64,000 nt of DNA from an uncultured Calditrichaceae bacterium. GTDB lineage: Bacteria > Calditrichota > Calditrichia > RBG-13-44-9. Positions within the stretch are counted from its first letter, which is position 1. The number at the start of each line of letters is the position of its first letter. The notes beneath the pieces were generated by a model. The model searched no databases and was not told the origin of the DNA. It saw only the letters and a program-made list of their open reading frames with translations. Positions 1 through 64,000 of this stretch are shown one piece after another. The stretch lies in NCBI GenBank assembly GCA_964495805.1, contig CAZBWV010000051.1, forward strand, positions 8,973 to 72,972. The letters are read 5' to 3'. A program made the position numbers and the translations under genes.

Positions 1-2
1 CG

Positions 3-509
3 TTGATTCGCTATCGCGGTGGTACCATTTCGTTGGGTGAATTCTTAAATGCCCAGAAAAAAATTCCGGTGAGCAATCGACCGCGGTTTCGCACACCTCG
101 CCAGCTTTCCAATAAAATGGGGAAATGGGTTCGGGATGAATTTTTGCTCAAAGAGGCCTATCGTAAAGGGATTGAAAATCATCCCCGGGTGAAGCGGGAA
201 GTACGCGAATTTGCGCTGGAACAAACCTACCTGTACTATTTAAAGCAGAAATATCAGGAGGTTGAGGTGCCGGATTCGGTGCGAGCGTTTTTTCAACATT
301 CTTCCGCGAAACGGAACGCGCCGGTTGGGTTGAGGCGATTTCACACGGTGAATGAATGGCGCTGGGAGCAGGCGCGGCGGCGGTTGCATCGGGAATTGCA
401 GCAACAAGCCCCTCCGGTGCAGATTGACCGGGAACTGCTCCGACGGGAAAGCAAACAAATGGACTGGCAGCGGCGAATTCGCATGTTTGTTATTCGCCAG
501 CCGGAATAA
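3..509 (+). CDS. hypothetical protein, 3' fragment (gene starts upstream of window); possible SurA/PpiD-like chaperone-domain repeats
   Basis: ORF open from window edge to stop at 509; charged helical repeats (LLKEAYRKGIENHPRVKREV). No catalytic motifs recognised. Confidence 0.35.
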   Translation: MIRYRGGTISLGEFLNAQKKIPVSNRPRFRTPRQLSNKMGKWVRDEFLLKEAYRKGIENHPRVKREVREFALEQTYLYYLKQKYQEVEVPDSVRAFFQHSSAKRNAPVGLRRFHTVNEWRWEQARRRLHRELQQQAPPVQIDRELLRRESKQMDWQRRIRMFVIRQPE

Positions 510-717
510 ACTCCTTCCGTTTTCTCAAAACAATAAACCACATTATTCTGGAATCATCCTGAAAAATTGGCTCACAGGAGTGATGGAGTTTGATGAATTT
601 TTTGGAAAAGGTGGGAGATGCGGGAAATTCGCTCCGGGAAAAACAGGGGTTAACCGTGTGGAAAAACTGGTAATTAAGAGAAATTCAGATAAAATGAAAA
701 AAATCTCAGAAAGGGTC

Positions 718-746
718 TTGACAAATTAGTTAGAATACCTTATATT
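718..746 (+). promoter_or_regulatory. sigma70-like promoter for lacI-family gene: TTGACA-17 nt-TATATT
   Basis: TTGACA at 718-723, 17-nt spacer, TATATT at 741-746, about 35 nt upstream of the ATG at 780. Confidence 0.5.
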
Positions 747-756
747 CCCAGTGCAA

Positions 757-770
757 GTTAAACGTTTAAC
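757..770. promoter_or_regulatory. perfect 14-bp palindrome GTTAAACGTTTAAC, candidate LacI-family operator (autoregulatory site)
   Basis: The sequence equals its own reverse complement and has a central CG, as LacI/GalR-type operators do. It sits between the -10 element and the start codon of the LacI-family gene. Confidence 0.55.
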
Positions 771-779
771 CTATGAGCT

Positions 780-1796
780 ATGGCTGTCACCATTAAAGAT
801 GTTGCCAAACGCGCGAATGTCTCCGTCGCCACCGTCTCCCTGGTGATTCATAATAATAGCCGAATCTCCCGGGAAACCCGCAAACGCGTCCTGAAAGCAA
901 TCCGCGAATTGAATTACCATCCCAGCCGATTTGCTCGTGGGTTGGTCTCCCAAAAAAGTGGTAATATCGGATTTATCCTCACCGAAGATCACTTCTCCCG
1001 TTCCGAACCGTTTTATACTCAGGTATTTCTGGGTACCGAATTTCAGGCCCGGGAACATGAATATTATATCTTGCTCACCACAGTGCCGGAAAACTATTCC
1101 CACAACGATCCATTACCCCGATTTGTGCTGGAAAATAATGTGGAAGGGGTCATTCTGGCCGGAAAAGTTCCCCAGGCGCTCATCGAGGGATTGGAACAAT
1201 TCCATTTACCTCTGGTATTTGTGGACTATGTGCCCCCCAGGGGAAATTATCCCGCAGTGATGATTGACAATATTGCCGGGGGATTGATGGCCACCAATCA
1301 TCTGATCGGGTGCCGCCACCGGAAAATTGCCTTTGTAGGGGGCGACCTGGATCATCCCAGCATCACCGAGCGCTTTCAGGGGTACAAAATGGCACTGGAA
1401 AAAGCCGGTATCGATTACCATTCCCGGTACGTGGTGGTCGATGAACCGTTGCCAACCAGAGAGTATGGCTATGAGGCGGGGAAGAAACTGTTAGATAAAG
1501 CCGGGGATGTTACCGCGGTATTTGCCTGTAACGATGCCATGGCGATTGGCTTGTTGCAGTACTTCAAAGAGCGTGGACTGAATGTCCCCGGGGATATTTC
1601 TCTGATTGGATTTGATGATGTGGAAGCAGACCTGTCGTTGGATCCTCCGCTTACGACCATTCGCGTCTCCAAAGTGGACCTGGGAGTGGAAGCAATTAAT
1701 CTCATCGCCGAAATTTTGAAAAAAGGACGTTCTAATCCTCACAAAATTCTGGTTCCGGTAGAGCTGGTCATTCGCCAATCGACCTGTTCCATCTGA
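780..1796 (+). CDS. LacI family transcriptional regulator
   Basis: N-terminal HTH motif IKDVAKRANVSVATVSLVIHNN...ELNYHPSRFARGL is classic LacI/GalR. It is followed by a periplasmic-binding-protein-like sugar-binding domain. Length 338 aa. Confidence 0.9.
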   Translation: MAVTIKDVAKRANVSVATVSLVIHNNSRISRETRKRVLKAIRELNYHPSRFARGLVSQKSGNIGFILTEDHFSRSEPFYTQVFLGTEFQAREHEYYILLTTVPENYSHNDPLPRFVLENNVEGVILAGKVPQALIEGLEQFHLPLVFVDYVPPRGNYPAVMIDNIAGGLMATNHLIGCRHRKIAFVGGDLDHPSITERFQGYKMALEKAGIDYHSRYVVVDEPLPTREYGYEAGKKLLDKAGDVTAVFACNDAMAIGLLQYFKERGLNVPGDISLIGFDDVEADLSLDPPLTTIRVSKVDLGVEAINLIAEILKKGRSNPHKILVPVELVIRQSTCSI

Positions 1797-1858
1797 TATT
1801 TCTTACGATTTCGATAATGCCGGAAAAGAATTTGTCGTCCCATAAATAGCTGTACTAA

Positions 1859-1872
1859 GTAAAACGTTTAAC
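1859..1872. promoter_or_regulatory. second LacI-type operator (GTAAAACGTTTAAC, 13/14 match to the site at 757-770)
   Basis: Near-identical palindrome 19 nt upstream of the start of the downstream T9SS CBM-like gene. Only two copies of the AAACGTTTAAC core were seen in the window. Confidence 0.5.
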
Positions 1873-1890
1873 TAAATTATGGAGGTCTGT

Positions 1891-3357
1891 ATGAAATTTC
1901 GCTTTCAAGCAATGACCCTGCTGGTCGGGATGATTCTGCTGACCACCGGAATCCTCCTGGCCCAAACCAACCTCCTTCCCAATGGTGATCTGGAGACGTG
2001 GGCGCCGAATTTCTGGAACAAGCTGAACGACGGATTGGGAGGTGCTTCGGTGGTGTGGACGGAGGATGCAGCGGCTCCGAATCCCTGGAATCAGGCGCTG
2101 CCGAGTTTGCGTTCGTTCAAGGTGATTAAGCCTTCGGCAACCGGTGATGTGGTAGGCTGGGTGAGTGTGAACAATGCCAAATTGTACTGGAACAATGCGG
2201 CTGGGAACGATCTGTACAATCTGAAGTTTTGGGCAAAGACCGATGGTGTGAACACCAATCCGGGCACACAGGATGAGAAGATCGGAGTTTGGTATCGGTT
2301 TTACAGTGGTGGTACGCTGATAGTGGAGAAGTTTGTGGGGGTGGATCAGAGTGTGGCCAGTAAGGATTGGACGGAGTACACCGATGGTGTTCTGGTGACC
2401 AGTGAGCCGGACAGTGTGGTGATTTCGCTGGTGATGGGCAAGGATGCCACGGGTACGGTATGGTTCGACAATGTGTACTGCAACACGAACAGCACCTGGT
2501 CGATGGGAGTGTTCAACGGGGATGCGGAGACGCCGGTTGGCTGGTTAAACTGGACGAGTTCGGATAAGATTGGGTTTGCCAACACGGTTCAGGATACGGG
2601 AGCGCACAGTGGGAACTGGGATGTATTGATGGTGGAGAAGGACACGCTGGATGATGAGATGGTGTTTTACAGTGAGCCGGTACCTGCGCAGCCGGGGAAG
2701 TGGTACAAGATAGGTGTTTGGGTAAAGACGGACAGCATCAACACGGGGGCGAACTGGTATCCCACCAATGTGATTCCGGATCGTGACAACGATCGGATGG
2801 GGATTTGCTTTTTCTTCCATCGTGCGCCGTTGCACACGGCCTGGGATTTGACCGGTGGAGATCAGTTTGCTTACATTGATCAGCGCAATCCCAGCAGTGG
2901 ATGGACGCACTATGTGGTGGTGGCTAAGGCGCCGGATGATGCGGCGGGAGTGAGCATGCGAGCTCGATTCACTTCCTTCCCCACCGGCTACGCCTGGTTC
3001 GACGATTTCTCCATCGAAGAGGTGAAAGAAGTGGTGGTTTCCATCGAAGATCCGGAAACACCGTCCACCACACTGGCCTCCAGTTACGAGTTGATGCAGA
3101 ACTATCCCAATCCGTTCAATCCGGAAACGGTGATTGAATATCGGGTACCGCACCGCGGAAAAGTGCAGCTGAACATCTACAATATGCTGGGTCAAAAGAT
3201 TCGCACACTGGTGGACGATGTGCTCCCTGCCGGTACCTATCAGGTGGTATGGGATGGGTTGGATGATTACGGCAACCGGGTGGCTACCGGTGTGTATCTC
3301 TATCAGCTGAAGGGTCAGAATGCCCTGATTACCAAAAAAATGATGTTAATTAAATAA
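1891..3357 (+). CDS. T9SS-secreted protein with two CBM4/9/16-like beta-sandwich carbohydrate-binding modules and a type-A Por_Secre_tail C-terminal domain
   Basis: Signal peptide (MKFRFQAMTLLVGMILLTTGILLAQT). GGAGG Shine-Dalgarno 5 nt before the ATG at 1891; alternative start at 1879. Two internal repeats (GDLETW...WFDNVYC and NGDAETP...AWFDDFSIEEV). C-terminus NYPNPFNPETVIEYRVP...GVYLYQLKGQNALITKKMMLIK. Confidence 0.7.
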   Translation: MKFRFQAMTLLVGMILLTTGILLAQTNLLPNGDLETWAPNFWNKLNDGLGGASVVWTEDAAAPNPWNQALPSLRSFKVIKPSATGDVVGWVSVNNAKLYWNNAAGNDLYNLKFWAKTDGVNTNPGTQDEKIGVWYRFYSGGTLIVEKFVGVDQSVASKDWTEYTDGVLVTSEPDSVVISLVMGKDATGTVWFDNVYCNTNSTWSMGVFNGDAETPVGWLNWTSSDKIGFANTVQDTGAHSGNWDVLMVEKDTLDDEMVFYSEPVPAQPGKWYKIGVWVKTDSINTGANWYPTNVIPDRDNDRMGICFFFHRAPLHTAWDLTGGDQFAYIDQRNPSSGWTHYVVVAKAPDDAAGVSMRARFTSFPTGYAWFDDFSIEEVKEVVVSIEDPETPSTTLASSYELMQNYPNPFNPETVIEYRVPHRGKVQLNIYNMLGQKIRTLVDDVLPAGTYQVVWDGLDDYGNRVATGVYLYQLKGQNALITKKMMLIK

Positions 3358-3734
3358 ACACCTCTTGCTGGTTGTTGTGTGGTCCCCTATGTCTGGCTGC
3401 CCTTCCTCTGGGAAGAGGGGGGGTGGCCGTAATATCCAGATGTGAAGTTCTGAAATGATTCTGGACGAAGCAGTCCGTTTTTGCTTTGGGTTTTATGAGA
3501 AGTGTATTTACGAAACCGTTGTTTAGATGTTGCCATGTGGAAGGGAAAACAGATAGGTCTTTTACGTATCATGTGATCGGTTCCGTGGGGAAATAGCGCG
3601 TGTTTGCCGCAATTGACCCGGAACGCGGGTAACAATCAGGAAATACACAGAGGATAATCAGAAATAGAAAATCATTCGACTTTAGTATAGAGCAAGGTTA
3701 ATTTATTTGAATCAATAGTCCGGGGAGGCTTTCC

Positions 3735-6440
3735 ATGCGCCGCCTACCAGTTTATTGGGATATGCCCGTTCAAATCATTGCCCTGCTTCTGATATTTCTG
3801 TCCCTGAGCTTTGCCGGTACCACCGGGAAAATTGTGGGTCGAATTGTGGATGCATCCACCGGGGAGCCGTTACCGGGAGTTAACGTACTGGTGGAAAACA
3901 CAACCTACGGTGCGGCAACGGATGTGGATGGCACTTTTTTAATTATCGGGATTCCGCCGGGCACATACACCCTGCGGGCCATGATGATTGGTTACAACGA
4001 CATGGTAGTCAAAAATGTGCGGGTGAGTGCGGACAAAACCACTCACGTGGATATGAAGTTACAGCAAACCACCCTGGAGTTAGGCGAGGCTATCGAGGTG
4101 ACAGCTGAGCGGCCACTGGTCAAAAAAGACCTGACCTCCACCGAATCCGCCGTAAGTAGCGATGTAATTGAAGCACTACCGGTGGAAACATTCTCTGATG
4201 TGGTCAATTTGCAGGCCGGGGTCATAGACGGACACTTCCGTGGCGGACGGCTGGGAGAGGTGGCTTATATGGTGGATGGCGTGCCGGTGAACGACGTGTA
4301 CTCCGGTTCCTACGCCATCGAGATGGAAAACAACGCCATCCAGGAACTGACTGTCATTAGCGGTACCTTCAATGCGGAGTACGGGCAGGCTATGTCCGGT
4401 GTGGTGAATATTGTGACCAAGGACGGTACGGACCATTTTACTGGGGATCTCAGTGTTTACGGAGGAGATTATCTCAGCACGCACGACGATATCTTCTGGA
4501 ATATCAAGGATTTCAATCCCATATTCAATTTGCAGGGGAACCTTAGCGGTCCGGTTCCCGGATTCGGGAAGAAGTTGAATTTTTTCCTCTCCGGACGCTA
4601 CTACGAAAATGCCGGTTACATTTACGGAAAGGAAGTTTTTCTCCCCACAGATAGTTCAGATTTCAGTCCGGATGACCCGGAAGACCGAATTGTGGAGAGT
4701 CATGGGGTACGCTATCCTTTCAGCGAGCAACTGGCACAGGATCTCATTCATCGGGCAAAGGCAGTGTCCATGAATCCCTCCCGGCGCCTGACCGGAGATT
4801 TGAAACTGACTTACCGTTTAACCGGAACGGATAAAATATCTGTGGACGGAATTTACCAGAATCGCCAGTGGCGGGAATACGATCACCGATTTCGCCTGAA
4901 TCCGGATGGCGATTACAAACGCTTTCAGCAGAGCGTGACGGCGCTGACACACTGGAACCATGTGTTCAGTGCACGCACTTTTATGGATGTGCGCTATTCT
5001 TACTTTTACACGGAGTACGACCAGTACGTGTACGAAGATCGGTTCGATCCCCGGTATGTTCCCGCTTCGCGATTGCAGTTAACCGGGGCCAATGCTTTTC
5101 TGGCCGGTGGTCAGCAGATGTGGCAATTCCATCGCAGTACCATGAGCCATCTTATTAAAGCAGAACTCACCAGTCAGGTGACCAACACCCATCAGCTCAA
5201 AGGAGGTGCACAGGTGCGCCGACACCGCCTGTGGCTTCACGAATATGAAGTGATTCCGGAAGACCCCGATCGCATGGCGCCCATCACTTCCTTCAATAAT
5301 AACATGTATCTGCACCATCCGCTGGAGTTTTCCGCCTACCTTCAGGACAAAATGGAATTTACCTACATGATTGTGAATGCTGGTGTTCGCTTCGATTATT
5401 TCGATCCCGATGGACAGGTGCCGGTGGATTTCTCCAACCCCTCCCAATCCCCCATGCGTAAAGCCGAAAGCAGCTGGCAGGTGAGTCCCAGATTGGGTAT
5501 TGCCTATCCCATTTCCGAAAAAGGGGTCATTCACGTTTCCTATGGTCATTTCTTCCAGGTGCCCAATTTCTTCTATCTGTACACCAACCCCGAGTTCGAT
5601 GTATTTCCGTTGCAGGGAACTCCCTCCCCACCGCCGCAATCGCTAATTAACACCATGGGAAATGCCGAGCTGAAACCGCAGAAAACGGTGATTTACGAAA
5701 TCGGGCTTCAGCAGCAGGTGGGAAGTATGTTTGGGCTGACCGTGACGGCTTATTACAAGGACATCCGTAACCTGCTGGGGACACAGGTGCTGGAAACCCA
5801 GCAGGGAATAAAATATGCGCGTTACATTAACCGGGATTATGGGTTTGTCCGCGGTATTACCCTGGAGCTGGAAAAGCGATATTCCAACGGAATTAGCGGA
5901 AGCGTGGACTACACCTACCAGATTGCCAAGGGAAACGCTTCGGATCCCAATACCGCCTTTTTAGATGCTCAGAGCGATCCGCCCAAACAAACGGAAAAGC
6001 AACTGGTTCCGCTGAACTGGGATCGTCGGCATCAGATTAATGCTACACTGACCCTGGGGACACCGGGGAAATTTGCCCTGACGCTGATTATGCGTTATGG
6101 TACCGGTCTGCCGTACACCCCCACCTTCCAGAATGTACAAACAGCCGTGGAAAACAGTGGGCGCAAACCGGATGAATTCTACATCGATTTGTATTTCAAT
6201 AAAGTGTTTAAATGGGGTGGGATGGAGTACAGTTTTTTCACCCGAATCTACAATTTGCTGGATCGGCTGAACGAGAGGAACGTGTTTACCGATACCGGTC
6301 GCGCGGGATATACCCTGGCTCCATTGTATGTGGGCGGGCTGCGTCCCCGCGGGTTAAACACCCTGGATCAGTACTTCATTCGACCCGATTTTTATTCCGA
6401 ACCGCGCCGGGTGCAAATTGGACTGGAACTTAGATTTTAA
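3735..6440 (+). CDS. SusC/RagA-like TonB-dependent receptor (CarboxypepD_reg N-terminal domain + plug + beta-barrel)
   Basis: Signal peptide. N-terminal GKIVGRIVDASTGEPLPGVNVLVENTTYGAATDVDGTFLI carboxypeptidase-regulatory-like domain. Plug motifs (VTAERPLVKKDLTSTESAVS). 901 aa, ending in ...GLELRF with a terminal Phe. GGGGAGG Shine-Dalgarno 7 nt upstream. Confidence 0.85.
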   Translation: MRRLPVYWDMPVQIIALLLIFLSLSFAGTTGKIVGRIVDASTGEPLPGVNVLVENTTYGAATDVDGTFLIIGIPPGTYTLRAMMIGYNDMVVKNVRVSADKTTHVDMKLQQTTLELGEAIEVTAERPLVKKDLTSTESAVSSDVIEALPVETFSDVVNLQAGVIDGHFRGGRLGEVAYMVDGVPVNDVYSGSYAIEMENNAIQELTVISGTFNAEYGQAMSGVVNIVTKDGTDHFTGDLSVYGGDYLSTHDDIFWNIKDFNPIFNLQGNLSGPVPGFGKKLNFFLSGRYYENAGYIYGKEVFLPTDSSDFSPDDPEDRIVESHGVRYPFSEQLAQDLIHRAKAVSMNPSRRLTGDLKLTYRLTGTDKISVDGIYQNRQWREYDHRFRLNPDGDYKRFQQSVTALTHWNHVFSARTFMDVRYSYFYTEYDQYVYEDRFDPRYVPASRLQLTGANAFLAGGQQMWQFHRSTMSHLIKAELTSQVTNTHQLKGGAQVRRHRLWLHEYEVIPEDPDRMAPITSFNNNMYLHHPLEFSAYLQDKMEFTYMIVNAGVRFDYFDPDGQVPVDFSNPSQSPMRKAESSWQVSPRLGIAYPISEKGVIHVSYGHFFQVPNFFYLYTNPEFDVFPLQGTPSPPPQSLINTMGNAELKPQKTVIYEIGLQQQVGSMFGLTVTAYYKDIRNLLGTQVLETQQGIKYARYINRDYGFVRGITLELEKRYSNGISGSVDYTYQIAKGNASDPNTAFLDAQSDPPKQTEKQLVPLNWDRRHQINATLTLGTPGKFALTLIMRYGTGLPYTPTFQNVQTAVENSGRKPDEFYIDLYFNKVFKWGGMEYSFFTRIYNLLDRLNERNVFTDTGRAGYTLAPLYVGGLRPRGLNTLDQYFIRPDFYSEPRRVQIGLELRF

Positions 6441-6454
6441 TCACGAGGATGACA

Positions 6455-9400
6455 ATGAAACGATTGTCATGGAAAACGTTGCTGGTTGCCTGTATGGTTT
6501 GGGTGTTCGCCCGGAGTGGGTGGGCACAACGAACCCCGGATCCCAACGTGGGAAACACCGAGTTGCGTCGCCAGGGAATTATGGATGGCAACCTGGTACG
6601 CACCATCTTTATTAACTGGGGCGAAATTGCTCACTGGCCGGATTCCCCTTCCGGGGAATGGCCCAAAGGGACCGGCCATCAGTATGTGGATGGTGTGGCG
6701 TTAATTGTTCAGGGACGCGCCATCGACAACAACGGAAACGTTATCCATCCCATGGAAACCCAGTACCGGGAATTTGTGGACAAAGGACCACACGACGAGC
6801 TGTGGGGCTGGGGTCCGCTTCCCGGCTATTTTAACGAAGAAGGAAACAGCCCTGCGATGAGCAACGATCCGCTTACCTGGCCGGACTACTGGCCGGATAA
6901 ACCGGACGGCTGGGTAAATCCCAACGAGGTGCGCAACGACCAGGATGATGATGGCAACGGATTGGTGGACGATCTGGTGTACTGGAATGGCTTCTTCGGA
7001 AAAGGTGTGCGCAATGCCGATCTGGAAACGTATTTTGTGTTTGATGACGATCCCGATGAGGAATGGGATTTTTATCCCGATCCGGCGCGTCCCGATCGTC
7101 GGGGAATGGGTCTGGAAGTGGCTGCGCGCTATTTTCAGTGGTCGCAGGTGCTGGCCGAAGACGTGATTTTTGCTGTGTACTTCATCACCAACGAGGGCAA
7201 GTACAATTACGATAGCACCTACTACTGTTTTTACATTGATTGGGGGATTGGGGGGACGGACGATTCCTCGGACGATACCGGTGATTACGACACCTATCTG
7301 GACATTGCCTGGGCATGGGATTACGATGGATTTGGTTCCCCGGGACACTGGCATCCGGTAGGAGTGGCGGGTTTCGCCTTTCTGGAGAGTCCCGGCATTG
7401 CCGATGACGGAGTGGATAACGACGATGATGGCATCGTGGACGAACGGCGCGATTCCGGCCCGGGAACCTGGCTGAGCGAATATCCCTACGGTGTGGATCC
7501 GGTGAAATACGAAGCCTATTTCGGGCATCCTCCCGCACCTCACTGGAGCGGTGATGAAGATGGCGACTGGAAACCCTACACCGATGTAAACCAGAACGGT
7601 CAGTGGGACGAGGGAGAACCGCTGAATGATGATGTGGGCGAAGACGGGCTGGGTCCCAACGATTTTGGTTATCCAGGACCCGATGTGGGCGAAGGAGACG
7701 GAATCCCCACAGCCGGTGAACCAGATTTCGATTACACCGACAAAGATGAGTCGGACCAGATTGGGTTAACCGGTTTCCGCATCTTTCCGGTTCATACTTA
7801 CGAATTGTGGAATGAGGAGCAGGATTGGGAAGTGTTTCGCTCCGCGCCACCACCCCATAGCAATCAAGTAACCGCCAATCTGGGGATGTTCTTCTCCTCC
7901 GGTCCTTTTCCCCTGAAAGCAGGGCAGACCGAAAATTATTCCATGGCGTTGCTGTTCGGAGAAGATAAAGATGATCTGGTGCTGACCAAGAAAACCATTC
8001 AACAAATTTATAATGCCGATTATCGCTTTGCCAAACCACCGGAAAAACCGCGACTCAAGGCGGTGATTCCGGGAGATAATCGGGTAATTCTGGTATGGGA
8101 TGACCGGGCCGAACGCTCCTGGGATCCCTTCCTGCAGGAATACGATTTTGAAGGGTACCGGATTTACCGCAGTACCGAACCGGAATTTCTGGAAACCCGA
8201 CTTATCACCGATGCCTACGGGCGGTTAACCTTCCGCAAACCCATCGCTCAGTTCGATTTGAAAAATGAATGGAGCGGTCTGCATCCCATCGATGTATCGG
8301 GTGTTCATTTCAATCTGGGAAACAATACCGGCTTGTCCCATTACTATGTGGATACCGATGTGAAAAACGGACAAACGTACTACTACGCAGTGGTATCTTA
8401 CGATCACGGTCTGGTGGATACCAGTGCAACCGGTACGCTGGTGGGATTGGCTCCCGCGGAGTGTACCAGTAAAATTCAGAAGGATATTTCCGGGAATGTG
8501 CAGGTAGATATTAACACAGCAGTGGTCACCCCCTCGGCGCCGGTTGCCGGCTATGTACCGCCCGAATTAGTGGGCGATTTTGTCCGGGAAACCGTGGGCA
8601 CCGGCGAGGTGAATCTGGAGTTTCTCATTCCCGATTCCGTACGGGATGGACATACCTATTCCATTGAGTTCGGTGATACTTCTTTCTTCCACAACGAAGG
8701 GAATTCGTACTATGTGATATATGATATTACCGGCGGAGAGAAAATTCCCAGAACGGATACCTTGTGGATTGATGGCGACAGCCAGTCTCCACTGGTGGAT
8801 GGCTTTGTGCTAACCATCCATAATGATGCCTGCGATCTGGATTACGACAACACCGGCTGGCTGGTGGGTTCTTCCACCTACAAATGGCGAGTGAATCAGG
8901 ACAGCCGCTTCTCCAATACCAATCCCGCATTGAATTTCAATATCAACTATCCTGCAGATTTCGAGGTAACCTTTTCCGATCAGATAATCGATACTGCGGA
9001 GAATGTACTGTTCCCGCCGGATGTGCCGACTAAATTTTCCATATACAACGTTACGGAGGATTCTGCCGCTCATTTTATGTTCCTGGAATTTGATAATCCC
9101 GATTCCACGCTCAGTCCGTACTATCCGGATGACGAGCAGATGGAAAGTGCCATTATCTGGGTACCCGATCCCAGACCGAGTAATCCGTTACACATCAAAA
9201 CTTCCTGGCGGCTCTATTTTGAGGCGGATACCACGGTGGATCACATGGTGCCGCCACAACCGGGCGATATTTTCCGCATCGCCACCAAAAAGCCGTTCCG
9301 CACCGGCGACCGTATCGAGTTTACTGTACGGGGTCAGCGCTACGATGTGGAAAAAGCGAAAAGCGATATGGATCAGATTGCTGTCGTTCCCAATCCCTAT

Positions 9401-9682
9401 GTGGTTACGGCTGCCTGGGAACCCAATTCTCCCTATCGTTTCGGACGGGGTGAGCGGCGGATTTACTTTATCCATCTGCCCAAAAAGTGTACCATTCGCA
9501 TCTACACCCTGCGGGGGTATCTGGTGGATACCATCGAACACAACAGTTCGCTGGAGAACGGACAGGAAGCCTGGGATATGCTGAATAAGGACGGACAGGA
9601 AATTGCCTATGGAATTTACATCTACCATGTGGATGCTCCGGGGGTAGGTGAGAAAATCGGGAAGTTTGCCATTATTAAATAA
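6455..9682 (+). CDS. large acidic cell-surface protein with TSP3-like Ca-binding Asp-rich repeats and a variant, extended T9SS-like C-terminal domain (cassette copy 1)
   Basis: Signal peptide (MKRLSWKTLLVACMVWVFARSGWAQ). Repeats DQDDDGNGLVDD, DNDDDGIVDE and GDEDGDWKPYTDVNQNGQWDEGE. FN3-like YDFEGYRIYRST. C-terminus VVPNPYVVTAAWEP...CTIRIYTLRGYLVDTIEH...GIYIYHVDAPGVGEKIGKFAIIK. GAGG lies 6 nt upstream of the ATG at 6455; the alternative ATG at 6449 has no spacing. Confidence 0.75.
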   Translation: MKRLSWKTLLVACMVWVFARSGWAQRTPDPNVGNTELRRQGIMDGNLVRTIFINWGEIAHWPDSPSGEWPKGTGHQYVDGVALIVQGRAIDNNGNVIHPMETQYREFVDKGPHDELWGWGPLPGYFNEEGNSPAMSNDPLTWPDYWPDKPDGWVNPNEVRNDQDDDGNGLVDDLVYWNGFFGKGVRNADLETYFVFDDDPDEEWDFYPDPARPDRRGMGLEVAARYFQWSQVLAEDVIFAVYFITNEGKYNYDSTYYCFYIDWGIGGTDDSSDDTGDYDTYLDIAWAWDYDGFGSPGHWHPVGVAGFAFLESPGIADDGVDNDDDGIVDERRDSGPGTWLSEYPYGVDPVKYEAYFGHPPAPHWSGDEDGDWKPYTDVNQNGQWDEGEPLNDDVGEDGLGPNDFGYPGPDVGEGDGIPTAGEPDFDYTDKDESDQIGLTGFRIFPVHTYELWNEEQDWEVFRSAPPPHSNQVTANLGMFFSSGPFPLKAGQTENYSMALLFGEDKDDLVLTKKTIQQIYNADYRFAKPPEKPRLKAVIPGDNRVILVWDDRAERSWDPFLQEYDFEGYRIYRSTEPEFLETRLITDAYGRLTFRKPIAQFDLKNEWSGLHPIDVSGVHFNLGNNTGLSHYYVDTDVKNGQTYYYAVVSYDHGLVDTSATGTLVGLAPAECTSKIQKDISGNVQVDINTAVVTPSAPVAGYVPPELVGDFVRETVGTGEVNLEFLIPDSVRDGHTYSIEFGDTSFFHNEGNSYYVIYDITGGEKIPRTDTLWIDGDSQSPLVDGFVLTIHNDACDLDYDNTGWLVGSSTYKWRVNQDSRFSNTNPALNFNINYPADFEVTFSDQIIDTAENVLFPPDVPTKFSIYNVTEDSAAHFMFLEFDNPDSTLSPYYPDDEQMESAIIWVPDPRPSNPLHIKTSWRLYFEADTTVDHMVPPQPGDIFRIATKKPFRTGDRIEFTVRGQRYDVEKAKSDMDQIAVVPNPYVVTAAWEPNSPYRFGRGERRIYFIHLPKKCTIRIYTLRGYLVDTIEHNSSLENGQEAWDMLNKDGQEIAYGIYIYHVDAPGVGEKIGKFAIIK

Positions 9683-9750
9683 ATTCATTTAGCCGGTAAA
9701 ACGGATGGAATCCGGTAAAATGTAAACATGAAAACGAACAGGTAAGCGGT

Positions 9751-10776
9751 ATGAAAGCCATTTCCCTTGTTCTGAGTCTGTTACTTTTGTGGAGTGTTTC
9801 GGGGCTATCGCAATACAGCAGTAAAGTGTCCAATGTGGGCACCACCGCTGCTCCTTTTCTGGAAATCGGGGTAGGTGCCCGGGCAATTGGCATGGGGGGC
9901 GCGTTCGTTTCCACTGCCAACGATGCCAGTGCCCTGTACTGGAATCCCGCCGGCGTGGCGCGATTGAAACGGCCGGAATTACTGTTCGTCCACACCAACT
10001 GGATTGCTGATATTCGCTACGATTTTGTGGGCGCCACCCTTCCCTTAGGGCGTTTTGGAACCCTGGGCGGTAGCATTACCAGTCTGGGTATGGACGACAT
10101 GAAAGTGCGCACCGAAGACCAGCCCGAAGGTACCGGCGAATACTTCAATGCCAGCGATCTGGCGCTGGCTATCTCCTATGCCTTTAATCTGACCGACCGG
10201 TTTTCCATCGGATTTAATGCCAAATACATTCACCAGCGCATCTGGAAGGAGAGCTCGCGCGGTTTTGCCCTGGACATCGGAACGCTATTTACCACCGGAT
10301 TTTACGGTATGCGCATCGGTGCAGCGCTCACTAATTTCGGAACCGATATGCGTCTGGAAGGTGATGATCTGCTGGTGTATCATGATATCGATCCCTACCA
10401 TCTGGGGAATAACGAACGTATATTTGCGGAGTTGAAGACGGATAAATGGCCCCTACCGCTCAATTTCCAGGTGGGGGTGGCAATGGAGGTGCTGAACAAC
10501 ACCCGGCACCGCCTGACTCTGGCCACCGAAGCCATGCATCCCATCAATAATACCGAAAGCATGAATGTGGGAATGGAATATGCATTTCGCGAGCTGTTTT
10601 TCCTGCGCGGGGGATATCGTAACCTGTTTCAGCGAGATAGTGAAGAAGGATTTACCCTGGGTGCCGGTTTTGCTGTGCGATTTCTGGGAAATTTTAAGGT
10701 AACCGTCGATTACGCATATGCCGATTTCGGACGGTTACAGAATTCCCAGCGGTTTTCCATTAATATGATGTTTTAG
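9751..10776 (+). CDS. FadL/PorV/PorP-like outer-membrane beta-barrel protein (cassette copy 1)
   Basis: Signal peptide. N-terminal motif GVGARAIGMGGAFVSTANDASALYWNPAGVARL resembles the FadL/TodX NPAGL region. Length 341 aa, alternating amphipathic strands, C-terminal ...SINMMF with a terminal Phe. Confidence 0.6.
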   Translation: MKAISLVLSLLLLWSVSGLSQYSSKVSNVGTTAAPFLEIGVGARAIGMGGAFVSTANDASALYWNPAGVARLKRPELLFVHTNWIADIRYDFVGATLPLGRFGTLGGSITSLGMDDMKVRTEDQPEGTGEYFNASDLALAISYAFNLTDRFSIGFNAKYIHQRIWKESSRGFALDIGTLFTTGFYGMRIGAALTNFGTDMRLEGDDLLVYHDIDPYHLGNNERIFAELKTDKWPLPLNFQVGVAMEVLNNTRHRLTLATEAMHPINNTESMNVGMEYAFRELFFLRGGYRNLFQRDSEEGFTLGAGFAVRFLGNFKVTVDYAYADFGRLQNSQRFSINMMF

Positions 10777-10873
10777 CAGTAGCTGTTAGCATTTGATATC
10801 GCCTCCTGCGGAGCACGTCTGGTGGAGGGGATTGATTCGACCACGAACGAAAGGAGAACAAAAAACGATTGAC

Positions 10874-12193
10874 ATGGAGGGCAACATCAGGCAAAGGTTC
10901 TGGATAACCGGGATAGGACCCCGCATTTTTCTGGGGGTCATTTTTTTTATTCTGATAGGTTGTCATCGCGAAAAACAGTCTGCGGAGCAGGCCATTGTGT
11001 ATTGGTCCTCCAACAACAATTACGAGATAGAGTTTGCCCGCGCGGTGGTGGCGGATTGGAACCGCTTGCATCCCGACGTACCGGTGAAAACTCAGCCGGT
11101 TCCCGAGGGACAATCCAGCGAAGAGGTGATCCTGGCTGCGGTGGTGGGGAAAACCACTCCGGATATCTATTCCAACATGTGGCAGGGCGATGTGGCATTT
11201 TATGCTTCCTCCGGTGTGCTGGTTGCATTGGACACTATTCCCGGTTTTCTGGAATTTCTCCGTCAACGCTGCGACAGCGCCACCCTCCAGGAAGTAACTG
11301 CGGAAAACGGGCATATTTATCAGATTCCCTGGAAAATGAATCCCATCATGATGATTTATAATCGAAAGGCGTTGCGGGAAATCGGTTTTCCGCGGCCGCC
11401 GCAAACCTACTCCCGTTATCTGGAGGCCGCGCGCCGGTTCAGCCGGGACGCTGACGGAGACGGGTATGTGGACCACTGGATTGGTTATACCAATGTTTCG
11501 GTCACCTGGTGGCAACGGTTGTTCGATTTTTACCCGCTCTACCTGGCAGCGTCCGGTGGGGCACCGCTGGTTCGGGGGAATCGAGTGATGTTCGAAAATG
11601 CCCATGCCGTGGAAGTGTTCCGTTTTCTGAAAACCCTGTTCGAGAAAAACTACTTCCCCCGGGAACAGCTTTCTGCCCGGCAGGATGCGTTTCTCTCCGG
11701 CATCATTGCTACACGAATTACCGGTCCGTGGGATATCATGCATGTGGAACGCTTTAAACCGAAAGGCTTCGAATATGCCTTTACTTCCGTACCCCGACCC
11801 GATGAGTGCGAAGGGCCGGTGTACACGTACTGCGATCCGAAAAATATCGTCATTTTTAACACCTGCACGCGACCGCAACAGGCGGTGGAATTTGTGAAGT
11901 TTATGTTGAGTGAGAAGAATGACTTCCGTTTGCTGGAAATGACACGTCAGCTACCCAGACGCAGGGATTTGTTCTCCAGCGATCGGTTTATGGCCTATTT
12001 TCTGGCTCACCCTCGCATGCTGCCCTTTGCCCGGCAGGCGCGGTATATCCGGGGAACAGACAATTCCCCGGTGCTGAAGGAAATTTTTGATGCCATTTCT
12101 CAGGAATTTGAAGCGTGTGTGGTGTACGGCACCAAATCCCCGGAACAGGCGATTCACGATGCCGCCACCGCAGCGCAGCTATTGTTAAAATAA
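10874..12193 (+). CDS. ABC transporter substrate-binding lipoprotein, family 1 (sugar/oligosaccharide)
   Basis: Lipobox (FFILIGCH) after the start at 10874; the upstream in-frame ORF from 10793 is unlikely to be translated. Size and composition fit extracellular solute-binding family 1. It is followed by two MalF/MalG-type permeases. Confidence 0.7.
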   Translation: MEGNIRQRFWITGIGPRIFLGVIFFILIGCHREKQSAEQAIVYWSSNNNYEIEFARAVVADWNRLHPDVPVKTQPVPEGQSSEEVILAAVVGKTTPDIYSNMWQGDVAFYASSGVLVALDTIPGFLEFLRQRCDSATLQEVTAENGHIYQIPWKMNPIMMIYNRKALREIGFPRPPQTYSRYLEAARRFSRDADGDGYVDHWIGYTNVSVTWWQRLFDFYPLYLAASGGAPLVRGNRVMFENAHAVEVFRFLKTLFEKNYFPREQLSARQDAFLSGIIATRITGPWDIMHVERFKPKGFEYAFTSVPRPDECEGPVYTYCDPKNIVIFNTCTRPQQAVEFVKFMLSEKNDFRLLEMTRQLPRRRDLFSSDRFMAYFLAHPRMLPFARQARYIRGTDNSPVLKEIFDAISQEFEACVVYGTKSPEQAIHDAATAAQLLLK

Positions 12194-12205
12194 CGGACGA
12201 GCCGC

Positions 12206-13069
12206 ATGAAACGGAAGTTGAAGAAACAACTGATTCCTTATGTGATGGTGTCGCCTTATGTACTGCACTTTTTGTTGTTTGTGTTGTTTCCGGTAGTATT
12301 TTCGTTTGTACTCATTTTTCACCGCTGGAATATCATTTCGCCTATGGAATTTGTGGGATTGGGCAATTTCGACCGCCTGTTTCATGACCGCTTGTTTTTC
12401 AAATCTCTGGGGAATACGCTAATTTTTTTGATTATCCACATTCCTTTACAAATTGCTGTGGCGTTGTTCTTTGCCGAATTGCTTAATCAGCGAATTCGGT
12501 TGCGGGGATTTTTCCGTGCGGCGTACTTCCTGCCGGTTGTGGTTTCCGGTGTGGTGGTCACTGTGTTATGGCAGCAATTGTACGGATTCGATACCGGTTT
12601 GCTGAATCGGTTACTGGTCAAACTGGGGCTGGGCCGCGTACCCTGGCTGGTAAGTCCCAAACTGGCTATGCCCTCCATTGCACTGATGGCAACCTGGAAA
12701 AATGTGGGTCTGTACATTGTGTTGTTTCTGGTCGGGCTTCAGAGTGTACCCAGCCATTATTACGAAGCCGCCGAATTGGAGGGCGCCACTCACTGGCAGA
12801 AGTTCTGGTATATTACCCTGCCCATGATTAATCCCACCATTTTTATGGTGGTGGTGCTTTCCACCATTGGCGGATTTTCTCTGTTTATTGAACCGTATGT
12901 GATGACCGGAGGCGGACCGTTAAATAGCACCCTCTCGGCGGTGTTGTACATTTACAAGCAGGGCTTCTTTTTCTACCACATGGGTTATGCCGCTACCCTG
13001 GGATTCTTCTTTGCCGCATTAATTTTGATGGTGGTGTTCTTACAGAAGCGGTTTGTGGAAAGGGAGTAG
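12206..13069 (+). CDS. ABC transporter permease (MalF/UgpA-like)
   Basis: Six-TM permease with the EAA-like loop region (YEAAELEGATHWQKFWYITLP). Confidence 0.8.
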   Translation: MKRKLKKQLIPYVMVSPYVLHFLLFVLFPVVFSFVLIFHRWNIISPMEFVGLGNFDRLFHDRLFFKSLGNTLIFLIIHIPLQIAVALFFAELLNQRIRLRGFFRAAYFLPVVVSGVVVTVLWQQLYGFDTGLLNRLLVKLGLGRVPWLVSPKLAMPSIALMATWKNVGLYIVLFLVGLQSVPSHYYEAAELEGATHWQKFWYITLPMINPTIFMVVVLSTIGGFSLFIEPYVMTGGGPLNSTLSAVLYIYKQGFFFYHMGYAATLGFFFAALILMVVFLQKRFVERE

Positions 13070-13370
13070 GGAAAGAAGGGGAAATAAGGGGGATAAGGAA
13101 ATAGATGAAATGTAGGATGGGGAAGTAGAATGAGTACTGAGGGTTTTATCTCATGAACAGGTGTGCAATTGGTGGTGCGGTTAAAAGTTTGTCAGACCTG
13201 ATTTCAGGAGGGTGAGGGGGAGCATAACACATTGATTTTTCGCTGTTTTCGCGAATGAATATATACGGCAGATTTTTCCTGGAATTTTGGTATTCGCTTC
13301 ATGATTGCTCGGTGTTTCTTTAATAGCAGTATAAGCGGTATTTTCGGGTGAGTGAAAAAAAGGGATTCAG

Positions 13371-14189
13371 GTGAAAGTGATTAAAAAAATCGGGTTGTAC
13401 GGAATTTTATTTGTGGGAGCAGTGGCATTCACCTATCCGTTTTTATGGATGCTGTTTGCTTCCCTGGCACCTGAATCGGAAATCGGGCGACTGACTTTGT
13501 TTCCTTCCGCCCTGACCCTGCACAATTATCAGCAGGTTGTGGAAAAAATCCCTATTTTTCGTTCTTTACTGAACAGCCTGATTGTTTCCTTCAGCGTCAC
13601 GGTCGGTGTTCTGGTGTTCAGCTCCATGGTGGGTTACGCTCTTTCTCGCCTGCGCTTCAAAGGTCGCAACCTGATTTTCTACATTATCATTTTTACCATG
13701 ACTCTGCCGTTTCAAATTACACTGATTCCCCAGTATATTTTGATGGTGAAATTTGGCTGGGTGGACAGTTACCTGGCATTAATTGTTCCCTACCTGCTCA
13801 GCGCTTTTGCCATCATCATGTTCCGACAATATTTTATGACCATTCCGCAGGATTTAATTGATGCGGCACGCATTGATGGATGCTCGGAATTTCAGATCCT
13901 CTTTCGCATCCTCTGGCCCAACTCCGTGCCCGCTCTGGTTACGGTGGGCATCATTACCTTCATGACTTCCTGGAACGAAGTGCTCTGGCCCATCATTGTA
14001 ATTCGTAACGAAAAGTTAATGACCATGCCTCAGCTGGTAACCCTGTTTGTAGTGGGAGGGCGTTCCGAATCCCAGCTGGGAGTGAAACTGGCCTCTGCCA
14101 CCATGCTGGCATTGCCCATTATTGTGGCGTACATCTTCTTCCAGCGGTATTTCATCCAGAGTATGGCCAGCACAGGAATGAAGGAGTAA
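13371..14189 (+). CDS. ABC transporter permease (MalG/UgpE-like)
   Basis: Six-TM permease with conserved IDAARIDGCSEFQILFRILWP (EAA motif). Confidence 0.8.
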   Translation: MKVIKKIGLYGILFVGAVAFTYPFLWMLFASLAPESEIGRLTLFPSALTLHNYQQVVEKIPIFRSLLNSLIVSFSVTVGVLVFSSMVGYALSRLRFKGRNLIFYIIIFTMTLPFQITLIPQYILMVKFGWVDSYLALIVPYLLSAFAIIMFRQYFMTIPQDLIDAARIDGCSEFQILFRILWPNSVPALVTVGIITFMTSWNEVLWPIIVIRNEKLMTMPQLVTLFVVGGRSESQLGVKLASATMLALPIIVAYIFFQRYFIQSMASTGMKE

Positions 14190-14285
14190 GGGAAGGCTCC
14201 GGCACGCTGTGGCGCACCGGAAAAAACGCGGAAAACAGGCTGGGTAGCAGAACAACATTAAACAAAGGGTAGAACCCGGAAACCT

Positions 14286-15611
14286 GTGGAATTTGACATG
14301 AAGTCTGGCTTTGTTACATTAACCGGGATGGTGCTTCTGTTGCTTATTTCCTGCACTTCGCAGAAGCGTTCCCGGGAGCCCATGCTGCGAATCAATCCGG
14401 CACACCTGAATTATCTGTACCAGGAGCGGGTGTTCGGGCAGGATACAGTGGGATTTGTGCGGATTTACGCTGAAGCACCGGATTACCACTATGTGGAAGC
14501 GCCGGGGGAGGGGATTGCCTGTGTGGACGATGCCGCGCGGGCAGCGGTGTTCTACATGCAATACTATTCTTATCGCAAAGACCCGGCAGATTTACTCAAG
14601 GCTCGCCGTTTGCTCAGGTTTGTCCTCCACATGCAGGCACCAAACGGAATGTTTTACAATTTCGTTTTTGAAGATGGGCGTATCAACCGGACGAGACATA
14701 ACAGCCGGCCGGTGGCGGATTGGTGGGGCTGGAGAGCCATGTGGGCGCTAAGCGAAGGTGCGCTATTTTTTCGCCATACCGATACGACATTCGCCGGAGA
14801 GCTGACCGATGCGCTGGAGAAGGCGCTTCCGGCGGTGGATTCGCTGCTAATTCGGTATCCCCGAACCCGGAAAGTAAAAGGATTACCGTGCCCGATCTAT
14901 CTGCCTTTTCAATCCGCCGCCGATCAGGCCTCCGTGCTGGTACAGGCACTGGTAAATTACATACAGATTCAACCGGACTCACAGGTCTCAGAAAATATTT
15001 CCCGACTGTGCCAGGGTATTTGCCTGATGCAAACCGGCGATTCCCTGCACTTTCCCTACGGAGTGCTTCGTTCCTGGGAGAACCAGTGGCACGCCTGGGG
15101 AAATAGCCAGAGCTATGCTCTGTTAAAAGCAGCTCGTTTACCCGGTCTGGATGCATTTGCCGAACCTGCTCTACAGGAACTCCGCTTTTTTGTTCCGTTG
15201 GGAATGCAGGTGGATTTTTCCGCATTTCTGAGTTTTCGCAGAACGGACGAGATGGTGCAACTGGTGGAAAAACACCGCTTTCCACAAATTGCCTATGGCA
15301 TACGACCGTATGTGTGGGCGGCGCTGGAAGCCTTTCGGTGGACCGGGTGTATCTGGTACGCCCGAGCGGCAGGGAAATGGGCGGCCTGGCTGGTGGGGGA
15401 AAATCCCGCTGGCGTGCCCATGTACCAGCCCGCAACCGGGCGTTGCTTCGATGGCCTCGAAAGCGAAACGGTGATCAATCGAAATTCCGGCGCTGAGTCC
15501 ACTATCGAAGCGCTGCTTACTCTGCTGAAGGTGCGACAGGTACCCGCAGCATGGGAGCAGCTCCAGCAGGCATACCGGAAACATCTGATAAAAGTGAGCT
15601 CTTCCCGGTAA
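14286..15611 (+). CDS. lipoprotein of unknown function; possible (alpha/alpha)6-barrel glycoside hydrolase-like protein
   Basis: Lipobox (LLLLISCTS). Aromatic-rich helical repeats (WWGWRAMWALSEGALFF). No secure family assignment from sequence alone. Confidence 0.3.
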   Translation: MEFDMKSGFVTLTGMVLLLLISCTSQKRSREPMLRINPAHLNYLYQERVFGQDTVGFVRIYAEAPDYHYVEAPGEGIACVDDAARAAVFYMQYYSYRKDPADLLKARRLLRFVLHMQAPNGMFYNFVFEDGRINRTRHNSRPVADWWGWRAMWALSEGALFFRHTDTTFAGELTDALEKALPAVDSLLIRYPRTRKVKGLPCPIYLPFQSAADQASVLVQALVNYIQIQPDSQVSENISRLCQGICLMQTGDSLHFPYGVLRSWENQWHAWGNSQSYALLKAARLPGLDAFAEPALQELRFFVPLGMQVDFSAFLSFRRTDEMVQLVEKHRFPQIAYGIRPYVWAALEAFRWTGCIWYARAAGKWAAWLVGENPAGVPMYQPATGRCFDGLESETVINRNSGAESTIEALLTLLKVRQVPAAWEQLQQAYRKHLIKVSSSR

Positions 15612-15706
15612 ATATCCGGGAAGTCCGTTTCCGGACCGGGCCCGGGTAGTTATCGGGAAAAACCTAATTATTGAAACGAAGGACTTAAAAATGAGGGTTT
15701 TGGAGA

Positions 15707-16636
15707 ATGGCAGAAGTGAAGCTGAAACGCGTGAACGGAGTTATTCTGGGACCGATTGCCGAACATCCCTGGGAGTCCCGTGCGGCGTTTAATCCGGGAG
15801 CTGTTCTGGTTAACCAGGAGGTGCATTTGCTGTACCGCGCGGTGGAAGGGGACAACTTCTCGACCATCGGATATGCTCGTCTTACACCGGACGGGCAGCT
15901 CCTTTACCGACATCCGGAACCGGTGATTCGGCGCGAGCAGGAACAGGAAAAACAGGGGGCCGAAGACCCGCGCATCGTGCCTTTTCAGGAAAAATACCTG
16001 GTGTTTTACACCGGTTACAATGGGCAAACCGTGCGGGTGATGATGGCCGAAACAGAAGACTTTTTACGTTTCCACAAACATGGTGTGGTGGGGCCGGATC
16101 ATAACGATAAGGACGCCATGCTCTTTCCGGAAACCTTCGGGAACCGGGTGGCATTTCTGCACCGTATTGAACCCAGCATTCAGCTGGCCTGGTTCGACGA
16201 CTTCCAGCATTTTCTCCATCCCGAAAAGGAATACTGGCCCACCCATCTGCAACAACTGGAGCAGCACGTGGTGATGCATCCCGAATACAGCTGGGAAGCG
16301 GAAAAGATTGGCGCGGGTCCTACCCCCATTCACACCGAGGCGGGATGGCTGCTGATTTACCATGGTGTGGATCGCCAGCTTACCTACCGGGCCGGGGCAG
16401 CGCTGTTGGACGAAAAAGACCCCACCCGGGTTATTGCCCGACTTCCGTATCCCATACTGGAACCGGAACGCGATTACGAGAAAATTGGCGATGTGAATAT
16501 GGTGGTGTTTCCGGAAGGAGCAGTGGTGGCGGAGAATGAATTGTACGTGTTTTACGGTGGGGCTGATAAAGTGGTGGGGCTGGCTGTTTGCCGCCTGTCC
16601 GATTTAATCGATGAACTCTGGCGACACCGAGTGTGA
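15707..16636 (+). CDS. GH130 family glycoside phosphorylase/hydrolase (beta-mannoside-acting, DUF377)
   Basis: N-terminal ...WESRAAFNPGAVL... and five-bladed-propeller-like repeats (LVFYTGYNGQ, LLIYHGV). Length 309 aa. Adjacent to a GH2 beta-mannosidase. Confidence 0.6.
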   Translation: MAEVKLKRVNGVILGPIAEHPWESRAAFNPGAVLVNQEVHLLYRAVEGDNFSTIGYARLTPDGQLLYRHPEPVIRREQEQEKQGAEDPRIVPFQEKYLVFYTGYNGQTVRVMMAETEDFLRFHKHGVVGPDHNDKDAMLFPETFGNRVAFLHRIEPSIQLAWFDDFQHFLHPEKEYWPTHLQQLEQHVVMHPEYSWEAEKIGAGPTPIHTEAGWLLIYHGVDRQLTYRAGAALLDEKDPTRVIARLPYPILEPERDYEKIGDVNMVVFPEGAVVAENELYVFYGGADKVVGLAVCRLSDLIDELWRHRV

Positions 16637-19600
16637 TGAAATCTTTGTTTCAACACAAAAAATGGCGTTTAGCGGCAGGCAGGGTGTGGTGGCAGATTTT
16701 ACTGCTGGTTGGCACTTCCGCGTTTAGCCAGCAGATCACCATTCCCCGCGTGAATCTGATGCCCGATTTCCCCCAGCCGTATCACATGCGTAACTGGAAA
16801 AAGGTGGCGCTGGGGTACGATTCGCTGGTGTTTAATTTCCACGCCAGCGGACAGTACCTGCCGCTTATTCGCTGGAACACTTCGCCGGTAAATTACCCGA
16901 ATCATCCCAGCTTTGGTTTGCATACCGTGGTGGGAACTCTGTACCCGGAAAGCGCCGAAGCGATTAATGCACTGCCTGCGGTTATAGGAGCCATGCTTTG
17001 CGGAGTGGACAAACGGCATCAGTTCGGGCAGGATTTTGTGCTGATGTGTGAGGAATGGTTCAATCGCCGACCGGCTGAAAATGTGTATCTGAACCATCCC
17101 TATACCAGCAGTGGTAGCGACTGGTGGTATGATACCATGCCGAACCTGTTCTTCTACCAGTTGTTCGATCTGGCCAGCGATCTTAGCATTGGCGAATTTG
17201 CCCTTCAGTTTGAACTGGTAGCCGACCGGTGGCTGGAAGCGCTTGGTGCCATGGGGGGAAGTGCCACCCCCTGGAACGTGCCCGGGATGAACTACCACGG
17301 ATGGCACCTTTCCACCATGACTCCCAACACGAACGGTGTTCCGGAGCCGGAAGCAGCGGGTGCCATAGCATGGCTCCTGTACATGGCGTGGAACAAACTT
17401 CATCATTTAAAATATCGCACGGGGGTGGAATGGGCGCTGGAGTTTCTGGAAGCGTGCCCCTCTAACCCCTCTTACGAGCTTCAGCTTCCCTACGGTGCCT
17501 ATGTTGCGGCCCGGATGAATGCCGAAGTGGGGACTACTTACGACATTCCCCGTCTGGTGAATTGGTGCTTCGACGTCGGCCCGTTGCGCAATTGGGGAGC
17601 TATTGTGGGAACCTGGGGTGGGTACGATTGTTCCGGTCTCATCGGAGAAATCAGCGGCAACGACTACGCTTTTTTCATGAACACGGTGGAACAGATTGGA
17701 GCTCTGGTTCCCCTGGTACGCTACGACGAACGGTTTGCCACTGCCATCGGAAAATGGGTATTGAATGCCACCAATGCCCTGCGCCTGTTTTATCCCAACT
17801 TTTTGCCGGACGACCACCAGGACAATGAACAATGGGCACATCAGTACGATCCACATTCCTGCATCGCTTACGAAGCGCTGCGGGAGGAGTATCAGGGCTA
17901 TAGTCCCTATGCTACCGGCGATGCCATGAGCGGTGGCTGGGGATTAACCAACTTGACTCTGTACGGCTCCTCCCACGTAGGCATTTTGGGTGCCATTGTG
18001 GATACTACCAACATTCCCGGTATTTTAAAACTGGATGTATTGAAGACAGATTATTTCCATCGTCCGGCCTATCCCACCTATCTGCTGTACAATCCTTATT
18101 CCGTGGATACTCTGGTGGCGCTACCCCTGCCGATCGGTAATCATGATATTTACGAGGTGGTGAGCAATCAATTTGTGCAGCAAGGGGTCAGCGGAACTGC
18201 CCTGTTAAATCTACCTGCCCATCAGGCCTGGCTGGTTGTGCTGACGCCGGCAGGTGGAGCTCTTGCCTACCGGCAGGAATGGATGCTGGTGAACGGGGTG
18301 GTAGTGGATTTCCGCTCCGGACAGCCTGTTAGCAATTATCCGCCCCGCATCAAAGGGCTGGCAGCTGACCCGCCCACAGTGGGAATTGCAGATACTACCA
18401 CACTGTTCTGCACGGCGGTAGATCGCGATGGCGATTCACTCACTTTCCAGTGGATCTGTTCTTCCGGAAATGTGTTTGGTAGCGGAAGTCAGGTTCAGTG
18501 GGTGGCTCCCGGTGTGGTTGGTCAGGGATCGGTGAGGGTGGTGGTAAGCGACGGGCTGGCAACGGATACCGCCCGGCTGGAAATTCCCGTTACCCAGCCG
18601 GTGAATCATCCTCCGGTCATTGAATCGCTCACCGCCCGTCCGCGGAAAATCGATCTGGGGGGAACCGTACGGTTGCAGTGTACGGCATACGATCCCGATG
18701 GCGATTCGTTGAGTTACGACTGGACGGCCAGTGCAGGGATTTTGCAGGATAGTTTGAACACCGCAACCTGGACGGCTCCCATGCAACCGGGGGATGACAC
18801 CATTTACTGTCGGGTGGTCGATTCCCGCGGGGCGGAAGCCCGGGACAGCATCGTGGTGCTGGTGCGCGACTTCTCCCAGTTTGTTCCCGGGAAGTTAATT
18901 GCTTACTATCCCATGAATGGGAACGCCAACGATGCCAGCGGACACGGTTACCACGGGGTGGTGCATGGTGCCGTACTTACGACCGACCGTTTCGGAAATC
19001 CTAATGCCGCTTACCGGTTCGACGGTGTGGACGATTACATCTCGGTAGCCAATCACGACAGTTTGAACTTCCGCCGGGCCATCTCTCTGAACTTCTGGAT
19101 GAAAATCGATCAGTTCTCCGGTCACGAAGCATTTCTTCTCTCCCACGGAAGCTGGCAGCATCGCTGGAAGGTCTCGCTGATTCCTTCCCGACATCTGCGC
19201 TGGACTGTCAATACCGATCAGGGAATTGTGGATCTGGACAGCGAAAATCCCCTGCAGGGAGGAATCTGGTACAACGTTACCTGCTATTACGATGGTTCCG
19301 GTATGGAGCTTTACCTGAATGGCGAGCTGGATAACTTTACTTCCTGCTCCGGTCTGATCCGGCAAACCAGCTACGATTTGACCATGGGTCAGATGCTTCC
19401 GGGAAACGCCAGCTACAACTTTGCCGGAGTGCTGGATGAGGTGCGAGTTTACAATTACGGATTGTCCGTGCCGGAAATCACCACTCTGTACCAGATGCCC
19501 AATGGAGTTACTCCGCCGGAGGGGGTTCCTCTTGCCCGGCAATTCAAAGTGTATCCGAATTATCCCAATCCGTTTAATTCCGTTACGGTAATCCAATACA

Positions 19601-19800
19601 CCCTTCCGCATACTCAAAGGGTGGAGGTGGTGGTTTTCGATGTAACCGGGCAGCGTGTCGCCGTACTGATGCACGGAATTCAGCAGGCTGGCAGACATAC
19701 CCTGCGCTGGCAGGCAGATAACCTCTCCGCAGGAATTTATTTCTGCCGGGTTCATAGCGAAAATAATTCGGGAACCATTAAAATGCTTTTGGTGAAGTAA
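16636..19800 (+). CDS. large T9SS-secreted multidomain protein: N-terminal catalytic-like domain, two PKD/Ig-like repeats, LamG (concanavalin-like) domain, type-A CTD
   Basis: ATG overlaps the GH130 stop in a TGATG arrangement (translational coupling). Signal peptide. Repeated DRDGDSLTFQW / DPDGDSLSYDW Ig-like modules. LamG region (YYPMNGNANDASGHGYHGVVHGA...LDEVRVYNYGLS). C-terminus NYPNPFNSVTVIQY...GIYFCRVHSENNSGTIKMLLVK. Confidence 0.7.
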   Translation: MKSLFQHKKWRLAAGRVWWQILLLVGTSAFSQQITIPRVNLMPDFPQPYHMRNWKKVALGYDSLVFNFHASGQYLPLIRWNTSPVNYPNHPSFGLHTVVGTLYPESAEAINALPAVIGAMLCGVDKRHQFGQDFVLMCEEWFNRRPAENVYLNHPYTSSGSDWWYDTMPNLFFYQLFDLASDLSIGEFALQFELVADRWLEALGAMGGSATPWNVPGMNYHGWHLSTMTPNTNGVPEPEAAGAIAWLLYMAWNKLHHLKYRTGVEWALEFLEACPSNPSYELQLPYGAYVAARMNAEVGTTYDIPRLVNWCFDVGPLRNWGAIVGTWGGYDCSGLIGEISGNDYAFFMNTVEQIGALVPLVRYDERFATAIGKWVLNATNALRLFYPNFLPDDHQDNEQWAHQYDPHSCIAYEALREEYQGYSPYATGDAMSGGWGLTNLTLYGSSHVGILGAIVDTTNIPGILKLDVLKTDYFHRPAYPTYLLYNPYSVDTLVALPLPIGNHDIYEVVSNQFVQQGVSGTALLNLPAHQAWLVVLTPAGGALAYRQEWMLVNGVVVDFRSGQPVSNYPPRIKGLAADPPTVGIADTTTLFCTAVDRDGDSLTFQWICSSGNVFGSGSQVQWVAPGVVGQGSVRVVVSDGLATDTARLEIPVTQPVNHPPVIESLTARPRKIDLGGTVRLQCTAYDPDGDSLSYDWTASAGILQDSLNTATWTAPMQPGDDTIYCRVVDSRGAEARDSIVVLVRDFSQFVPGKLIAYYPMNGNANDASGHGYHGVVHGAVLTTDRFGNPNAAYRFDGVDDYISVANHDSLNFRRAISLNFWMKIDQFSGHEAFLLSHGSWQHRWKVSLIPSRHLRWTVNTDQGIVDLDSENPLQGGIWYNVTCYYDGSGMELYLNGELDNFTSCSGLIRQTSYDLTMGQMLPGNASYNFAGVLDEVRVYNYGLSVPEITTLYQMPNGVTPPEGVPLARQFKVYPNYPNPFNSVTVIQYTLPHTQRVEVVVFDVTGQRVAVLMHGIQQAGRHTLRWQADNLSAGIYFCRVHSENNSGTIKMLLVK

Positions 19801-19802
19801 TC

Positions 19803-22244
19803 GTGAAAGAAAGTTTTCACAAAACGGAATTCCTCCGGGAAGGATGGCGGCTTGAACCGCTCACTTTACGGGATGCCCCGGCGGATTTCTCCCTCCCGGA
19901 GGAAGGATTACCCGTACAGGTACCCGGCAACGTGCACGCCGATTTACTAAACGCTGGTTTGATTCCCGACCCGTTTTACGGGGACAATGAAAAGCGCGTC
20001 CGCTGGGTTCAGCAAAGCGATTGGTGTTATCAGCGGGAAGTAAATCTGCCTCAATCGTTTGATGCGAAAAAGCCAATTTATCTGGTATTTCAGGGAGTGG
20101 ACACGGTTGCGAATATCTTCTGGAACGGGGAGGAGTTGCTGCACACGGAGAATATGTTTCGCTCCTATCGGGTGCGTTTACCACAGGTGCATTCTACGGG
20201 GAATCGCCTGCGGGTGGAGCTCTTTTCACCGGTTCGGTTTGCCCGGGAGCAGGAAAGGGTACATGGCAGATTGCCCGCTGCGGAATTTGCTGCCCGGGTT
20301 TATCTTCGTAAGGCTCAGTATTCATTTGGCTGGGATTGGGGACCATCCCTGCCCACCATGGGGTTATGGCGGCCGGTGGTTTTATGGCAGCCCGAACGTG
20401 CCTGGGTGGAAACGATACGCTTCCATACTGCCCGGCTTGAGTCGGACCGTGCACGGGTGATGGTGGAAGTGGAGGTACAGGGTGAATGGCGAGAAACGGA
20501 TTCCGTGCAGATTTCTCTGGTGGGGAACAAACAGGTGGTGGAACGCCAGGTGACGCTGAAAAAATCGGGCAATGTGCAGGTGGAAATGGATGTGCTGCAT
20601 CCCTGCCTGTGGTGGCCCAACGGAGAGGGTGAACCGTTCCTGTACTCCCTGCAGGTGCAACTGATTTCCCACAATTTAAACATTCTCGATCGCCAGACCC
20701 GACGGGTGGGCATTCGCACCATCCATCTGCAAACCCGGGAGAATGGCCAACCGGTATTCCGTCTGATGGTCAACGGACGATCCATCTTCGCCCGCGGTGC
20801 CAACTGGATTCCCGCACACTCCTTTTTAACCAGAGTCACTCCGGAAACTTACCGGGAACTGCTTTCCCGCGCCAGAGAGGCTCACATGAACCTCATCCGG
20901 GTGTGGGGCGGGGGCGTGTATGAGAGTGACCTGTTTTATCGGCTTTGTGATGAACTGGGACTGTTGGTATGGCAGGACTTGATGTTTGCCTGCGGTGTTT
21001 ATCCCACTCATCCCGAATTTCTTCAGAATGTCCGGGAAGAAGTGCGCCAGAATGTGGATCGGTTGCAGCATCACCCCTCCCTGGCACTGTGGTGCGGAAA
21101 TAACGAAAATCACTGGATATGGTATCGTGATCAGGGCAAAGCGGTAAAGGAAATGCCCGATTACATCATTTACCATCGGATTCTACCGGAAGTTTTGCGG
21201 GATAAGGACCCACTTCGTCCCTACTGGCCTTCATCTCCGTTCGGAGAGGAAGACGATCCCAATCATCCCGGTTCCGGCAATCGCCACCAGTGGGACATCT
21301 GGAGTTTTTGGCAGGATTATACCGGGGTTCAGCGGGATGAGAGTTTGTTTGTTACCGAATTCGGGTTTCAGGCGCCAGCCAATCATTCCACACTGGAACG
21401 GGTTATTCCCCCGGTACACCGTTTTCCTCAGAGCCGACTGTTTGAATGGCATAACAAACAACAATCCGGTAATGCCCGTCTGTTTCGCTTCCTGGCCGAG
21501 CATCTGCCGGTTGCCACGGAATGGGGAGCATTTATCTATCTCACCCAATTGAATCAGGCGTTTGCGCTGAAGACCTGCCTGGAGCACTGGCGATGCCGCT
21601 GGCCGGAAACTGCCGGAGCAGTGATCTGGCAGCTTAATGATTGCTGGCCGGTGAGCAGCTGGTCGCTGATTGATTCGGAATTAAAGCCAAAACTGTCTTA
21701 TTATCAGGTAAAACAGACGTTTGCTCCGTATCTTGTGGTGGCTGTGGAGGCAAATGGAGAGCGACACTGGCAGTTTCGCAATTTTGCTCGCCAGGATTTT
21801 CGAGGAAGGGTAACGTACCATCTGCTGGAGCTTTCCTCCGGTTTGCTGCTGGATGAGGTAGAAGAACCAATCCGTATTCCTGCGAACGGAAGGCTGAGCG
21901 GTCATCCGATTTCAGAAGGAGATGATCGGATTTCGGTGGTAAGTTTGTGGCGCGATGATGGGAAGTTACTCTCCCGCAACTGGTGGACCGCACTCCCCTA
22001 CAAATACCTGCGTTCTCGCGATCCGTTGTTGAATTTGATGGTGGAAAAAGATCAGCTTTACATTTCCGCTCAACGATTGGCATTATTTGTCATGCTGGAG
22101 CACCCGGCACTAACGTTTGTGGAGAACGGATTCATTCTGTTACCCGGAGAACGGCGGCGGGTGGCCAGCGTCGAGAAAAATCGGGTGATGCCGGAGTTAG
22201 AAGAAGTACGCATCTGGTGCCTGAACTATTTTTTACAGCGTTAA
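19803..22244 (+). CDS. GH2 family beta-mannosidase
   Basis: GTG start. Conserved beta-mannosidase blocks: VPGNVHADLLNAGLIPDPFYGDNE, WGGGVYESDLFYRLCDELGLLVWQDLMFACGVYP and LWCGNNENHW. Length 813 aa. Confidence 0.8.
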   Translation: MKESFHKTEFLREGWRLEPLTLRDAPADFSLPEEGLPVQVPGNVHADLLNAGLIPDPFYGDNEKRVRWVQQSDWCYQREVNLPQSFDAKKPIYLVFQGVDTVANIFWNGEELLHTENMFRSYRVRLPQVHSTGNRLRVELFSPVRFAREQERVHGRLPAAEFAARVYLRKAQYSFGWDWGPSLPTMGLWRPVVLWQPERAWVETIRFHTARLESDRARVMVEVEVQGEWRETDSVQISLVGNKQVVERQVTLKKSGNVQVEMDVLHPCLWWPNGEGEPFLYSLQVQLISHNLNILDRQTRRVGIRTIHLQTRENGQPVFRLMVNGRSIFARGANWIPAHSFLTRVTPETYRELLSRAREAHMNLIRVWGGGVYESDLFYRLCDELGLLVWQDLMFACGVYPTHPEFLQNVREEVRQNVDRLQHHPSLALWCGNNENHWIWYRDQGKAVKEMPDYIIYHRILPEVLRDKDPLRPYWPSSPFGEEDDPNHPGSGNRHQWDIWSFWQDYTGVQRDESLFVTEFGFQAPANHSTLERVIPPVHRFPQSRLFEWHNKQQSGNARLFRFLAEHLPVATEWGAFIYLTQLNQAFALKTCLEHWRCRWPETAGAVIWQLNDCWPVSSWSLIDSELKPKLSYYQVKQTFAPYLVVAVEANGERHWQFRNFARQDFRGRVTYHLLELSSGLLLDEVEEPIRIPANGRLSGHPISEGDDRISVVSLWRDDGKLLSRNWWTALPYKYLRSRDPLLNLMVEKDQLYISAQRLALFVMLEHPALTFVENGFILLPGERRRVASVEKNRVMPELEEVRIWCLNYFLQR

Positions 22245-22263
22245 AACATGATTGAAAAAACAG

Positions 22264-22305
22264 TTGATTTACCGGGAGCGCGGTGTTAAATTTTGCGCGC
22301 AAAAT
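22264..22305 (+). promoter_or_regulatory. tRNA promoter TTGATT-17-TAAATT with a GC-rich palindromic discriminator (ATTTTGCGCGCAAAAT)
   Basis: -35 and -10 hexamers with 17-nt spacing. The 16-bp perfect palindrome with a GCGCGC core lies between the -10 and the tRNA 5' end at 22311. Confidence 0.45.
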
Positions 22306-22310
22306 ATGGC

Positions 22311-22386
<76 letters not shown>

Positions 22387-22392
22387 GCGAAC

Positions 22393-22426
22393 AAAGGGCT
22401 TGCCTGTGCAAGCCCTTTTGATTTTT
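22393..22426. terminator. rho-independent terminator, probably bidirectional, between tRNA-Phe and a convergent gene
   Basis: Perfect hairpin AAAGGGCTTGC-CTGT-GCAAGCCCTTT followed by TGATTTTT. A complementary A-tract on the other side could serve the minus-strand gene ending at 22468. Confidence 0.75.
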
Positions 22427-22467
22427 CACACCCCAATTTCCACGAAATATCCGTGCATTCCCCATTT

Positions 22468-23829
22468 TTACTTCAATAACAACACCTTGCGAACCCGATA
22501 GTGATTCCGCCAGCGCGCCCGGATAAAATAGATGCCACCGGGAAGGTGCTCCATCTCTATGGGAATGGTGTGAACTCCTGTGAGAAAGAAACGGTGCAGA
22601 GCGGGACGAACCACCTTCCCCTGCACGTCAATTATTTCGATGGTTACACTCCCGGGGCGGGGAAGGGAGATGGGCAAAATGGTGCGAGAGTTAAAAGGAT
22701 TGGGATAATTGATACCCAGCCTGAACCTCCCTGGTAATTGCTGATCCGATTCCCCCCGGGAAACCGAAACGGTGGGACAACTGCCATAGTCGAACAGGTA
22801 ATACAGACCGCAATCCGATAAGTAAATACCGGAATGGGAATGTCCCACACCCGGAATGATGGCCAGTTCCTGAGTGGCGAAAATGGTGTTTCCAAAATAG
22901 TATTTGAGAAAGTTGAAATAGATGATTCCCCGCTCCAGGCGCTGGGAGCCCTGCAACATTGCTGCGCAGCTCACGTCCAGCCAGGGATCGTTGGGATTGG
23001 TGTCCTCCTCACCCAGCAAATAAATCACATTGCGGCCGGGATACTGTGCACGAATCTGAGTAGCCCCCACACTGCTCATGTAGCTGTTCAACCCCTCCAG
23101 CCCGTAGCGGTACTGGTTGTAAGTGGGGCAGGCCTGAATGACGTTGTAAGGAGGTACAGCAAACTGGGTGTAGGAGCCTTGCACGTGCCGTTCGCTGTTG
23201 AAATATAGGTAGGAGGAAGGATTTGCCACCACACAGCGTACGGTAATCCCGAAGTGTGTTTTCAGATAGTCAATCATGGGACTCCCCGCGGCGTAGCGGT
23301 TAACGTACTGCCCGCCTGCGGAATGTCCTGCCACCACAATGGTTTGCAGGTTGGGATTGTTACTGGCCAGTAAGTACAGCAGGGAATCCATCACCGCGAA
23401 AGAACTGATGCGAAAAGGGCGCGGATGCGAAGTGGTGCTTTTGGATTTGTGCCCGATTTTCCATCCCGAAGTACTCCAGAACAGAATATTGGAAGGCAGG
23501 TTGTGGGCGGAGATGTCCACTTCCACCAGAAATTGCGGAGCAATGAGAATGATGTTGGAAGACGGCACATACGCGTGACTGGCGGCAGTTTGCAGAGTGC
23601 TGTAATAGGTGTTGGCGTTCCGGGTGGCTCCGTGAATGAGGATTACTGCCCGGGTAACTGCGGTGTATTGATAATACAATGGCTTGCTGCGGTAAAAGGG
23701 AATGTACAGCGTGTCGTTCTGAACCTCCACACCAAACCGGTAGGGCGCCACCACCGACACCGGATCGGTGGCGAAAACGGTTCCCCACAGAAGGAAAAAA
23801 ATTGTGCTAATAAAAATGAACAGTTTCAT
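22468..23829 (-). CDS. T9SS-secreted alpha/beta-hydrolase (esterase/lipase-like) with type-A CTD
   Basis: Signal peptide. GHSAGG nucleophile-elbow (GxSxG) motif in VVAGHSAGGQYVNRYA. C-terminus NYPNPFNSRTILPISLP...GIYFIRARWRNHYRVRKVLLLK. Confidence 0.65.
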   Translation of the reverse strand: MKLFIFISTIFFLLWGTVFATDPVSVVAPYRFGVEVQNDTLYIPFYRSKPLYYQYTAVTRAVILIHGATRNANTYYSTLQTAASHAYVPSSNIILIAPQFLVEVDISAHNLPSNILFWSTSGWKIGHKSKSTTSHPRPFRISSFAVMDSLLYLLASNNPNLQTIVVAGHSAGGQYVNRYAAGSPMIDYLKTHFGITVRCVVANPSSYLYFNSERHVQGSYTQFAVPPYNVIQACPTYNQYRYGLEGLNSYMSSVGATQIRAQYPGRNVIYLLGEEDTNPNDPWLDVSCAAMLQGSQRLERGIIYFNFLKYYFGNTIFATQELAIIPGVGHSHSGIYLSDCGLYYLFDYGSCPTVSVSRGESDQQLPGRFRLGINYPNPFNSRTILPISLPRPGSVTIEIIDVQGKVVRPALHRFFLTGVHTIPIEMEHLPGGIYFIRARWRNHYRVRKVLLLK

Positions 23830-23851
23830 GAAAGGCTCCTTAAACTTCTGT

Positions 23852-25003
23852 TTACACCGAACGGATCCGACGGTGAATTCTCTGGAGTTCGGGTACTGCT
23901 TTCAGTGCACTGCCGGTAAAAATAGCCACCACATTCTCTTCCGTTTCGATCAGGCCATCGGCTTGCAAATGCCGCAGTCCCGGGAGGACCACCGCAGAGG
24001 TGGGTTCCACCAAAATGCCTTTGCGATGAAGTTCCTGCGTTCCCCGAACGATTTCCTCTTCGCTCACGGCTGTAATAGCGCCTCCGGTTTCCCGGACAAT
24101 AGTTAAAACCATTTCCCCGCGAATGGGTGTTTCTGCCGCGATGCCTTCGGCCAGAGTGGGTGCGATTTGGGCGGATTTTTCCGGTTGAAGAAGCCCCTTA
24201 CGGAAGGCCTGGTACAGGGGAGCGCAATGGAGTGCCTGCACCCCCATCATTCGCGGAAGGCGGGAAATAACCCCGGCCTGCTGAAGTTCTCGAAAACCGT
24301 GGTACACCCCGATGAACAATCCGCCAAATCCCAGCGGCAGAATTACCACTTCCGGTGCCTGCCAGCGGAGTTGTTCGGCAATTTCGAAAGCAATGGTTTT
24401 CAGTCCTTCCAGAAAGAAAGGGTTCCAGTTGTGAGAAGCGTAGAATGTATGCCGAACAGCTTTTAGAATAGCCTGGGCGGTTTCTGCCCGACTACCCGGG
24501 ATGCGATGAACCTGTGCACCGGTAAATTCCATCTGAGCAATCTTGCCGGAGGAAGCATGTGCGGGGGTGTAAATTTCGCAACGGATACCAGCATGTGCCG
24601 CGTAGGCAGAAAGCGCCGAACCGGCATTCCCGGAAGAATCCTCCACACAGCGGGAAATGCCGATTTCCTTTAAAAAGCTAACCAGCACACTGGCTCCGCG
24701 ATCTTTAAAGGAACCGGTGGGAGAAACATATTCCAGCTTACCCAGGAGGTTCCCCCGGAGCCGGGGAATGGGGATGAGCGGTGTCATCCCCTCTCCCAGC
24801 GACACCACTGCTGCGGAATCCTCAATGGGAAGGGCGGTGCGATACCGCCACATGGAGTACTGTCCGGACTGAATCTGATCCGGTCGGAATCGTGCCTGGC
24901 TCTCCAGCGTTAGATAGCTGCCACAATCGCAGCGAAATCGCTGCTCGGTAATGGAATAGGTTTGCCCGCATCGGGGGCAGCGGTATCTCCGTTTCATGAG
25001 CAT
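23852..25003 (-). CDS. thrC: threonine synthase (PLP-dependent, fold type II) with N-terminal Cys4 zinc-ribbon
   Basis: YVSPTGSFKDRGASV (PLP-lysine motif) and SSGNAGSALSAYAAHAGI. N-terminal YRCPRCGQ...FRCDCGS zinc ribbon. Length 383 aa. Confidence 0.65.
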   Translation of the reverse strand: MLMKRRYRCPRCGQTYSITEQRFRCDCGSYLTLESQARFRPDQIQSGQYSMWRYRTALPIEDSAAVVSLGEGMTPLIPIPRLRGNLLGKLEYVSPTGSFKDRGASVLVSFLKEIGISRCVEDSSGNAGSALSAYAAHAGIRCEIYTPAHASSGKIAQMEFTGAQVHRIPGSRAETAQAILKAVRHTFYASHNWNPFFLEGLKTIAFEIAEQLRWQAPEVVILPLGFGGLFIGVYHGFRELQQAGVISRLPRMMGVQALHCAPLYQAFRKGLLQPEKSAQIAPTLAEGIAAETPIRGEMVLTIVRETGGAITAVSEEEIVRGTQELHRKGILVEPTSAVVLPGLRHLQADGLIETEENVVAIFTGSALKAVPELQRIHRRIRSV

Positions 25004-25026
25004 GTTCGCGAAATATTTTTCCCTGA

Positions 25027-27618
25027 TTAGTGATTCAAAAAAAGCACGCTTCGTTGAATACTGTTAAACAGCAACCGGTAGGTTCCGTGGGTCTGGGCGC
25101 GGTGTTGAATCCGGATGCCGAACAGAATGATGAAACCTTTGCCGTAGCGAATTTCCACAATGGCCGGTTGACCGGCGATGTGTTCTTCGCCCATCAGCCA
25201 GCCGCTTTCCAGTACGGGGGAATCCGCATAGCGGGAAACGACAGTGGCTTGCACCGGTACCAATTCTTTCCCATCCGGTTGCTCCACGGTGAACACCTGC
25301 GAGCGGTTGAAATACCCGGAAAACCATTCCGGCATGCCGTACCCAACCGGATGCGATGGGTTCAGGTGCAGGCGCAGAATGGAACCACTGCAAAAAAATT
25401 GCTCGCGCCCCAGTCCCTTCAGGGCATCCCGTACCGGCACCTGAAAATAGGTAAGGACGAACCGGCTGGAACGATCGTTACAGATTAACGTGCCACCTGC
25501 TTCCACAAATTCTTTAAGATGCTGAATGCCCGTCTCCCCGATGCCTCCGGTGTACCGGGGGAAGGTGGTTCCTGGTTTCCGGCCCTGTACAATAGTGCTC
25601 GGCCGGAGGGAAGGTAAAATCAGGCAATCGAACTGCTCATGAAGCCGACCGGCGCGGATGTCCTGATTGTGCACCACCTGATAGCGGTACTCGAAATCGT
25701 CCAGTACATACCGCATCCACCCCTCGTCGATGCTGGCAGTCCAGGGCTGGAAAATGGCAATGCGTGGTTCCCGCAGGAGATGCAGTGCCTGCTGCAACCG
25801 CTGGTCGGGTTCGGGAATGGCGATGGGGGAGACGGACAGGCTGTCTAACAAAGGTTTAAGCCGGGAAGCGGAGGCACGGATGATCAGTGAACCTTCCGGG
25901 ATGCGTTGATCCTGAAGCGTCCAGGGGACTGCTCCGGTGTAGATTTGCATCGGAATGCCAGCGCGAAACAACCGGTTTTCCAGCCGAAACTGGTCGTTCT
26001 GTCCGGCCGGTAGCAAATAGGTGTTTCCTTTTCCCCGAAGCTTTCCCTGCGGAAAAGGGATTTCCGATAGCAATCTGGTCTTGCACTGAAACGGATGCTG
26101 AACCGCAGTGTAATTGACACCCATGAGCAGAGGAAACGTCCAGCCGGCGACGTCGTACGGGGATTCGATGGGGCATCCTCTGGGGGTGGGCGGAACAGGA
26201 TAGTGCTGAATCTCCATCATATCCATGAGATGGGGACGATAAGGTTGTGCGCAGTACATGATGTAAGTACCCGCCGGGTAGCGAATGCCATCTGCCCGGA
26301 AAGGCTGGCTTGCCTGATGCACTTCAATGCCGGTGGCATGCAGCCGTTCCAGCATCTGGTAAGCGGATTCCGGATCGCGCTGGTCAGCCGGGATGATCCA
26401 GGCAAAGGGTGGTTCGCTGCGCCCTTTTGCCAGGGCATCCCGCCCCATTTGCAGGTAATTCCGTTGCAGCAGATCATGAAAACGGGCGACGTAAGTAAGC
26501 AATGCCATGGCCGAAGTTTTTTCGTAGTCCACAATGTCGCGCAGATGCCACCATCCTCCCGGCCAGGGATCGGGGAAATTCACCGTCATAGTATAAGCGG
26601 GCATTCCGCGGCCGCCGCCCACTAACTGTTCCGGTTTCCAGAAGATGGGCGAGGCCATGTTTGCGCTGGCTGCTTCGGACAAAAGTCCCAGAATGTTGTG
26701 CCGCTGGGGAGTGGTGCGAAAACCACCCGCCCAGTAGTTATCGAAACTCACCTCCTGTACCACACCGGTCATGCCCCGGGCGGTCAGTGCCTGTGCCATC
26801 TGACCTCCCACCACGTGGAGCATCCGTTCAATGAGCGGATGCGTATTGGGATTTTTGGGGTCATGAAAGGGTGGAAGAAATAGTCGGTAGCTGTTTTTGC
26901 GCGTCTGATGGATGTCCCACACCACGGTGGGAAACCATTCCCGATACAGCATTCGGGTAACCAGGCGAGTTTCCTTCAGGTTCAGCATAAACCAGTCCCG
27001 GTTGTTGTCGTGTCCGGCATATTTGTGGTACAACCAGGGCGGGAACGAACCTTCCCAGGGAGTATGAAGCGTCTGTTTGTAGTATTCCGCTACCATCTGC
27101 TGGCCGTCGGGATTGGCACAGGGAATCAGCAACACGATGGTTTTGTCCAGAATTTCGCGAATTTCCGGTGAATCACCGCTGGCCAGGTCGTAAGCCAGTT
27201 CCATAGCCATCTGGCTGGCAGCCACCTCGGTGGAATGAATCTGGCAATTTAGCAACACCACCGGTTTGCTTTCCCGAATCAGGCGTTCTTCTTCCCGGGT
27301 ATTTTGAATCAAGCGCGGATCGGCTAATTTGTGCTGATTCTCCCTGTGTACTTCCAGTTGGTGCAGGGTAGCAGGATGGGCAATCTCCACCAACAGGAAC
27401 GGCTTCCCCAGGGTGGTTTTCCCCAGCTCCCGTACGCGAATCCTTTCGGAGTGTTGATCCAGTTGATAAAAATAAGTCACGATGGAATCCCAGGGAGCCA
27501 GTTTAAAGTCGCTTCCCATGCGGTACCCAAAAAATGCTTCCGGAGCGGGAATTGACTGACTCCACGTTAGGGTGTAAAGATAGAGGACGAGCCCTATCCA
27601 TTTAAACAGTTGCTTCAT
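25027..27618 (-). CDS. large secreted M14-family zinc metallopeptidase-like protein
   Basis: Signal peptide. M14 HxxE zinc-binding motif (CQIHSTEVAASQMAMEL). Length 863 aa with long C-terminal extension domains. Confidence 0.6.
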   Translation of the reverse strand: MKQLFKWIGLVLYLYTLTWSQSIPAPEAFFGYRMGSDFKLAPWDSIVTYFYQLDQHSERIRVRELGKTTLGKPFLLVEIAHPATLHQLEVHRENQHKLADPRLIQNTREEERLIRESKPVVLLNCQIHSTEVAASQMAMELAYDLASGDSPEIREILDKTIVLLIPCANPDGQQMVAEYYKQTLHTPWEGSFPPWLYHKYAGHDNNRDWFMLNLKETRLVTRMLYREWFPTVVWDIHQTRKNSYRLFLPPFHDPKNPNTHPLIERMLHVVGGQMAQALTARGMTGVVQEVSFDNYWAGGFRTTPQRHNILGLLSEAASANMASPIFWKPEQLVGGGRGMPAYTMTVNFPDPWPGGWWHLRDIVDYEKTSAMALLTYVARFHDLLQRNYLQMGRDALAKGRSEPPFAWIIPADQRDPESAYQMLERLHATGIEVHQASQPFRADGIRYPAGTYIMYCAQPYRPHLMDMMEIQHYPVPPTPRGCPIESPYDVAGWTFPLLMGVNYTAVQHPFQCKTRLLSEIPFPQGKLRGKGNTYLLPAGQNDQFRLENRLFRAGIPMQIYTGAVPWTLQDQRIPEGSLIIRASASRLKPLLDSLSVSPIAIPEPDQRLQQALHLLREPRIAIFQPWTASIDEGWMRYVLDDFEYRYQVVHNQDIRAGRLHEQFDCLILPSLRPSTIVQGRKPGTTFPRYTGGIGETGIQHLKEFVEAGGTLICNDRSSRFVLTYFQVPVRDALKGLGREQFFCSGSILRLHLNPSHPVGYGMPEWFSGYFNRSQVFTVEQPDGKELVPVQATVVSRYADSPVLESGWLMGEEHIAGQPAIVEIRYGKGFIILFGIRIQHRAQTHGTYRLLFNSIQRSVLFLNH

Positions 27619-27704
27619 TCCGTACTCCTGAATCGATGCCCGTGGTTTTTTCCACGAATATACGTTCTTTTGTTTTACGGAGGGAACCTTTTTCTTGACC
27701 GGGC

Positions 27705-28892
27705 TTATTCGGTTTCGAAGGTTCCTCGAACCCGAAGTTTGCTCTGCTGCATCAAAATTCGTCCCCGGGCAAATACGGTATCTAAGGAGAAATCCTCCGC
27801 ATTAATCAGAAGCAGGTCGGCATCTTTCCCTGCTTCGAGCCGACCTTTTCGCGATAGCCGGAGCAGCGTTGCCGGATTGCTGGTTACCGGAAGCAGGGCG
27901 ATTTCCGGGGACACCTGATGGCGAGTAACCAGTTCGCGCACTGTCTCCCACAGTGTTTGAATTTTACCCACACTCAGGCCAACAAGCTGACCCTCATCAT
28001 TGAAATTGGGGATGCTGCCTTGAGCATCCGAGGAGAAGAGAATATGCGTTGCCGGAGCACCCTGTTCCAGCAAATAAAGGAACGAAGCTGCCGTGCTGCC
28101 CTGTTTTCCGTTCGGAAGCAGAGAAGGGGTACTGGTGGTCAGGTCCACAAACCCACCCGGTCGAATATATTCCAGCGCTGCTTTCAGTAACTCCGGGGTG
28201 CGATCCATGTGAGTGGGTAAAAGCTGTCGAGCGGGAATATCGGTGTTAGCCAGAATATCCTGTAGCGTGCGAATATTCCAGGAACCCTTTCCCACATGAA
28301 ACATCACCAGACCTGCTTTACCGGAGAGTAACCCGGCCACATAAGCCTCGGAGACAATTTTAAGAATATCGTTGTATGTGGGCTGAGAGGAACGATGGTC
28401 GGAGATAGCCACTTCTCCTACCCCGATGATTTTATCCACGAAAATGATATCTTTCTGGATGGAATCGGTGAGGGTAAGTACCGGTACCTGGTAGGAACCG
28501 GTGTAAATGTAGGTGGTGATGCCTTCTTCTTCTAACGCGCGGGCTTTAGCCAGCAAATCGCTCAAGTTGCGAGTGATGCCATCGGTACCCAGACAACCGA
28601 CAGCTGTGGTAACACCTGCCTGTACGATTTCCGAAAACTGAATTTCCGGAGTTCGGGTGCGGAAACCGCCTTCGCCACCTCCCCCAATCAAATGAACGTG
28701 ATTGTCAATGAATCCGGGCAAGACCAGTTTTCCGCTGGCATCAATCACCTGAACGTCGCCGGAGAGGTCGATACGATCCTCCACCGCCGCAATGGTGCCT
28801 CCGGCAATTAACACATCTTTTTTCCCCAGATATTCCGGGGCGTACACTTCTCCCTGTTGAATCAGGTATAGATATCCATTGTCCTCGTCCAT
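27705..28892 (-). CDS. iadA: isoaspartyl dipeptidase (beta-aspartyl peptidase), amidohydrolase superfamily
   Basis: Strong colinear similarity to E. coli IadA: GFIDNHVHLIGGGGEGGFRTRTPE, ISDHRSS, LPTHMDRTPELLKAALEY and GKDADLLL. Confidence 0.85.
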   Translation of the reverse strand: MDEDNGYLYLIQQGEVYAPEYLGKKDVLIAGGTIAAVEDRIDLSGDVQVIDASGKLVLPGFIDNHVHLIGGGGEGGFRTRTPEIQFSEIVQAGVTTAVGCLGTDGITRNLSDLLAKARALEEEGITTYIYTGSYQVPVLTLTDSIQKDIIFVDKIIGVGEVAISDHRSSQPTYNDILKIVSEAYVAGLLSGKAGLVMFHVGKGSWNIRTLQDILANTDIPARQLLPTHMDRTPELLKAALEYIRPGGFVDLTTSTPSLLPNGKQGSTAASFLYLLEQGAPATHILFSSDAQGSIPNFNDEGQLVGLSVGKIQTLWETVRELVTRHQVSPEIALLPVTSNPATLLRLSRKGRLEAGKDADLLLINAEDFSLDTVFARGRILMQQSKLRVRGTFETE

Positions 28893-29009
28893 GCTTCCTC
28901 CTTGTTACCAATTCATGGTTGGTTCAAATTCATGATTTGCTGTGCCTCAAACAATTTCTGTGCTGAGAACTTTTGTGCGAGTATATTTCTCTCAATTGAG
29001 AATTCAAGG

Positions 29010-30443
29010 TCAACTGCCAATTTCCGTTTCATCCTCCCGAATTTTGGGTGCCATAGTTATTCCGGTGAAACCGAAAATGATGAGTATGATGACGGAAAGG
29101 TAATTCATGAAAGCGTAAGGTAAATATTCGAACGGAGAGACCCCGATGGTTCCGGTAACATACACACCGGCCATGCTCCAGGGAATGAGCGGAACGATGA
29201 TGGCGCCACTCTCTTCAATGATGCGAGAGAGATTTTTAGCGGCTAATTTTTTCCGGCGGTAAATGGGAGCCAGCAGTTCTCCCGGTACAATCATGGAAAG
29301 GTAGGAGCTACCGGTTACCAGGGCGGTGAGAATAGCTGCGCCCACGGTGGTGAGGACGATAGACCATACCTTTCGGGTAAACCGGGTGATTTTGTTGAAG
29401 ATGACTTCCAGCATTCCGGAACTTTGCATGATGCCACTGAAGCTAAAGGCGGTAAACGCCACCAACTGAACTTCCATCATGCTCATCATCCCGCCGCGGG
29501 AGATAAGGCGATCCACCACCGCCACTCCGGTTTGGGATTGATATCCGGTGTTCATAGCCCGGGCAACTTCCACCACGCTGGCACCCTGAAAAATCACTGC
29601 CAGCGCTCCGGCCACAAAGGAGGAAATGAGCATGCCGGGCAGCACCGGAAGTTTGCGAAAAGCAAAGTAAAAAACGATAATCATGGGAATGAGCAACCAT
29701 AAATTAAAACGGAAGTGCTGTTCCAGAGTCATCAGAATGGTTTGCATGGTTTCCGATTCCACGTGGGTGGCGGAATAGTGAAGTCCGATGATAAAATAGA
29801 TAAGAAGTCCTATCAGCCAGGCAGGAATAGCTGAGTACATCATGTGTTTGATGTGATCGAACAGGTTGGAGCCAGCGGCCACCGGTGCCAGATTGGTGAC
29901 GTCTGAGAAGGGAGACATTTTGTCTCCGAAATAGGCGCCGGCTACAATGGCACCGGCCGCCTGGGGTAACGGTACACCCAGGGCGGTGGCAATTCCAATG
30001 AACGCCACCCCCAGCGTTCCGATGGTTCCCCAGGAAGTACCTGTGGCCAGCGAAGTCAGACTGCACACAAAACTGGCAGTAACCAGAAAAAAACGCGGGG
30101 AGATGAGTTTGAGTCCGTAGTAAATCACCATGGGAATAGTACCGCTGATGATCCAGCTTCCGACCAGAATGCCGACCGCCAGCATAATCAGCACCGCCGG
30201 AAGTGCTTTGTGAATGCTTTCCACAATTCCCCGCTCCAGTACCTTCCAGGGGAAACGAAGTGCCACTGCAATGATGCCGGTAAGAAACGCAGCGGTTACC
30301 AGCAGTACCTGCGCTTTAATGTGGTACATCCCATAGCCTACGATGAGCAGAATCATCATGGCCAGAATGGGAGTCAGGGCGATCCAGAGACCGGGTTGGA
30401 TCGGTTTGCTCGATTCGGTACCCTGATTTTCCGATTTCGCCAT
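29010..30443 (-). CDS. NhaC-family Na+/H+ antiporter-like membrane transporter
   Basis: Multi-TM protein with NhaC-like blocks (GTIPMVIYYGLKLISP, GTSWGTIGTLGVAFIGIA, AGAYFGDKMSPFSDVTNLAPVAAG). Length 477 aa. Confidence 0.65.
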   Translation of the reverse strand: MAKSENQGTESSKPIQPGLWIALTPILAMMILLIVGYGMYHIKAQVLLVTAAFLTGIIAVALRFPWKVLERGIVESIHKALPAVLIMLAVGILVGSWIISGTIPMVIYYGLKLISPRFFLVTASFVCSLTSLATGTSWGTIGTLGVAFIGIATALGVPLPQAAGAIVAGAYFGDKMSPFSDVTNLAPVAAGSNLFDHIKHMMYSAIPAWLIGLLIYFIIGLHYSATHVESETMQTILMTLEQHFRFNLWLLIPMIIVFYFAFRKLPVLPGMLISSFVAGALAVIFQGASVVEVARAMNTGYQSQTGVAVVDRLISRGGMMSMMEVQLVAFTAFSFSGIMQSSGMLEVIFNKITRFTRKVWSIVLTTVGAAILTALVTGSSYLSMIVPGELLAPIYRRKKLAAKNLSRIIEESGAIIVPLIPWSMAGVYVTGTIGVSPFEYLPYAFMNYLSVIILIIFGFTGITMAPKIREDETEIGS

Positions 30444-30446
30444 ATT

Positions 30447-32018
30447 CTATTTCTCCTGCAATGATTGGGAAAGGATTGGGATCAGCTTGACCGAAAGCGG
30501 TTGCGGAAGACGCCGCACCGGGTAAAAATTGCTCTCCTGAAGAAATTCCGCAAAACGGTACTTACGACCGTTCCGTTGTTGGGCAATACTGTATGTGGAT
30601 TGGGGTTCCAGAATGAGCGGAAGAAGGTTTGCCGCTGGCTGATTGAGCGGAATCAGAATATCCTCTTTCGAGATGGTTACCTGCCCGGAAATGAATTCAC
30701 CGTCCACCATTAGAGCGGGTTTGTCCTCTTCCTGACGCGGGGTAATATGCCGGATGAAAAATTGTTCCACGGTGGCAAGGATCGGTGTTTCTACCCGGTA
30801 CATTCGGATGCGATGGCGGTTCAGCAACTGGATAAGCCGTTTCCGGGTACCGGGAATCAGATACGCCCGGGGCCGTTTTACACTTTTTTTAATTTGGACG
30901 AGCGGATAGAAATTGTCCAGCTCCCGAATTTCGTGATGCCAGGTGTACAGGTTAAAAACAGGGAAAGGGAGGGTGGGGTGTGCCGGATCGGGGAAGTAAT
31001 CCATCTGGATGTGAACGTAATCGGATTGGGTGGCGAAAGTGAGTAATTTTTCCCGCGCCCGGGTTACGGTGGTGAGAATCTGCCCGGTGTGGTCGCTCAT
31101 GGTGTGCAAAAACGCCAGGAGCGCAGCATGTTGCCCGAGTGTGCGCCGTTCAAGCCGGGTGGTTAAATCTCCGTAACGTTTTCCCTCAATAATGAACGAA
31201 AGGGTATTGTAGATACCCATGCTCTGTCGGCCATCGTTGATGTTGGTAGTGCTGAAGCGCAATCGCTGACCCTCGAATGGGCTGCCCACCACGTAACGGT
31301 GGAAAGTAAAACCGGATTGCTGGATTCGTTTACCGGTTTCCGGAATCAGCTCCCGACCCAGCCTGATGAGTGTGCTGTCGATATTCAGGTTGGTCACCGT
31401 GCCCATCATTTCTTCGGCATCTTTCACATAACCGTGTTCCACCCAGTTTTTTTTGATGGCGTTGTACTCGTGAACATCCAGCGTGACCTCCGGCATCCAA
31501 TCCAGAAACAATTGATGCAATGCCTGAGCTTCCGGTTCGCTTAAAATTACGTGATTCCGGTTTAAATCCATATTGTGAGCATTGCGTCGTTTACCGGCTT
31601 CGGCACCGTCGGGATTCACCTGAGGCACCAGAATCACATCCAGTGCGTTAAGCAGCGATTTTTCGGTGGTCAGAAGGTCTTTGGTGAGCAGCAAAGCCGC
31701 TTCCTTGCCAGATGGTTCGTTGCCATGTTGCTGGCAGTAGATGAGTATCACCGGTTTACGATCCCGCTGGCTGGCAAAATGCGGATCGGTGGTGAAAAAC
31801 AGAGCGGGAATTTCTCGCCCCTGTACCGAATGACCGATAATTTGCAGATTAACAATTTCGTTCTCCCGGGCCAGTTCCTTCAAATATTGCATCATCTCCG
31901 CATGGGAAGTAAGGCTCCGGAACCGGTGCTGTTCCGGAGGGGAAGTGAGCTGAGCGGCGAAAATACCCGAAACGATGGTCAAATGGAGCGCCAGCAGAAA
32001 GGAAAGTAAGCGCTTCAT
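30447..32018 (-). CDS. secreted M14-family zinc carboxypeptidase
   Basis: Signal peptide. HGNEPSG (M14 HxxE zinc ligands), and a second zinc-His region (TLDVHEY). Confidence 0.75.
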   Translation of the reverse strand: MKRLLSFLLALHLTIVSGIFAAQLTSPPEQHRFRSLTSHAEMMQYLKELARENEIVNLQIIGHSVQGREIPALFFTTDPHFASQRDRKPVILIYCQQHGNEPSGKEAALLLTKDLLTTEKSLLNALDVILVPQVNPDGAEAGKRRNAHNMDLNRNHVILSEPEAQALHQLFLDWMPEVTLDVHEYNAIKKNWVEHGYVKDAEEMMGTVTNLNIDSTLIRLGRELIPETGKRIQQSGFTFHRYVVGSPFEGQRLRFSTTNINDGRQSMGIYNTLSFIIEGKRYGDLTTRLERRTLGQHAALLAFLHTMSDHTGQILTTVTRAREKLLTFATQSDYVHIQMDYFPDPAHPTLPFPVFNLYTWHHEIRELDNFYPLVQIKKSVKRPRAYLIPGTRKRLIQLLNRHRIRMYRVETPILATVEQFFIRHITPRQEEDKPALMVDGEFISGQVTISKEDILIPLNQPAANLLPLILEPQSTYSIAQQRNGRKYRFAEFLQESNFYPVRRLPQPLSVKLIPILSQSLQEK

Positions 32019-32199
32019 GAATAGTTCTCCTGAGCTTTCGTCAAACGGTTGGTTTCCTTTTCAACCGCATATTAGGTTGAATGGTGGAACCATTTAAGTG
32101 CTTGTAGTTTCAGGTACAAATTGAAACGAAACAGATGTTTCATATTTGAACACAATTCAATCTTTTCCGTTGGAAGTCCCTGACTCCTGTTTGTCCGGA

Positions 32200-33069
32200 T
32201 TAGCTTTTACCTGCGTGTTCTTTGCGAACGTGATCCAGTGATTTAATGGTTTTCAGTGTTTTATGCTTCAGATCTTTACCAATCTGCCCCACCATCCCGT
32301 AAATCACCGTCAGTACAGGCATAACCGAGTTGGAAATGCTCACTGTTTCCACCGCCACCTGAATAATGTAATTGCTGAACTGAATGATGTGGCTGGTGGC
32401 TTTGTCGGTGAAAGAAATCACCGGAATATGCTTTTCCTGAGCGTAAGCGGCTGCCTGAATGGTTGCTTCCGAATAGGGCGGGAACGAGAATGCAATGATT
32501 GCGTCGTTTTTGTCCAGGTGAATAATTTGTTCCGAAAAGCTAAGCGCTCCGGCGGAAAAGGCAGCGGCACGAATCGAAACCCGATTGAGCAGGTAAGCCG
32601 TAAGCTGTGAGAGGTAGTAGGAAATACCCAGGCCCATGGTGTACACATGCCGGGCTCCTTCGATGACCTGCAGGATTTCGCGCAACTGATGAGGGTCGTT
32701 CAGCTCCAGGGTTCGCTGAATGTTTTCCACCGTTTCCTGAGCAATAAATTCCAGCGTGTTTTCGATGTCCTCAAAATTTTCCAGATGGGATTTGTAGCGG
32801 TAAATGGGGTCCAGGCTGTTGCGAATGGATTTGAGAAATTCTGCCTTCAATTCGGCAAAACCTTCGTAACCCAGTGCCTGAGCCAATCGCACGATGGTGG
32901 ATTTACTGGTGTGCAGCTCCTCCTCCAGCTCCCGGACAGAACATAAGGCGAATTTTTTGGGGTTTTCCACTATGTAATTGGCAATGATTTTTTGAGATCG
33001 GGTGAGCTGGGGAATTCGGCTGCGAATTCGTTTCTTTAAGTCCTCGAGATCGATTTTAATGTTCTGCAT
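32200..33069 (-). CDS. RpiR/MurR-family transcriptional regulator (HTH + SIS domain)
   Basis: N-terminal HTH_6 (LTRSQKIIANYIVENPKKFALCSVRELEEELHTSKSTIVRLAQALGYEGFAELK), followed by a SIS sugar-phosphate-binding domain. Confidence 0.85.
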   Translation of the reverse strand: MQNIKIDLEDLKKRIRSRIPQLTRSQKIIANYIVENPKKFALCSVRELEEELHTSKSTIVRLAQALGYEGFAELKAEFLKSIRNSLDPIYRYKSHLENFEDIENTLEFIAQETVENIQRTLELNDPHQLREILQVIEGARHVYTMGLGISYYLSQLTAYLLNRVSIRAAAFSAGALSFSEQIIHLDKNDAIIAFSFPPYSEATIQAAAYAQEKHIPVISFTDKATSHIIQFSNYIIQVAVETVSISNSVMPVLTVIYGMVGQIGKDLKHKTLKTIKSLDHVRKEHAGKS

Positions 33070-33194
33070 GGTTTTTTTTGAAGTGGAATTTAAAAACTAT
33101 TTTTTTCGAATAAAATTTGTTTTCCTCAAAGTTGTCTCCAGTCCTTGAGGGAACCGCCAGGGGAAAAGTGCTTTCTCCCTGACGGTTGCTGGTC

Positions 33195-34214
33195 TTAGAA
33201 TTGGATTCCCACGGTAAAGTGCTGCACATTGTTGAAAATGCCGAAATCGGCATAGGCGAAATCGATGACCACGCGGGTGCGTGCCGAAAGGGGCAAACGG
33301 AGTCCTGCTCCGGCTGTCAGCCCTTCCTCATCGGTATTGCCGCGATATCCGCCGCGCAGGAAAAACATCTCGTTATAAGCAAACTCCATCCCGAAGTTGT
33401 AGTGTTCCGGATTGTCGTTGGGATGCATGAGCTCGGCGATGGCGGTAAGTCGGGTTTTGCTGCTCTGCATCAAGGATTCCGCGCCGCCAATGATGTCCGA
33501 AGCGATGGAGATGCGCAGATTGGTAGGCAGCGGCCAGGCTTCGGTGCTCAGTTTGGCTTCTGTATCGGGATTGAGCTTGCTGTCCGGCATCTGGTCGTAG
33601 CCACGGATCAGGTCGCGCCCGTCCAGCTTCATATCCGTACCGAAGTTGGTCATAATCATCCCCAACTTAATTCCTCGGATGCCGGTGTTGAGCATCAACC
33701 CCAGGTCGATGGCATAACCGGTGGCTTTTTCGTTCCAGATTTGCTGGTGAATCATTTTGGCGGTAATGCCAAAGTGCACAAAATTGGTCATAGCCCGGGC
33801 ATAGGTCACCCCCAGAGCAAAATCCTGTGCGGCAAAGGTAAGTCCGGTTCCTTTGGGCTGGTCGATGGTGGTTTGCTCCATCTCATCCATGGTCAGGTAC
33901 TTAACCTGAATGCCAATGGCGTTGGTTCCGCCCAGCGGCACCGCTGCTCCCACAAAACCGGTGGAAATATCGGCAATCCAGCGGGTGTGGGTAAAGGTAA
34001 CCTCGTAAAAGTCCAGCTGGGCGATGCCGGCGGGATTCCAGTACAGTGCGCTGGCATCGTTGGCAATGGCGCCAAAACAGCCACCCATTCCCAGCGCGCG
34101 GGCACCTACCTCAATCTTTAAAAATTGTGCTGCGGTGGTACCCACTTTATTGAAGGCCAGTCCCTGAAAAACAAGAAAAAGGATGAGTGTAATGATGATT
34201 GTCAATCGTTTCAT
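33195..34214 (-). CDS. FadL/PorV/PorP-like outer-membrane beta-barrel protein (cassette copy 2; paralog of 9751-10776)
   Basis: Signal peptide. Motif EVGARALGMGGCFGAIANDASALYWNPAGIAQL shared with copy 1. Length 339 aa. C-terminal ...FTVGIQF with a terminal Phe. Confidence 0.6.
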   Translation of the reverse strand: MKRLTIIITLILFLVFQGLAFNKVGTTAAQFLKIEVGARALGMGGCFGAIANDASALYWNPAGIAQLDFYEVTFTHTRWIADISTGFVGAAVPLGGTNAIGIQVKYLTMDEMEQTTIDQPKGTGLTFAAQDFALGVTYARAMTNFVHFGITAKMIHQQIWNEKATGYAIDLGLMLNTGIRGIKLGMIMTNFGTDMKLDGRDLIRGYDQMPDSKLNPDTEAKLSTEAWPLPTNLRISIASDIIGGAESLMQSSKTRLTAIAELMHPNDNPEHYNFGMEFAYNEMFFLRGGYRGNTDEEGLTAGAGLRLPLSARTRVVIDFAYADFGIFNNVQHFTVGIQF

Positions 34215-34230
34215 TCGTTTGCTCCCATTA

Positions 34231-37053
34231 CTATTTAATTAGAGCGAATTTGCCAACATGTTGTTTTCCGTCCGGAGTTTTAACCACGTACACGTACACC
34301 CCGAAGGCCAGGTCCTGTTTGGACCGGGAAGTCAGATTCCAATCCAGAGTGCCGGAATCGCTATCGTGCTCCAGAACGTTCACCAGTTCCCCCCGCAGTG
34401 TGTAGATGTAAATGGTGCATCTGGGAGGCAGGTACATGAATTCAATTCGACGCACGTTTTTAGCGCGCTCCCATGCAGCATTGACCACATACGGATTGGG
34501 AACCACCCGAATCTCGCTCAGCTCGGACTCGGAAACGCTGCGGTACGAGTAACCGTTAAACCGCAGAGTGTACACGTCCGAGGGGGTATGGGTTCGCCTG
34601 GTGGTGACGTGAACCAGTTGCCCCTCGATGGGTGGTTTATTCAAACTGTCCTGAGGAGCATTCTTGACGGTAATTTGATAGGGCACTTCATCGATAATGT
34701 TCAGGGAGTACGTTTCGCCAATCTCCACATCCGGGTAGGGAACGTTGACAATATAAATGGGTTCGTCCTCGTCGTATTCCAGGTCACCGTCATCTAACAC
34801 AATGGCAGTTACTTCCTGATTGTAGGTCACATTCCACACCTCGAAAGGAACCGTTTCGGTAACCGTCACAGTGGGCGAGAGTCGGGTTCCCACTTTGGAA
34901 CCCCGGGCGGTAAAGCGAATTTCGTAGTCGGAAGTCTTCGCATCGAAATTGCCCCATTTGGAAATTCCTTCCACGTACCAGGACCCGGTGGTGTCGGTGT
35001 GTTCGGCACCCCACACGTTGCGACCGAATTCGTCGGTAATGGAAACAATACCGCCATTTTCCTCATCCCCGTTTACCCGCACGCTAAAGCCGTCCACCAC
35101 AGGCATCTCGTCGGTGTTGATGGGATAGTTGGTTAACTTCACTTCGCCGGTGGTGGCGTCTGACACATCAAAATGGACGCCGGGACTATCCGGAAAGGTG
35201 ATGCGGTACACGTGGTCGGTCAAAGCATCGGGATCGACGATGCGAATATCCAGACTGCCCTTTCCGTGTCCTTCGGTGTGCTCGTACGAGGCTTCCGGTG
35301 GTACAAATCCCAGTGGTCTGGGCTGGGGCATCACCTTCACAAAATTATCTTCCGTTTCCTTGGAACCTTTGGATGACTCGAAAGCCTGGATATTGTTGGC
35401 AGGATCGCCCTTGTCGTAGGCAGTGATGGTATAGGTGTAGATGATCCCGTTTTTCACATCGGTATCCACAAAGCTGTGCCGGATACCGGAATCGTTGCCC
35501 AGGTAGAAGTTCGCATTCAACGGATCCAGGCCCATGATGTTGTCTTTCAAATCGAAGGTTGCAATGGGCAGGTAGCCCACCAATCCTCCGCTGCCATCGT
35601 AAATGGGTTCGCCCCAGGTCTGGCCGTCATCTGTGCTCCGGTAAATTTTGTAGCCCTCAAAATCGTACTCGCCGGTAAAGGGATCGGCCACATGTTCCGG
35701 ATCGTCCGTCCAGTACAGAGTAACTTTCATATCTCCGGGAACGGCATACAGTTTTGGGGGTTTGGGTCCGCTGGGACCCTGGTAATTCTTCAGGTACATG
35801 CTTTTGGCCATTTCGATGTTGGCTTTAAAATCGTCCACGTTTTCGCCGCCACACACCACAATCACAGATTTAACCGATTCCCCCGGTGCCAGATCGAACG
35901 GCCCGGTGGCTACAATGTTTACCCAGTCGAACCCCATGGCTCCCTGGGTAAGGGTGTAGTCGTCCATGCGTACATCGCTGCCATGGAAAAAGTCGTTGCG
36001 CATGGGGGCGATGTTGGGATCGTTGGGATTGCTGGTGATAATGGGGAATAGCTGTTCGTCGGAGGTGGGGCCGGTATCCAGAAAGTAATGCGTGTCGGTA
36101 ATTCCCATATCTTTGGGGGTTTTCAGAAAGGCTACCCCGAACACCCCGCGCTCGAACTCATTGGGGTCGGTAATCTCCGGATCCAGCTCGTAAATCACGT
36201 CCCAGGGACCGGGATTCAGGCCGGTGCTGTAAGTAAAGTAAGCTTCGTCCTCGTATTCCCCGTAGTCGATGTCCATGTAGTAGCCCCACCAGCAGCTATC
36301 CAGGGTGGAATCCGTGGTGTTGGTGATGGTGACTTCGTAGAAGTGAAAATCGGCTGCATAGGGACGTCCGTATTCAAAATTTTGCACACGCAACTGGATT
36401 CCCAGCGGTGGGTGCTGAAGGTTGGTGTGGTCATCTAACATGCTAAAGGTAACGCGGTCGGCGGAAAATTCGCCCGGTACCGGTTGCCCGTAATTGGGGG
36501 ATTGGGGATTAATGTCCAGACGAAAATCGCCCGGCCAGTGGTGTTCGCCGGGTGTCTCCACCCAATTTCCCTGGTCGTCGAAGTAGCCGGTCGGCCAGGT
36601 TTCAGGAACATCGCTTACCGCAAGATGAGGATAGCCCTGATGTTTTAGCTCCTCCGGCTGATCCTTGGCATGGTAGTAACCCCAACTCCCCGGCACAGGA
36701 CTCCAGTCCTCCTGCCGGTAAGCGGTATATCCGTCGATGACATTGCCTTTACGGGCGAACAGAAAGGAGAAGTCGTCCACAGCATTGTCGTCCGAGGCAA
36801 TGGCCCCTTTGCTCTTCGGCCACATGAAGTCAAAAAATTCGGTTTGAAAATACGAATCGGTAATCTGGCCGAAGTTCATATAGCAATTCAGCAGTTCTCC
36901 CTTGTTCATAATGGCGTAACCGATATCCGGACCCTGAGCCCCTGGTTTCAGGATTGTGCCGGAGCCCTCATCCTTCTCCCGATCCGGATGTTCGGCTGCC
37001 ACCAGCGAGGAAATCAGCCAGATGATAATCAGAATTAAAACACTTCGTTTCAC
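34231..37053 (-). CDS. large cell-surface protein with variant extended T9SS-like C-terminal domain (cassette copy 2; paralog of 6455-9682)
   Basis: Signal peptide. Conserved blocks shared with copy 1 (YDFEGYKIYRSTDDG, VDTDVKNG). C-terminus VVPNPYVVNAAWER...CTIYIYTLRGELVNVLEH...GVYVYVVKTPDGKQHVGKFALIK. Confidence 0.75.
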   Translation of the reverse strand: MKRSVLILIIIWLISSLVAAEHPDREKDEGSGTILKPGAQGPDIGYAIMNKGELLNCYMNFGQITDSYFQTEFFDFMWPKSKGAIASDDNAVDDFSFLFARKGNVIDGYTAYRQEDWSPVPGSWGYYHAKDQPEELKHQGYPHLAVSDVPETWPTGYFDDQGNWVETPGEHHWPGDFRLDINPQSPNYGQPVPGEFSADRVTFSMLDDHTNLQHPPLGIQLRVQNFEYGRPYAADFHFYEVTITNTTDSTLDSCWWGYYMDIDYGEYEDEAYFTYSTGLNPGPWDVIYELDPEITDPNEFERGVFGVAFLKTPKDMGITDTHYFLDTGPTSDEQLFPIITSNPNDPNIAPMRNDFFHGSDVRMDDYTLTQGAMGFDWVNIVATGPFDLAPGESVKSVIVVCGGENVDDFKANIEMAKSMYLKNYQGPSGPKPPKLYAVPGDMKVTLYWTDDPEHVADPFTGEYDFEGYKIYRSTDDGQTWGEPIYDGSGGLVGYLPIATFDLKDNIMGLDPLNANFYLGNDSGIRHSFVDTDVKNGIIYTYTITAYDKGDPANNIQAFESSKGSKETEDNFVKVMPQPRPLGFVPPEASYEHTEGHGKGSLDIRIVDPDALTDHVYRITFPDSPGVHFDVSDATTGEVKLTNYPINTDEMPVVDGFSVRVNGDEENGGIVSITDEFGRNVWGAEHTDTTGSWYVEGISKWGNFDAKTSDYEIRFTARGSKVGTRLSPTVTVTETVPFEVWNVTYNQEVTAIVLDDGDLEYDEDEPIYIVNVPYPDVEIGETYSLNIIDEVPYQITVKNAPQDSLNKPPIEGQLVHVTTRRTHTPSDVYTLRFNGYSYRSVSESELSEIRVVPNPYVVNAAWERAKNVRRIEFMYLPPRCTIYIYTLRGELVNVLEHDSDSGTLDWNLTSRSKQDLAFGVYVYVVKTPDGKQHVGKFALIK

Positions 37054-37108
37054 AGGTTGTCTCCTTTACCAATCTATTAACTTCATTTAATTGGGCATTC
37101 GGGTTCGG

Positions 37109-39904
37109 TTAAAAAAGGAATCGAATTCCCACAGAGGTTAATCGGGGAATTCCCACATTTCCCGGATTGTGAATGCGATCCTGACTGTAGGAACTGGTGG
37201 GACCGGCATCCCAGGCTTTTCCGGTACGAGACCACACGTAATTCTGGTTCAATCGGTTAAACAGATTTTTTACCACCAGGAATCCCACCACATCAACGTT
37301 TTCCCAGATGCCGATGCGCTTTTGCACCCGCAGGTCCACCTGAGCAAACCAGGGCTTACGACCGGTGTTGCGTTCCAGAAACACATTTTCCGTTTGTTCT
37401 TCCACGAAGGGGGTGTATGGTAAACCGCTGGCCACCTGCACCAGGAGGTTGAAATGCCAGCGGGCAAATGGTCGGAAGCCCATCCATTCGGTGCCGTAAT
37501 TTCGAGGGGTTTTCACGATGGCGTTTAGCGAAATCGTGTGTCGCCGGTCGAAGTCCAGGTAGTATTCCCGGTTGGGGCGCAGGGTCACATCCACACCGCG
37601 GTAATAATTGTACCCGTCCGAAGCGGACGACTCATTCCCGCGGGCAACGGAGAGTGAGTAATTAAACATGGCCGTAAAAAATCGTCCGGTCTTTCGTTCC
37701 AGCGTAAAATCGATCCCTTTCACACTGGCGTAGTCGCTGTTGTCGAACACGGTAAAATTGTACGGGAAAACCAGCCGGTAAGTGCTTCCGGCCAGGTAGG
37801 TGATATCTTTGAAGTAAGCGTTTACATCAAAAGCCCAATTTTGCGCCAGTTGAAGTTTGATGCCAAATTCGTATTGAACCGTTTTCTGGCTTTTGATTTT
37901 GGGATTTCCCAGCAGCGGACTACCACCGGTGGTAACATCGTGATGTTTGTACATATTGTAGAAACTGGGAACTTCGTAGTAATGTCCATAAGAGGTGTAA
38001 AACACCAGATGCTGGGTGACCGGATAAGCAATACCCAGCCGGGGACTGATGTGTTGCTGAGCGGGAGCCGGTTCTTCCGGCGCGGGAATCCATTGACCGG
38101 TGGAATCCAGATAGCCGGGGGTGTAAATGTCCTCCCACATGGTTGCTCGGGGATCGAAATATTCGTAGCGCAGCCCGAAATTGAGCACAAAGCGATCATA
38201 CTCCATTTTGTCCTGCGCGTAAGCGGCAAATTCCACCGGATATCGCTCAAAAATTTCGATGTAGTGGGCCGAACCGGGCCACGGGTAGCGCCATCGGTCG
38301 CGCCAGACATCGTGGTATTTGTACAGCAAGCCGGTTTTTATCTCGTGCCGCTTGCTCACCTGGCTCACCAGGTCAAAACGCACGGAATAGGTGGTTACCC
38401 GATTGTCCTCGTAGCGTCCCCGGTCTCCCTGAACGTAAAATCCGTCCGAATTACTGGAACTGCGTTCCCAGTCCGAGTACAGATTGAGCATGGAATCCAG
38501 CCTGGCCGCATCGTTGTAAATTTCCGGGGGTAAATCACTGATTTTAAATTTCCGGTTCGGATTAAAGCGATAATAGCGGTGGTAATAGCGAGAGATGCGC
38601 AAATTGTAGAAGGTTTTGGCACTGATGGTGTGGATGAATTCCACCATGTAACGATCGATGATGCTCTGGCGATCTTCCAGTGCCCAGGGACGGTACTTCC
38701 AGCGGTGGCTGTACGGTTTGTAATAGCGACGGCTTTGCTGATAGGAAAATTTCATTTTAAACCAGCGATGCTGGTAATTGAGTTTGGCGTTCAATTCCCG
38801 CCGGGCATCGTACCCGAAAGGTAAATGACTGTAATAGTTGGAATAGCGTCCCGCTACAAAAAAGGAAAGATTTTTGATGAACGGAATTGGGCCGGATAGG
38901 TTTCCGGTGAACAATCCGTACAACGGGGAACCAAACAGGGTGGGTAGTTTACCGACCGTGGGAATGGATTCGAATTTGGGTACTTTATACTGGGACACAC
39001 CGATACTATCGATGGGGGTAGGGGTGGTGGAGAAAGAGGTGTCGTCCACGCGATACCAGCGCAATGCGTCGCGGTACTCGTTTTCTTTTCCCGGAGGCAC
39101 GTCCACCAGGTCCGAGGAGAGCATCCAGTCCACTTTGCGGTAGGGAGAATCCTCCAGCCAGTGGGATTCGTATTCCAGGCGTCCGCTATATTTGGTAAAC
39201 GATCCGTCGCGGGTGACGATGTTAATCACACCGGACATGGCCTGGCCGTATTCGGCGCCATAAGCACCGGTAAGCATTTGTAATTCCTGAATCACATATT
39301 TATCCAGCATAATGCTGGCGCCCCCGCTTTTGTAGAAGGGATCCTGCACCAGCACCCCGTCGATCATGTAAGCGATTTCGCCGGCCCGACCACCGCGTAA
39401 ATGCAGGTCACCGGATTCGTCCCGAACCACACCGGCCTGAGCTGCTACCGCTTCGTCAAAATCCTGAATGGGCATATCGGTGAACGTGGTAAAATCCATG
39501 ATCACCGTTTTATTGGTCTCGTCCTTGTTAATCATGGGACGTTTGGCCACCACTTCCACGGCTTCGCCTTCGATGGCCTGAACCTTGAGCCGGAAGTTGA
39601 CCTCAGTGGCCAGGTCGGTGCGTACCGGTACACCGGTTTTCACCATCTTCTGGTACCCGATCATGGAAGCTTCCACATCGTAGGTTCCCGGGGGAATATT
39701 CAGGATGATGAAGTATCCGTCCATATCCGTAGCGGCACCTAAGTTCGTTCCCTTCAGAACCACATTCACCCCCGGCAGGGGTTCGCCGGTGTCCGCGTCC
39801 TTCACCACTCCGCGAATTTTACCGGTGGTACCGGCCAGTCCGAAGCTATACAGGAGAAAAAACAGTACGACGAAAGATAAGGTGAGCGGTTTTTTGCGGT
39901 ACAT
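37109..39904 (-). CDS. SusC/RagA-like TonB-dependent receptor (cassette copy 2; paralog of 3735-6440)
   Basis: Signal peptide. N-terminal GKIRGVVKDADTGEPLPGVNVVLKGTNLGAATDMDGYFII CarboxypepD_reg-like domain. Plug. 931 aa ending ...SVGIRFLF. Confidence 0.85.
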   Translation of the reverse strand: MYRKKPLTLSFVVLFFLLYSFGLAGTTGKIRGVVKDADTGEPLPGVNVVLKGTNLGAATDMDGYFIILNIPPGTYDVEASMIGYQKMVKTGVPVRTDLATEVNFRLKVQAIEGEAVEVVAKRPMINKDETNKTVIMDFTTFTDMPIQDFDEAVAAQAGVVRDESGDLHLRGGRAGEIAYMIDGVLVQDPFYKSGGASIMLDKYVIQELQMLTGAYGAEYGQAMSGVINIVTRDGSFTKYSGRLEYESHWLEDSPYRKVDWMLSSDLVDVPPGKENEYRDALRWYRVDDTSFSTTPTPIDSIGVSQYKVPKFESIPTVGKLPTLFGSPLYGLFTGNLSGPIPFIKNLSFFVAGRYSNYYSHLPFGYDARRELNAKLNYQHRWFKMKFSYQQSRRYYKPYSHRWKYRPWALEDRQSIIDRYMVEFIHTISAKTFYNLRISRYYHRYYRFNPNRKFKISDLPPEIYNDAARLDSMLNLYSDWERSSSNSDGFYVQGDRGRYEDNRVTTYSVRFDLVSQVSKRHEIKTGLLYKYHDVWRDRWRYPWPGSAHYIEIFERYPVEFAAYAQDKMEYDRFVLNFGLRYEYFDPRATMWEDIYTPGYLDSTGQWIPAPEEPAPAQQHISPRLGIAYPVTQHLVFYTSYGHYYEVPSFYNMYKHHDVTTGGSPLLGNPKIKSQKTVQYEFGIKLQLAQNWAFDVNAYFKDITYLAGSTYRLVFPYNFTVFDNSDYASVKGIDFTLERKTGRFFTAMFNYSLSVARGNESSASDGYNYYRGVDVTLRPNREYYLDFDRRHTISLNAIVKTPRNYGTEWMGFRPFARWHFNLLVQVASGLPYTPFVEEQTENVFLERNTGRKPWFAQVDLRVQKRIGIWENVDVVGFLVVKNLFNRLNQNYVWSRTGKAWDAGPTSSYSQDRIHNPGNVGIPRLTSVGIRFLF

Positions 39905-39997
39905 AAAATGGACTCCTGCAATAAATTCGCTTTTTTGTTCAATTAAATCAGAGAAATCGGGGAACCCCTTTGCAAAAGGAGTTCCCCGACGGTAGCA

Positions 39998-41719
39998 CTA
40001 TTTCACCAGCAGCATTTTTCGAGTTGCGGTAAAATCTCCCGCTTTCAGGGTGTAGAAGTAAGTTCCCGAAGGCATCTGGCTGGCATCCCATACCACCGCT
40101 TTAAATCCGGCGGTCATGCGCTGGTTTACCAGAGTGGTGATTTCCTGTCCCAGTGCGTTGTAGATGGTAAGCGTCACGTGAGCGTCCCGGGTCAGATCGA
40201 AGCGGATGGTGGTGGTGGGGTTGAAAGGATTGGGGTAATTCTGATGCAGGTTGAATTTTTCCGGCATGATTCGGGTGAGCGGTGGTTGAATGCCCACAAT
40301 GCTTTTGACGGTGTCGGTGGGGACTCCCATGTAGTAAAGCTGGTCGGTGTGGGGATCGCACTCTTTGCGGTACACAATATGCAATTTGTCCGTAGCGATA
40401 CGTGCCATGCCGTTGGGGGATTGTCCGACCCAGTGATCGAGCACGGAAACCGGTCCCTGCCAGGTGTCGCCGTTATCTTCGGAGAAGACGATGAACATGT
40501 TGAAATTAAACAGCTTGGGGTCTCCATGGGAGCCGGTGGTATCCACCACATCGGAGTAGCAGTAGTACAGCGTACCGTCCGGTCCGATGGCCGGATCGTT
40601 CATGGGATGACGTTCCAGATCGGGTGGTAGGTCGCCCCAGGCAGCCAGACCGTTTACCAGCAATTGCGGTAGCACAAATTCGTTGATGCTCCAGGTAGTT
40701 CCGTCAAAGCGCAGGTCGTAAGCGCGGTAAGGCTGGTCTCCGGGAACACCGCTGGAGGTGTGCGCCAGAGTAGTGTCGAAGCCCAGACCGAAGATGTGCC
40801 AATTTCCGGCATTATCCAGAATGGGGTTGCTGAAGTTGCGGTACACGTCGCTGTTCTGGAAGGTGAGCGATTCGCTTCCCGGAATGCCAGAGATAGCGCT
40901 CCAGGTTTGTCCCCCATCGCTGGAATGGGAGTAGATGAGGCGCCACATATCATCTTTTTGAATTTTGGCCAGTCCTACAGCCATTAATTCATTGTTGGGG
41001 CCGCAGGTAACTCCCAGACCGGAAGAGGAAAGGTCATGCACCCAGTTGGGGGCACCACTGTCTGCGGGAACCGCCGATGCGACCACGTGCGGTGCACTCC
41101 AGTTGAATCCACCGTCCGTGGAGATGTAGCAATACAGGCCTTCGCCCGGAGCAGCATTGTGATAGGAGCCAACTGCCATTAAATTGGGATTGTCCGGTGC
41201 CACAGAAATGGAGTTGTACCGGCTGTACAGCACCGTGTCCGCTGAACCGGAGTTGTCGATCATGATGTTGTCGAATAAACCGCCTCCCCATCCCAATACG
41301 TCGTAGGCCAGCACGGGACGGCTATCCTGATCCGGGCCCTCCGGATTGCGGTCGGCATACACGATGAGCGGAGTGGTGGTGGTTCCCCAAACCGAAGCGT
41401 AACGGGCGTTCATTTCCGTACCCACTCCCTGATTGATGTTTTCGTAGATCGTCCAGGTCTGACCCCCGTCGGTGGATACCGCTGCGGTAATTCGGCGCGG
41501 ATTTGGCTGACCACTATAGTAACGGTACCAGGCAACAATGAGATTGCCGGTAGTAGGTTCGCAGAAAATCTGCGATTGATGGCCCCGGTAAATACCGTTG
41601 TACACCGCCGAGTCGATATACGTGGGGGTGACAATCGGAACCGGGCCCTGTGCCAGCACGGTGGAACCCATGGCGAATAAAAGAACAAATAAAATGAGGC
41701 TGGTAACTTTGGTATGCAT
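39998..41719 (-). CDS. T9SS-secreted BNR/Asp-box repeat (sialidase-like beta-propeller) protein with type-A CTD
   Basis: Signal peptide. Three Asp-box SxDxGxTW motifs (STDGGQTW, SSDGGQTW, SEDNGDTW). C-terminus NYPNPFNPTTTIRF...GTYFYTLKAGDFTATRKMLLVK. Confidence 0.7.
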   Translation of the reverse strand: MHTKVTSLILFVLLFAMGSTVLAQGPVPIVTPTYIDSAVYNGIYRGHQSQIFCEPTTGNLIVAWYRYYSGQPNPRRITAAVSTDGGQTWTIYENINQGVGTEMNARYASVWGTTTTPLIVYADRNPEGPDQDSRPVLAYDVLGWGGGLFDNIMIDNSGSADTVLYSRYNSISVAPDNPNLMAVGSYHNAAPGEGLYCYISTDGGFNWSAPHVVASAVPADSGAPNWVHDLSSSGLGVTCGPNNELMAVGLAKIQKDDMWRLIYSHSSDGGQTWSAISGIPGSESLTFQNSDVYRNFSNPILDNAGNWHIFGLGFDTTLAHTSSGVPGDQPYRAYDLRFDGTTWSINEFVLPQLLVNGLAAWGDLPPDLERHPMNDPAIGPDGTLYYCYSDVVDTTGSHGDPKLFNFNMFIVFSEDNGDTWQGPVSVLDHWVGQSPNGMARIATDKLHIVYRKECDPHTDQLYYMGVPTDTVKSIVGIQPPLTRIMPEKFNLHQNYPNPFNPTTTIRFDLTRDAHVTLTIYNALGQEITTLVNQRMTAGFKAVVWDASQMPSGTYFYTLKAGDFTATRKMLLVK

Positions 41720-42440
41720 AGCTGACCCCTTATTTTAGTTGATGTGAGATTTAATGGTATCGCATTTACTCAAAAAAACAGATTATGCGCATCTCAGGTA
41801 AGCATTCAACAACAGAGGGAACGGGTCGCTACCATGCCTGTGGAGAGGTGGAGGATGGATCGATTCGAGAGTGGATTAAAGTAGTATTTTCACAAGTCAA
41901 AAGTCATTTTCCAGTGTTTGTTCCCATTCACTGAGAGTATAATAAAACCAACCAAAAATGTCAACCCCTATTTGCAACATATTTTTCAAATTTAATCGAT
42001 AATTGAAACAAATATTTTCAACAAAAAACTGTAATGTATTGTTTTCGGGGGAGTTAAAATGTCCTAATTTATTAAATTAAATCGATGTTTATCGTTAACA
42101 TAACTGAAACAACGGAGTTTCTACCTGAAAATATTGTTTCAGAAAAGATAATAGTTGATTTTTTCCGTTCCCATATTTTATATTGAATTGGCATAAAAAA
42201 CGGATGATCTGGTAACTTCTTAAGATGGCAAATCGCTGAAAAACAATCTCTACCGGATAACCTCCTCTCCTCCGAAGATTCCGGGTTTGTGCATTTCGTG
42301 TTTTGGACATTCCTGTTTGAACAGCTTGCAACGGTGTTTGGAGAAGAAGGTGATTGATAATTAGTGCTGTTGTTTCGCTTACCCCGGGAAGTTGATTGCG
42401 GGGAAAAGATGCCCACTTTTAAATTGCAGGAGGCCGCAGG

Positions 42441-43712
42441 GTGCAAATGGAAGTGGTTGTTTTTGTGGTGATGACGCTCTCTTTTATTCTGGCGGCCATG
42501 TGGTTGAAATGGCCCATTGGTGTTTCGCTGATGGCTGCCTCCGTCATTGGTGCACTGGTGGGGGGAGTGGGTTTTCCCCTGCGTCACCTGGTGGAAGGAA
42601 CTTTCGCATATCTCGACCCCATTTTAATTATTGCCACCGCCATGGTGTTCATGGAGGTGCTTCGACGCTCGGGTTCGCTGGAAAATCTGAGTCGGCTTAT
42701 TCTGCTGAAGCTTCATCGCTATCCCCTCTGGCTGATTGTGTCCATCACGCTGTTTATCATGTTTCCCGGAATGATTACCGGTCTTTCCACTGCCACGGTA
42801 CTGACCACGGGTGCCATTGTAGCACCTGCGCTCATTCGGCTGGAAATCCCCCGGCTCAAAGTGGCTGCCATGATTGCCATGAGCGCCATTTACGGGATGA
42901 TTGCTCCGCCCATAAATGTTCCGGCTATGATTATTGGCGGCGGTGTGGACATGCCTTACATCGGTTTCGACCTTCCCTTAATTGTGGCAACATTTCCGCT
43001 GGCTATTGTGGTCAATCTGGCGCTGGGTTACTCCCATGTTCGTCGGGCAAACATGGAACGGGTACTTGCCGCGCTTCGGAAGGAAGACCAACAGGCGGGA
43101 ACGGTGTGGTTGCATTTCCCGCTGGTTCTGGTTATTCTGCTACTGGTGGGCATTCGGGTGTTTCCGGGAATTTTCCCCAATCCGGGAATTCCGCTTATTT
43201 TTCTCATTGGAAGCGGGGTAGGGGTTTTTACCGGAAAGAAATTTCGTTTCTTCTCGGTGGCCACCGATTCGCTTCACCAGGGATTGCCAGTAATCGGGAT
43301 TTTGTTGGGCATCGGAATGTTCATTCAGATTATGACCCTGACCGGTGTGCGCGGTTTGCTGGTGATGGCCAGTCTGAGTTTGCCCTCCCTATGGCGATAC
43401 CTGGGCATTTCCACCATGATGCCACTTTTCGGAGCCATTTCCGCTTACGGGTCGGCTTCGGTTTTAGGAGTGCCGTTTCTGCTGGCGTTTCTGGGTAAGA
43501 ACGAAATCATCGTCGGGTCAGCGCTTTCGCTCATCTCCGGTTTAGGAGATTTAATGCCTCCTACTGCTCTGGCGGGTATTTTTGCCGCTCAGGTGGTGGG
43601 CGAAAAAAATTATTTCAAAGTGCTGAAGTACACCATCCTGCCAGCCGTCCTTACCGCTGTGTGGGGTATTGGAATGATTGTTTTTGCCAATGCGCTGGCC
43701 AGAATCCTGTAA
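42441..43712 (+). CDS. polytopic membrane permease, DctM-like (TRAP large-permease / ion-transporter superfamily); no DctP or DctQ partner in window
   Basis: About 12 TM segments in 423 aa. DctM-like region RRSGSLENLSRLILLKL. AGGAGG Shine-Dalgarno 7 nt before the GTG at 42441; alternative ATG at 42447. Confidence 0.4.
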   Translation: MQMEVVVFVVMTLSFILAAMWLKWPIGVSLMAASVIGALVGGVGFPLRHLVEGTFAYLDPILIIATAMVFMEVLRRSGSLENLSRLILLKLHRYPLWLIVSITLFIMFPGMITGLSTATVLTTGAIVAPALIRLEIPRLKVAAMIAMSAIYGMIAPPINVPAMIIGGGVDMPYIGFDLPLIVATFPLAIVVNLALGYSHVRRANMERVLAALRKEDQQAGTVWLHFPLVLVILLLVGIRVFPGIFPNPGIPLIFLIGSGVGVFTGKKFRFFSVATDSLHQGLPVIGILLGIGMFIQIMTLTGVRGLLVMASLSLPSLWRYLGISTMMPLFGAISAYGSASVLGVPFLLAFLGKNEIIVGSALSLISGLGDLMPPTALAGIFAAQVVGEKNYFKVLKYTILPAVLTAVWGIGMIVFANALARIL

Positions 43713-43743
43713 TCTGACTTTAACAAATAATCCGGGTGCAACC

Positions 43744-43890
43744 ATGTTGACAATGATTTATCAGGGAATTCTTCTTTTTTTTATTGTACTATTTGTGCGG
43801 GCGGTGTTTCGGGAGAAGAAAAAAAGCATGCAACTCACCGCGGCTGTGGCTTGCATTCCGTTTATCCTGCGGCTGCTCATGATAAAGTGA
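43744..43890 (+). CDS. small hydrophobic protein (2 predicted TM helices), uncertain
   Basis: 49-aa ORF (MLTMIYQGILLFFIVLFVRAVFREKKKSMQLTAAVACIPFILRLLMIK) lying between the permease and the AstE/AspA-like gene. No other support. Confidence 0.2.
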   Translation: MLTMIYQGILLFFIVLFVRAVFREKKKSMQLTAAVACIPFILRLLMIK

Positions 43891-43953
43891 AACAATTCGG
43901 CATTCTCCGCCCTTTTATGTGGTAAAAAATGACCCTGTGAAAGATATCCCGGA

Positions 43954-45123
43954 ATGGATGCGCAAAAAATGAATCATAAAAAACGGAAAGATAGGGTGAA
44001 ACCAAAAGTTTTCCATGAGGCAGGAATCAGCCTTCTTTTTCTGCTTGCGGTGGTTGGGGTGATGGTGCTGGTGGCACGGGATTTCCGCAGGATGTGGCAA
44101 CCGGAAATGCTTCATCCATCCCCGGCTCTCACGCGCATTCTGCATCTGCACGATTTCCATGCCCCGCTGGCGGGAACCCGGGGAGACGCGGAAATTTATT
44201 GTTTTGAATCCGGCCAATCGGGTGGCAAAATTCTGGTTCTGGGGGGAACCCATCCTAATGAACCGGCCGGATTTGTGGCTGCGGCGCTGTTAGTGGAAAA
44301 TTTACAGGTACGAACTGGCAGTGTGTATGTAATTCCCCGGGCAAACAGCAGCGCATTCACTCATACCGAACCGCAGGAGGCTTCCCCGGAATATTTTACC
44401 ATTCCCGGGAAGAATGGTCCCCGCACGTTCCGCTTCGGTTCCCGCTTCACCAATCCCATTGACCAGTGGCCCGATCCGGATATATACCTGCACTACCCGT
44501 CCGGTCAGGAACTGGCTGGCAGCGAAACACGCAACCTGAATCGCTCCTATCCCGGTAAACCGGATGGCTCCCTTACCGAGCAAATCGCTTATGCCATTGT
44601 GCAATTTATTAAAGGAGAAAAAATCGACCTGGCTTTCGATTTACATGAAGCATCTCCGGAATATCCGGTGGTGAACGCCATTGTTGCCACCGAGAGCAGT
44701 CAGGATATTGCTACCGAAGCGGTGCTGGAACTGGCTTTCGAAAATCTACACTATTCCCTGGAGCCGTCTCCCTACAATTTTCGCGGATTGAGTCATCGGG
44801 AATGGGAAAATTTCACCGGGGCAAAACCCATCCTGATGGAAACGGCTAATCCCATTCAGGGGCGTTTGCGGGGTCGCACCGATGCCCGCTTGATATTAAC
44901 CGGCTGGGATCGCATGTACCTGAAAGCTGCCCGCCTGGGAATTCTGAGTGTGCCTTACGATTCCACCGGTCTGCCTCTGAAGTTGCGGGTGGGGCGGCAT
45001 CTGGAAGCATTTGCTAAAATTGTGGAAGTTTTCTCCCGTCATTATCCCGACCGGGCTGTACAACTGGACGGAATTCCCTCCTATCAGATGCTGATGGCAA
45101 AGGGACTGCGGGAGTATTTTTAG
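43954..45123 (+). CDS. succinylglutamate desuccinylase/aspartoacylase (AstE/AspA, M14-like) family zinc hydrolase with N-terminal membrane anchor
   Basis: Single N-terminal TM helix. ILVLGGTHPNEPAG matches the AstE/AspA and M14 HxxE zinc motif. Length 389 aa. Confidence 0.6.
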   Translation: MDAQKMNHKKRKDRVKPKVFHEAGISLLFLLAVVGVMVLVARDFRRMWQPEMLHPSPALTRILHLHDFHAPLAGTRGDAEIYCFESGQSGGKILVLGGTHPNEPAGFVAAALLVENLQVRTGSVYVIPRANSSAFTHTEPQEASPEYFTIPGKNGPRTFRFGSRFTNPIDQWPDPDIYLHYPSGQELAGSETRNLNRSYPGKPDGSLTEQIAYAIVQFIKGEKIDLAFDLHEASPEYPVVNAIVATESSQDIATEAVLELAFENLHYSLEPSPYNFRGLSHREWENFTGAKPILMETANPIQGRLRGRTDARLILTGWDRMYLKAARLGILSVPYDSTGLPLKLRVGRHLEAFAKIVEVFSRHYPDRAVQLDGIPSYQMLMAKGLREYF

Positions 45124-45238
45124 CCGGAGCTGCCCGGATTGGGATTGTGTGCAAGGTGTGGAAAGGAATTTTCGTTCCGGCTGAAGTGTGGTTTGGAAAT
45201 CACTATTGACGGATGAATAAAAAAACCGGAGGTTTGGA

Positions 45239-45793
45239 ATGAGACAGCTTATGGTGTCTTTGCTGATGTTGATGGTGCTGAGCGCTATGGCGGCAGAAAA
45301 AACTGCTTCTGAATTTCACGCCAGCGATCCGGTGCTAATTACCAGCGCCGGGCAGAGCTCCGATGTGCTGATGGTGAAACTGTTAGCAGAACGTGCGGGT
45401 ATTGCCTATCAGTTCGATAAAATGGCGCAACCGGACATGCTGAAAGAGGTGAAAACTCTGATTCTGGTAGCCGGTGGCAGCAGCAAAGGGTTGGGCGCTG
45501 CCCGCATCGATAAGGAACAGGAGTTGAATCGGGTGAAACAATTAGTGGCCAGGGCAGAGCAGGATCGTATTCCCATCGTGGCCATTCATGTAGGGGGCAA
45601 AGCACGGCGTGGAAAGTTGTCCGATTATTTTAGCGACTATGTTGCCCGCCATGCCAATCTGCTGATTGTGGTAAAAGAAGGGGATTACGACGGGTTCTTT
45701 TCCCGAATTGCTCAGGAAAAAAAGATCCCCATTCATTTGCCTGATGAATTGCAGGATGTTCAGCAAGAATTGAAACAGGTGTTTCAGAAATAG
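45239..45793 (+). CDS. secreted hypothetical protein
   Basis: Signal peptide (MRQLMVSLLMLMVLSAMAAEK). 184 aa. No recognised motifs. Confidence 0.4.
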   Translation: MRQLMVSLLMLMVLSAMAAEKTASEFHASDPVLITSAGQSSDVLMVKLLAERAGIAYQFDKMAQPDMLKEVKTLILVAGGSSKGLGAARIDKEQELNRVKQLVARAEQDRIPIVAIHVGGKARRGKLSDYFSDYVARHANLLIVVKEGDYDGFFSRIAQEKKIPIHLPDELQDVQQELKQVFQK

Positions 45794-45806
45794 AGTGTGA
45801 GGCAAG

Positions 45807-47282
45807 ATGAAAAGACTGCTCACTGCTCTTGCTCTCCTGATGGGGTTTTCCCTTCTGTCGGCTTCCACCATTGGGGTGGCCACCGGAAGCTGCACGGTGG
45901 ATGGTCGGCCGCTGCTGTTTAAAAATCGGGATCGCACTGACGCCTGGCCGCCGGATGTCATCTTCTATCTGGGACTCGCCGGAGAGTACAGCTTTGTGTA
46001 TCACAACACCTATTCCCACGGACACACCCAGGCTCGAATGGGGATTAACACGGCGGGATTTGGTATTGGCAATACCGATAGCGAAAATTTGCAGGGTGCC
46101 GGGGTAGGGATGAACAATGGCGAGCTGATTATGCACGCGTTGAAGTATTGCGCGACCATTCAGGATTTTCGCAATATGCTGGATAGCACCAACGGTGCGC
46201 GGCGCGTGCATGCCCACATCGGTGTTATCGATTCCACCGGAGCCGGATCTCTGTTCGAAGTGGATGGATTCACATACGTGGAACTTATGGTGGTGGACAG
46301 TGCCGCCACCATGGCCAACACCGCCAAGTTTCATCCCAATGCCGGGCCACCCGCATCCGGCTCCACCTCCCCGCAGCGAGAAGGACGGGTGGCGGAACTG
46401 TTTAGCCTGGCACCCAACGGAGTGATGGATTATCGCTATTTTGTGGAAGAAATCATGCAGGATTTTTCGGAGACTCAGGCAATTGAGAATATGATGCCGG
46501 TGGGGCAGTACCTGACCAATCCGGTAATCTCGCGCTACAAAACGGTGGCCGGAGCAGTGATTCGCGGGTGCAAGCCGGGGGACAATCCGCTGATTGAATC
46601 AACAATGTGGCTGGCGATGGGAGAACCGTCCCTTTCTATTGTGCTACCCTTCTTCCCCAATGTACCGGTGACGTTTGCTTTTGTGCGGCCAACCGCCGGA
46701 GACGGAGGTATGGCCGGTTCCACCGACCGGATGCGCCAATTGGTGTACAGTTACGCCAACGGACGCTACGGCGACCACTGGGCAGATACCTATCGTTTGG
46801 TGGATATCCGTTCCTACACGTTTCCCCTGGAAGATAGCCTCTTCCACAATTATGAGCAGCAACTCCCGGTCTGGCGTAGCCTCCCTGCTCAGCAAGCAGC
46901 GGATTCCATGTTGTTCTGGAGTTATCGGATTCAGATGTTTGCCAAACAGGAGTACGACCATATTTACCAGCTGCTCGGTGTACAGAAGCCCCGGACGGAA
47001 ATATCGCAAAGCACGGTGTTGTTGCATCTGTATCCCAACCCGTTTAACGGAAGTTTACGACTGCGTTACCGAATTACCCGGGGGGATTCCCCGCAATTTC
47101 GCATCTACGACGTGTCGGGACGATTGCGCTGGGAGAAACAGCTTGCACCTCAATCACCAGGCTGGCATGAGCTCGAACTGCCTTTTTCCGCCATTTTACC
47201 CCGTGCTGGAGCCGGGATTTATTTTGTGGAATATCGGTGCAGCGGTGCGATGCGGGTGAAAAAAGTGGTGTATGTCCCGTAA
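45807..47282 (+). CDS. T9SS-secreted Ntn-hydrolase-like protein (C69/C59-like, Cys nucleophile after signal peptide) with CTD-like tail
   Basis: Signal peptide, then GVATGSCTVDGRPLLFKNRD, which resembles the C69 dipeptidase / choloylglycine-hydrolase N-terminal nucleophile region. C-terminus YPNPFNGSLRLRYRI...GIYFVEYRCSGAMRVKKVVYVP. Confidence 0.45.
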   Translation: MKRLLTALALLMGFSLLSASTIGVATGSCTVDGRPLLFKNRDRTDAWPPDVIFYLGLAGEYSFVYHNTYSHGHTQARMGINTAGFGIGNTDSENLQGAGVGMNNGELIMHALKYCATIQDFRNMLDSTNGARRVHAHIGVIDSTGAGSLFEVDGFTYVELMVVDSAATMANTAKFHPNAGPPASGSTSPQREGRVAELFSLAPNGVMDYRYFVEEIMQDFSETQAIENMMPVGQYLTNPVISRYKTVAGAVIRGCKPGDNPLIESTMWLAMGEPSLSIVLPFFPNVPVTFAFVRPTAGDGGMAGSTDRMRQLVYSYANGRYGDHWADTYRLVDIRSYTFPLEDSLFHNYEQQLPVWRSLPAQQAADSMLFWSYRIQMFAKQEYDHIYQLLGVQKPRTEISQSTVLLHLYPNPFNGSLRLRYRITRGDSPQFRIYDVSGRLRWEKQLAPQSPGWHELELPFSAILPRAGAGIYFVEYRCSGAMRVKKVVYVP

Positions 47283-47318
47283 TAAAAAAAGAATGGAGTA
47301 AGCAGGAAAGGGCTGAGT

Positions 47319-48875
47319 GTGAAGAGGAAAAAGGGAATGCTACCCGGAAGTTGGAGAATCTGTTGGGTTGTGTGGCTGGTGATTGCATTAGTGTGGAGTT
47401 CACCGGCGCAGGATGATGGCGAAGCGTGTACCATCGGAGTGGCTTCGGGAATGGCAACCAGCGATGGCCGTCCGTTGCTCTGGAAAACCCGCGACAACAG
47501 CGACAAACCCAACAACGAAGTGGTGTTTAACACCTCCTACCGATATGGTTTTGTTGAAGTGGTCAATGCCGGTGGGTCGTATGCCTGGATGGGGGTTAAC
47601 GAAAAAGGTTTTGCCATTGTGAACTCTTACGCAGGGGATTTGCCGGCAGCCTCTTCCGGAATGACCAACGGGTTGTTAATGAAGGTTGCTCTGGGTACCT
47701 GTGCCTCTGTGGCTGATTTTGAGCATTTGCTGGACAGCACCAACGTCACCGGTCGGAAAACCCGGGCCAATTTCGGCGTCATCGATTCCACTGGCGCAGC
47801 GGCTATTTTCGAGACGGCAGGATATGTGTACTGGAAATTCGATGCCACGGACAGCACCCAGGCACCGGAAGGCTATATCGTACGGACGAATTTTGCCCTG
47901 AATGGCGGAGGAACCAGTGGTATCGAGCGGTACATCCGTTCCAACAATTTGATTCACACTTTCTGGAGCGGCGACTCTTTGAACTACCGATCGGTGCTGC
48001 GCTACCAGATGCGCGATTTTTCCGACAGCAGTTCCAATCCCATTCCCATTCCCTACCATGGTTACTGGGCGGGCGGTTACCCCTACGGTTACATCGATGC
48101 CAGTTACAGTATTTGCCGCTGGTCGTCCGTCTCTGCTGCAGTGATTCAGGGTGTGTTGCCGGGCGAGTCACCTCGATTATCCACCATGTACACCCATCTG
48201 GGGCAACCGGCGATGGGCATATTCGTTCCCTACTGGCCGGTGGGTACCACACCACCGGTGGCGAACGGAAGCCCCACTGCTCCTCTGTGCGATGTCGCCA
48301 ATCTGATTCGCTCCCATGTATTCGATTTTTATTATGACAAACACTATTTGAATAGTTTTAAGTTGCGAGACGATGATGGAACAGGCATCTGGAGCCAGAC
48401 TTTTCCCGCAGAAGATTCAATTCTGGCAGTTACCGACTCTGTGTTAGCCCTGTGGCGGTCTCAAATGCCCTCCTCCACGGAGATGCGCATCGTGGAATAT
48501 CAGCTGGCGAATTATGCTTACGGAAAGATTCAGCAGGTGCTGGGGTGGATTTCTACCATCACTTCTCCCGTTTCCGAAACCGCCCCCGGCGATTTTCGGA
48601 TTGTGGGCAGTTACCCCAATCCGTTTAATGCGGAAACGGTGGTGGAGTTTACCGTACCGGTTCGCCAGCGAGTCGAGCTGGCTGTGTTTAACATTTTAGG
48701 GCAGTGTGTTGCCACTTTGTTGTCCGGTTCGGTGAGTCCCGGCACGCATCGGGTGCGGTGGAAAGCAGGTGGTTTCCCCTCCGGGGTGTATCTGGTCCGG
48801 TTGAAGGTGCCGGGAACCGCGAATACCATGCCATCTCGCTCCATGCACATAACCAGGGTGGTGCTGTTGAAATAG
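47319..48875 (+). CDS. T9SS-secreted Ntn-hydrolase-like protein, paralog of 45807-47282, type-A CTD
   Basis: GVASGMATSDGRPLLWKTRD aligns with the paralog motif; note that the Cys is replaced by Met or Thr here. C-terminus SYPNPFNAETVVEF...GVYLVRLKVPG...RVVLLK. Confidence 0.45.
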   Translation: MKRKKGMLPGSWRICWVVWLVIALVWSSPAQDDGEACTIGVASGMATSDGRPLLWKTRDNSDKPNNEVVFNTSYRYGFVEVVNAGGSYAWMGVNEKGFAIVNSYAGDLPAASSGMTNGLLMKVALGTCASVADFEHLLDSTNVTGRKTRANFGVIDSTGAAAIFETAGYVYWKFDATDSTQAPEGYIVRTNFALNGGGTSGIERYIRSNNLIHTFWSGDSLNYRSVLRYQMRDFSDSSSNPIPIPYHGYWAGGYPYGYIDASYSICRWSSVSAAVIQGVLPGESPRLSTMYTHLGQPAMGIFVPYWPVGTTPPVANGSPTAPLCDVANLIRSHVFDFYYDKHYLNSFKLRDDDGTGIWSQTFPAEDSILAVTDSVLALWRSQMPSSTEMRIVEYQLANYAYGKIQQVLGWISTITSPVSETAPGDFRIVGSYPNPFNAETVVEFTVPVRQRVELAVFNILGQCVATLLSGSVSPGTHRVRWKAGGFPSGVYLVRLKVPGTANTMPSRSMHITRVVLLK

Positions 48876-48992
48876 ATTTGGCCAATTGCCGGAGCCGAAA
48901 ATGGTGCTGTCGGGCAATCTGATGTCCGTTTTCTTTTTTCCGGGAAGATAATTGTCAGTCGGGAAGTTCCAGGTTCCGGTGGCTGCGATGAT

Positions 48993-50696
48993 TTGCGAGA
49001 AATAGCGAAGGGTGGAAAAACCATGCGAAACATCTCTCGAATTCGACCGGTGCTGGTGCTTGTCGCCGCACTTTTTTGTGGGTTTGTTCTGCTGACCGGT
49101 GCGGGAAACGCTCAGGATGTGGTGGCTTCGCACGGAATGGTCGCCAGTGCGCATCCGCTGGCTTCCCGGGCCGGACTGGAAATATTGCAGCAGGGCGGCA
49201 ATGCTGTGGATGCGGCCGTTGCCACCGCATTCGCTCTGGGAGTGGTGGAACCCAACGCCTCGGGGATAGGCGGCGGCGGTTTTATGGTGATTCGAACAGC
49301 AGACGGGCGAACGGTCACCATTGACTATCGTGAAGTGGCACCGCAAAAAGCAACAGCGGATTTGTACTACCGAACCAGCGAGAGTTTCGACAGCTTGACT
49401 CACCACGGTCCCATGTCTATCGGTGTACCCGGAACAGTTGCCGGGTTGACGCTGGCGCTGGAGAAGTATGGTACCCTGCCCCTGAGTCGGGTTCTGCAAC
49501 CGGCCATCCGCTATGCCGAAGAGGGATTTCCGGTCAGTGCCAAACTTTCTGACATCATCATGCAGAAATACGAAATTATTCAGATGTTTCCCGCAACGGC
49601 GGCCATCTATCTGGACAACGGTTTACCCCTCATGGCCGGAAATGTGTTGAAAAATCCCGACCTGGCAGCAACCTACCGACTTCTCTCGGATAGTGGCGCA
49701 ACTGCTTTTTACCGCGGGCATCTGGCGCGGGAAATAGTCCGGCAGGTTCAGGCGCTGGGTGGCATCCTTACCATGGCGGATTTGCAACAGTATCGAGCAT
49801 TGGAGAAGACACCCGTTCAGGGAAGTTACCGGGGATATCACATCGTTTCTTCGGCTCCTCCCACCGGAGGGGGCACCCATCTGGTTGAACTGCTGAATAT
49901 TCTGGAGCAAACCAATGTGAACAGTCTGGGACACAACAGTGCGGATTATCTTCATCTGCTGGCTGAGGCCATGAAGATGGTTCTGGCCGATAAAGCGTAC
50001 AACATGGGCGATCCCGCATTTTACCGGGTGCCGGTGGAAAAACTTACCAGCAAAGCCTATGCGGAATCGCTCTTTACCTGCATTGATATGCAACATGCCC
50101 GTTTCGATTATCAGCCTCCGCACTGGATTGCCCCGGAGTCCCGCAATACCACCCATCTTTCCGTGGTGGATTCCCTCGGGAATGTGGTGGCGCTTACCCA
50201 GAGTATTAATTTGTGGTTTGGTTCCGGGGTGGTGGTGGAGGGTACGGGAATTTTGCTCAACAACCATTTGCGGGATTTCGACAAACGTCCCGGACATCCC
50301 AATTCCATCCAGCCGGGGAAGCGTCCCGTCAGCAGCATCGCACCAACCATTGTGCTAAAGGGAGATGCCCCATTCCTGACCATTGGTACGCCAGGCGGAA
50401 CACGCATTATCGGCGCACTGGCGCAAATTCTGGTAAATATCATCGATTTTGGTATGGGCATCGACCAGGCCATCGAAGCACCCAGAATTCACGCTTACAA
50501 AAAAACGCTCCATGCAGAAGGCCGAATTCCGGAAACCGTTCTTGAAACGTTGAAACAGCGCGGACACCGGGTTAAAGTACACGACAACTACGATGCTTAT
50601 TTTGGTGGGGCTCAGGGCATTTTGATTGATTCTGAAACGGGTGAACTGCGAGGTGGGGCGGATTCTCGCCGGGATGGGGTGGCCATGGGATATTAA
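48993..50696 (+). CDS. ggt: gamma-glutamyltranspeptidase
   Basis: Signal peptide. Threonine nucleophile block TTHLSVVDSLGNVVALTQSINLWFGSGVVVEGTGILLNN, then PTIVLKGD...TIGTPGGTRII. Colinear with E. coli GGT. Confidence 0.9.
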   Translation: MREIAKGGKTMRNISRIRPVLVLVAALFCGFVLLTGAGNAQDVVASHGMVASAHPLASRAGLEILQQGGNAVDAAVATAFALGVVEPNASGIGGGGFMVIRTADGRTVTIDYREVAPQKATADLYYRTSESFDSLTHHGPMSIGVPGTVAGLTLALEKYGTLPLSRVLQPAIRYAEEGFPVSAKLSDIIMQKYEIIQMFPATAAIYLDNGLPLMAGNVLKNPDLAATYRLLSDSGATAFYRGHLAREIVRQVQALGGILTMADLQQYRALEKTPVQGSYRGYHIVSSAPPTGGGTHLVELLNILEQTNVNSLGHNSADYLHLLAEAMKMVLADKAYNMGDPAFYRVPVEKLTSKAYAESLFTCIDMQHARFDYQPPHWIAPESRNTTHLSVVDSLGNVVALTQSINLWFGSGVVVEGTGILLNNHLRDFDKRPGHPNSIQPGKRPVSSIAPTIVLKGDAPFLTIGTPGGTRIIGALAQILVNIIDFGMGIDQAIEAPRIHAYKKTLHAEGRIPETVLETLKQRGHRVKVHDNYDAYFGGAQGILIDSETGELRGGADSRRDGVAMGY

Positions 50697-50738
50697 CCGG
50701 CAGGGATGTGCACAAACGTAAAGAAAAAGGAGATATCA

Positions 50739-51782
50739 ATGAATATCGGCCAGGGGAGTCGTCTGTGGCGCCGCGGAGGAATTTTTTTGCTCTTTTTATT
50801 GCTGGTTCAGCTTTCCTGTACCGCTCAGTTAAGTGATGAGCAAAAGTTCGAGCGCTTTTTTCACAAAAAGTCGCCCACCATTTTAGTTACCGATTCCGGG
50901 TTGGGCGGGGTATCCATTGCTGCGGATGTGGTGGAGCGCTTGAAGCCATCCGGCCTGTTTCAATCCGCCAGGGTGGTATTTTTCAACGCTCAACCGCACC
51001 TAAAAAGCGGTTACAACCGCATGAAAACCACCGAACAAAAAGTGCACGTCTTCGAGAATGCTCTGCAAGCTATGGAGAAGACGTTCCATCCGGATATGAT
51101 TCTGATTGGATGCAACACACTTTCCGTACTCTATCCGTACACCCGGTTTGCCAGCCAAACGCAAATTCCGGTGGTGGGTATTGTGCGCACCGGAGTAAAG
51201 GTGATTGAGCAGGCGTACCGGAAGTATCCCGACGCCCAGATTTTTATTTTTGCTACAAAGACCACCGTAAAGCAGGGAAAGCACAAGCAGTTGCTGGTGC
51301 AGGATGGAATTCCGACAGACCACATCATTGCGCAGGCCTGCCCCGGACTGGCCGGTCGCATTGAGCGCGGCCCGGATAGTCCGGAAACACGTGCCCGGGT
51401 GCAAAAATATGTGGATCGAGCGCTGGAAAGCTTTGCCGATACCACCCGACCAATTCTGGTTAGCTTGAATTGCACCCATTACGGATATGTGCGTCACCTG
51501 TTTGAGGAAGCGTTTCAGAAACGCGGTTACCAGGTGGCGGACGTTCTGGACCCCAATCCGTATCTGGGAGATTTTCTGTTTCGGACGGATTACCTGCACC
51601 GCTATCCAGAAACAGATGTGAGTGTGGAAGTGTATTCCCAGCCGGTGCTTCCCCGGCAACGTCTGGAGAATATTGCTCGCCTGATCGAAAAGCGCTCTCC
51701 CCAAACAGCGGAAGCGTTGCGGCAGTGTCAGTTTACTCCCGATCTGTTCGAATGGAAGTCCATTGCCGGGGATACGCAGTAG
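50739..51782 (+). CDS. Asp/Glu racemase superfamily protein (glutamate racemase-like) with predicted signal peptide
   Basis: AAGGAG Shine-Dalgarno 6 nt before the ATG at 50739. Signal peptide (MNIGQGSRLWRRGGIFLLFLLLVQLSCTAQ). ILVTDSGLGGVSIA and the two catalytic-Cys blocks MILIGCNTLS and ILVSLNCTHYGYV match the MurI-type DSGxGG / xCNT / GCTHYP motifs. Confidence 0.5.
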   Translation: MNIGQGSRLWRRGGIFLLFLLLVQLSCTAQLSDEQKFERFFHKKSPTILVTDSGLGGVSIAADVVERLKPSGLFQSARVVFFNAQPHLKSGYNRMKTTEQKVHVFENALQAMEKTFHPDMILIGCNTLSVLYPYTRFASQTQIPVVGIVRTGVKVIEQAYRKYPDAQIFIFATKTTVKQGKHKQLLVQDGIPTDHIIAQACPGLAGRIERGPDSPETRARVQKYVDRALESFADTTRPILVSLNCTHYGYVRHLFEEAFQKRGYQVADVLDPNPYLGDFLFRTDYLHRYPETDVSVEVYSQPVLPRQRLENIARLIEKRSPQTAEALRQCQFTPDLFEWKSIAGDTQ

Positions 51783-51789
51783 ATGAGAA

Positions 51790-52902
51790 TCAGGAGGGAG
51801 TCTTTTTTAAGAAGAACATCATGAGCACGAGTAACATGAGGGAAAAAATAGCCAGCGGACGGGTAGCCCGGGTGCGGAAGTAAGGGAGATGAAGTCCCGG
51901 TGGAATAAATCGACCGGGAGCAATGGGAAGCCCGTATCGGGAGGCCAATCCGCGGATGTCCAACAGGTGAATAACCGGAATTCCACGCCGTAGAAAGTAA
52001 AAAATCAGCCCGGAGTTAGGTTGGAGGGAGGAAGCGTGTCGTCGAACCACTCCCCCGGGGAGAAGCGCTGCCGCCGTTCCTTCCCCCAACGCAGTTTGAT
52101 TTCCCCCGATATTGATGAAACAGCGAATCCGATGCTGCCGGGTGAACAGAGCGATTTTCCGTTGAATGGCTTCGGTCAAATCTTTCGGAACGGTCAGAGG
52201 GTAACCGTTCCGTTGAACGGCCTGGCGAACCAGTTCCATTCCGGTGTGGTAAAAAGACGAGCCGTTGTCCTGGTTACCTCCCGGGGTAACCAGCTCACTG
52301 CGGTGGTGGATGATGCCCCGGCGAAAGAGAATCTGTTCCATATCCGGATAAGTAAACCCGGGGAGATTGGCGCCATAACTGCTGGCACCCACCGAAGCGG
52401 AAATCACCGGCTGGAGTCCCAGCGTTTCGCAGGCTACGATTGCGGCAATGTTGAGTGCCGGGAAGGAACCGGAACACTGGATGCCCACTTCATCGCCGGG
52501 CTGCAAAGGGAGTTCGTAAAGCCAGCGTACCAGAAGGGCGGCAAAATCCGGCTGCGCACTGGTTTGCTTGGCCGCTAAATTTCCCAGTGTGGTGGTGATG
52601 GGAGTGAATTCCGTGCCGATGAACCCGGTGCGCGCCGGGTCCAGCCCGGAAAGGATGGGGATATCCTGAAGTGTTCGTTCCTCACGAATTACCTGAATTG
52701 CCCGGTGCATGGTAGCAGAAGCCTCCACCATGGCACGGTAGGCGGGATGAAACTCCCGAGTGGGGAAATAACCGTACATGGTGAGCAGAAAAATAGCCAA
52801 CAGGGTGGCGATTACATAGCGTATGGTGTGGTGTCTGAGATTCATTTTTGAAATACCACTTTTCGTTGAATAAACGGAGAAATTGTCCCGGGGCGGATGC
52901 AA
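51790..52902 (-). CDS. membrane-anchored poly-gamma-glutamate system accessory protein (non-CapA type), putative
   Basis: Third gene directly downstream of pgsB and pgsC on the same strand. N-terminal TM anchor. It lacks the metallophosphatase motifs of CapA/PgsA. Confidence 0.35.
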   Translation of the reverse strand: MHPPRDNFSVYSTKSGISKMNLRHHTIRYVIATLLAIFLLTMYGYFPTREFHPAYRAMVEASATMHRAIQVIREERTLQDIPILSGLDPARTGFIGTEFTPITTTLGNLAAKQTSAQPDFAALLVRWLYELPLQPGDEVGIQCSGSFPALNIAAIVACETLGLQPVISASVGASSYGANLPGFTYPDMEQILFRRGIIHHRSELVTPGGNQDNGSSFYHTGMELVRQAVQRNGYPLTVPKDLTEAIQRKIALFTRQHRIRCFINIGGNQTALGEGTAAALLPGGVVRRHASSLQPNSGLIFYFLRRGIPVIHLLDIRGLASRYGLPIAPGRFIPPGLHLPYFRTRATRPLAIFSLMLLVLMMFFLKKTPS

Positions 52903-52920
52903 ATATTAACTATGTGCAAT

Positions 52921-53352
52921 TCAAAAATAAATTAACTGAAGAAGGAAAAAAACAACCGCCGAGACCACCGCCATTCCGGCAAATGTTTTCAGCACCCCCT
53001 GACGCAAAAATTCGTTGGCCATCAGACCAGGGATAATGTAACCGATAGCCCGCAGGTCCATTCCGGTTTCCGGGAGAAACCACAGAAGGTAATCCGCTCC
53101 TAATCGCAGAACAAATCCGAACAAAATGGCTAACAGAAAGCGGCGGCGACCAAAAATTATCAACCGCTGTTGCAGCAGGTAAACCAATCCTGCAGAGATG
53201 AGCGCTAATAGAATAGTAACACCAATCCGCCCGGGTTGCTGAATAAACAGAGCCAGATATCCGGGTACCACAATTCCTCCGGCGGTTAAGCCGGTCAGCT
53301 CAAAAAATAAAAATCCGATGAAAATACCCAGTCCAAAAGCGGAAAGAATCAT
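52921..53352 (-). CDS. pgsC: poly-gamma-glutamate biosynthesis protein PgsC/CapC
   Basis: 143-aa membrane protein. GGIVVPGYLALFIQQP and IIPGLMANEFLRQG align closely with B. subtilis PgsC (GLVVPGYLGLVF... and IVPGLIANTIQKQG). Confidence 0.8.
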   Translation of the reverse strand: MILSAFGLGIFIGFLFFELTGLTAGGIVVPGYLALFIQQPGRIGVTILLALISAGLVYLLQQRLIIFGRRRFLLAILFGFVLRLGADYLLWFLPETGMDLRAIGYIIPGLMANEFLRQGVLKTFAGMAVVSAVVFFLLQLIYF

Positions 53353-53500
53353 TGATGAGTCCTTTGCTTAAGTTTAAAAATTTCAAACGGTTCCTTTCCG
53401 AATCTCCTGCCTTTCTCTGTTGCTATCTCAATATACAGGAATCCACAAGGGGATTTGCTCACTTTTCTGTTCGCTGGAAAAAAGTCTCTCCGTTTTTTCT

Positions 53501-54667
53501 TTACTCTGTGTGATCGGTGCCGGGTAAAAAATGTTCGGCATCGCGATGGTTGGCCAGGGCAAACAGGGTGGTGGGTCGGTTAAATCCCTGACGAAGCCGT
53601 CGGCCGGTTTCCCGGAAGTTCAGTACCTCTACTTTACCGGAGAATGAGTTGAGCAATCGTTTTCCCAGATGTCGTCCGCTGCCGGTGAGCCACACCTGCG
53701 ATTCGGGAAACATGCGTTGTACCAGACGGATAAAGTCCTGGCTTCGCAGTGGGCGATCCTGACGCAAGTTCAGTAGCACGACCTGTTCGTTGCTGATAGG
53801 TAGCAGACTTTGCAGATGGTTGATCAGCTTCCCGGCGGTGGGAGCGTCGTTTACCGAGAGCAGGTTAATCAGATGAAATTGCTGGTCGGGGAAATTCCGG
53901 ACAATGTTGCGGTCAATTCCTTCCCACACTTCCCGAAATGCCCGGGTGGTTTCCACCGACGAAACACCCAGATCCCCAAGCAGTGCAGAGAGCAAACCCC
54001 ACTGGCTTTCGATGAGCTCTCCGGGAAAATGAACCGGTCGATAGGCAGGAGGAACTGTCGGACAGAGGCGAAACCCGGTCGTTTCTGCCGAAATATGGGG
54101 TAGAAAAACTTCCTGCTCTGTTTCCGGAAGGTATATGTGAGCCTGCAGACGAAGGCAACGTGATAGTGTGGCGGCAATTTCCGCCCGGGTTTGTCCCATC
54201 ACCTCCCGGTGGTCAACCTCCGCACCGGTCAGTAGAATGTGAGTGGGGCGAAAGATATGCCTGGCCAGAATCTGCTGATTCTCCGCCTGGAGCGCATTGC
54301 ATTCCAGTATTACTGCACGAGGATGTTCCTGAGCCACGCGAAATAAAAACCAGATATTCTCCCGAATACCTGCCGGTGCGCGACGAACCACCATCCGGGT
54401 TCTACCATCGGACTGGTAGATCAAAGGTGCGTCTCCGGTGGTTTTAGCTACGGCGGAAATTCCAGAGCGGTTTAGTGCAAGATGAATGATTTTCACGGCG
54501 GTGGACTTGCCACGAGTGCCATTCACTAAAATGCGCAATGGAACGCTCCGCAGAATCCGTTGCAGCATCCATTGCTCCATACCAAAGGCAATTAGCAAAA
54601 GACCGAGAGAAAAGAGGTAAATAATGGCGGTCACCTTTCTTTTTTGCCGATGAAAAATACTTCCCAT
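53501..54667 (-). CDS. pgsB: poly-gamma-glutamate synthase PgsB/CapB (Mur-ligase-like amide ligase)
   Basis: N-terminal TM helix, then the P-loop block ILVNGTRGKSTAVKII (matches VNINGIRGKSTVTRL in PgsB). Length 388 aa. Confidence 0.8.
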   Translation of the reverse strand: MGSIFHRQKRKVTAIIYLFSLGLLLIAFGMEQWMLQRILRSVPLRILVNGTRGKSTAVKIIHLALNRSGISAVAKTTGDAPLIYQSDGRTRMVVRRAPAGIRENIWFLFRVAQEHPRAVILECNALQAENQQILARHIFRPTHILLTGAEVDHREVMGQTRAEIAATLSRCLRLQAHIYLPETEQEVFLPHISAETTGFRLCPTVPPAYRPVHFPGELIESQWGLLSALLGDLGVSSVETTRAFREVWEGIDRNIVRNFPDQQFHLINLLSVNDAPTAGKLINHLQSLLPISNEQVVLLNLRQDRPLRSQDFIRLVQRMFPESQVWLTGSGRHLGKRLLNSFSGKVEVLNFRETGRRLRQGFNRPTTLFALANHRDAEHFLPGTDHTE

Positions 54668-54784
54668 TCGGCGAACAAAGCAACCGGAAGATGGATTGTA
54701 CGGAAAGAAATTTTATTCTCCCGTTTGAAATGCTGGCGAAAAAGTTTAATTTTTGCCCCTGGTGATCATAGAAAGGGTGCTGGT

Positions 54785-55669
54785 ATGGCGCTGGTAATTG
54801 TGGCGGTTGTTCTGGTAATGGCAGTGCTTTTATTGAATCGCCTGTTGGGTAAGCTGTACACCAATCCGGTTCGGAAAAATCGCACTACACCTGCGGACAT
54901 TGGTCTGGAATTCCGGGAGACACGGATTCCCACCGAAAATGACCGTCAGCTTTATGGCTGGTGGATTCCCGCCAGAGAAGCCTCTTCCGTGACGCTGGTA
55001 CTGGTGCACGGTTGGGGCCAGAATTCCGAGAAAATGCTTCCCTTTGTCAAAGAACTGCATCCACGGGGATACAATCTGGTTACCTTCGACGGACGGAGCC
55101 ATGGGCAGAGCGACCACGATGGCTATTCCACCATGCTTAAATTTGCCCGGGATATTTCCGCAACCATTGATTTTGTGCAGCAGACTTACCCGGAGCGCAG
55201 CAAGACGGTGGGTGTCATTGGTTTTTCCATCGGTGGAGCAGCAACCATCTATGCTGCGGTGCATGATACCCGTATTGCCCTGGCCGTGAGCGTGGGAGCA
55301 TTTGCCCATCCCCTGGACGTTATGCGCATGGAGCTGGAAAAGAAACATGTTCCTTACATCCCTTTTGTGTGGTTGCTGTTTCGCTATGTGGAATTGCGAG
55401 TGGGATTTCGGTTCGACAGTATTGCTCCGGTTCGCAATATACCCCGGCTGCGCACACCGTTGATGCTCATTCACGGAGAGAAAGATCCGGTGGTGCCAAT
55501 TACTCAGGCACGCAAAATACTGGCTGCTGCTCCGAACGGGCTGGTAGAATCCTGGTTTGTGCCGGGCAAAGGCCATTTCGACGCCATTACGCACCCGGAA
55601 TTCTGGCCGCGTGTTCTGGAATTTCTGCAGCGAAAACTAAAACAGAATGCCTCCACTGCCGAAAAATGA
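54785..55669 (+). CDS. alpha/beta-hydrolase fold protein with N-terminal membrane anchor
   Basis: Start moved to the ATG at 54785; the annotated 54644 start overlaps pgsB. LVHGWGQNSEKMLPF and the GFSIGG nucleophile elbow are present. His and Asp residues in the C-terminal third. Confidence 0.7.
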   Translation: MALVIVAVVLVMAVLLLNRLLGKLYTNPVRKNRTTPADIGLEFRETRIPTENDRQLYGWWIPAREASSVTLVLVHGWGQNSEKMLPFVKELHPRGYNLVTFDGRSHGQSDHDGYSTMLKFARDISATIDFVQQTYPERSKTVGVIGFSIGGAATIYAAVHDTRIALAVSVGAFAHPLDVMRMELEKKHVPYIPFVWLLFRYVELRVGFRFDSIAPVRNIPRLRTPLMLIHGEKDPVVPITQARKILAAAPNGLVESWFVPGKGHFDAITHPEFWPRVLEFLQRKLKQNASTAEK

Positions 55670-55713
55670 ACTGAACCGCAAGCGATTTCTTCTATTCGGA
55701 ATAAATTCCTGCC

Positions 55714-55743
55714 GGAAATGGAAAAATTTTTCCTGTAATTTCC
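55714..55743. promoter_or_regulatory. nested inverted repeat GGAAAT-GGAAAAATTTTTCC-N4-ATTTCC upstream of the RND efflux operon, candidate operator
   Basis: A 14-bp perfect palindrome (55720-55733) is flanked by a second pair of GGAAAT/ATTTCC arms. It lies about 170 bp upstream of the MFP gene in an AT-rich leader. Confidence 0.3.
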
Positions 55744-55909
55744 AAAAAATGTTTTTATGAACTGAAATAATTCTTTAACTTTAGTGAAATGTGTGAATTA
55801 TTATCTTGAGGGTAGGAGTTTTGTTGCCATAAACCCGCTACTTTTAACTCCTTGGTAGAATTTTCAAATTGATAAACATGATGAACACTGTTTTATTGGA
55901 GGTCTCGGA

Positions 55910-57067
55910 ATGAGAAATTTGTTCTCCGTGGTATTCTTTTTAGCCGGATGGATACTCCTGATTTCCTGTGGAGGAGAATCCGGTGAGGTGCTGGCACCAC
56001 CGGAAGTGGTGGTGGTGACCACCCAGGCGGAAAAAGTACCCATTTATCAGGAATTTGTGGGGCAGATTTACGGTCAGAAGGACATCCGGATTCCCGCCCG
56101 GGTAGAGGGGTTTCTGGAAGGCATTTATTTTAAGCAGGGTTCGGTGGTTAAAAAGGGGCAGTTGCTCTATACAATCGATCCGCAACCGTTTGAAGCAAAA
56201 GTGGCTGCACAGATGAGTCGGCTGGCTGAGGCAAAAACCATGCTGGCCAAAGCCCAGAGCGATTTAAACCGAATTCGCCCTCTGGCAAAAATCAATGCCG
56301 TGAGTCAGAGCGAACTGGATGCGGCGGTGGCACAATTCGAAGCCGCCCAGGCGGGAGTGAAAGCGGCGGAAGCCAATCTCCGTGCGGCACGAATTCAATT
56401 AAGCTACACCCGCATCAAAGCGCCCATTACCGGCATCATTGGTAAAACCAAAGCGAAAGTGGGCGATTTCGTGGGACGTTCGCCCAATCCTGTGGTGCTA
56501 AACACCATCTCTAAAATCGATACCATTCTGGTGGATTTCTTTCTGAATGAATCCCAGTATCTGAAACTGGCTCGTGCCTATCTGAAAAAGACCAAGCAGG
56601 ACCTGGAAAAAGTGCAGGAAGCGAAAACTCAGAATCTGGAGCTGATTCTGGCTGATGGTTCGGTACATCCCTACAAAGGTGGAATTATGTTTGTGGACCG
56701 CAACATCGATCCCTCCACCGGCGCCATCCTGGTGGAAGCTTACTTCCCCAATCCGCGTAAGTTACTTCGCCCCGGCCAGTATGCCAAAGTACGAGCGGAA
56801 GTGGATGTAGTGGAAAACGGCATTCTTATTCCCCAGCGTGCTGTGAGTGAATTCCAGGGCATTTACCGGGTGTTTGTGGTAAATGATTCCAATGTGGTTC
56901 AGCTCCGGGAGGTGAAAACCGGCCCCACTGTAAAGGATAAATGGCTGGTTCTGGAAGGCTTGAAACCCGGTGAACAGGTGGTGGTGGAAGGCATTCAGAT
57001 GCTGAAACCGGGAATGACCGTGAAACCGGTTGCAAAAACGGAAAGTACCGAACAACCGCAACCGTAG
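55910..57067 (+). CDS. RND efflux periplasmic adaptor (membrane fusion protein, AcrA/MexA-like lipoprotein)
   Basis: Lipobox LLISCGG. Coiled-coil hairpin region with Ala- and Gln-rich repeats. Beta-barrel and MP domains. Gene order is MFP, then RND, then OMF. Confidence 0.85.
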   Translation: MRNLFSVVFFLAGWILLISCGGESGEVLAPPEVVVVTTQAEKVPIYQEFVGQIYGQKDIRIPARVEGFLEGIYFKQGSVVKKGQLLYTIDPQPFEAKVAAQMSRLAEAKTMLAKAQSDLNRIRPLAKINAVSQSELDAAVAQFEAAQAGVKAAEANLRAARIQLSYTRIKAPITGIIGKTKAKVGDFVGRSPNPVVLNTISKIDTILVDFFLNESQYLKLARAYLKKTKQDLEKVQEAKTQNLELILADGSVHPYKGGIMFVDRNIDPSTGAILVEAYFPNPRKLLRPGQYAKVRAEVDVVENGILIPQRAVSEFQGIYRVFVVNDSNVVQLREVKTGPTVKDKWLVLEGLKPGEQVVVEGIQMLKPGMTVKPVAKTESTEQPQP

Positions 57068-57172
57068 TGCGGAAACATGCAACCTCCTGCGGGGGGACTC
57101 TCCGGGAGAATCCGGTGGGAAAATACGATGTTTTCAAATAAACCGAACAAATTAAAAAGGTAATAAGATAAC

Positions 57173-60100
57173 ATGGGTGAATTTTTTGTTCGAAGACCAA
57201 TTGTCGCTATGGTAATCGCCATTGTGCTGGTTATTGTGGGAGTTGTTTCCATGATGCAGTTACCTGTGGAACAATATCCCGCACTCACCCCGCCCATGGT
57301 GGAAATTAATACCAATTATGTGGGCGCCAATGCGCTAAACGTAGAACAATCCGTCGCCACACCGCTGGAGCAAAAAATCAACGGTGTGGAGAATATGATT
57401 TACATGCAATCCACCAACACTAATTCCGGCTACATGAGCATCAAGGTTTCCTTCCGATTGGGAACCGATCCCAATATGAATACGGTACTGGTGCAGAATC
57501 GGGTTTCTACCGTAACACAGATTCCAGCGGAAGTGAAACAGTACGGTGTAACCACTGAAAAAACATTTTCTTTCCCGCTTTTGGTGATTGCGGTATATTC
57601 GCCCAACGGCACGTACGACCGGAATTTCATCGGAAACTATTCGCGCATTAATCTGATGGATGAGCTGGCACGGATTTACGGTGTGGGCAAGGTGGATGTA
57701 ATTGGGGTGAAGGATTATGCCATGCGCATCTGGATTAAACCGGATCGGGTGGCGCAGTTAGGGTTAACCATTCCCGAAATTGCCAATGCCCTCAAGGAGC
57801 AGAACCGGCTGGTGCCGGGTGGTAAGTTTGGCGGGGAACCGGCACCGCCAGGAACGGAATTTACTTATACGGTCAACCTGAAGGACCGCCTGAAAACACC
57901 GGAAGAGTTTGGTAATGTGGTGTTGCGCACCAATCCGGATGGCTCCCAGATTCGCCTGAAAGACGTCGCCCGCATCGAAATGGGAACCGAACTCTACGAA
58001 GCATACACCCGCCTGAACGGGCAGGATTGTGCGCTGATTTTTATCTACCAGGCACCCGGTTCCAACGCCATGGATGTGGCTCAACGCGTCAAGGATGCCA
58101 TGACCAGAATGTCCCAGAATTTCCCCGACGATATGGATTACGTGCTTTCGCTGGATACCACCCGTCCCATTCAGGCCGGGTTAAAGGAAATTGTGGTTAC
58201 TTTGTTCATCGCCCTGCTGTTGGTGATTCTGGTGGTGTACATCTTTTTGCAGGATTGGCGCGCCACGCTGATTCCCACAATGGCGATTCCCGTTTCGCTG
58301 GTAGCAGCGTTCATCGCGTTTCCGTTTCTGGGATTTTCCATTAATACCCTTTCGCTGCTGGGTTTGGTGTTAGCCATCGGAATTGTGGTGGACGACGCCA
58401 TTGTGGTGGTGGAGGCGGTGACGGTGTACATCGAAAAGGGACTTTCACCCGCCAAAGCAACCATTCAGGCCATGCGCGATGTAACTGCGCCGGTTATTGC
58501 CACCACGCTGGTACTGGTGGCGGTGTTCGTACCGGTGGTGTACATTAGCGGAATTACCGGACGGCTCTATCAACAGTTTGCTATTACCATCGCTGTGTCG
58601 GTAATGTTTTCCTCTCTGAATGCTCTCACACTCAGTCCCGCCCTCTGTTCGTTGTTACTGCGCAAACGTCAGCCTGGTAAAGGAATTCTGGGAAAATTCT
58701 TTGGTAAGTTTAACCAGGGTGTGGAAGTCTCTACCGAAAAATATTTGAGCTTCGCATCTATTCTTTCCCGCAAAATCAAACGTGGATTGATTTTTATTGC
58801 CATTGTTTCGGTACTTATTGTAGTCATCGGAAAATTTGTACCCAGCGGTTTTGTGCCTGAAGAGGATCAGGGGTATTTCATGATTAATATTCAGCTGCCC
58901 AGCGCTGCCTCTCTGCAACGCACGCTGGAGGTGGTGGAAAAAGTGGAGAAAATTCTGGAACGCTACCCGGAAGTTGAGTATCAATCCGCCATTCCCGGTT
59001 ACAGTCTGTTGATCAACAGTATGGCCACCAACAACGCCTCGGTGTTCATTACGCTTAAAAATTGGAGCGAACGGGACCGCACCGCCAAGGAAATCATTAA
59101 TGCCCTTAATGAGGATTTGCGCCGGGAAGTCAAGAAGGCGGTTGCGGTAGCGTTTGGTCCACCAGCGATTCAGGGACTGGGTACCGGTTCGGGCTTCAGC
59201 ATTATGATTCAGGATAAGGGTGGAAATTCGGTGGAATATCTGGCAGAGAATACCCGCCGGTTTATTGAAGCGGCGCAGAAACGCCCGGAGATTGGAACGG
59301 CTTTTACCACCTTCCAGGCCACTGTGCCCCAGCGATTTATCGATGTGAACACCGAAAAGGTGCTGAAGGCTGGTGTTTCCCTGAATGATCTGTACACGAC
59401 CCTGAGTGCTTTTCTGGGTGGTATGTACGTGAATGATTTTAACCGTTTCGGGCGTTTGTACAAAGTGTACATGCAGGCGGATAGTAAATATCGCCAGAGT
59501 CCCGATGAATTGCAGAATTATTTTGTCAAAAATAAAGAAGGGAAGATGGTTCCGCTCTCTACCTTGCTCACGGTGAAGAGTGTGGTTGGCCCGGAATACA
59601 CCACCCGGTTTAACCTGTTTCGCTCCATTGAAGTGATGGGTTCGCCCGCACCGGGTTATTCCTCCAGCCAGGCCATGCAGGCGTTACGCGAAGTGGCGGC
59701 TGAAGTACTCCCCGGCGATATGGGTTATGCCTGGAACGCCATGTCCTATCAGGAGGACCAGGCCTCCGGAACCGCAGCGGTGGTGTTTGCTTTCTCGCTG
59801 CTGTTTGTATTCCTGATTCTGGCGGCTCAGTACGAAAGCTGGTCGCTGCCATTTGCTATTTTGCTGGGAACCCCGTTTGCAATTTTCGGAGCCTTCCTGT
59901 TCCTGATGCTGGCGCGCTTTTTCAGCCCTTCGTACGAAAACAACATTTTTGCTCAGATCTCACTGGTGATGTTAATTGCCATGGCTGCTAAAAATGCTAT
60001 CCTTATTGTGGAATTTGCCAAGATGAAATTCGATGAAGGGTATAATCTTTTCGATGCCGCCATGGAAGCAGCCAAACTTCGCTTCCGTCCCATTTTAATG

Positions 60101-60334
60101 ACTGCTTTTTCATTTATTCTGGGAATTCTACCGCTCCTGGTGGCTTCCGGTGCCGGTGCCGAAGCCCGCAAAGTGATGGGCATGACCCTGTTTGGTGGAA
60201 TGTTGATGGCAACGGTGATCGGGGTGTTTATGTATCCCATGCTGTTTGTGTTTATCGGGAAAATTGCCCGTTACGAACAGAAGCGGGAGAAACTGGCCGG
60301 TGGTTCTGCCTCTGCTCCGGTACAGGGGGAATAA
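57173..60334 (+). CDS. RND multidrug efflux transporter permease (HAE1, AcrB/MexB-like)
   Basis: 1053 aa with 12 TM segments and two large periplasmic loops. Classic N-terminus MGEFFVRRPIVAMVIAIVLVIVGVVSMMQLPVEQYP. Confidence 0.9.
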   Translation: MGEFFVRRPIVAMVIAIVLVIVGVVSMMQLPVEQYPALTPPMVEINTNYVGANALNVEQSVATPLEQKINGVENMIYMQSTNTNSGYMSIKVSFRLGTDPNMNTVLVQNRVSTVTQIPAEVKQYGVTTEKTFSFPLLVIAVYSPNGTYDRNFIGNYSRINLMDELARIYGVGKVDVIGVKDYAMRIWIKPDRVAQLGLTIPEIANALKEQNRLVPGGKFGGEPAPPGTEFTYTVNLKDRLKTPEEFGNVVLRTNPDGSQIRLKDVARIEMGTELYEAYTRLNGQDCALIFIYQAPGSNAMDVAQRVKDAMTRMSQNFPDDMDYVLSLDTTRPIQAGLKEIVVTLFIALLLVILVVYIFLQDWRATLIPTMAIPVSLVAAFIAFPFLGFSINTLSLLGLVLAIGIVVDDAIVVVEAVTVYIEKGLSPAKATIQAMRDVTAPVIATTLVLVAVFVPVVYISGITGRLYQQFAITIAVSVMFSSLNALTLSPALCSLLLRKRQPGKGILGKFFGKFNQGVEVSTEKYLSFASILSRKIKRGLIFIAIVSVLIVVIGKFVPSGFVPEEDQGYFMINIQLPSAASLQRTLEVVEKVEKILERYPEVEYQSAIPGYSLLINSMATNNASVFITLKNWSERDRTAKEIINALNEDLRREVKKAVAVAFGPPAIQGLGTGSGFSIMIQDKGGNSVEYLAENTRRFIEAAQKRPEIGTAFTTFQATVPQRFIDVNTEKVLKAGVSLNDLYTTLSAFLGGMYVNDFNRFGRLYKVYMQADSKYRQSPDELQNYFVKNKEGKMVPLSTLLTVKSVVGPEYTTRFNLFRSIEVMGSPAPGYSSSQAMQALREVAAEVLPGDMGYAWNAMSYQEDQASGTAAVVFAFSLLFVFLILAAQYESWSLPFAILLGTPFAIFGAFLFLMLARFFSPSYENNIFAQISLVMLIAMAAKNAILIVEFAKMKFDEGYNLFDAAMEAAKLRFRPILMTAFSFILGILPLLVASGAGAEARKVMGMTLFGGMLMATVIGVFMYPMLFVFIGKIARYEQKREKLAGGSASAPVQGE

Positions 60335-60392
60335 CCCCACCAGGGCTTTAAATTGCATGGTAAGTGAAAAACAAAAAGAGAAATAGATAGCG

Positions 60393-61811
60393 ATGAGACG
60401 AACCATAGGATTAATGATTCTGGTAGCCGTCATCTGGTTTTCCGGCTGTTCCTTTGCACCCAGGTTCAAACAGCCGGAGGTGCAGGTACCGCAAAATTTT
60501 CGTTTCGACTCCCTGCAGGTGGATACGTTAACCACCCTGCGCTGGTGGGAACTGTTTGATGACCCGCAGTTGAAGGAGCTCATTCAGATTGGCTTGCAAA
60601 ATAATCAGGATGTGCGCATTGCCGCGGCAAGGGTGGAACAGGCACGCGCTCTGCACGGATTTAACAAAGCGGATTTGTTTCCCGCACTGAATCTGGCCGC
60701 CAGCGGTTCCCGCGGAGATTTTGCCTTCATGAAACTTCCCCGGGTGTCCAACAATTTTTACGCCACTGCGGTGCTCTCCTGGGAACTGGACTTCTGGGGC
60801 AAATATCGCAACATGACCCGGGCTGCAAAGATGGAATATCTGGCCTCTGCCTACGGAATGCGTTCGGTGCAAATCAGTTTAATTGCCGAGATTGCCCGGA
60901 CGTACTATCTGTTGCTGGATTACCGCGAACGTCTGAACATTGCCCGGAAAACGCTGAGACTGCGCGAGGAAGCGTTACATATCATTCAACAGCGGTTCGA
61001 AAAAGGAATTATTCCCGAAATCGATCTGAACCAGGCGCAGATTCAAAAAGCGGTAGCAGAAACCGCTATACCTTACTACGAACGGCTGGCAAAAAAAACA
61101 GAGAATGCCCTGAGTGTGCTGCTGGGACGCAGCCCATCGGATATTACCTCGCAAAAAACATTAGATGAACTGAATCTGCCACCGGATATTCCACCGGGAT
61201 TACCTTCCACTCTTCTGCTTCGCCGACCGGATGTGGTGCAGCAGGAACATATGTTACGTGCCCAACTCGCCCGGGTGGGGGTGGCACAGGCCATGCGCAT
61301 TCCTTCCATCAGCCTTACCGGTTTGCTGGGTCTGGCCAGCGGCGAATTGAATACCCTGCTGGAATCTGAATCGGGTACCTGGAATATTGGCGCCAACCTT
61401 GTGGGACCAATCTTTCAGTTTGGCAAAAATTTGCGCCGGGTGGATGTGGAAAAAGCCCGTGCCGAGGAAGCCCTCCGACAGTACGAGAAAACCATCCTGC
61501 AGGCTTTCCGGGAAGTAGATGATGCCCTGGTGGATATCCATACGCTAAAACGGGAATTGATAGCGCGGGAAGAACACTTTCGGGCAGCGAAAAATGCCGA
61601 GCGTCTGGCAATGGAACGCTATGACAAGGGCGTGACCAGCTATCTGGAAGTGATTGAAACTCAGCGGTCTGCTTTCGAAGCAGAACTGGCGCTTTCGCAG
61701 ACCCGCCAGCAGCTCTTCTCAGCCTACGTGAGTCTGTACAAAGCACTGGGGGGCGGCTGGATTTCTCAGGCTGAAGAGGTGAATGCCCGGTCTCAGGGGC
61801 AATCGCAATAA
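60393..61811 (+). CDS. outer-membrane efflux lipoprotein (TolC/OprM, NodT family)
   Basis: Lipobox WFSGCSF. Two OEP repeats. LWELFDDPQL near the N-terminus. Length 472 aa. Confidence 0.85.
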   Translation: MRRTIGLMILVAVIWFSGCSFAPRFKQPEVQVPQNFRFDSLQVDTLTTLRWWELFDDPQLKELIQIGLQNNQDVRIAAARVEQARALHGFNKADLFPALNLAASGSRGDFAFMKLPRVSNNFYATAVLSWELDFWGKYRNMTRAAKMEYLASAYGMRSVQISLIAEIARTYYLLLDYRERLNIARKTLRLREEALHIIQQRFEKGIIPEIDLNQAQIQKAVAETAIPYYERLAKKTENALSVLLGRSPSDITSQKTLDELNLPPDIPPGLPSTLLLRRPDVVQQEHMLRAQLARVGVAQAMRIPSISLTGLLGLASGELNTLLESESGTWNIGANLVGPIFQFGKNLRRVDVEKARAEEALRQYEKTILQAFREVDDALVDIHTLKRELIAREEHFRAAKNAERLAMERYDKGVTSYLEVIETQRSAFEAELALSQTRQQLFSAYVSLYKALGGGWISQAEEVNARSQGQSQ

Positions 61812-62085
61812 CCGTTTACCAGTCATGGGTTGCTTCTCTTCGGAGAACAACTGAATGTGATGGCGCTGTCGGATCGCTGTCAGGGTTCCAACAAAATTTT
61901 GTTTGATAACGTAGCGGGGGAGAGAGAAAAACTTAACTCTTCCCCCGAAACCGAAACATGTCGTGTGCTCTATTCCGTTCGGATGTGATCATCAGGATTC
62001 CCACCTTTTTCACCCGTGAAATTCACAAATCTGAATTTTTTTGTCTGGATAAAAAAATAATTTTGTTTTTCCGAAAAAATTGTTT

Positions 62086-62109
62086 ATATTCTACCCGGAG
62101 GTAGAATAT
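62086..62109. promoter_or_regulatory. perfect 24-bp palindrome ATATTCTACC-CGGA-GGTAGAATAT overlapping the Shine-Dalgarno and start codon of the Rrf2 gene
   Basis: 10-bp arms are exact reverse complements. GGAGG and the ATG at 62108 lie inside the right arm. It is either a DNA operator for the Rrf2 dimer or an mRNA hairpin that sequesters the RBS. Confidence 0.4.
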
Positions 62110-62521
62110 GCGATTTTATAAGACATCCGAATATGCCATTCGGGCGCTGGTGTACATGGCGATACGCAAAGAGGAAATCTTTTCCGTACGACGCCTGCAT
62201 CAGGCGCTGAACATACCTTACAAATATCTCTCCCGTCTTATGCATCGGCTGGCAGACGCTGGTCTGGTGCGCTCCATTCAGGGAAAACAGGGCGGATTTC
62301 AAATCTGCCAGAACATTGAAAGCGTTTACATTTATCAGATTATCGATGCGGTGGAAGGACTGGAAAACTACAACCGCTGCATTCTCGGCTTCGAGGAGTG
62401 TTCCGACGACAATCCCTGTCCCCTGCACGATTACTGGCTTCCCATTCGCGATCAGATTAATCACCTGCTTTATCATGTCTCATTAGCCAATCTGGTGGAA
62501 AAAGTCCAGAATAAAATTTGA
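62108..62521 (+). CDS. Rrf2-family transcriptional regulator, NsrR/IscR-like (3-Cys Fe-S ligand motif)
   Basis: N-terminus MRFYKTSEYAIRALVYMA with wHTH. CILGFEECSDDNPCPLHDYW gives Cys-x6-Cys-x5-Cys. It sits immediately upstream of a qNOR gene. Confidence 0.8.
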   Translation: MRFYKTSEYAIRALVYMAIRKEEIFSVRRLHQALNIPYKYLSRLMHRLADAGLVRSIQGKQGGFQICQNIESVYIYQIIDAVEGLENYNRCILGFEECSDDNPCPLHDYWLPIRDQINHLLYHVSLANLVEKVQNKI

Positions 62522-62607
62522 GTGGCGAACAAACAGTGAATGTTCAATAATTACATTGCTTTACCATTATTTTCTTCATCAAGGTATAATTTAACAGGAG
62601 GTATCCT

Positions 62608-64000
62608 ATGGATTCTTGGTTGGAAAAACTGTTGAGCCGGAAAGGCCTGTACACGGCTTTCTGGGTAACGGCCATTGTGATGGTGGCGGTACTGATTTTT
62701 TACAGCGCCAATCTGGTCAAAGAAGTGCCCCCCATCCCTGAGGTCGTGCAGAGTGAGAGCGGAGAGGTGCTCTACACTCACGACGACGTAATTGCTGGTA
62801 AGGGCTATTTCCAGCAGTTCGATTTAATGGATTACGGTACCCTGTTAGGAATGGGTGCGTATCTGGGTCCGGATTTCAGTACTGAATTTTTCCATCGTCG
62901 GGCAGAATTTTTGTACGATTACTACGCAAAGGCAATGTACGACACTGGTGCTTCGGCTTTGACCGATGTGCAATTGGGTGCTGTAAAGGCACGGGTCAAA
63001 CGAGATTTCCACAAGGAAACCAGTTTGAATCCCGACAAGGTGGTGTACACCGAAGCTTCCGCTCAGGCGTTCAAAGCCAATCGGGCATTTTTAGTGGATT
63101 TTCTGGTGAATGGGAACAAAGAACTGGCCTGGCCGGGTGGGGTGATTCGTCCGGACGAAGCGGAAAAGATTGCTGCATTTGTGGATTGGTCGCAGTTAGT
63201 GGCCTCTTCCAAACGTCCCGGCACCAACCGAACCTGGTCCAATGACTGGCCGCATGAACCATTGGTGGATCAGAACTCCGACTGGGACAATGTTTTCTGG
63301 TCGTTGTTCCAGTTGCTGGCGCTGTGGTCACTTACCATTCTGGTTTTCTATCTGTTGTACGAATATTTCCTGCGCCGGGAGGATGACTACCAGCTGGAAC
63401 CCCCGCTGAGCATTACCGAGCTGTTCCCCTCCCAGAAGAAACTGATGAAATACATCCCGGTGGTGGCGTTGTTCTTCCTGTTGCAAACTATTATTGGAGG
63501 TTACATTGCTCACATCTACACCGAGCCGTCCAAGAACTTTATTATCCCGCAGAGCATTTTACCGTTTAACGTGATGCGGGCAGCGCATATTAATCTGGCG
63601 ATTGTATGGGTTGCCATTGGCTGGCTGGTGGGTGGTATGTTCATCGCACCGCTGGTGGCCAAACAGGACTTGCGCTTCCCCTGGCTGGTGGATGTGCTTT
63701 GGCTGGCGCTGTTAGTGGTGGGCGGCGGCGGTTTGATTGGCATTTATTTGGGTGCCACCGGCCAGTTACGTGATGTCTGGTTCTGGCTGGGTAACGAAGG
63801 TCGCGAATACCTGAATCTGGGCCGTATCTGGGACATCGGACTGGTGGTCGGCCTGGTGCTGTGGTTTGGGATGGTCTTCTCCACCATCCGAAAAGCCAAA
63901 GAAAACAATGTACTGGTAGGAACTATCATCTGGTCGGCGTTTGGTATTGCCACCCTGTATATGGCCGGAATGGCTCCGCTGCACAAAATAATGCCCAACT
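62608..64000 (+). CDS. norZ: quinol-dependent nitric oxide reductase (qNOR, NorZ/NorB large subunit), 5' partial; it continues beyond the window
   Basis: AGGAGG Shine-Dalgarno 6 nt upstream. N-terminal TM, then a periplasmic domain with NDWPHEPLV, and heme-copper TM blocks (LLQTIIGGYIAHIYTE, MRAAHINLAIVWVAIGWLVGGMFIAP) that align closely with qNOR. No stop codon before 64000. Confidence 0.8.
   Translation, partial: MDSWLEKLLSRKGLYTAFWVTAIVMVAVLIFYSANLVKEVPPIPEVVQSESGEVLYTHDDVIAGKGYFQQFDLMDYGTLLGMGAYLGPDFSTEFFHRRAEFLYDYYAKAMYDTGASALTDVQLGAVKARVKRDFHKETSLNPDKVVYTEASAQAFKANRAFLVDFLVNGNKELAWPGGVIRPDEAEKIAAFVDWSQLVASSKRPGTNRTWSNDWPHEPLVDQNSDWDNVFWSLFQLLALWSLTILVFYLLYEYFLRREDDYQLEPPLSITELFPSQKKLMKYIPVVALFFLLQTIIGGYIAHIYTEPSKNFIIPQSILPFNVMRAAHINLAIVWVAIGWLVGGMFIAPLVAKQDLRFPWLVDVLWLALLVVGGGGLIGIYLGATGQLRDVWFWLGNEGREYLNLGRIWDIGLVVGLVLWFGMVFSTIRKAKENNVLVGTIIWSAFGIATLYMAGMAPLHKIMPN

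Follow-up and report, generated by a model that had tools for sequence, protein, structure and literature searches.

The CUT loci of Xanthomonas and other Proteobacteria, as Blanvillain et al. 2007 are said to have described them, combine a TonB-dependent receptor, an inner-membrane transporter, CAZymes and a regulator. In the T9SS, PorZ and PorU retain their C-terminal sorting domains (CTDs), by which they bind to PorQ and PorV; a CTD may be shielded from cleavage by cognate PorV-like barrels (PMC10202324). The extracellular loops of carrier proteins bind T9SS substrates, with type B substrates remaining anchored to their carriers (PMC10994853), and the loops of the FadL-like barrel BamG hold the surface protein BamH (PMC12578637). 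In Thermoanaerobacter, the beta-1,2-mannoside phosphorylases have no signal peptide, and their genes lie together with those of an ABC importer (PMC4264767).

In the window analysed here, a stretch of 64,000 nucleotides from a Calditrichota bacterium, twelve genes run in one direction, the first encoding a LacI repressor and the last a GH2 beta-mannosidase (780-22244, + strand), with a tRNA-Phe gene and a terminator directly 3' (Table 1). The locus is best explained as a repressor-controlled operon for beta-mannoside uptake and breakdown, and this explanation as a whole, including the outer-membrane model set out below, is given a probability of roughly 0.55. An identical gene order occurs in at least eight Calditrichaceae genomes and is therefore not due to chance. 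Every gene listed in the first-pass annotation was present at its coordinates on the + strand, and the locus does end at the tRNA with terminator named there. The terminator reads GGGCTTGC-CTGT-GCAAGCCC followed by TTTTGATTTTT and is possibly bidirectional, judging from the A and T runs on both sides. The palindrome upstream of lacI is a probable LacI operator; 12 of 16 related loci carry the same 12-mer (0-1 mismatch) immediately 5' of lacI, and the position equivalent to the second palindrome is also occupied in locus L013. The TTAAACGTTTAA palindromes, one at the lacI promoter and one ahead of the first structural gene, are conserved across genomes and may be bound by LacI.

Table 1. Coordinates of the features of the operon and of the second, paralogous module in the window.
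Feature	Position	Strand	Remarks
Promoter-like site	718-746	+	TTGACA-17-TATATT; upstream of lacI
Probable LacI operator	758-769	+	Perfect palindrome TTAAACGTTTAA; 3' of promoter-like site, upstream of lacI
LacI-family repressor	780-1796	+	Pfam LacI 76.9 bits, Peripla_BP_3 129 bits
Second operator-like palindrome	1860-1871	+	TAAAACGTTTAA; 8 nt ahead of first structural gene
T9SS-exported surface protein, 492 aa	1879-3357	+	Signal peptide, two weakly CBM4_9-like repeats, type A CTD
TonB-dependent transporter, 901 aa	3735-6440	+	CarboxypepD_reg N-terminal domain, plug, barrel (Pfam)
BIG, all-beta multidomain protein, 1,077 aa	6449-9682	+	Signal peptide, acidic Ca-binding-like loops, FN3-like domain, T9SS type-A-like CTD
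PorV/PorQ-family outer-membrane barrel, 341 aa	9751-10776	+	NF033709
Family-1 solute-binding lipoprotein	10793-12193	+	SBP_bac_1, SBP_bac_8 (Pfam); lipobox LIGC
ABC permease 1	12206-13069	+	BPD_transp_1 (Pfam)
Non-coding spacer, 301 nt	13070-13370	.	Unexplained; separates the two permease genes
ABC permease 2	13371-14189	+	BPD_transp_1 (Pfam)
Lipoprotein, 441 aa	14286-15611	+	Lipobox LLISC; homologue of Yersinia pestis YPO2471 (PDB 7tem)
GH130 phosphorylase	15707-16636	+	PF04041, 194 bits; cytoplasmic, no signal peptide
T9SS-exported protein, 1,055 aa	16633-19800	+	(alpha/alpha)6 + beta-sandwich glycosidase-like domain, PKD/Big_9 repeats, LamG, type A CTD (Pfam, AlphaFold, Foldseek)
GH2 beta-mannosidase	19803-22244	+	Glyco_hydro_2_N2, Ig_mannosidase (Pfam); cytoplasmic, no signal peptide
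tRNA-Phe (GAA)	22311-22386	+	
Intrinsic terminator	22393-22426	+	8-bp GC-rich stem, CTGT loop, T-run; read from sequence
Second triad module, whole	33195-41719	-	Paralogue comparisons
Second PorV-family barrel	33195-34214	-	
Second BIG (paralogue), 940 aa	34231-37053	-	
Second TonB-dependent transporter	37109-39904	-	
Second module T9SS BNR protein	39998-41719	-	

A T9SS in the host is indicated by six CTD-bearing proteins; the window itself has none of the T9SS core genes. The 492-aa protein, previously called a CBM-like T9SS protein, does carry a T9SS sorting domain (TIGR04183, 36 bits, cut-off 23), but the CBM label is weak (CBM_4_9 in Pfam, E 0.004, with 17.9 bits where 25.9 are required). 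It has no relative in the PDB and is a probable substrate-binding protein; a T9SS-CTD protein lies upstream of the receptor in most related loci, also in L041 and L042. The large LamG/PKD T9SS protein of the first-pass annotation is indeed so built according to Pfam, and begins with an unclassified (alpha/alpha)6 plus beta-sandwich domain (about aa 33-560). It has no sequence relative in the PDB; in the AlphaFold model (pLDDT 94.8) its (alpha/alpha)6 domain resembles GH127, GH146, 7tem and epimerases at fold level (Foldseek TM 0.35-0.5), suggesting a candidate new glycosidase that cuts polymers. The structural matches of this domain comprise epimerases as well as hydrolases. The 441-aa protein is a lipoprotein, as had been proposed, but not an unknown one, since it matches YPO2471 (7tem) with a phmmer E of 7e-84. 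The 7tem structure groups with (alpha/alpha)6 glycosidases and epimerases, being matched alongside them in the same Foldseek search; the lipoprotein is probably an (alpha/alpha)6-barrel protein with the fold of the 1,055-aa protein's domain, and is a candidate periplasmic glycosidase. Surface capture would fall to the CBM-like binder and the 1,055-aa protein, both with export signals; the (alpha/alpha)6 domain of the latter may cut the polymer at the surface, and the YPO2471-like lipoprotein may trim oligosaccharides in the periplasm.

The transporter had been termed a SusC-like receptor, a designation that does not hold. Its match to the SusC/RagA model TIGR04056 is confined to residues 32-158 and reaches 60 bits, where the cut-off is 368, and its sole SusC match in the PDB spans residues 20-157; membership of SusC/RagA was rejected and, on these alignments, the likeness is that of the N-terminal carboxypeptidase-regulatory-like domain, not of the family. 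Pfam was run on all locus genes and on all ORFs of 200 aa or more between 22 and 57 kb, with the two large ORFs at 57173-61811 outside the scan; within this scope neither SusD nor an ABC ATPase was matched, in keeping with the absence of both recorded earlier.

The outer-membrane part of the locus is instead a conserved triad, found undescribed, of the TonB-dependent transporter, BIG and the PorV/PorQ-family barrel. The 1,077-aa protein and the 341-aa barrel had been subsumed under a "receptor cassette". The triad is syntenic in approximately 30 loci of Calditrichota, KSB1, Marinimicrobia (Neomarinimicrobiota), Ignavibacteria (Ignavibacteriales) and Balneolales (Gracilimonas): BIG is directly preceded by the transporter in 31 of 32 loci, and in 29 of 30 a PorV-family gene lies no more than 2 kb downstream of BIG. 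Its neighbours in other loci include peptidases, an amylase or a GH32 enzyme. The triad is present twice in the window, and the second module is followed by RpiR, M14 peptidases and an amidohydrolase.

BIG has no match in Pfam. Its CTD (about residues 970-1077) is related to type A T9SS CTDs (hhalign probability 98.5%, E 3e-15), and outside the C-terminus no Pfam or NCBIfam domain was matched. The structure is predicted with a pLDDT of 87.2 and a pTM of 0.80 (AlphaFold), but whole-chain Foldseek matches are weak (TM <0.2), so that the fold says little about function. The two copies in the window share 31% identity, and 120 database relatives show >50% identity; at a clustering level of 50% identity, the family falls into at least 2,864 clusters, every one unnamed. 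The barrel belongs to the PorV/PorQ family (NF033709, 245.7 bits, cut-off 90) and to none of the PorV, PorQ or PorV2 equivalog groups (PorV 89 against 250, PorQ 93 against 220), with a faint match to BamG (E 6e-5; 22 bits, cut-off 250). It is proposed as the cognate carrier or anchor of BIG.

On the grounds of synteny, homology of the CTD and family of the barrel, a complex of transporter, BIG and barrel is proposed, in which the BIG-barrel pair most likely takes the place of the missing SusD. BIG would be exported by the T9SS and its CTD kept; the conservation profile of BIG peaks at its CTD and its FN3-like domain (2.45 and 2.50 bits), and retention is favoured because such high conservation of a CTD is unusual for a cleaved signal, although the CTD could be a mere export signal. 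By its retained CTD, BIG would stay attached to extracellular loops of the cognate barrel, in the manner of PorZ on PorQ and PorU on PorV. BIG would then sit beside or over the transporter as its surface partner, in the role of SusD in Bacteroidia, with sugar fragments crossing the outer membrane through the non-SusC transporter. SusD proteins are far more variable than BIG, which is fairly well conserved across loci for different substrates, and BIG may therefore be a generic structural part rather than a substrate binder.

That same conservation irrespective of substrate would also fit a BIG and barrel merely co-transcribed with the receptor, with BIG an adhesin or surface-coat protein using its own T9SS carrier barrel, or the barrel a FadL-type channel. 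BIG, a string of beta-sandwich and FN3-like domains, does resemble adhesins, S-layer and phage tail-tip proteins, and the barrel weakly matches Toluene_X/FadL and UPF0164 in Pfam. Such independence is unlikely, however, given that the triad genes adjoin in nearly every locus across several phyla (here with gaps of 8 nt between transporter and BIG and 68 nt between BIG and barrel), and that several copies occur per genome, each in a different catabolic operon, which argues for a job linked to uptake rather than for general adhesion. It is far less probable still that the pair are housekeeping parts of the T9SS attachment complex, equivalent to PorU/PorZ with PorV/PorQ and located here by coincidence. 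The barrel's family, weak profile matches of the BIG C-terminus to those of PorZ and PorU, and a Foldseek match to PorZ (5m11, probability 0.98) point that way; yet the PorZ, PorU, PorV and PorQ equivalog models all score far under their cut-offs, no PorU-type peptidase domain was detected in BIG with Pfam or NCBIfam, two copies lie within 64 kb among thousands of diverse family members, and the pair consistently adjoins a TonB-dependent transporter and catabolic genes.

As to the substrate, the importer genes are as first annotated, a family-1 solute-binding protein with two permeases (SBP_bac_1; BPD_transp_1 twice). The former probably starts at the ATG at 10874, and the spacer between the permease genes is missing from orthologous loci. 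Sugars would cross the inner membrane by these proteins, with an ATPase from elsewhere, to a GH130 phosphorylase expected to yield mannose-1-phosphate and a GH2 beta-mannosidase that would end the degradation. Both family assignments stand, neither enzyme falling into a non-mannan family, and both families are active on beta-mannosides; the GH2 protein scores 574 bits to the beta-mannosidase 5n6u and 405 bits to 2je8 and relatives. A locus for beta-1,4-mannan (glucomannan or galactomannan), working in the Bacteroides PUL mode with a SusC-like receptor and an ABC importer in place of the usual inner-membrane transporter, would accommodate the GH2 enzyme, the Pfam name of the GH130 family ("beta-1,4-mannooligosaccharide phosphorylase") and the CarboxypepD_reg domain common to receptor and SusC. 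Orthologous loci also have a second GH130 of ~420 aa, a size typical of beta-1,4-mannosyl-glucose phosphorylases. This reading is nevertheless doubtful. The GH130 sequence is closest to beta-1,2-mannoside phosphorylases (197 bits, full length, to the Thermoanaerobacter 1,2-beta-oligomannan phosphorylase; 185 bits to the beta-1,2-mannobiose phosphorylase), whereas beta-1,4-mannoside enzymes score about half or less (39-105 bits, partial length). It remains below the cut-off of the beta-1,2-mannobiose phosphorylase equivalog (253.6 against 450 bits), and its linkage specificity is not fixed, because identity to the beta-1,2 enzymes is only ~45%, as estimated from the printed alignment. No GH26, GH5, GH113 or GH134 endo-mannanase is present in the locus, and neither a mannobiose 2-epimerase nor a mannose-6-phosphate isomerase was recognised there with Pfam; the receptor fails the SusC/RagA model, and SusD is absent. 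Of the beta-mannan utilization first proposed, the beta-mannoside part is supported, but beta-mannan is not, since no known endo-mannanase is present.

Compared with known systems, the beta-mannoside operon resembles the SusC/SusD PULs of Bacteroidota as a regulated operon with a CarboxypepD_reg TonB-dependent importer, surface glycan binders or cutters and downstream glycosidases, and in having many paralogous loci per genome, one substrate each. It differs in lacking a SusD lipoprotein and a transporter that passes the SusC/RagA model, in surface proteins that are T9SS-CTD proteins rather than lipoproteins, in partner genes for a ~1,000-aa CTD protein and a PorV/PorQ-family barrel, and in CUT1 ABC import across the inner membrane with cytoplasmic final enzymes. 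The PUL-like operon of mixed parts described earlier survives as a regulated combination of TonB-dependent receptor, CUT1-type importer without ATPase, T9SS accessory proteins and the GH130 and GH2 enzymes, but not as a chimera; the idea of a mixture of parts was rejected, as the architecture is standard and conserved in Calditrichota and neighbouring phyla. All four gene classes that define the proteobacterial CUT loci are found here, including a LacI-type regulator and a non-SusC receptor, but we know of no CUT locus with T9SS-exported proteins or a BIG/PorV-like pair beside the receptor.

The Thermoanaerobacter sp. X-514 cluster Teth514_1785-1796 likewise joins an ABC importer to GH130 phosphorylases that are cytoplasmic and belong to the same clade (PMC4264767), and the GH130 of the window aligns over its full length with Teth514_1788 (~45% identity, an estimate). 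That cluster belongs to a Gram-positive host with no outer-membrane stage, and also has GDP-mannose genes and a GH5, in place of which the operon described here has its GH2 enzyme and a pair of (alpha/alpha)6 proteins. In BamG-BamH of the Bacteroides BAM complex, the loops of a FadL/PorV-like barrel hold a large surface protein beside another barrel (PMC12578637), but BamH is a lipoprotein and the function is outer-membrane protein assembly. The T9SS pairs (PorZ-PorQ, PorU-PorV and type B CTD proteins with PorP/SprF-like barrels) share with BIG a CTD surface protein gene beside a dedicated PorV-like barrel, and a CTD that may be kept as the link between surface protein and barrel (PMC10202324, PMC10994853). 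The known pairs serve secretion, attachment or gliding, whereas the BIG-barrel pair is located in nutrient-uptake operons, beside a TonB-dependent transporter.

Of most value in this window is a triad of adjacent genes that escaped the first-pass annotation, encoding a TonB-dependent transporter, a 1,077-residue all-beta protein (BIG) and a barrel of the PorV/PorQ family. With a probability of roughly 0.4, the triad represents an unrecognised class of TonB-dependent uptake complex, the main one in the non-Bacteroidia Bacteroidota relatives (Calditrichota, KSB1, Marinimicrobia, Ignavibacteria and Balneolales), in which a T9SS-delivered protein of ~1,000 aa, tethered by its C-terminal sorting domain (CTD) to a dedicated PorV-like barrel, would do the job of SusD; the same reading holds that the locus also contributes two unclassified (alpha/alpha)6 glycosidase families.

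The triad lies within 12 co-directional ORFs, annotated with Pfam and NCBIfam, that fill 780-22244 of the window. The gene set proposed for this interval at first reading, closed by a tRNA and a terminator, is borne out, as is the lack of SusD and of an ATPase subunit: Pfam gave no match to the SusD family and no ABC ATPase among the locus genes and the ORFs of at least 200 aa from 22 to 57 kb. The importer parts (a family-1 binding protein and two BPD_transp_1 permeases) suggest the CUT1 type, whose members usually share an MsmK-type ATPase encoded elsewhere in the genome. A CUT locus is defined by the co-location of a TonB-dependent receptor, an inner-membrane transporter, CAZymes and a regulator; all four classes are co-located here (Pfam). 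Regarded purely as an operon for sugar use, the locus is of a familiar, ordinary type and fits the CUT-locus pattern.

Features of the predicted mannoside operon and of the second triad in the window
Feature	Position	Strand	Evidence or remark
LacI repressor	780-1796		Pfam/NCBIfam
T9SS protein, 492 aa	1879-3357		TIGR04183 36 bits (cut-off 23), at C-terminus
TonB-dependent receptor, CarboxypepD_reg N-terminal domain	3735-6440		Pfam/NCBIfam
BIG, 1,077 aa	6449-9682		without Pfam family
PorV/PorQ-family barrel	9751-10776		NF033709 245.7 bits (cut-off 90), full length
Family-1 solute-binding protein	10793-12193		Pfam/NCBIfam
Permeases, two	12206-13069; 13371-14189		Pfam/NCBIfam
Lipoprotein, 441 aa	14286-15611		
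GH130	15707-16636		PF04041 194.3 bits (cut-off 26)
PKD/LamG/T9SS protein, 1,055 aa	16633-19800		TIGR04183 41.9 bits (cut-off 23), at C-terminus
GH2	19803-22244		Pfam
tRNA-Phe	22311-22386		3' of GH2
Hairpin terminator, clean	22393-22426		3' of tRNA-Phe
Second triad copy: T9SS BNR protein, receptor, 940-aa BIG paralogue, PorV-family barrel	33195-41719	minus	

Several smaller features of the window were recorded. The tRNA was the sole match to Rfam in the whole window, so no riboswitch or leader RNA is recognised in the 378-nt gap 5' of the receptor gene. The two permease genes are separated by a non-coding, partly purine-rich spacer of 301 nt (13070-13370), whereas in orthologous loci they abut or overlap; the spacer has no repeat in the window, no relative in the fetched loci and no Rfam match. 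The T9SS protein encoded upstream of the receptor has 492 aa, compared with ~850 aa in most orthologous loci (L004, L005, L010, L011 and L026, all found via BIG, were compared), and appears to hold fewer repeats of a CBM-like unit; its match to CBM_4_9 is below threshold and a PDB sequence search returned no relative. A truncated ORF (3-509) lies at the window start, just 5' of lacI. At 55910-61811, an HlyD-type membrane-fusion gene, the one scanned in this stretch, is followed by ORFs of 1,053 and 472 aa, which together probably form an RND efflux system.

The receptor had been described as SusC-like, and this description survives for the N-terminal domain only. A carboxypeptidase-regulatory-like domain precedes the plug (CarbopepD_reg_2, 73.4 bits, residues 33-118), the PDB SusC homologue 8aa4 matches residues 20-157 only, and the SusC/RagA model TIGR04056 reaches 60.3 bits against a cut-off of 368.25, with residues 32-158 alone matching. 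An adjacent susD-like gene, part of the definition of a SusC/SusD-type PUL, is absent among the locus genes and the other scanned ORFs (Pfam). Judged by these sequence comparisons the receptor is not a SusC, and the supposed cassette is the triad.

Within the triad of the mannoside operon, 8 nt separate the receptor gene from BIG and 68 nt separate BIG from the barrel gene. A single scan of the genome collection with BIG gave 40 loci, and the ORFs of all of these were searched by BLASTP with the window proteins. The receptor gene was directly 5' of BIG in 31 of the 32 fetched loci with sufficient flank, and a PorV-family gene lay no more than 2 kb 3' of BIG in 29 of 30; in most triad loci a protein with a T9SS CTD is encoded just 5' of the receptor. 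The loci span Calditrichota, KSB1, Neomarinimicrobiota, Ignavibacteriales/Melioribacter and the cultured Gracilimonas mengyeensis DSM 21985. In one Calditrichaceae assembly (L005, 8704-12822), BIG and the barrel share a single reading frame. The two genes may be genuinely fused there or joined by an artefact of assembly; a genuine fusion would favour physical association of the two proteins.

Between the two triads of the window, identity is 31% for the BIG paralogues over the C-terminal 600 residues and 45% for the barrels; for the receptors it is 49% N-terminally and 26% across the barrel region. The second triad is followed on the minus strand, to ~25027, by genes for RpiR, two M14 carboxypeptidases, a Na+/H+ antiporter-family protein and an amidohydrolase, and the whole looks like a locus for peptide or amino-acid uptake. 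On its other side (42441-51782) are encoded a DctM-like transporter, an AstE/AspA-like deacylase and a gamma-glutamyltranspeptidase, alongside a T9SS protein with a penicillin-acylase-like (AAT) domain and an Asp/Glu racemase. The DctM-like, deacylase and gamma-glutamyltranspeptidase set recurs at 19134-22868 of L042, near a triad on an unrelated contig of 1.17 Mb, and this neighbourhood is thus conserved. Elsewhere, the triad neighbours are M16, M1 and M28 peptidases in one Ignavibacteriales genome and a GH32 in another locus. In G. mengyeensis (L031; NZ_FXTP01000009.1, 152087-175959), the triad occupies ~159-167 kb of the record, BIG has 1,294 aa, a SurA-like PPIase is encoded upstream, and a T9SS DUF5689 protein, LacI and a T9SS-exported GH13+CBM48 amylase are encoded downstream. 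PPIase-domain proteins with Rotamase matches adjoin the triads of L031 (5376-7082) and L015 (18703-20139), and may be chaperones for outer-membrane parts.

The proteins most like BIG (up to 85% identical) are encoded in metagenome-assembled genomes of Calditrichia, Calditrichota and KSB1, which assigns the window to a Calditrichota bacterium. A profile search built on 126 BIG sequences retrieved 2,864 clusters (50% identity) at E ≤ 1e-30 and 8,625 at E ≤ 1e-10; nearly all named relatives among those listed are called merely "hypothetical protein". The AlphaFold model (pLDDT 87.2, pTM 0.80) is all-beta: at the N-terminus a large region of sandwiches, then long loops rich in Asp that carry DxDxDG-like motifs, an FN3-like domain (~526-665), further sandwiches, and a C-terminal beta-sandwich (~970-1077) with a disordered insert at 985-1001. 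A PDB sequence search found no related solved structure. Whole-chain Foldseek gave weak multi-domain matches to PorZ (5m11, probability 0.98), strings of FN3 domains, and the N-terminal parts of GH94 enzymes and of dextran dextrinase. The CTD was missed as a type A sorting domain by the single-sequence models of Pfam and NCBIfam, but is homologous to type A T9SS sorting domains by profile-profile comparison in hhalign (98.5% probability, E 3.3e-15, 76 columns). The NCBIfam models also show a faint resemblance of this domain to the C-terminal ends of PorZ and PorU. Conservation is highest in the FN3-like domain (2.50 bits) and the CTD (2.45 bits), and lowest in residues 316-440 and 801-965. The barrel belongs to the PorV/PorQ family but scores below the equivalog cut-offs for PorV (NF033710, 89.4 against 250), PorQ (NF033711, 92.9 against 220) and PorV2 (NF052325, 120.5 against 325).

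Other explanations of the locus and of its triad have been weighed. A plain beta-1,4-mannan PUL with a SusC-like receptor, which was the view of the first-pass annotation, draws on the GH2 and GH130 families and on the N-terminal domain that the receptor shares with SusC, but conflicts with the relationships of the GH130, set out below, and with the receptor failing the SusC model. In an alternative view, BIG and the barrel would be an adhesin and its carrier that are merely co-transcribed with the transporter, against which stands their strict adjacency to the transporter within operons of differing catabolic function. Housekeeping T9SS parts are rejected, as all equivalog models fail and two copies lie within 64 kb. 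BIG as a substrate-specific enzyme is likewise rejected, there being no catalytic-domain match and BIG being present in glycan and peptide loci alike.

The operon is retained as a unit beyond this window. Its order (LacI, T9SS protein, receptor, BIG, PorV-like barrel, binding protein, two permeases, YPO2471-like lipoprotein, GH130 and GH2) is kept in full in at least eight Calditrichaceae genomes (L002, L005, L010, L011, L013, L015, L024 and L026), several of which carry a GFO/IDH/MocA oxidoreductase and a second GH130 (~420 aa) as extra genes. A horizontally acquired chimera is rejected, given the uniform composition and the same order being kept in related genomes. The best promoter-like site of the region, TTGACA-17-TATATT, lies at 718-746, with the perfect palindrome TTAAACGTTTAA just 3' of it (758-769) and a copy with one mismatch at 1860-1871, 8 nt 5' of the first structural gene. 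The same 12-mer is found 5' of lacI in 12 of 16 related loci, mostly in two copies. Palindrome matches in the window number four against 2.5 expected, which is not significant alone, and consensus promoter and terminator sites are no more numerous than in shuffled sequence; the case for an operator is therefore made by the position of the palindrome and its conservation across genomes, not by the count. The arrangement is the footprint expected for a LacI operator, and we infer that LacI binds there.

Inspection of N-termini found no signal peptide in GH130 or GH2, which are therefore predicted to be cytoplasmic. The binding protein (lipobox LIGC, start probably at 10874) and the 441-aa protein (lipobox LLISC) are lipoproteins, while BIG, the barrel, the receptor and both T9SS proteins have ordinary signal peptides. 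From these predicted locations, substrate would flow from the surface through the TonB-dependent transporter to the periplasm, and through the ABC importer to phosphorolysis and hydrolysis in the cytoplasm. The cytoplasmic beta-1,2-mannoside phosphorylases of Thermoanaerobacter are also encoded alongside an ABC importer (PMC4264767), a likeness shared by the GH130 of this locus.

GH2, with N-terminal, Ig and TIM-barrel domains in Pfam, reaches 574 bits to 5n6u over residues 38-771 and ~405 bits to a group of further chains that bear the name beta-mannosidase; such full-length similarity identifies it by sequence as a beta-mannosidase. GH130 is a family of mannoside-active enzymes, and the best solved relative of the member encoded here is the 1,2-beta-oligomannan phosphorylase 9fj8 (197 bits, residues 4-300; roughly 45% identity, as estimated by reading the alignment), followed by the beta-1,2-mannobiose phosphorylase 7fip (185 bits) and, at 109-123 bits, by a mannoside synthase whose structure contains a 1,2-beta-mannoside ligand and by Lin0857. 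Beta-1,4-acting enzymes give 39-105 bits over partial lengths. The best NCBIfam model, NF052550 (beta-1,2-mannobiose phosphorylase), scores 253.6 bits, below its equivalog cut-off of 450, which is consistent with membership of that clade and is not proof of an equivalent enzyme. At the GH130 step, beta-1,2 is the likelier linkage. No endo-beta-mannanase was recognised in the locus, so that beta-mannoside utilisation is supported by the enzyme families present, and use of plant gluco- or galactomannan as beta-mannan is not. The first-pass annotation thus holds as an observation of genes and in part as an interpretation, with the beta-mannoside retained, the mannan left unsupported and the SusC family given up.

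The missing polymer-cutting step may be supplied by proteins of a different fold. The N-terminal domain of the LamG/PKD protein (~560 residues, window 16729-18400) has no Pfam match (residues 1-570) and no PDB sequence match, even with a profile of seven sequences. It is highly conserved, with more than 1,200 relatives across the Fibrobacteres-Chlorobi-Bacteroidetes group, the named ones bearing LamG- or PKD-type labels only, and many acidic and aromatic residues are invariant (the acidic ones being E77, D131, E250, D365, D374, E382, D398 and D441, numbered from residue 33). AlphaFold predicts an (alpha/alpha)6 barrel with a beta-sandwich (pLDDT 94.8, pTM 0.94). Foldseek, with probability 1.0 and TM 0.35-0.5, hence at fold level only, matches the model to GH127 and GH146 beta-L-arabinofuranosidases, an Aspergillus rhamnosidase, cellobiose and glucose 2-epimerases, GH88, GH47, GH94, GH116 and Yersinia pestis YPO2471 (7tem). 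By these Pfam and PDB sequence searches, the domain falls in none of the classified (alpha/alpha)6 families (GH127, GH146, GH88 and others), and the model makes it a candidate new glycoside hydrolase family.

The 441-aa lipoprotein is a clear sequence homologue of the same 7tem (E 7e-84), and has no sequence similarity to the LamG/PKD domain. This homology and the fold matches point to two (alpha/alpha)6 proteins in the locus, the first displayed at the surface and the second a lipoprotein. On fold, no other proteins of the locus would be better placed to supply the missing cutting of polymer and trimming of oligosaccharides, and both are candidates for new glycosidase families, one of them with a solved and unexplained structure. 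Open-access papers and preprints yielded no mention of YPO2471 or of a function for 7tem; the conserved position of the lipoprotein in a mannoside operon hints at one for the YPO2471 family.

Among open-access papers and preprints on PorV or TonB-dependent receptors in Calditrichota, KSB1, Marinimicrobia, Ignavibacteria or Melioribacter, no account of the triad turned up, and within that literature it appears to be undescribed; the receptors mentioned in the Caldithrix abyssi genome paper are of the BtuB type and for thiamine only. SusC/SusD uptake of glycans and peptides explains much of the ecological success of Bacteroidia, and the mode of TonB-dependent feeding in their abundant SusD-less relatives from sediments, hot springs and oceans has not been worked out. 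A conserved triad, with thousands of sequence clusters and found inside operons for mannosides, starch, fructan and peptides, would supply a concrete answer. Its presence in the cultured G. mengyeensis makes it directly testable in a tractable model.

By analogy with known systems, BIG would be exported by the T9SS and kept by its conserved CTD on its own PorV-family barrel; indirect support comes from the high conservation of the CTD relative to most of BIG and from the strict synteny of the genes. The tethered protein would then work with the adjacent transporter as its surface partner, in the role that SusD has in Bacteroidia, and substrate specificity would come from the more variable upstream T9SS protein and the variable regions of BIG. 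Such a complex and role, argued by analogy from the synteny, domain homology and family memberships, are given nearly even odds. If the reading of the triad is true, T9SS carrier barrels would have been taken over as lasting components of import machinery, extending their role beyond export. Related arrangements are known: in Porphyromonas, PorZ and PorU keep their CTDs and thereby sit on PorQ and PorV, and cognate PorV-like barrels have been proposed to shield such CTDs against cleavage (PMC10202324). Substrates of the Flavobacterium T9SS bind the extracellular loops of carrier barrels, with type B substrates remaining on their carriers at the surface (PMC10994853), and in the BAM complex of Bacteroides a FadL-like barrel beside BamA grips a surface protein by its loops (PMC12578637).

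Follow-up and report, generated by a model that had tools for sequence, protein, structure and literature searches.

A conserved gene cassette of a TonB-dependent receptor, a large secreted protein and a PorV-like barrel appears to be a nutrient-import module of many FCB-group bacteria

Introduction

What does a TonB-dependent receptor (TBDR) do when the gene behind it encodes not a SusD-like lipoprotein, but an acidic secreted protein of about 1,000 residues? The question is raised by a 64,000-nt stretch of DNA from an uncultured Calditrichaceae bacterium (the window), in which the genes of a TBDR, such a large protein (BIG) and an outer-membrane barrel lie side by side. A sequence-only reading had proposed a SusD-less analogue of the SusC/SusD complex with a glycan-capture role. 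No description of the cassette was found in the literature that we searched. As set out below, it appears to be a nutrient-import module of many FCB-group bacteria.

Results

The cassette in the window and in FCB lineages

The copy-1 cassette (3735–10776, + strand) consists of co-directional genes for a TBDR, BIG and a PorV/PorQ-family barrel. A paralogous triplet, copy 2, is located at 33195–39904 on the − strand; an HMM search found exactly these two copies in the window.

3735–6440, +: TBDR1, 901 residues, TonB-dependent receptor with a signal peptide
6449–9682, +: BIG1, 1077 residues, acidic secreted all-β protein of a family without annotation
9751–10776, +: PorV1, 341 residues, PorV/PorQ-family outer-membrane β-barrel, the cassette's private copy
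33195–34214, −: PorV2, 339 residues, PorV/PorQ-family barrel, PF19572 match of 28 bits
34231–37053, −: BIG2, 940 residues, no Pfam family
37109–39904, −: TBDR2, 931 residues, Pfam architecture as in TBDR1

TBDR1 and BIG1 are separated by 8 nt, BIG1 and PorV1 by 68 nt. Public gene calls start BIG1 at 6455 (1075 residues), and with this start the ORF coordinates reproduce the gaps of 14 and 68 nt on which the claim of tight linkage had been based. BIG1 and BIG2 share 31% identity over 611 aligned positions in the C-terminal ∼595 residues (E 4e-70); their N-terminal domains match weakly (E 2e-4). TBDR1 and TBDR2 are 49% identical over the N-terminal 236 residues and 26% over the barrel; PorV1 and PorV2 are 45% identical (E 2e-107).

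We collected 83 BIG genes in 79 loci from at least eight FCB lineages, including Calditrichota, Ignavibacteriota, Neomarinimicrobiota, KSB1, Eisenbacteria, Krumholzibacteriia, Stahlbacteria and Rhodothermales. A PorV-like gene lies directly 3′ of BIG in 76/76 testable cases and a TBDR gene directly 5′ in 75/76; the script counted 72 TBDRs, its three misses being ORF-extension artefacts in which the TBDR is visible. The triplet is conserved as a functional unit, and the alternative named beforehand, that BIG homologs usually lack a neighbouring TBDR or barrel gene, does not hold. Because gene order and strand are the same in practically all of the related loci that we inspected, the arrangement is not a matter of chance.

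Pairwise distances of the three cassette proteins are correlated in 58 complete cassettes (r = 0.84–0.93). For BIG and TBDR r is 0.93, and partial r is 0.45–0.66, depending on the BIG region, after removal of the PorV signal; between the C-terminal domain (CTD) of BIG and the PorV-like barrel the partial correlation is weak (0.16 with the TBDR signal removed). Tandem cassettes occur in several loci (L022, L043, L045 and L056), and paralogs of the same genome have drifted apart at each of the three genes, with identities of 31–49% in the window and 39–43% in L045. As the three proteins co-diversify and the paralogs have diverged, each cassette has its own barrel instead of sharing one generic PorV.

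Genomic context

The genes that surround the two cassettes are as follows.

780–1796, +: LacI-family regulator (Pfam LacI and Peripla_BP_3), head of the copy-1 locus
1879–3357, +: UP1, secreted, non-catalytic, two CBM-like β-jelly-roll modules and a type-A T9SS CTD
10793–14189, +: sugar ABC importer, solute-binding protein (SBP_bac_1/8) and two permeases (BPD_transp_1 twice)
15707–22244, +: block of mannan-processing genes, made up of the next three
15707–16636, +: GH130 mannooligosaccharide phosphorylase (GH130, 194 bits)
16633–19800, +: PKD/LamG T9SS cargo, 1055 residues (Laminin_G_3 and Por_Secre_tail)
19803–22244, +: GH2 β-mannosidase (Glyco_hydro_2_N2, 185 bits; 5n6u, E 3e-171)
39998–41719, −: UP2, upstream cargo of copy 2, BNR-repeat protein (BNR_2) with a type-A T9SS CTD (Por_Secre_tail, 36.5 bits)

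GH130, the GH2 β-mannosidase, LacI and the sugar ABC transporter, which begins 16 nt 3′ of PorV1, confirm that copy 1 is embedded in a mannan locus, as had been supposed. In the Pfam analysis, TBDR1 is the only outer-membrane transporter candidate of the mannan operon. The LacI gene holds the same position in the orthologous loci L080 and L084, the former with the same ABC importer genes after the cassette and the latter from Caldithrix abyssi DSM 13497; C. abyssi grows on glucomannan (PMC5317091).

Copy 2 and locus L081 have peptidase surroundings; in L081, M16, M1 and M28 peptidases follow the cassette. The regulators at the window cassettes are LacI and RpiR. Because copy 2 and L081 sit among peptidases, the cassette is not glycan-specific. 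The substrate of copy 1, judging by its locus, would be β-mannan, and that of copy 2 is probably peptides. Among 108 downstream ORFs of related loci, the commonest Pfam hits were 17 ABC permeases, 8 solute-binding proteins, 4 MFS transporters and 19 T9SS cargos, as well as GH16 (14), malectin (10), PF10091 (9), GH9 (5) and GH3 (5) proteins.

The cassette usually has a fourth conserved gene upstream, encoding a type-A T9SS cargo with CBM-like modules; it was overlooked in the sequence-only reading. Judged by its modelled modules, UP1 is probably a surface glycan-binding protein. The arrangement with a UP2-type protein recurs in L082, and upstream cargos elsewhere carry three CBM_4_9 domains (L006) or CBM9 (L029).

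Receptor and barrel

TBDR1 contains a CarboxypepD_reg N-terminal extension (residues 33–118; PF13715, CarbopepD_reg_2, 73.4 bits), as the sequence-only reading had stated, a plug (residues 130–223; PF07715, 26.8 bits) and a TonB barrel (PF00593, 100.1 bits), all above the cut-offs. It also passes the Pfam model OMP_b-brl_4 (PF25183; 57.1 bits, cut-off 30). The assignment of the receptor to the SusC/RagA type failed: TIGR04056 scores 60.3 bits against a cut-off of 368, and the N-terminal extension alone aligns. In the PDB, its sequence matches nothing but a SusC homolog, at N-terminal residues 20–157; an anammox S-layer model matches the receptor N-terminal domain weakly.

PorV1 passes the PorV/PorQ family model NF033709 (245.7 bits, cut-off 90), remains under the equivalog cut-offs of the PorV (89/250), PorQ (93/220) and PorV2 (120/325) models, matches Flavobacterium johnsoniae PorV (6h3i_F) with an E value of 2.5e-15 and ends with an aromatic residue, Phe. 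FadL/Toluene_X scores 24.5 bits, below its cut-off of 29.7. Of the earlier label FadL/PorV-like, "PorV-like" is therefore correct, whereas "FadL" is valid only at the superfamily level. A PorP/SprF identity was rejected, as the barrel is of the PorV/PorQ family and PorV1 has no PorP_SprF Pfam match.

BIG, a widespread family of all-β surface proteins

BIG1 is acidic (pI 4.34; D+E 16.7%) and has an SPase-I type signal peptide. Pfam gave no match for it. More than 4,200 homologs were found, all those with a name being called hypothetical, and the family comprises 2,938 clusters at 50% identity (E ≤ 1e-30). BIG is thus a widespread family, yet one without a Pfam or NCBIfam model. The UniRef name of one relative begins with "Fibronectin". 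Lipobox-like motifs are rare in BIG relatives (4/130), and by its sequence BIG is predicted to be a non-lipoprotein.

The AlphaFold2 model of BIG1 (pLDDT 87.8, pTM 0.72) is nearly all-β and not a helical TPR fold. Together with the lack of a SusD match by Pfam or NCBIfam, this bears out that the partner of the receptor is not SusD-like; SusD, SusE and SusF are likewise absent among the structure matches listed for the model. Four regions were distinguished.

6527–8023, +: N-terminal ∼500-residue β domain (residues 27–525) with acidic loop insertions
8036–8413, +: fibronectin-III-like domain, FN3 (residues 530–655), one of the two regions with the highest conservation in the family
8414–9343, +: variable middle region (residues 656–965), ∼18 β-strands, pLDDT >90
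9377–9679, +: CTD (residues 977–1077), divergent type-A T9SS sorting domain

According to the model, the N-terminal domain is probably a galactose-mutarotase-like β-supersandwich. It best matches the N-domains of GH15, GH94 and GH65 enzymes, which are non-catalytic; the (α/α)6 catalytic domain of these enzymes is lacking in BIG1. The domain is kept across cassettes with differing predicted substrates, which fits a structural role as much as ligand binding. The supersandwich fold is also found in true enzymes, e.g. aldose epimerase, and this counts against a capture function.

The FN3 domain, which gave Foldseek matches to FN3 arrays, has seven invariant residues, Trp550, Glu555, Gly569, Tyr570, Asp635, Tyr644 and Tyr646. 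The middle region is the least conserved (0.27–0.46 in the conservation profile); its mean identity is 0.30 in 58 cassettes, compared to 0.49–0.57 in the other regions, and it is a candidate specificity region. The Asp-rich, putatively Ca-binding repeats reported for BIG are real in copy 1, where D-x-[DN]-x-[DN]-G occurs three times (residues 164, 323 and 379), but they fall in variable, gap-rich loops and are subfamily-specific; BIG2 has none.

The T9SS-like nature of the CTD was confirmed by profile–profile comparison. Although type-A CTD HMMs fail to detect it, the BIG CTD shares homology with the type-A CTDs of the window itself (hhalign probability 96%, E 4.8e-9). Among solved structures, PorZ and PorU are closest to it; of the T9SS proteins, these are the two that keep their CTDs, bound to PorQ and PorV, respectively (PMC10202324). 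The conservation profile of BIG peaks at FN3 and the CTD. The CTD of BIG1 contains a conserved insert (residues 984–1004; nt 9398–9460) of low model confidence, which is what partner-binding segments typically look like. CTD proteins were described as Bacteroidota-restricted in a 2023 T9SS review (PMC10202324), and the C. abyssi genome paper did not find Bacteroidetes-type gliding machinery (PMC5317091).

Discussion

Proposed role and alternatives

In the reading that we prefer, and to which we give somewhat better than even credence, the T9SS exports BIG, the private PorV-like barrel holds its uncleaved tail, and BIG serves as the capture or lid subunit of the receptor. BIG and the upstream CBM protein would cross the inner membrane via Sec, and the outer membrane via the type IX pathway, which would recognise their C-terminal β-sandwich. 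The CBM protein would be displayed on the surface as a normal type-A cargo and bind polymer. The BIG CTD, with its family-specific insert, would stay uncleaved on the PorV/PorQ-type barrel; this retention is modelled by analogy on PorZ–PorQ, PorU–PorV and the type-B cargos on cognate PorP/SprF barrels, and it would fix BIG to the outer membrane next to the receptor with no need for a lipid anchor. While the conserved FN3 and CTD half would keep BIG at the receptor, the N-terminal supersandwich and the variable middle domains would capture the ligand, an oligosaccharide or a peptide, and pass it on to the TBDR as a lid or loading platform. TonB-energised uptake would bring the ligand into the periplasm, where the solute-binding protein would take over, and the ABC permeases, GH130 and GH2 β-mannosidase would complete utilisation under LacI control. 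Points against this reading are the weak partial correlation between the BIG CTD and the barrel, the restriction of CTD proteins to Bacteroidota stated in the 2023 review, and the lack of Bacteroidetes-type gliding machinery reported for C. abyssi.

Shuttling is the canonical role of PorV (PMC10202324), and the secretion of F. johnsoniae type-B cargos itself requires cognate shuttles (PMC12618676). The barrel may thus be a dedicated shuttle that extracts BIG from the translocon, BIG being a released or LPS-attached binding or scaffold protein with no stable receptor complex. We consider this unlikely: the constant position of BIG between TBDR and barrel would be surprising if BIG had nothing to do with the receptor, the BIG–TBDR correlation persists after removal of the PorV signal, and the CTD is conserved above expectation for a disposable signal.

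It would also be consistent with the OMP_b-brl_4 match and the CarboxypepD_reg domain of TBDR1, a domain that Myxococcus Oar likewise has, if the receptor were an Oar-like TonB-dependent exporter of BIG and/or the upstream cargo, with the barrel receiving them, so that the cassette would by itself make up a small secretion and attachment system. PopC protease secretion needs Oar, a TonB-dependent transporter (PMC6434023), the C-terminus of BIG is similar to those of PorU and PorZ from the attachment complex, and C. abyssi reportedly has no gliding machinery. However, 4 of the 6 proteins with a type-A CTD that the window encodes lie away from any cassette, and the general T9SS route is therefore more parsimonious. 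Moreover, the periplasmic binding protein, ABC system and intracellular GH130 and GH2 enzymes need an outer-membrane importer, for which no other candidate is present, and BIG contains no protease or sortase domain; we give this reading little credence. A catalytic BIG, with its supersandwich acting as a new surface-anchored glycan-active or epimerase-type enzyme before uptake, seems very unlikely as well. The fold does occur in enzymes, but the strongest matches are non-catalytic domains, no catalytic family was found by Pfam or NCBIfam, and, since the family spans mannan, β-glucan (GH16), cellulose (GH9) and peptidase loci, a single catalytic specificity is unlikely. Finally, BIG is large, acidic, FN3-containing and predicted to be T9SS-exported, like the SprB-type adhesins that also have cognate barrels, and the weak S-layer match of the receptor points the same way. 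An adhesin, S-layer-like or motility protein linked to receptors by chance and without an uptake role is nevertheless hardly credible, given that the cassette lies in catabolic operons with regulators (LacI and RpiR here; GH, ABC and peptidase genes elsewhere) and has multiple divergent paralogs per genome, as SusCD pairs do.

If the capture or lid reading is true, the cassette is an equivalent of SusCD and the utilisomes in which surface lipoproteins are replaced by T9SS tethering; "SusD-less analogue" is then reasonable as a functional analogy. Because M. roseus (Ignavibacteriota) is reported with a SusCDE operon (PMC3534657), the cassette is not simply a substitute for a missing SusD.

Comparison with known systems

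Like SusC/SusD (RagA/RagB) and the utilisomes, the cassette has a TBDR with a CarboxypepD_reg extension encoded immediately 5′ of its surface partner, additional surface glycan-binding proteins in the operon, and CAZymes, a regulator and inner-membrane transport nearby; as with SusC/SusD, there are many divergent paralogs per genome, peptide types included (cf. RagAB). Different from SusC/SusD, its receptor fails the SusC/RagA model (60 bits vs 368), the partner is a ∼1,000-residue all-β non-lipoprotein with a T9SS-type CTD instead of a ∼65-kDa TPR lipoprotein, the third gene, for a PorV/PorQ-family barrel, is obligatory, and the accessory binding proteins are T9SS cargos and not lipoproteins. 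That a non-SusD all-β surface protein can be a capture or lid subunit is shown by Bacteroides BtuB–BtuG (PMC10404256), a TonB-dependent transporter with a β-propeller surface lipoprotein as its lid. Different from BIG, BtuG is a lipoprotein, and no T9SS domain or anchor barrel is known to be involved.

PorZ–PorQ and PorU–PorV resemble BIG and its barrel in that a surface protein's CTD is retained by a PorV/PorQ-family barrel, here by analogy; the BIG C-terminus is closest to their CTDs and PorV1 passes their barrel family model. BIG lacks the propeller of PorZ and the peptidase of PorU, PorV1 scores too low for the equivalog models PorV, PorQ and PorV2, and the BIG–barrel pair is multi-copy and always TBDR-linked, whereas theirs are single housekeeping complexes. 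For type-B CTDs, it is established that the cargo and its cognate barrel, a PorP/SprF protein, are genetically linked; the cargo is uncleaved there, and anchoring by the PorP/SprF-like barrel has been proposed (PMC10202324; PMC12618676). As in the SprB–SprF pairs, a cargo adjoins its private barrel gene and several specific pairs occur per genome; different from them, the BIG CTD is type-A-like and its barrel of PorV/PorQ type, and the known pairs are adhesins not linked to receptors.

TBDR1 resembles Oar of Myxococcus xanthus in passing OMP_b-brl_4 and in its CarboxypepD_reg N-terminal domain. Unlike the cassette receptor in our preferred reading, Oar has been linked to the export of proteins (PMC6434023), and it is not known to have neighbours of the BIG or PorV-like kind. 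The BamG–BamH pair of the Bacteroidota BAM (PMC12578637) differs in that BamH is a lipoprotein and BamA serves as the partner barrel, and PorV1 matches the BamG model negligibly (22 bits vs 250); the likeness is that a 14-stranded barrel of the FadL/PorV superfamily holds a large extracellular protein beside another barrel.

Organization of the two cassettes

Three co-directional ORFs, encoding proteins of 901, 1077 and 341 residues, are located at the left part of the window and are separated by gaps of 8 nt (14 nt if the public start at 6455 is used) and 68 nt. They encode one TonB-dependent receptor (TBDR1), one very large secreted surface protein (BIG1) and one PorV-like barrel (PorV1), respectively. 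HMM search revealed exactly two copies of this cassette in the window; copy 2 (TBDR2, BIG2 and PorV2) is paralogous, and each of its three proteins is a homolog of the corresponding copy-1 protein (26–49% identity). The closest named relatives of BIG1 are Calditrichia and Caldithrix MAG proteins (77–78% identity). The loci discussed below are as follows:

3735–10776, plus strand: copy-1 cassette (TBDR1, BIG1, PorV1)
14286–15611, plus strand: YPO2471-like ORF of 441 residues, inside the mannan operon
16633–19800, plus strand: PKD/Big_9/LamG protein of 1055 residues with a type-A T9SS C-terminal domain (CTD), overlapping the GH130 stop by 4 nt
22311–22386, plus strand: tRNA-Phe (GAA), directly after GH2, at the end of the copy-1 locus
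33195–39904, minus strand: copy-2 cassette (TBDR2, BIG2, PorV2)
33195–41719, minus strand: copy-2 region, including an upstream BNR-repeat cargo
22468–33069 and 42441–51782: surroundings of the copy-2 region

The receptor and the barrel

TBDR1 contains one signal peptide, one CarboxypepD_reg-like N-terminal extension, one plug and one TonB-dependent barrel, all above the Pfam thresholds. The plug (PF07715) scored 26.8 bits against a cut-off of 23.9 and the barrel (PF00593) scored 100.1 bits against 27; TBDR2 likewise reaches the Pfam gathering scores of both. The CarboxypepD_reg domain that the sequence-only reading had placed at the N-terminus of the receptor is indeed present, as PF13715 matched residues 33–118, before the plug, with 73.4 bits. 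That reading also regarded the receptor as a SusC/RagA-type transporter, an assignment that has to be abandoned: TBDR1 scored 60.3 bits with TIGR04056, compared to the curated cut-off of 368.25, and the alignment covers only residues 32–158, namely the N-terminal extension. The sole PDB sequence match of TBDR1 is the N-terminus of a SusC homolog. Both receptors passed the OMP_b-brl_4 model of Oar-like transporters (PF25183, gathering score 30 bits), TBDR1 with 57.1 bits in three stretches and TBDR2 with 66.2 bits.

The third protein had been described as a FadL/PorV-like barrel, and only the PorV half of this description stands. PorV1 matched the PorV/PorQ family NF033709 with 245.7 bits over residues 31–340 (cut-off 90), whereas its FadL match (PF03349) reached 24.5 bits over residues 48–78 only (cut-off 29.7). 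The best solved relative is the PorV of F. johnsoniae (PDB 6h3i_F, E = 2.5e-15). As PorV1 falls below the equivalog cut-offs of PorV (NF033710, 89.4 versus 250 bits), PorQ (NF033711, 92.9 versus 220 bits) and PorV2 (NF052325, 120.5 versus 325 bits), it represents a separate subfamily. Neither PorV-like protein of the window matched PorP/SprF (PF11751) at E ≤ 0.01.

Fold of the large surface protein

BIG1 is acidic in nature (pI 4.3) and carries one SPase-I type signal peptide; BIG could be assigned to no Pfam or NCBIfam family. The AlphaFold2 model of BIG1, built on a 130-sequence alignment (pLDDT 87.8, pTM 0.72), is almost wholly β, with four short helices. Following the signal peptide, it contains one N-terminal domain of ∼500 residues with long acidic loops, one FN3-like domain (residues 530–655), one variable region of ∼18 strands (residues 656–965), one short helix and one C-terminal β-sandwich (residues 977–1077). 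Conservation in the family is highest in the CTD and the FN3-like domain and lowest in residues 656–965 and the acidic loops. The earlier view that the partner of the receptor has no SusD likeness was borne out: no SusD model of Pfam or NCBIfam was matched, the model is nearly all-β, and a lipobox is not conserved (4 of 130 relatives). The predicted Asp-rich repeats were found in part; BIG1 has such motifs at residues 164, 323 and 379, all in variable loops, but copy 2 lacks them.

Reg_prop matches in 5 of 41 scanned BIG relatives indicated a modular N-terminal half in this family. The long relatives P0403, P0408 and P0445–P0447 (1,476–1,592 residues) have apparent extra β-propeller inserts.

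The C-terminal domain of BIG

A T9SS-like CTD had been proposed for the large protein. Direct search did not support it: neither BIG1 nor BIG2 matched the type-A models PF18962 and TIGR04183 at E ≤ 0.01, among 41 BIG relatives only one matched them, weakly, and one type-A HMM built from the cargos of the window did not recover BIG. Profile comparison, however, favours homology in fold and motifs; with hhalign, the BIG CTD profile aligned to the five type-A CTDs of the window with 96% probability (E = 4.8e-9, 67 columns). VPNPY of BIG corresponds to YPNPF of type A, and the terminal GKFAIIK corresponds to KMLLVK. The C-termini of PorU and PorZ are the only PDB matches of the BIG family profile, the only NCBIfam matches and the top Foldseek match of BIG; all of these are weak. 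The type-B models PF13585 and TIGR04131 did not match BIG1. Sub-threshold CHU_C matches occur in 8 of 41 BIG relatives (best E = 1.6e-4), and ordinary type-A cargos of the window cross-match alike.

Between its first motif and the next strand, the BIG CTD contains one insert of 10–17 residues, AAWE...GRGERR in the BIG1 subfamily. In BIG1, it is located at residues 984–1004. The insert is conserved in sequence, yet it is the only extended segment with pLDDT below 50; the two features together are what one would expect if it becomes ordered on a partner.

No T9SS core gene (SprA/Sov, GldK-N/PorK-N or PorU) is located within the window. The six type-A CTD proteins encoded there, four of which are not cassette-linked, argue indirectly for a T9SS in the host. 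Bacteroidetes-type gliding machinery was reported to be absent in Caldithrix abyssi (PMC5317091).

Conservation and co-diversification of the triplet

BIG relatives were collected with one degenerate pattern, run on a single genome of each GTDB species, and at least 588 matches were confirmed; the cassette appears in hundreds of species genomes. For the best 79 loci of these, HMMs derived from the two window copies were run on all ORFs. The 79 loci span Calditrichota, Ignavibacteriota, Neomarinimicrobiota, KSB1, Eisenbacteria, Krumholzibacteriia, Stahlbacteria, Rhodothermales and assorted 'Bacteroidota' MAGs; matches labelled Ignavibacterium album and Melioribacter sp. are MAGs. Among their 83 BIG genes, all 76 with room downstream are directly followed by one PorV-like gene on the same strand. 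Receptor genes were scored before BIG in 72 of the 76 cases with room upstream; for three of the remaining four, the receptor is visible and was missed because of stop-to-stop ORF artefacts on high-GC contigs. The sole true exception (L073, positions 1–3849 of one short 3.8-kb contig) is of BIG-PorV-BIG order, with no receptor gene separating the barrel from the second BIG. Several surveyed loci carry tandem pairs of cassettes. Conservation of the triplet across FCB genomes, proposed as a check of the sequence-only reading, is therefore upheld in these best 79 loci, and very strongly indicates that the three genes are a unit.

In 58 complete cassettes, the pairwise distances of receptor, BIG and barrel are correlated (r = 0.84–0.93), and divergence between paralogs of the same genome extends to all three genes; every cassette therefore retains its own barrel. 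Different from this one-per-cassette barrel, one copy of canonical PorV serves all type-A cargos (PMC12618676).

One profile search of 1.84 billion cluster representatives gave 2,938 BIG clusters (50% identity) at E ≤ 1e-30. The BIG family is large and wholly unannotated. The cassette-bearing lineages live in sediment, groundwater, marine and bioreactor habitats and are presumed degraders of detrital polysaccharide and protein.

Genomic context of the cassettes

Both window copies have one gene for a bona fide type-A T9SS CTD protein immediately before the receptor gene, as do 45 of 58 surveyed receptor rows; where it is missing, the row mostly represents a fragmented receptor or the second of two tandem cassettes. 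By homology, these upstream cargos group into three clusters, which follow the BIG subfamilies. The BNR-repeat cargo of copy 2 has the same arrangement in another surveyed locus, L082.

At copy 1, one co-directional run headed by LacI encodes the CBM cargo, the receptor, BIG, the PorV-like barrel, one sugar-binding protein, two ABC permeases, the YPO2471-like protein, GH130, the PKD/LamG T9SS cargo and one GH2 β-mannosidase (match to 5n6u, E = 3e-171). The tRNA is the only Rfam match in the window. The YPO2471-like protein matched no Pfam family, and its solved relative is the Yersinia 'putative exported protein YPO2471' (7tem, E = 7e-84). The N-terminal ∼580 residues of the PKD/Big_9/LamG protein matched no family, and the missing endo-mannanase could be hidden there. 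C. abyssi likewise has one LamG protein gene after the cassette. At 12001–14000, across the two permease genes, the GC content is lower (0.47) and the AT skew is strongly negative; one apparent gap of 300 nt (13070–13370) may simply stem from an error in calling the GTG start of the second permease. One RND efflux operon at 55910–61811 (plus strand), with one HlyD-type adaptor, one AcrB-type pump (1034 bits) and one 472-residue ORF that is possibly an outer-membrane factor, is not related to the cassette.

The PULDB definition of a PUL is a SusC/SusD pair beside CAZymes. At copy 1, GH130 and GH2 are present, SusD is absent and the receptor falls outside TIGR04056; the locus is a PUL-like, TBDT-linked CAZyme cluster. 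It recurs in another Calditrichia contig and in the cultured C. abyssi DSM 13497, which grows on glucomannan (PMC5317091). In C. abyssi, the orthologous locus occupies about 2.832–2.843 Mb of CM001402.1, with Calab_2214 encoding the upstream cargo.

The neighbours of copy 2 are two M14 carboxypeptidases, one amidohydrolase, one PLP enzyme, one Na+/H+ antiporter, one RpiR regulator, one DctM-like transporter, one AstE/AspA-like protein, two T9SS cargos, one γ-glutamyltranspeptidase (GGT) and one Asp/Glu racemase. As the DctM/AstE/DUF6305/GGT set also follows the homologous cassette in L082, the copy-2 region suggests a conserved peptide utilisation regulon, possibly for γ-glutamyl or D-amino-acid peptides. 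M16 and M1/M28 peptidases follow one Ignavibacteriales cassette. Among 108 downstream ORFs of related loci, we mainly observed ABC permeases (17), GH16 (14), malectin (10), PF10091 (9), solute-binding proteins (8), GH9 (5), GH3 (5), MFS (4) and further T9SS cargos (19). The glycan role first proposed from the mannan locus remains the likely one for copy 1, amid GH130 and GH2, but by their neighbours some cassettes probably serve peptides. From these CAZyme/ABC and peptidase neighbourhoods, the cassette appears to be a general outer-membrane module of substrate-utilisation loci, mostly for glycans and in some cases for peptides.

PPIase (rotamase) genes also recur beside cassettes (6 of the 108 downstream ORFs), for example at 1910–2983 of the Calditrichia ortholog L080. 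They recall BamJ and BamK, the PPIase subunits of the Bacteroidota BAM dome.

Proposed mechanism and alternatives

The architecture, synteny and co-diversification of the cassette, the homology of its CTD, the CBM cargo and the catabolic setting are observations, and the mechanism is inferred. In our best model, which we favour with moderate confidence, BIG would be exported by the T9SS and held through one uncleaved CTD on its private PorV-like barrel, where it would act as the capture or lid subunit of the receptor. At copy 1, the T9SS would export both BIG and the CBM protein, and the latter would bind polymer on the surface. The modified CTD of BIG would remain on the PorV/PorQ-type barrel, anchoring BIG beside the receptor; TonB-driven import would then feed the periplasmic binding protein and ABC system and, finally, GH130 and GH2. 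The anchoring step is modelled on known pairs. The CTD of PorZ is retained on PorQ and that of PorU on PorV (PMC10202324); type-B cargos need a neighbouring PorP/SprF barrel of their own, and cognate barrels were proposed to shield CTDs from cleavage (PMC10202324; PMC12618676); and in BamG-BamH one FadL-type barrel is the platform for one large extracellular protein next to another barrel (PMC12578637). More broadly, and more tentatively, many FCB-group lineages, in this survey mainly Calditrichota, Ignavibacteriota, Marinimicrobia, KSB1, Eisenbacteria, Krumholzibacteria and Rhodothermales, may possess an undescribed outer-membrane uptake machine, in which one giant T9SS protein on its private PorV-like barrel serves as TBDT lid or capture subunit and T9SS-anchored CBM proteins serve as accessory binders.

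The barrel might instead just shuttle BIG, which would then act independently of the receptor; we consider this unlikely, although it deserves the most weight among the alternatives. Because the receptor passes the OMP_b-brl_4 model and protease export in Myxococcus depends on one Oar-type TBDT (PMC6434023), the cassette could also be an export and attachment device. However, two type-A cargos of the window are linked to a cassette but the other four are not, and the operon needs an outer-membrane importer, which makes this reading improbable. Catalysis by the BIG supersandwich is equally improbable, since one single family serves many substrates and matches no catalytic family. An adhesin or S-layer role of BIG fits poorly with the regulated catabolic context, and we regard it as the most improbable of all.

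If the broader reading is true, the cassette would be one lipoprotein-free 'utilisome'; the PorV/PorQ family would gain a second function, as a permanent structural component, and nutrient import would be tied directly to protein secretion. With an orthologous mannan-type locus and growth on glucomannan, C. abyssi DSM 13497 makes the model directly testable in one cultured host.

Comparison with known systems

The accepted hallmark by which polysaccharide utilisation loci are found and interpreted is the SusCD pair, on which the prediction tools for PULs rely; the cassette, which has no SusD, would therefore be missed. It is of note for being widespread, unannotated and invisible to SusD-based detection. 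Once recognised, it could serve as a genomic marker of substrate-utilisation loci in Calditrichota, Ignavibacteriota, Marinimicrobia, KSB1 and relatives, annotate one very large 'hypothetical protein' family, widen the idea of cognate barrels and uncleaved CTDs from T9SS housekeeping and adhesins to nutrient transport, and provide one test of a TBDT lid without surface lipoproteins. Full-text literature searches, the relevant genome papers and one 2026 review of bacterial glycoside transporters gave no description of the cassette or the BIG family, which is not proof of novelty. The cassette matches the generic models of TBDR and of the PorV/PorQ family.

As M. roseus was reported to have one SusCDE operon (PMC3534657), at least one phylum has both the cassette and SusCD, and the former is not a simple replacement of the latter. 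Functionally, it resembles both SusCD utilisomes and BtuB-BtuG; like SusCD and RagAB, it would serve glycans and, in some loci, peptides. Its proposed anchoring resembles that of PorZ-PorQ, PorU-PorV and SprB-SprF. Nevertheless, the cassette belongs to none of SusCD, BtuB-BtuG, PorZ-PorQ, PorU-PorV and SprB-SprF: it combines one TBDT and its surface partner with one T9SS cargo and its cognate barrel.

Follow-up and report, generated by a model that had tools for sequence, protein, structure and literature searches.

A divergent C-terminal domain, with PorZ and PorU as its nearest solved relatives, in transporter cassettes of a Calditrichaceae bacterium

The window analysed here, 64,000 nucleotides of DNA from an uncultured Calditrichaceae bacterium, contains two paralogous cassettes, each with the gene order TonB-dependent transporter (TBDT), large protein (BIG1 or BIG2) and outer-membrane barrel of the PorV/PorQ family (Table 1). 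Both BIG proteins end in an unusual tail that recalls the C-terminal domains (CTDs) of T9SS cargo. T9SS sorting, as now described, comprises the pairs type A-PorV and type B-PorP/SprF together with a small type C, while PorZ-PorQ and PorU-PorV are special cases inside the T9SS machinery. To which of these does the BIG tail belong, and what might it do for the protein that carries it?

Table 1. Features of the two cassettes and of the genes that flank them in the window
Feature	Position	Strand	Description
Canonical type-A CTD protein	1879..3357	+	directly upstream of cassette 1; TIGR04183 40 bits
TonB-dependent transporter 1	3735..6440	+	CarboxypepD_reg N-domain, plug, barrel; PF00593 100, PF13715 73, PF07715 27 bits; stop 8 bp before BIG1 start
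BIG1	6449..9682	+	1077 aa; Sec signal peptide, N-terminal galactose-mutarotase-like supersandwich (predicted) with Asp-rich loops, FN3, further beta-sandwiches, tail
BIG1 variant C-terminal domain	9365..9682	+	linker helix, VVPNPY motif, conserved insert, beta-sandwich core, terminal GKFAIIK and stop
BIG1 insert	9395..9451	+	PNP motif to first core strand; BIG1 residues 983-1001, PYVVTAAWEPNSPYRFGRG; W, E and GRG conserved
BIG1 terminal motif	9659..9679	+	GKFAIIK-COOH; aligns with PorZ C-terminus ...IRFAVIR
Barrel 1	9751..10776	+	PorV/PorQ family; starts 68 bp after BIG1 stop; NF033709 245.7 bits, PF19572 47 bits
Barrel 2	33195..34214	-	PorV/PorQ family; 16 bp after BIG2; NF033709 212.7 bits; 45% identical to barrel 1
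BIG2 variant tail	34231..34527	-	ELSEIRVVPNPYVVNAAWE...GKFALIK*; insert 6 residues shorter than in BIG1
BIG2	34231..37053	-	940 aa; BIG1 paralogue (BLASTP 31% identity, 611 columns, E 4e-70)
TonB-dependent transporter 2	37109..39904	-	PF00593, PF13715, PF07715; paralogue of transporter 1
BNR-repeat protein with canonical type-A CTD	39998..41719	-	directly upstream of cassette 2; TIGR04183 46.9 bits; PF18962 and BNR hits

The variant tails and the proteins that carry them

In translation, the tail of BIG1 reads DMDQIAVVPNPYVVTAAWEPNSPYRFGRGERRIYFIHLPKKCTIRIYTLRGYLVDTIEHNSS...GIYIYHVDAPGVGEKIGKFAIIK*, and the second copy, which closes the BIG2 ORF, reads ...VVPNPYVVNAAWE...CTIYIYTLRGELV...GVYVYVV...GKFALIK*. 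Their consensus spans ~100 aa (VVPNPY…G(K/R)FA(V/I/L)IK-COOH), and they are 49% identical, compared with 31% for the alignable bodies of the two proteins. Most of the 240 homologues examined terminate in G[KR]FA[VIL][IV]K; tail length is 99-105 aa, with 98-99 residues in 209 of the 240 when counted from the first V of VVPNPY (two positions before PNP) to the C-terminus. Sequence inspection and alignments place the CTIRIY strand ~32 residues after PNP in BIG1 and ~26 in BIG2, compared with ~18 in canonical tails. Within the insert, positions W38, E39, G47, R48 and G49 are invariant or nearly so among 116 family tails. Outside the insert, the Gly of the beta3-beta4 loop is invariant and the C-terminal Lys nearly invariant; these motifs (PMC11285876, PMC10994853) and a seven-strand sandwich are the features that T9SS recognition requires. 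The AlphaFold2 model of the tail is a seven-strand beta-sandwich (pLDDT 79) in which the insert forms a low-confidence loop; the BIG1 insert has a pLDDT of <50 in the full-length model and ~54 in the tail-only model, has high predicted disorder, and is a candidate partner-binding loop. The first-pass annotation had described an extended tail on both cassette proteins, with a segment inserted after PNP and the type-A strand layout kept, and the translations, spacing and model, together with the TIGR04183 scores given below, bear out each part of this description.

Every full-length carrier of the tail that was found belongs to a single superfamily of at least 4200 homologues, all-beta proteins of ~1000-1500 aa for which no Pfam or NCBIfam model was found; the notion of the tail as a general sorting class for varied cargo is therefore not sustained. 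The tail profile matches 9397 representative clusters at E<=0.001, the weaker of which probably include ordinary CTDs, and 3435 at E<=1e-10. In all non-repeat hits, the tail sits at the extreme C-terminus of the protein. Ig-like domains akin to the tail are also found inside other proteins, as repeats (P0241, P0242 and P0273). The tail is also the most conserved part of the BIG proteins: within loci selected by the tail, mean pairwise identity is 60% for the tail vs. 40% for the body. BIG carries an SPI (Sec) signal peptide, and a lipobox was found in 0 of 116 BIG homologues. Given the predicted supersandwich fold of the N-domain, a role in sugar binding may be envisaged. BIG probably lies exposed at the cell surface and takes part in nutrient capture.

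Relation to known T9SS C-terminal domains

On TIGR04183 (cutoff 23 bits), the tails of BIG1 and BIG2 score 13.6 and 16.9 bits and so do not score as ordinary domains of this family; neither matches PF18962 (cutoff 27). Exactly six other ORFs of the window carry canonical NYPNPFN-type tails, the number counted in the first-pass annotation, and these reach 35.3-48.4 bits on TIGR04183 (stop codons: + strand 3357, 19800, 47282 and 48875; - strand 39998 and 22468). When every ORF of 80 related loci plus the window was scanned with local HMMs, 91 ORFs scored >60 bits on the tail model and 91 scored >20 bits on the type-A model, and no tail-model score fell between 29 and 60 bits. Membership in type B was rejected: on TIGR04131 (cutoff 35), the BIG1 tail has no hit and the BIG2 tail scores 13.3 bits, CHU_C/PF13585 (cutoff 27) gives 14.3 and 20.6 bits, and only 1 of the 116 family tails matches TIGR04131 (E<=0.01). 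Thus, of the proposal that the tail is "type-B-like or new CTD class", the first half falls away and the second stands, in that sub-threshold scores and their bimodal distribution set the tail apart from ordinary type A. At the level of sequence, the variant tail is a divergent class discrete from both type A and type B.

In profile and model-based comparisons, the nearest solved relatives of the tail are the retained (uncleaved) T9SS CTDs of PorZ and PorU. The only PDB sequences that the tail profile finds are those of PorU (6za2) and PorZ (5m11), although this similarity is weak in absolute terms, with PDB E-values of 0.012 and 0.075 and NCBIfam scores of 22-31 bits; in the profile alignment, ELDGVYVYPNP stands opposite ELDKIAVVPNP, and ...IRFAVIR-COOH opposite ...GKFAVIK-COOH. 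Foldseek ranks PorZ 5m11 first among PDB structures (E 2e-4, TMq 0.59) and PorU 6za2 second and third; its top 50 contain no cleaved CTD. As a control, the canonical tails of the window retrieve cleaved CTDs from the PDB (RgpB, mirolase, NucA and an ice-binding protein), find PorU only at E 0.7 and PorZ not at all. Among NCBIfam models, the PorZ C-terminus is the best match of the BIG1 tail, gives 31.1 bits for the BIG2 tail and is matched by 108 of the 116 family tails. The likeness to PorU is less specific, because canonical type-A tails of the window also match the PorU CTD in a profile scan. Similarly, an extra hairpin region (WD..KDG..IAYG) is not diagnostic of retention, as it is present in some ordinary type-A tails too.

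Retained CTDs are longer (PorZ 96 aa, PorU 108 aa) than processed ones (67-88 aa) (PMC11285876), and the variant tail falls within the retained range of about 96-108 residues. Uncleaved CTDs anchor PorZ on PorQ and PorU on PorV, and for PorQ a docking on Sov like that of PorV has been proposed (PMC10947112, PMC12365241, PMC10202324). It should be noted that BIG was rejected as a PorZ orthologue: it scores about 18-31 bits on the NCBIfam PorZ model (NF052228) vs. 260, over the C-terminal ~90 residues only, and its body is of the supersandwich/FN3 kind. Kinship with PorZ or PorU was not among the possibilities considered in the first-pass annotation.

Barrel partner, synteny and locus context

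Both barrels of the window score far above the 90-bit cutoff of NF033709 (PorV/PorQ subfamily), and all 25 cassette barrels scanned belong to this family, with no PorP/SprF model listed among their matches. On the equivalog models, barrel 1 scores 120 bits for PorV2 (NF052325), 93 for PorQ (NF033711) and 89 for PorV (NF033710), and barrel 2 scores 105 for PorQ; orthology with PorV, PorQ or PorV2 was rejected, as scores of 74-89, 93-105 and 95-120 bits compare with cutoffs of 250, 220 and 325, respectively. FadL/OMPP1/TodX (PF03349) was also rejected (24.5 and 16.6 bits vs. 29.7, over ~30-40 N-terminal residues only). The downstream gene had been called FadL-like and is better described as a member of the PorV/PorQ family.

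Calditrichota, KSB1, Marinimicrobia, Ignavibacteriota and Rhodothermales contributed 80 loci, in which a barrel gene abuts 87 of 89 tail genes, 82 times directly downstream (median gap 19 bp) and five times directly upstream; of the other two tail genes, one belongs to a tandem with a common barrel and the second is interrupted by the end of its contig. No orphan occurs among the 86 barrel ORFs of these loci, and a TBDT gene lies upstream of BIG wherever the contig extends that far. Since these loci are the best tail matches, more distant members might break the synteny. Cassettes duplicate as units, as seen from the BIG, barrel and TBDT paralogues of the window. Such synteny argues for a functional link between tail gene and barrel gene, though not for docking as such. 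The adjacent barrel expected for tail carriers is thus present, if not invariably downstream; the further suggestion that the tail uses its own outer-membrane partner rather than PorV or PorU holds insofar as the tail is tied to its own barrel gene, but this barrel is itself a PorV/PorQ-family paralogue and not an alternative to that family.

The surroundings of the cassettes point in the direction of nutrient uptake and of T9SS cargo. A LacI/ABC/GH130/GH2 locus surrounds cassette 1, and peptidases surround cassette 2; in other loci, type-A CTD proteins, CBM20/48, GH94, GH2 and sugar-binding proteins abound among the neighbours. The commonest immediate neighbours are type-A CTD proteins (27/86), and the six TIGR04183 tails of the window suggest that the source genome encodes a T9SS. 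A SusC/SusD pair was rejected: the two TBDTs score 60 and 63 bits on TIGR04056 (SusC; cutoff 368), and BIG has neither a SusD/RagB Pfam match nor a lipobox. Thousands of ~1000-aa BIG-family proteins in Calditrichota, KSB1, Marinimicrobia and Ignavibacteriota are annotated only as hypothetical.

Proposed role, alternatives and known systems

A PorZ/PorU-like tail, a barrel gene of its own and a TBDT beside BIG together suggest an undescribed, widespread nutrient-capture module. The reading favoured here, with confidence slightly better than even, is that the tail is a divergent T9SS CTD of the retained PorZ/PorU-like kind: the T9SS would export BIG, the uncleaved tail would dock it on its cognate barrel, and BIG would there serve the transporter. 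With its SPI signal peptide and no lipid anchor, BIG would pass the inner membrane by Sec; the SprA/Sov translocon would recognise its tail, and the PorV/PorQ-family barrel of the neighbouring gene, not the housekeeping PorV, would collect it. The tail would then stay uncleaved and hold BIG non-covalently on the dedicated barrel at the cell surface, where the conserved, intrinsically unstructured insert (AAWE…GRG) would probably become ordered upon the barrel loops. The galactose-mutarotase-like N-domain and the FN3/Ig domains may capture substrate for the co-encoded TBDT in a SusD-like manner, and in FCB phyla other than the Bacteroidia the three-gene cassette would fill the role of SusC/SusD without a lipoprotein. 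More tentatively, and with confidence that stops short of even, the cassette might be a T9SS-dependent equivalent of the SusCD "utilisome", in which a non-lipidated glycan- or peptide-capturing protein, held by an uncleaved PorZ-type tail on its own PorQ-like barrel, feeds the TBDT.

Docking could instead be transient, the adjacent barrel only pulling BIG from the translocon, after which BIG would be passed to the TBDT, cleaved or released, without permanent anchoring. PorV shuttles type-A cargo (PMC10994853) and PorP/SprF are termed shuttles for type-B cargo (PMC12618676), although type-B carriers anchor cargo as well (PMC9143113). Strict 1:1 synteny suits a cognate shuttle and an anchor equally, and the two BIG genes with one common barrel gene in locus L007 fit a shuttle. 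Nonetheless, the tail's nearest relatives are the two CTDs known to remain on their barrels, and BIG has neither a lipid anchor nor any other evident way of being retained, which makes a mere shuttle rather unlikely.

An improbable alternative is that the tail is a divergent but ordinary type-A CTD, so that BIG would be exported by way of the housekeeping PorV, lose its tail to PorU and end up attached to LPS or released, while the barrel would have a separate task in uptake, e.g., as a channel of FadL/PorV fold or an accessory of the transporter. The tail core is indeed homologous to that of type-A tails (hhalign against those of the window gives 93.8% probability, over a 52-column core only), 24 of the 116 family tails match TIGR04183 (E<=0.01), the tail retains the seven strands as well as the Gly and Lys motifs, and the barrel has weak similarity to the FadL family. 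However, both window tails lie below the curated cutoff in a discrete cluster without intermediates, the reciprocal PDB control separates them from tails that find cleaved CTDs, and their length is that of retained domains. Furthermore, the higher conservation of the tail than of the body, both across the family and between the window paralogues, would be unexpected for a discarded leader. Finally, it is highly improbable that the tail is no secretion signal and serves as a structural or interaction domain of the FlgD-Ig-like kind in a protein, periplasmic or associated with the outer membrane, that works with transporter and barrel from the periplasmic side, an idea that draws on its confinement to one superfamily, the similar internal repeats in unrelated large proteins and the FlgD and Fn-type domains among the Foldseek matches, but that sits poorly with the strictly C-terminal position, a terminal motif that aligns with the PorZ C-terminus, a partner from the family of T9SS carrier barrels, loci full of T9SS type-A cargo and a multi-domain FN3/Ig/supersandwich architecture typical of surface proteins.

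If the retained, barrel-docked reading is true, the BIG tail and its barrel would join type A-PorV and type B-PorP/SprF as a third class of genetically paired CTD and carrier. The family suggests that retention in the style of PorZ-PorQ is not peculiar to the attachment complex and may be a widely used form of cargo anchoring. It would also explain surface nutrient capture in FCB phyla without SusD (Calditrichota, KSB1, Marinimicrobia and Ignavibacteriota) and offer a handle on nutrient uptake in these abundant, poorly studied sediment and ocean lineages. In practice, the tail HMM combined with the barrel subfamily would call PUL-like loci where SusD-based PUL prediction finds nothing.

Among known systems, SusC/SusD (RagA/RagB of Bacteroidota) resembles the cassette in that a TBDT with a CarboxypepD_reg N-domain adjoins the gene of a large, non-catalytic-looking surface protein, and in that the pair is repeated many times per genome amid regulators, glycoside hydrolases or peptidases, and inner-membrane transporters; the cassette differs in having no SusD/RagB domain and no lipoprotein, and in the PorV-like barrel as an obligatory third gene. 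For type-B CTD proteins, the carrier is a PorP/SprF protein whose gene follows directly downstream (PMC12618676, PMC9143113), so that here too a non-type-A CTD is linked genetically to a dedicated barrel gene. However, type-B models do not match the variant tail, type-B CTDs are longer (150-235 aa vs. ~100 aa) and the barrel of the cassette is of the PorV/PorQ family. Type-A CTDs share with the tail a homologous beta-sandwich core, the PNP motif, the beta3-beta4 Gly and the terminal Lys, whereas the tail has ~14 extra residues after PNP (8 in BIG2) and another terminal motif, and forms a sub-threshold, discrete class that reciprocal PDB searches set apart. PorU with PorV (6za2) is the second-best match in sequence and fold, and its CTD is retained on a PorV-family barrel (PMC12365241), but BIG has no sortase domain. 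Closest is PorZ with PorQ, the attachment complex of the P. gingivalis T9SS (5m11): by structure and by profile, nothing matches the tail better than PorZ, which has in common with it the ELD-x-(I/V)-x-V-x-PNP start and the (R/K)FAVI(R/K)-COOH end, a CTD length of about 96-105 aa and a barrel partner of the PorV/PorQ family. PorZ consists otherwise of two beta-propellers, whereas BIG has a supersandwich/FN3 body and its tail ~13 extra residues after the PNP motif, and BIG and its barrel are encoded side by side, in many copies per genome, inside TonB-dependent transporter cassettes.

The variant tail as a discrete class of C-terminal domain

A six-frame motif scan of the window found the variant tail of BIG1 on one other protein only, its paralogue BIG2, and exactly six ORFs ending in NYPNPFN…K, the number of canonical tails counted in the first-pass annotation. 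Both features by which that annotation had set apart a longer tail, an insertion after the PNP motif and a distinct terminal motif, were confirmed. On TIGR04183, the type-A model (cutoff 23), scores are 35.3-48.4 bits for the six classical tails and 13.6 and 16.9 bits for the two variant tails, so the latter are not ordinary TIGR04183 domains; PF18962 matched neither of them in the Pfam scan. The suggestion that the tail is type-B-like did not hold, as TIGR04131 gave no match or 13.3 bits (cutoff 35) and Pfam CHU_C gave 14.3 and 20.6 bits (cutoff 27). Identity between the two variant tails is 49%, compared with 31% for the alignable part of BIG1 and BIG2, and it is on this unbiased comparison of window paralogues that the argument for tail conservation rests; the values from 80 related loci (0.60 for the tail vs. 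0.40-0.44 for the rest) are biased, the loci having been picked by tail similarity. The variant tail is a discrete class with the CTD fold. A 668-aa ORF in one related locus (L002:18303-20309) is the sole near-intermediate between the classes, scoring 28.8 bits with the tail HMM and 0 with a local type-A HMM.

AlphaFold2 models the last 125 residues (116-sequence alignment, pLDDT 79) as a short helix, a strand with VVPN, a low-confidence loop of ~22 residues and six further strands. This predicted fold, a sandwich of seven strands, is that of T9SS CTDs, with an insert separating the PNP motif from the core. Insert residues 983-1001 have a pLDDT below 50 in the model of full-length BIG1, although W, E and GRG inside the insert are nearly invariant, and this conserved, intrinsically disordered insert is a likely candidate for the barrel-binding element. 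A single, nearly invariant Cys (Cys1014 of BIG1, window ~9488-9490) lies in the second core strand, within LPxxCTIRIY, and has an equivalent in BIG2. In the alignments, neither the rest of BIG nor the barrel has a conserved Cys to partner it, and an intermolecular disulfide was therefore rejected as a general mechanism; the residue may be buried in the core.

Transporter-BIG-barrel cassettes in the window and in related genomes

Each BIG gene stands between a TonB-dependent transporter (TBDT) gene and a barrel gene, with gaps of 8 to 68 bp in both cassettes, and transporter, BIG and barrel are each paralogous between the two. The downstream gene had first been called FadL-like; both barrels fall below the FadL Pfam threshold and instead pass NF033709, 'PorV/PorQ family protein' (cutoff 90), while remaining below the equivalog cutoffs of PorV, PorQ and PorV2.

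Cassette features and neighbouring genes in the window, with parvulin genes of related loci (L-numbers)
Feature	Position	Strand	Remarks
LacI regulator	780-1796		cassette 1 locus
Type-A CTD protein	1879-3357		cassette 1 locus
TBDT 1	3735-6440	+	upstream of BIG1; CarboxypepD_reg N-domain
BIG1 tail	9365-9682	+	last 105 codons and stop of ORF 6449-9682 (1077 aa); DMDQIAVVPNPYVVTAAWEPNSPYRFGRGERRIYFIHLPKKCTIRIYTLRGYLV…GIYIYHVDAPGVGEKIGKFAIIK*
Barrel 1	9751-10776	+	~340 aa, downstream of BIG1; NF033709 246 bits
ABC sugar-binding protein and two permeases	10793-14189		cassette 1 locus
ORF, 441 aa	14286-15611		cassette 1 locus; no Pfam match
GH130 beta-1,4-mannooligosaccharide phosphorylase	15707-16636		cassette 1 locus
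PKD/LamG type-A CTD protein, 1055 aa	16633-19800		first ~560 residues without Pfam match
GH2 enzyme	19803-22244		cassette 1 locus; mannosidase Ig-fold domain PF17753
Barrel 2	33195-34214	-	~340 aa, downstream of BIG2; NF033709 213 bits
BIG2	34231-37053	-	940 aa; ends …GKFALIK*
TBDT 2	37109-39904	-	upstream of BIG2; CarboxypepD_reg N-domain
Parvulin PPIase	L033:2230-3873		upstream of TBDT
Parvulin PPIase	L066:2252-3958		upstream of TBDT
Parvulin PPIase	L079:2262-3965		upstream of TBDT
Parvulin PPIase	L007:13560-14951		between BIG and barrel
Parvulin PPIase	L010:6436-7833		between BIG and barrel
Parvulin PPIase	L005:~10320-11700		between BIG and barrel
Parvulin PPIase	L068:10325-11866

A scan with the tail alignment over one genome per GTDB species gave at least 596 confirmed sites, and the best 80 loci, those with the closest tails, were analysed; their sources are Calditrichota, KSB1, Neomarinimicrobiota, Ignavibacteriota (Melioribacter isolates among them), Rhodothermales, Stahlbacteria and unclassified FCB MAGs. 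L066 belongs to the isolate Melioribacter sp. OK-6-Me and L079 to a MAG labelled C. abyssi. Local searches with phmmer and HMMs identified 89 tail-bearing ORFs, of which 82 are followed by a PorV-like gene at a median gap of 19 bp and five have it immediately upstream, in the order TBDT-barrel-BIG. One more has its PorV-like gene in common with a second BIG gene in tandem (L007), and for the last none was seen, the contig ending 176 bp past the tail gene. Conversely, none of the 86 PorV-like ORFs in these loci is without a nearby tail gene, and on every contig that reaches far enough BIG is preceded by a TBDT. Tails without an adjacent barrel gene were looked for, and the pairing of tail and barrel put forward in the first-pass annotation holds in these best 80 loci, a sample biased towards close tails. 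BIG thus has a TBDT and a paralogue of the PorV/PorQ family as obligatory neighbours, in a nutrient-utilisation context. Mirror-tree distances among tail, body, barrel and transporter correlate (Spearman 0.53-0.76), which was not taken as evidence of contact, because co-evolution and co-inheritance are not separated. Cassettes are often in tandem (three in 20 kb in L058; two each in L011, L013, L017, L023 and L045), L007 has two BIG genes in tandem and a single barrel gene for both, and a barrel between transporter and BIG marks a sub-lineage (L060, L068 and L076-L078).

Of the 86 same-strand genes found nearest to the cassettes, 16-18 encode SurA-like parvulin PPIases (Rotamase/SurA_N, 460-570 aa). 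The PPIase gene is absent from both window cassettes, and its product may be an optional fourth component, e.g., a periplasmic chaperone. Among the same neighbours in other loci, 27 of 86 carry type-A CTDs, and further ones have CBM20/48/53, GH94, GH2 or sugar-binding-protein domains. In the window, cassette 1 is embedded in a mannan-type sugar-utilisation locus (780-22244), and cassette 2 adjoins a BNR type-A CTD protein, an RpiR/SIS regulator, M14 carboxypeptidases, an amidohydrolase and an NhaC-type transporter, with gamma-glutamyltranspeptidase and other amino-acid enzymes close by. On the basis of these neighbours in the window and in other loci, the cassette behaves as would the core of loci for polysaccharide or peptide utilisation. 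Genes of peptide and amino-acid catabolism are dense around cassette 2 (23852-33069 and 42441-55669): besides the regulator, the amidohydrolase and the NhaC-type transporter, these stretches hold two M14 carboxypeptidases, a PLP enzyme, a DctM-like transporter, an AstE/AspA-like enzyme, the gamma-glutamyltranspeptidase, an Asp/Glu racemase and an S33/S9 hydrolase, which points to a peptide or an amino sugar as substrate. A complete RND efflux operon (55910-61811, +; membrane-fusion protein, AcrB-type pump of 1053 aa and outer-membrane factor) is unrelated.

The BIG carrier and the proposed fate of its tail

BIG1 has at least 4200 homologues in a set of 5.8 billion proteins; all named ones are 'hypothetical', none has a Pfam domain, and the nearest ones with a named source are from Calditrichia, Caldithrix and KSB1, which makes a Calditrichia bacterium the probable origin of the window. 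BIG and its tail are covered by no model in Pfam (2025) or NCBIfam (June 2026). BIG has a Sec signal, no lipid anchor and a supersandwich/FN3 body. A lipoprotein anchor was rejected, as a lipobox occurs in 0 of 116 full-length homologues, although the BIG1 signal peptide contains 'LVAC'. In these homologues the mature protein mostly starts at a conserved QR-x-PDPNVG, which fits a signal-peptidase-I signal peptide. The conserved N-terminal Gln (…A|QR(E/Q/T)PDPNVG; BIG1 residues ~25-35, window ~6521-6553) is reminiscent of the 'Q-rule' for SPI substrates in Bacteroidetes, reported not to extend across the whole FCB group (PMC5837995).

Exhaustive HMMER with a 15-tail profile against 1.84 billion cluster representatives gave 9397 matches at E<=1e-3, 3435 at E<=1e-10 and 242 at E<=1e-30. 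The BIG body is also matched by 125 of the 149 newly returned representatives, the other 24 being fragments below 500 aa, except for three multi-repeat proteins; the tail is therefore the C-terminal domain of one superfamily and not a signal of diverse cargo. A word-index search with the tail alone was uninformative on other architectures, returning nearly exclusively short ORFs that are metagenomic fragments or frameshift-split BIG pieces; P0163, for example, is a 141-aa piece of a split BIG gene in L026.

On the model of established T9SS biology (PorV with type A, PorQ with PorZ, PorP/SprF with type B), BIG would be exported by the T9SS, picked up by its own cognate barrel and retained there by an uncleaved tail, and its body would capture substrate for the adjoining transporter. 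We lean towards this reading with slightly better than even confidence. PorU and PorZ are T9SS substrates whose CTDs are not removed and hold them on PorV and PorQ (PMC12365241, PMC10947112), docking of PorQ on Sov in the manner of PorV has been proposed (PMC10947112), and cognate PorV-like barrels have been hypothesised to protect CTDs from cleavage (PMC10202324). It is these two CTDs that are the nearest relatives of the tail, by similarities that are consistent and in absolute score weak. Against PDB sequences the tail profile retrieves two entries only, PorU 6za2 (E 0.012) and PorZ 5m11 (E 0.075); in the latter, ELDGVYVYPNP pairs with ELDKIAVVPNP of the tail and the C-terminal …KLIRFAVIR with …KIGKFAVIK. 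Foldseek with the tail model against 350,542 PDB chains has PorZ at rank 1 (E 2e-4, TMq 0.59, 107 columns) and PorU at ranks 2 and 3. Among 116 family tails, 108 match the C-terminus of the NCBIfam PorZ model, 99 PorU, 24 TIGR04183 and one TIGR04131. From the first V of VVPNPY, two residues before PNP, to the C-terminus, the tail measures 98-99 aa in 209 of 240 homologues.

The barrel might instead be a transient shuttle for BIG, much as PorV collects type-A CTDs inside SprA (PMC10994853). This is unlikely; the closest relatives of the tail are uncleaved, and for type-B cargo PorP/SprF, encoded downstream, is both carrier and anchor (PMC12618676, PMC9143113).

Rather less probable is an ordinary, cleaved type-A tail next to a barrel of unrelated function. 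Profile-profile comparison with the six type-A tails of the window gave a probability of 93.8% over a 52-column core only, which indicates homology to type-A CTDs together with divergence at either end of the tail, and the PorU CTD is also matched by ordinary type-A tails. As a control, a canonical-tail profile retrieves cleaved CTDs (gingipain R2, mirolase, a Flavobacterium ice-binding protein and, from translocon complexes, NucA and a further substrate CTD), with PorU at E 0.7 only and PorZ not matched, and no cleaved CTD is among the Foldseek top 50 for the variant tail.

That the tail is a non-secretory structural domain is very improbable: FlgD and Fn-type domains follow PorU in the Foldseek ranking, and three database proteins (P0241, 2295 aa; P0242, 2194 aa; P0273, 2417 aa) contain 13-15 internal tandem copies of a tail-related Ig-like domain, but in all others among the best 150 of the 9397 matches the tail is the protein's end. 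The repeats of the three proteins match the core of the tail profile (160-197 bits in total) without the terminal motif, and at least P0241 has, by eye, a subtilase-like motif at its N-terminus.

Relation to known systems

No description of the TBDT-BIG-barrel cassette was found by full-text literature searches that took in the Caldithrix abyssi genome paper, nor of PorV/PorQ paralogues beside TonB-dependent transporters; a literature search on T9SS in Calditrichota, Ignavibacteriota or Marinimicrobia likewise gave no cassette description. In comparison with SusC/SusD, the transporter fails the SusC model and the cassette has no SusD. The barrel passes the PorV/PorQ family model and fails all its equivalogs, and the tail fails the type-A models. 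The cassette would work like the type-B/PorP pairs without being one of them, as its tail fails the type-B models, and like PorZ-PorQ without belonging there, as BIG fails the PorZ equivalog. We rate it as a candidate third genetically paired class of CTD and carrier, here placed inside TonB-dependent uptake cassettes.
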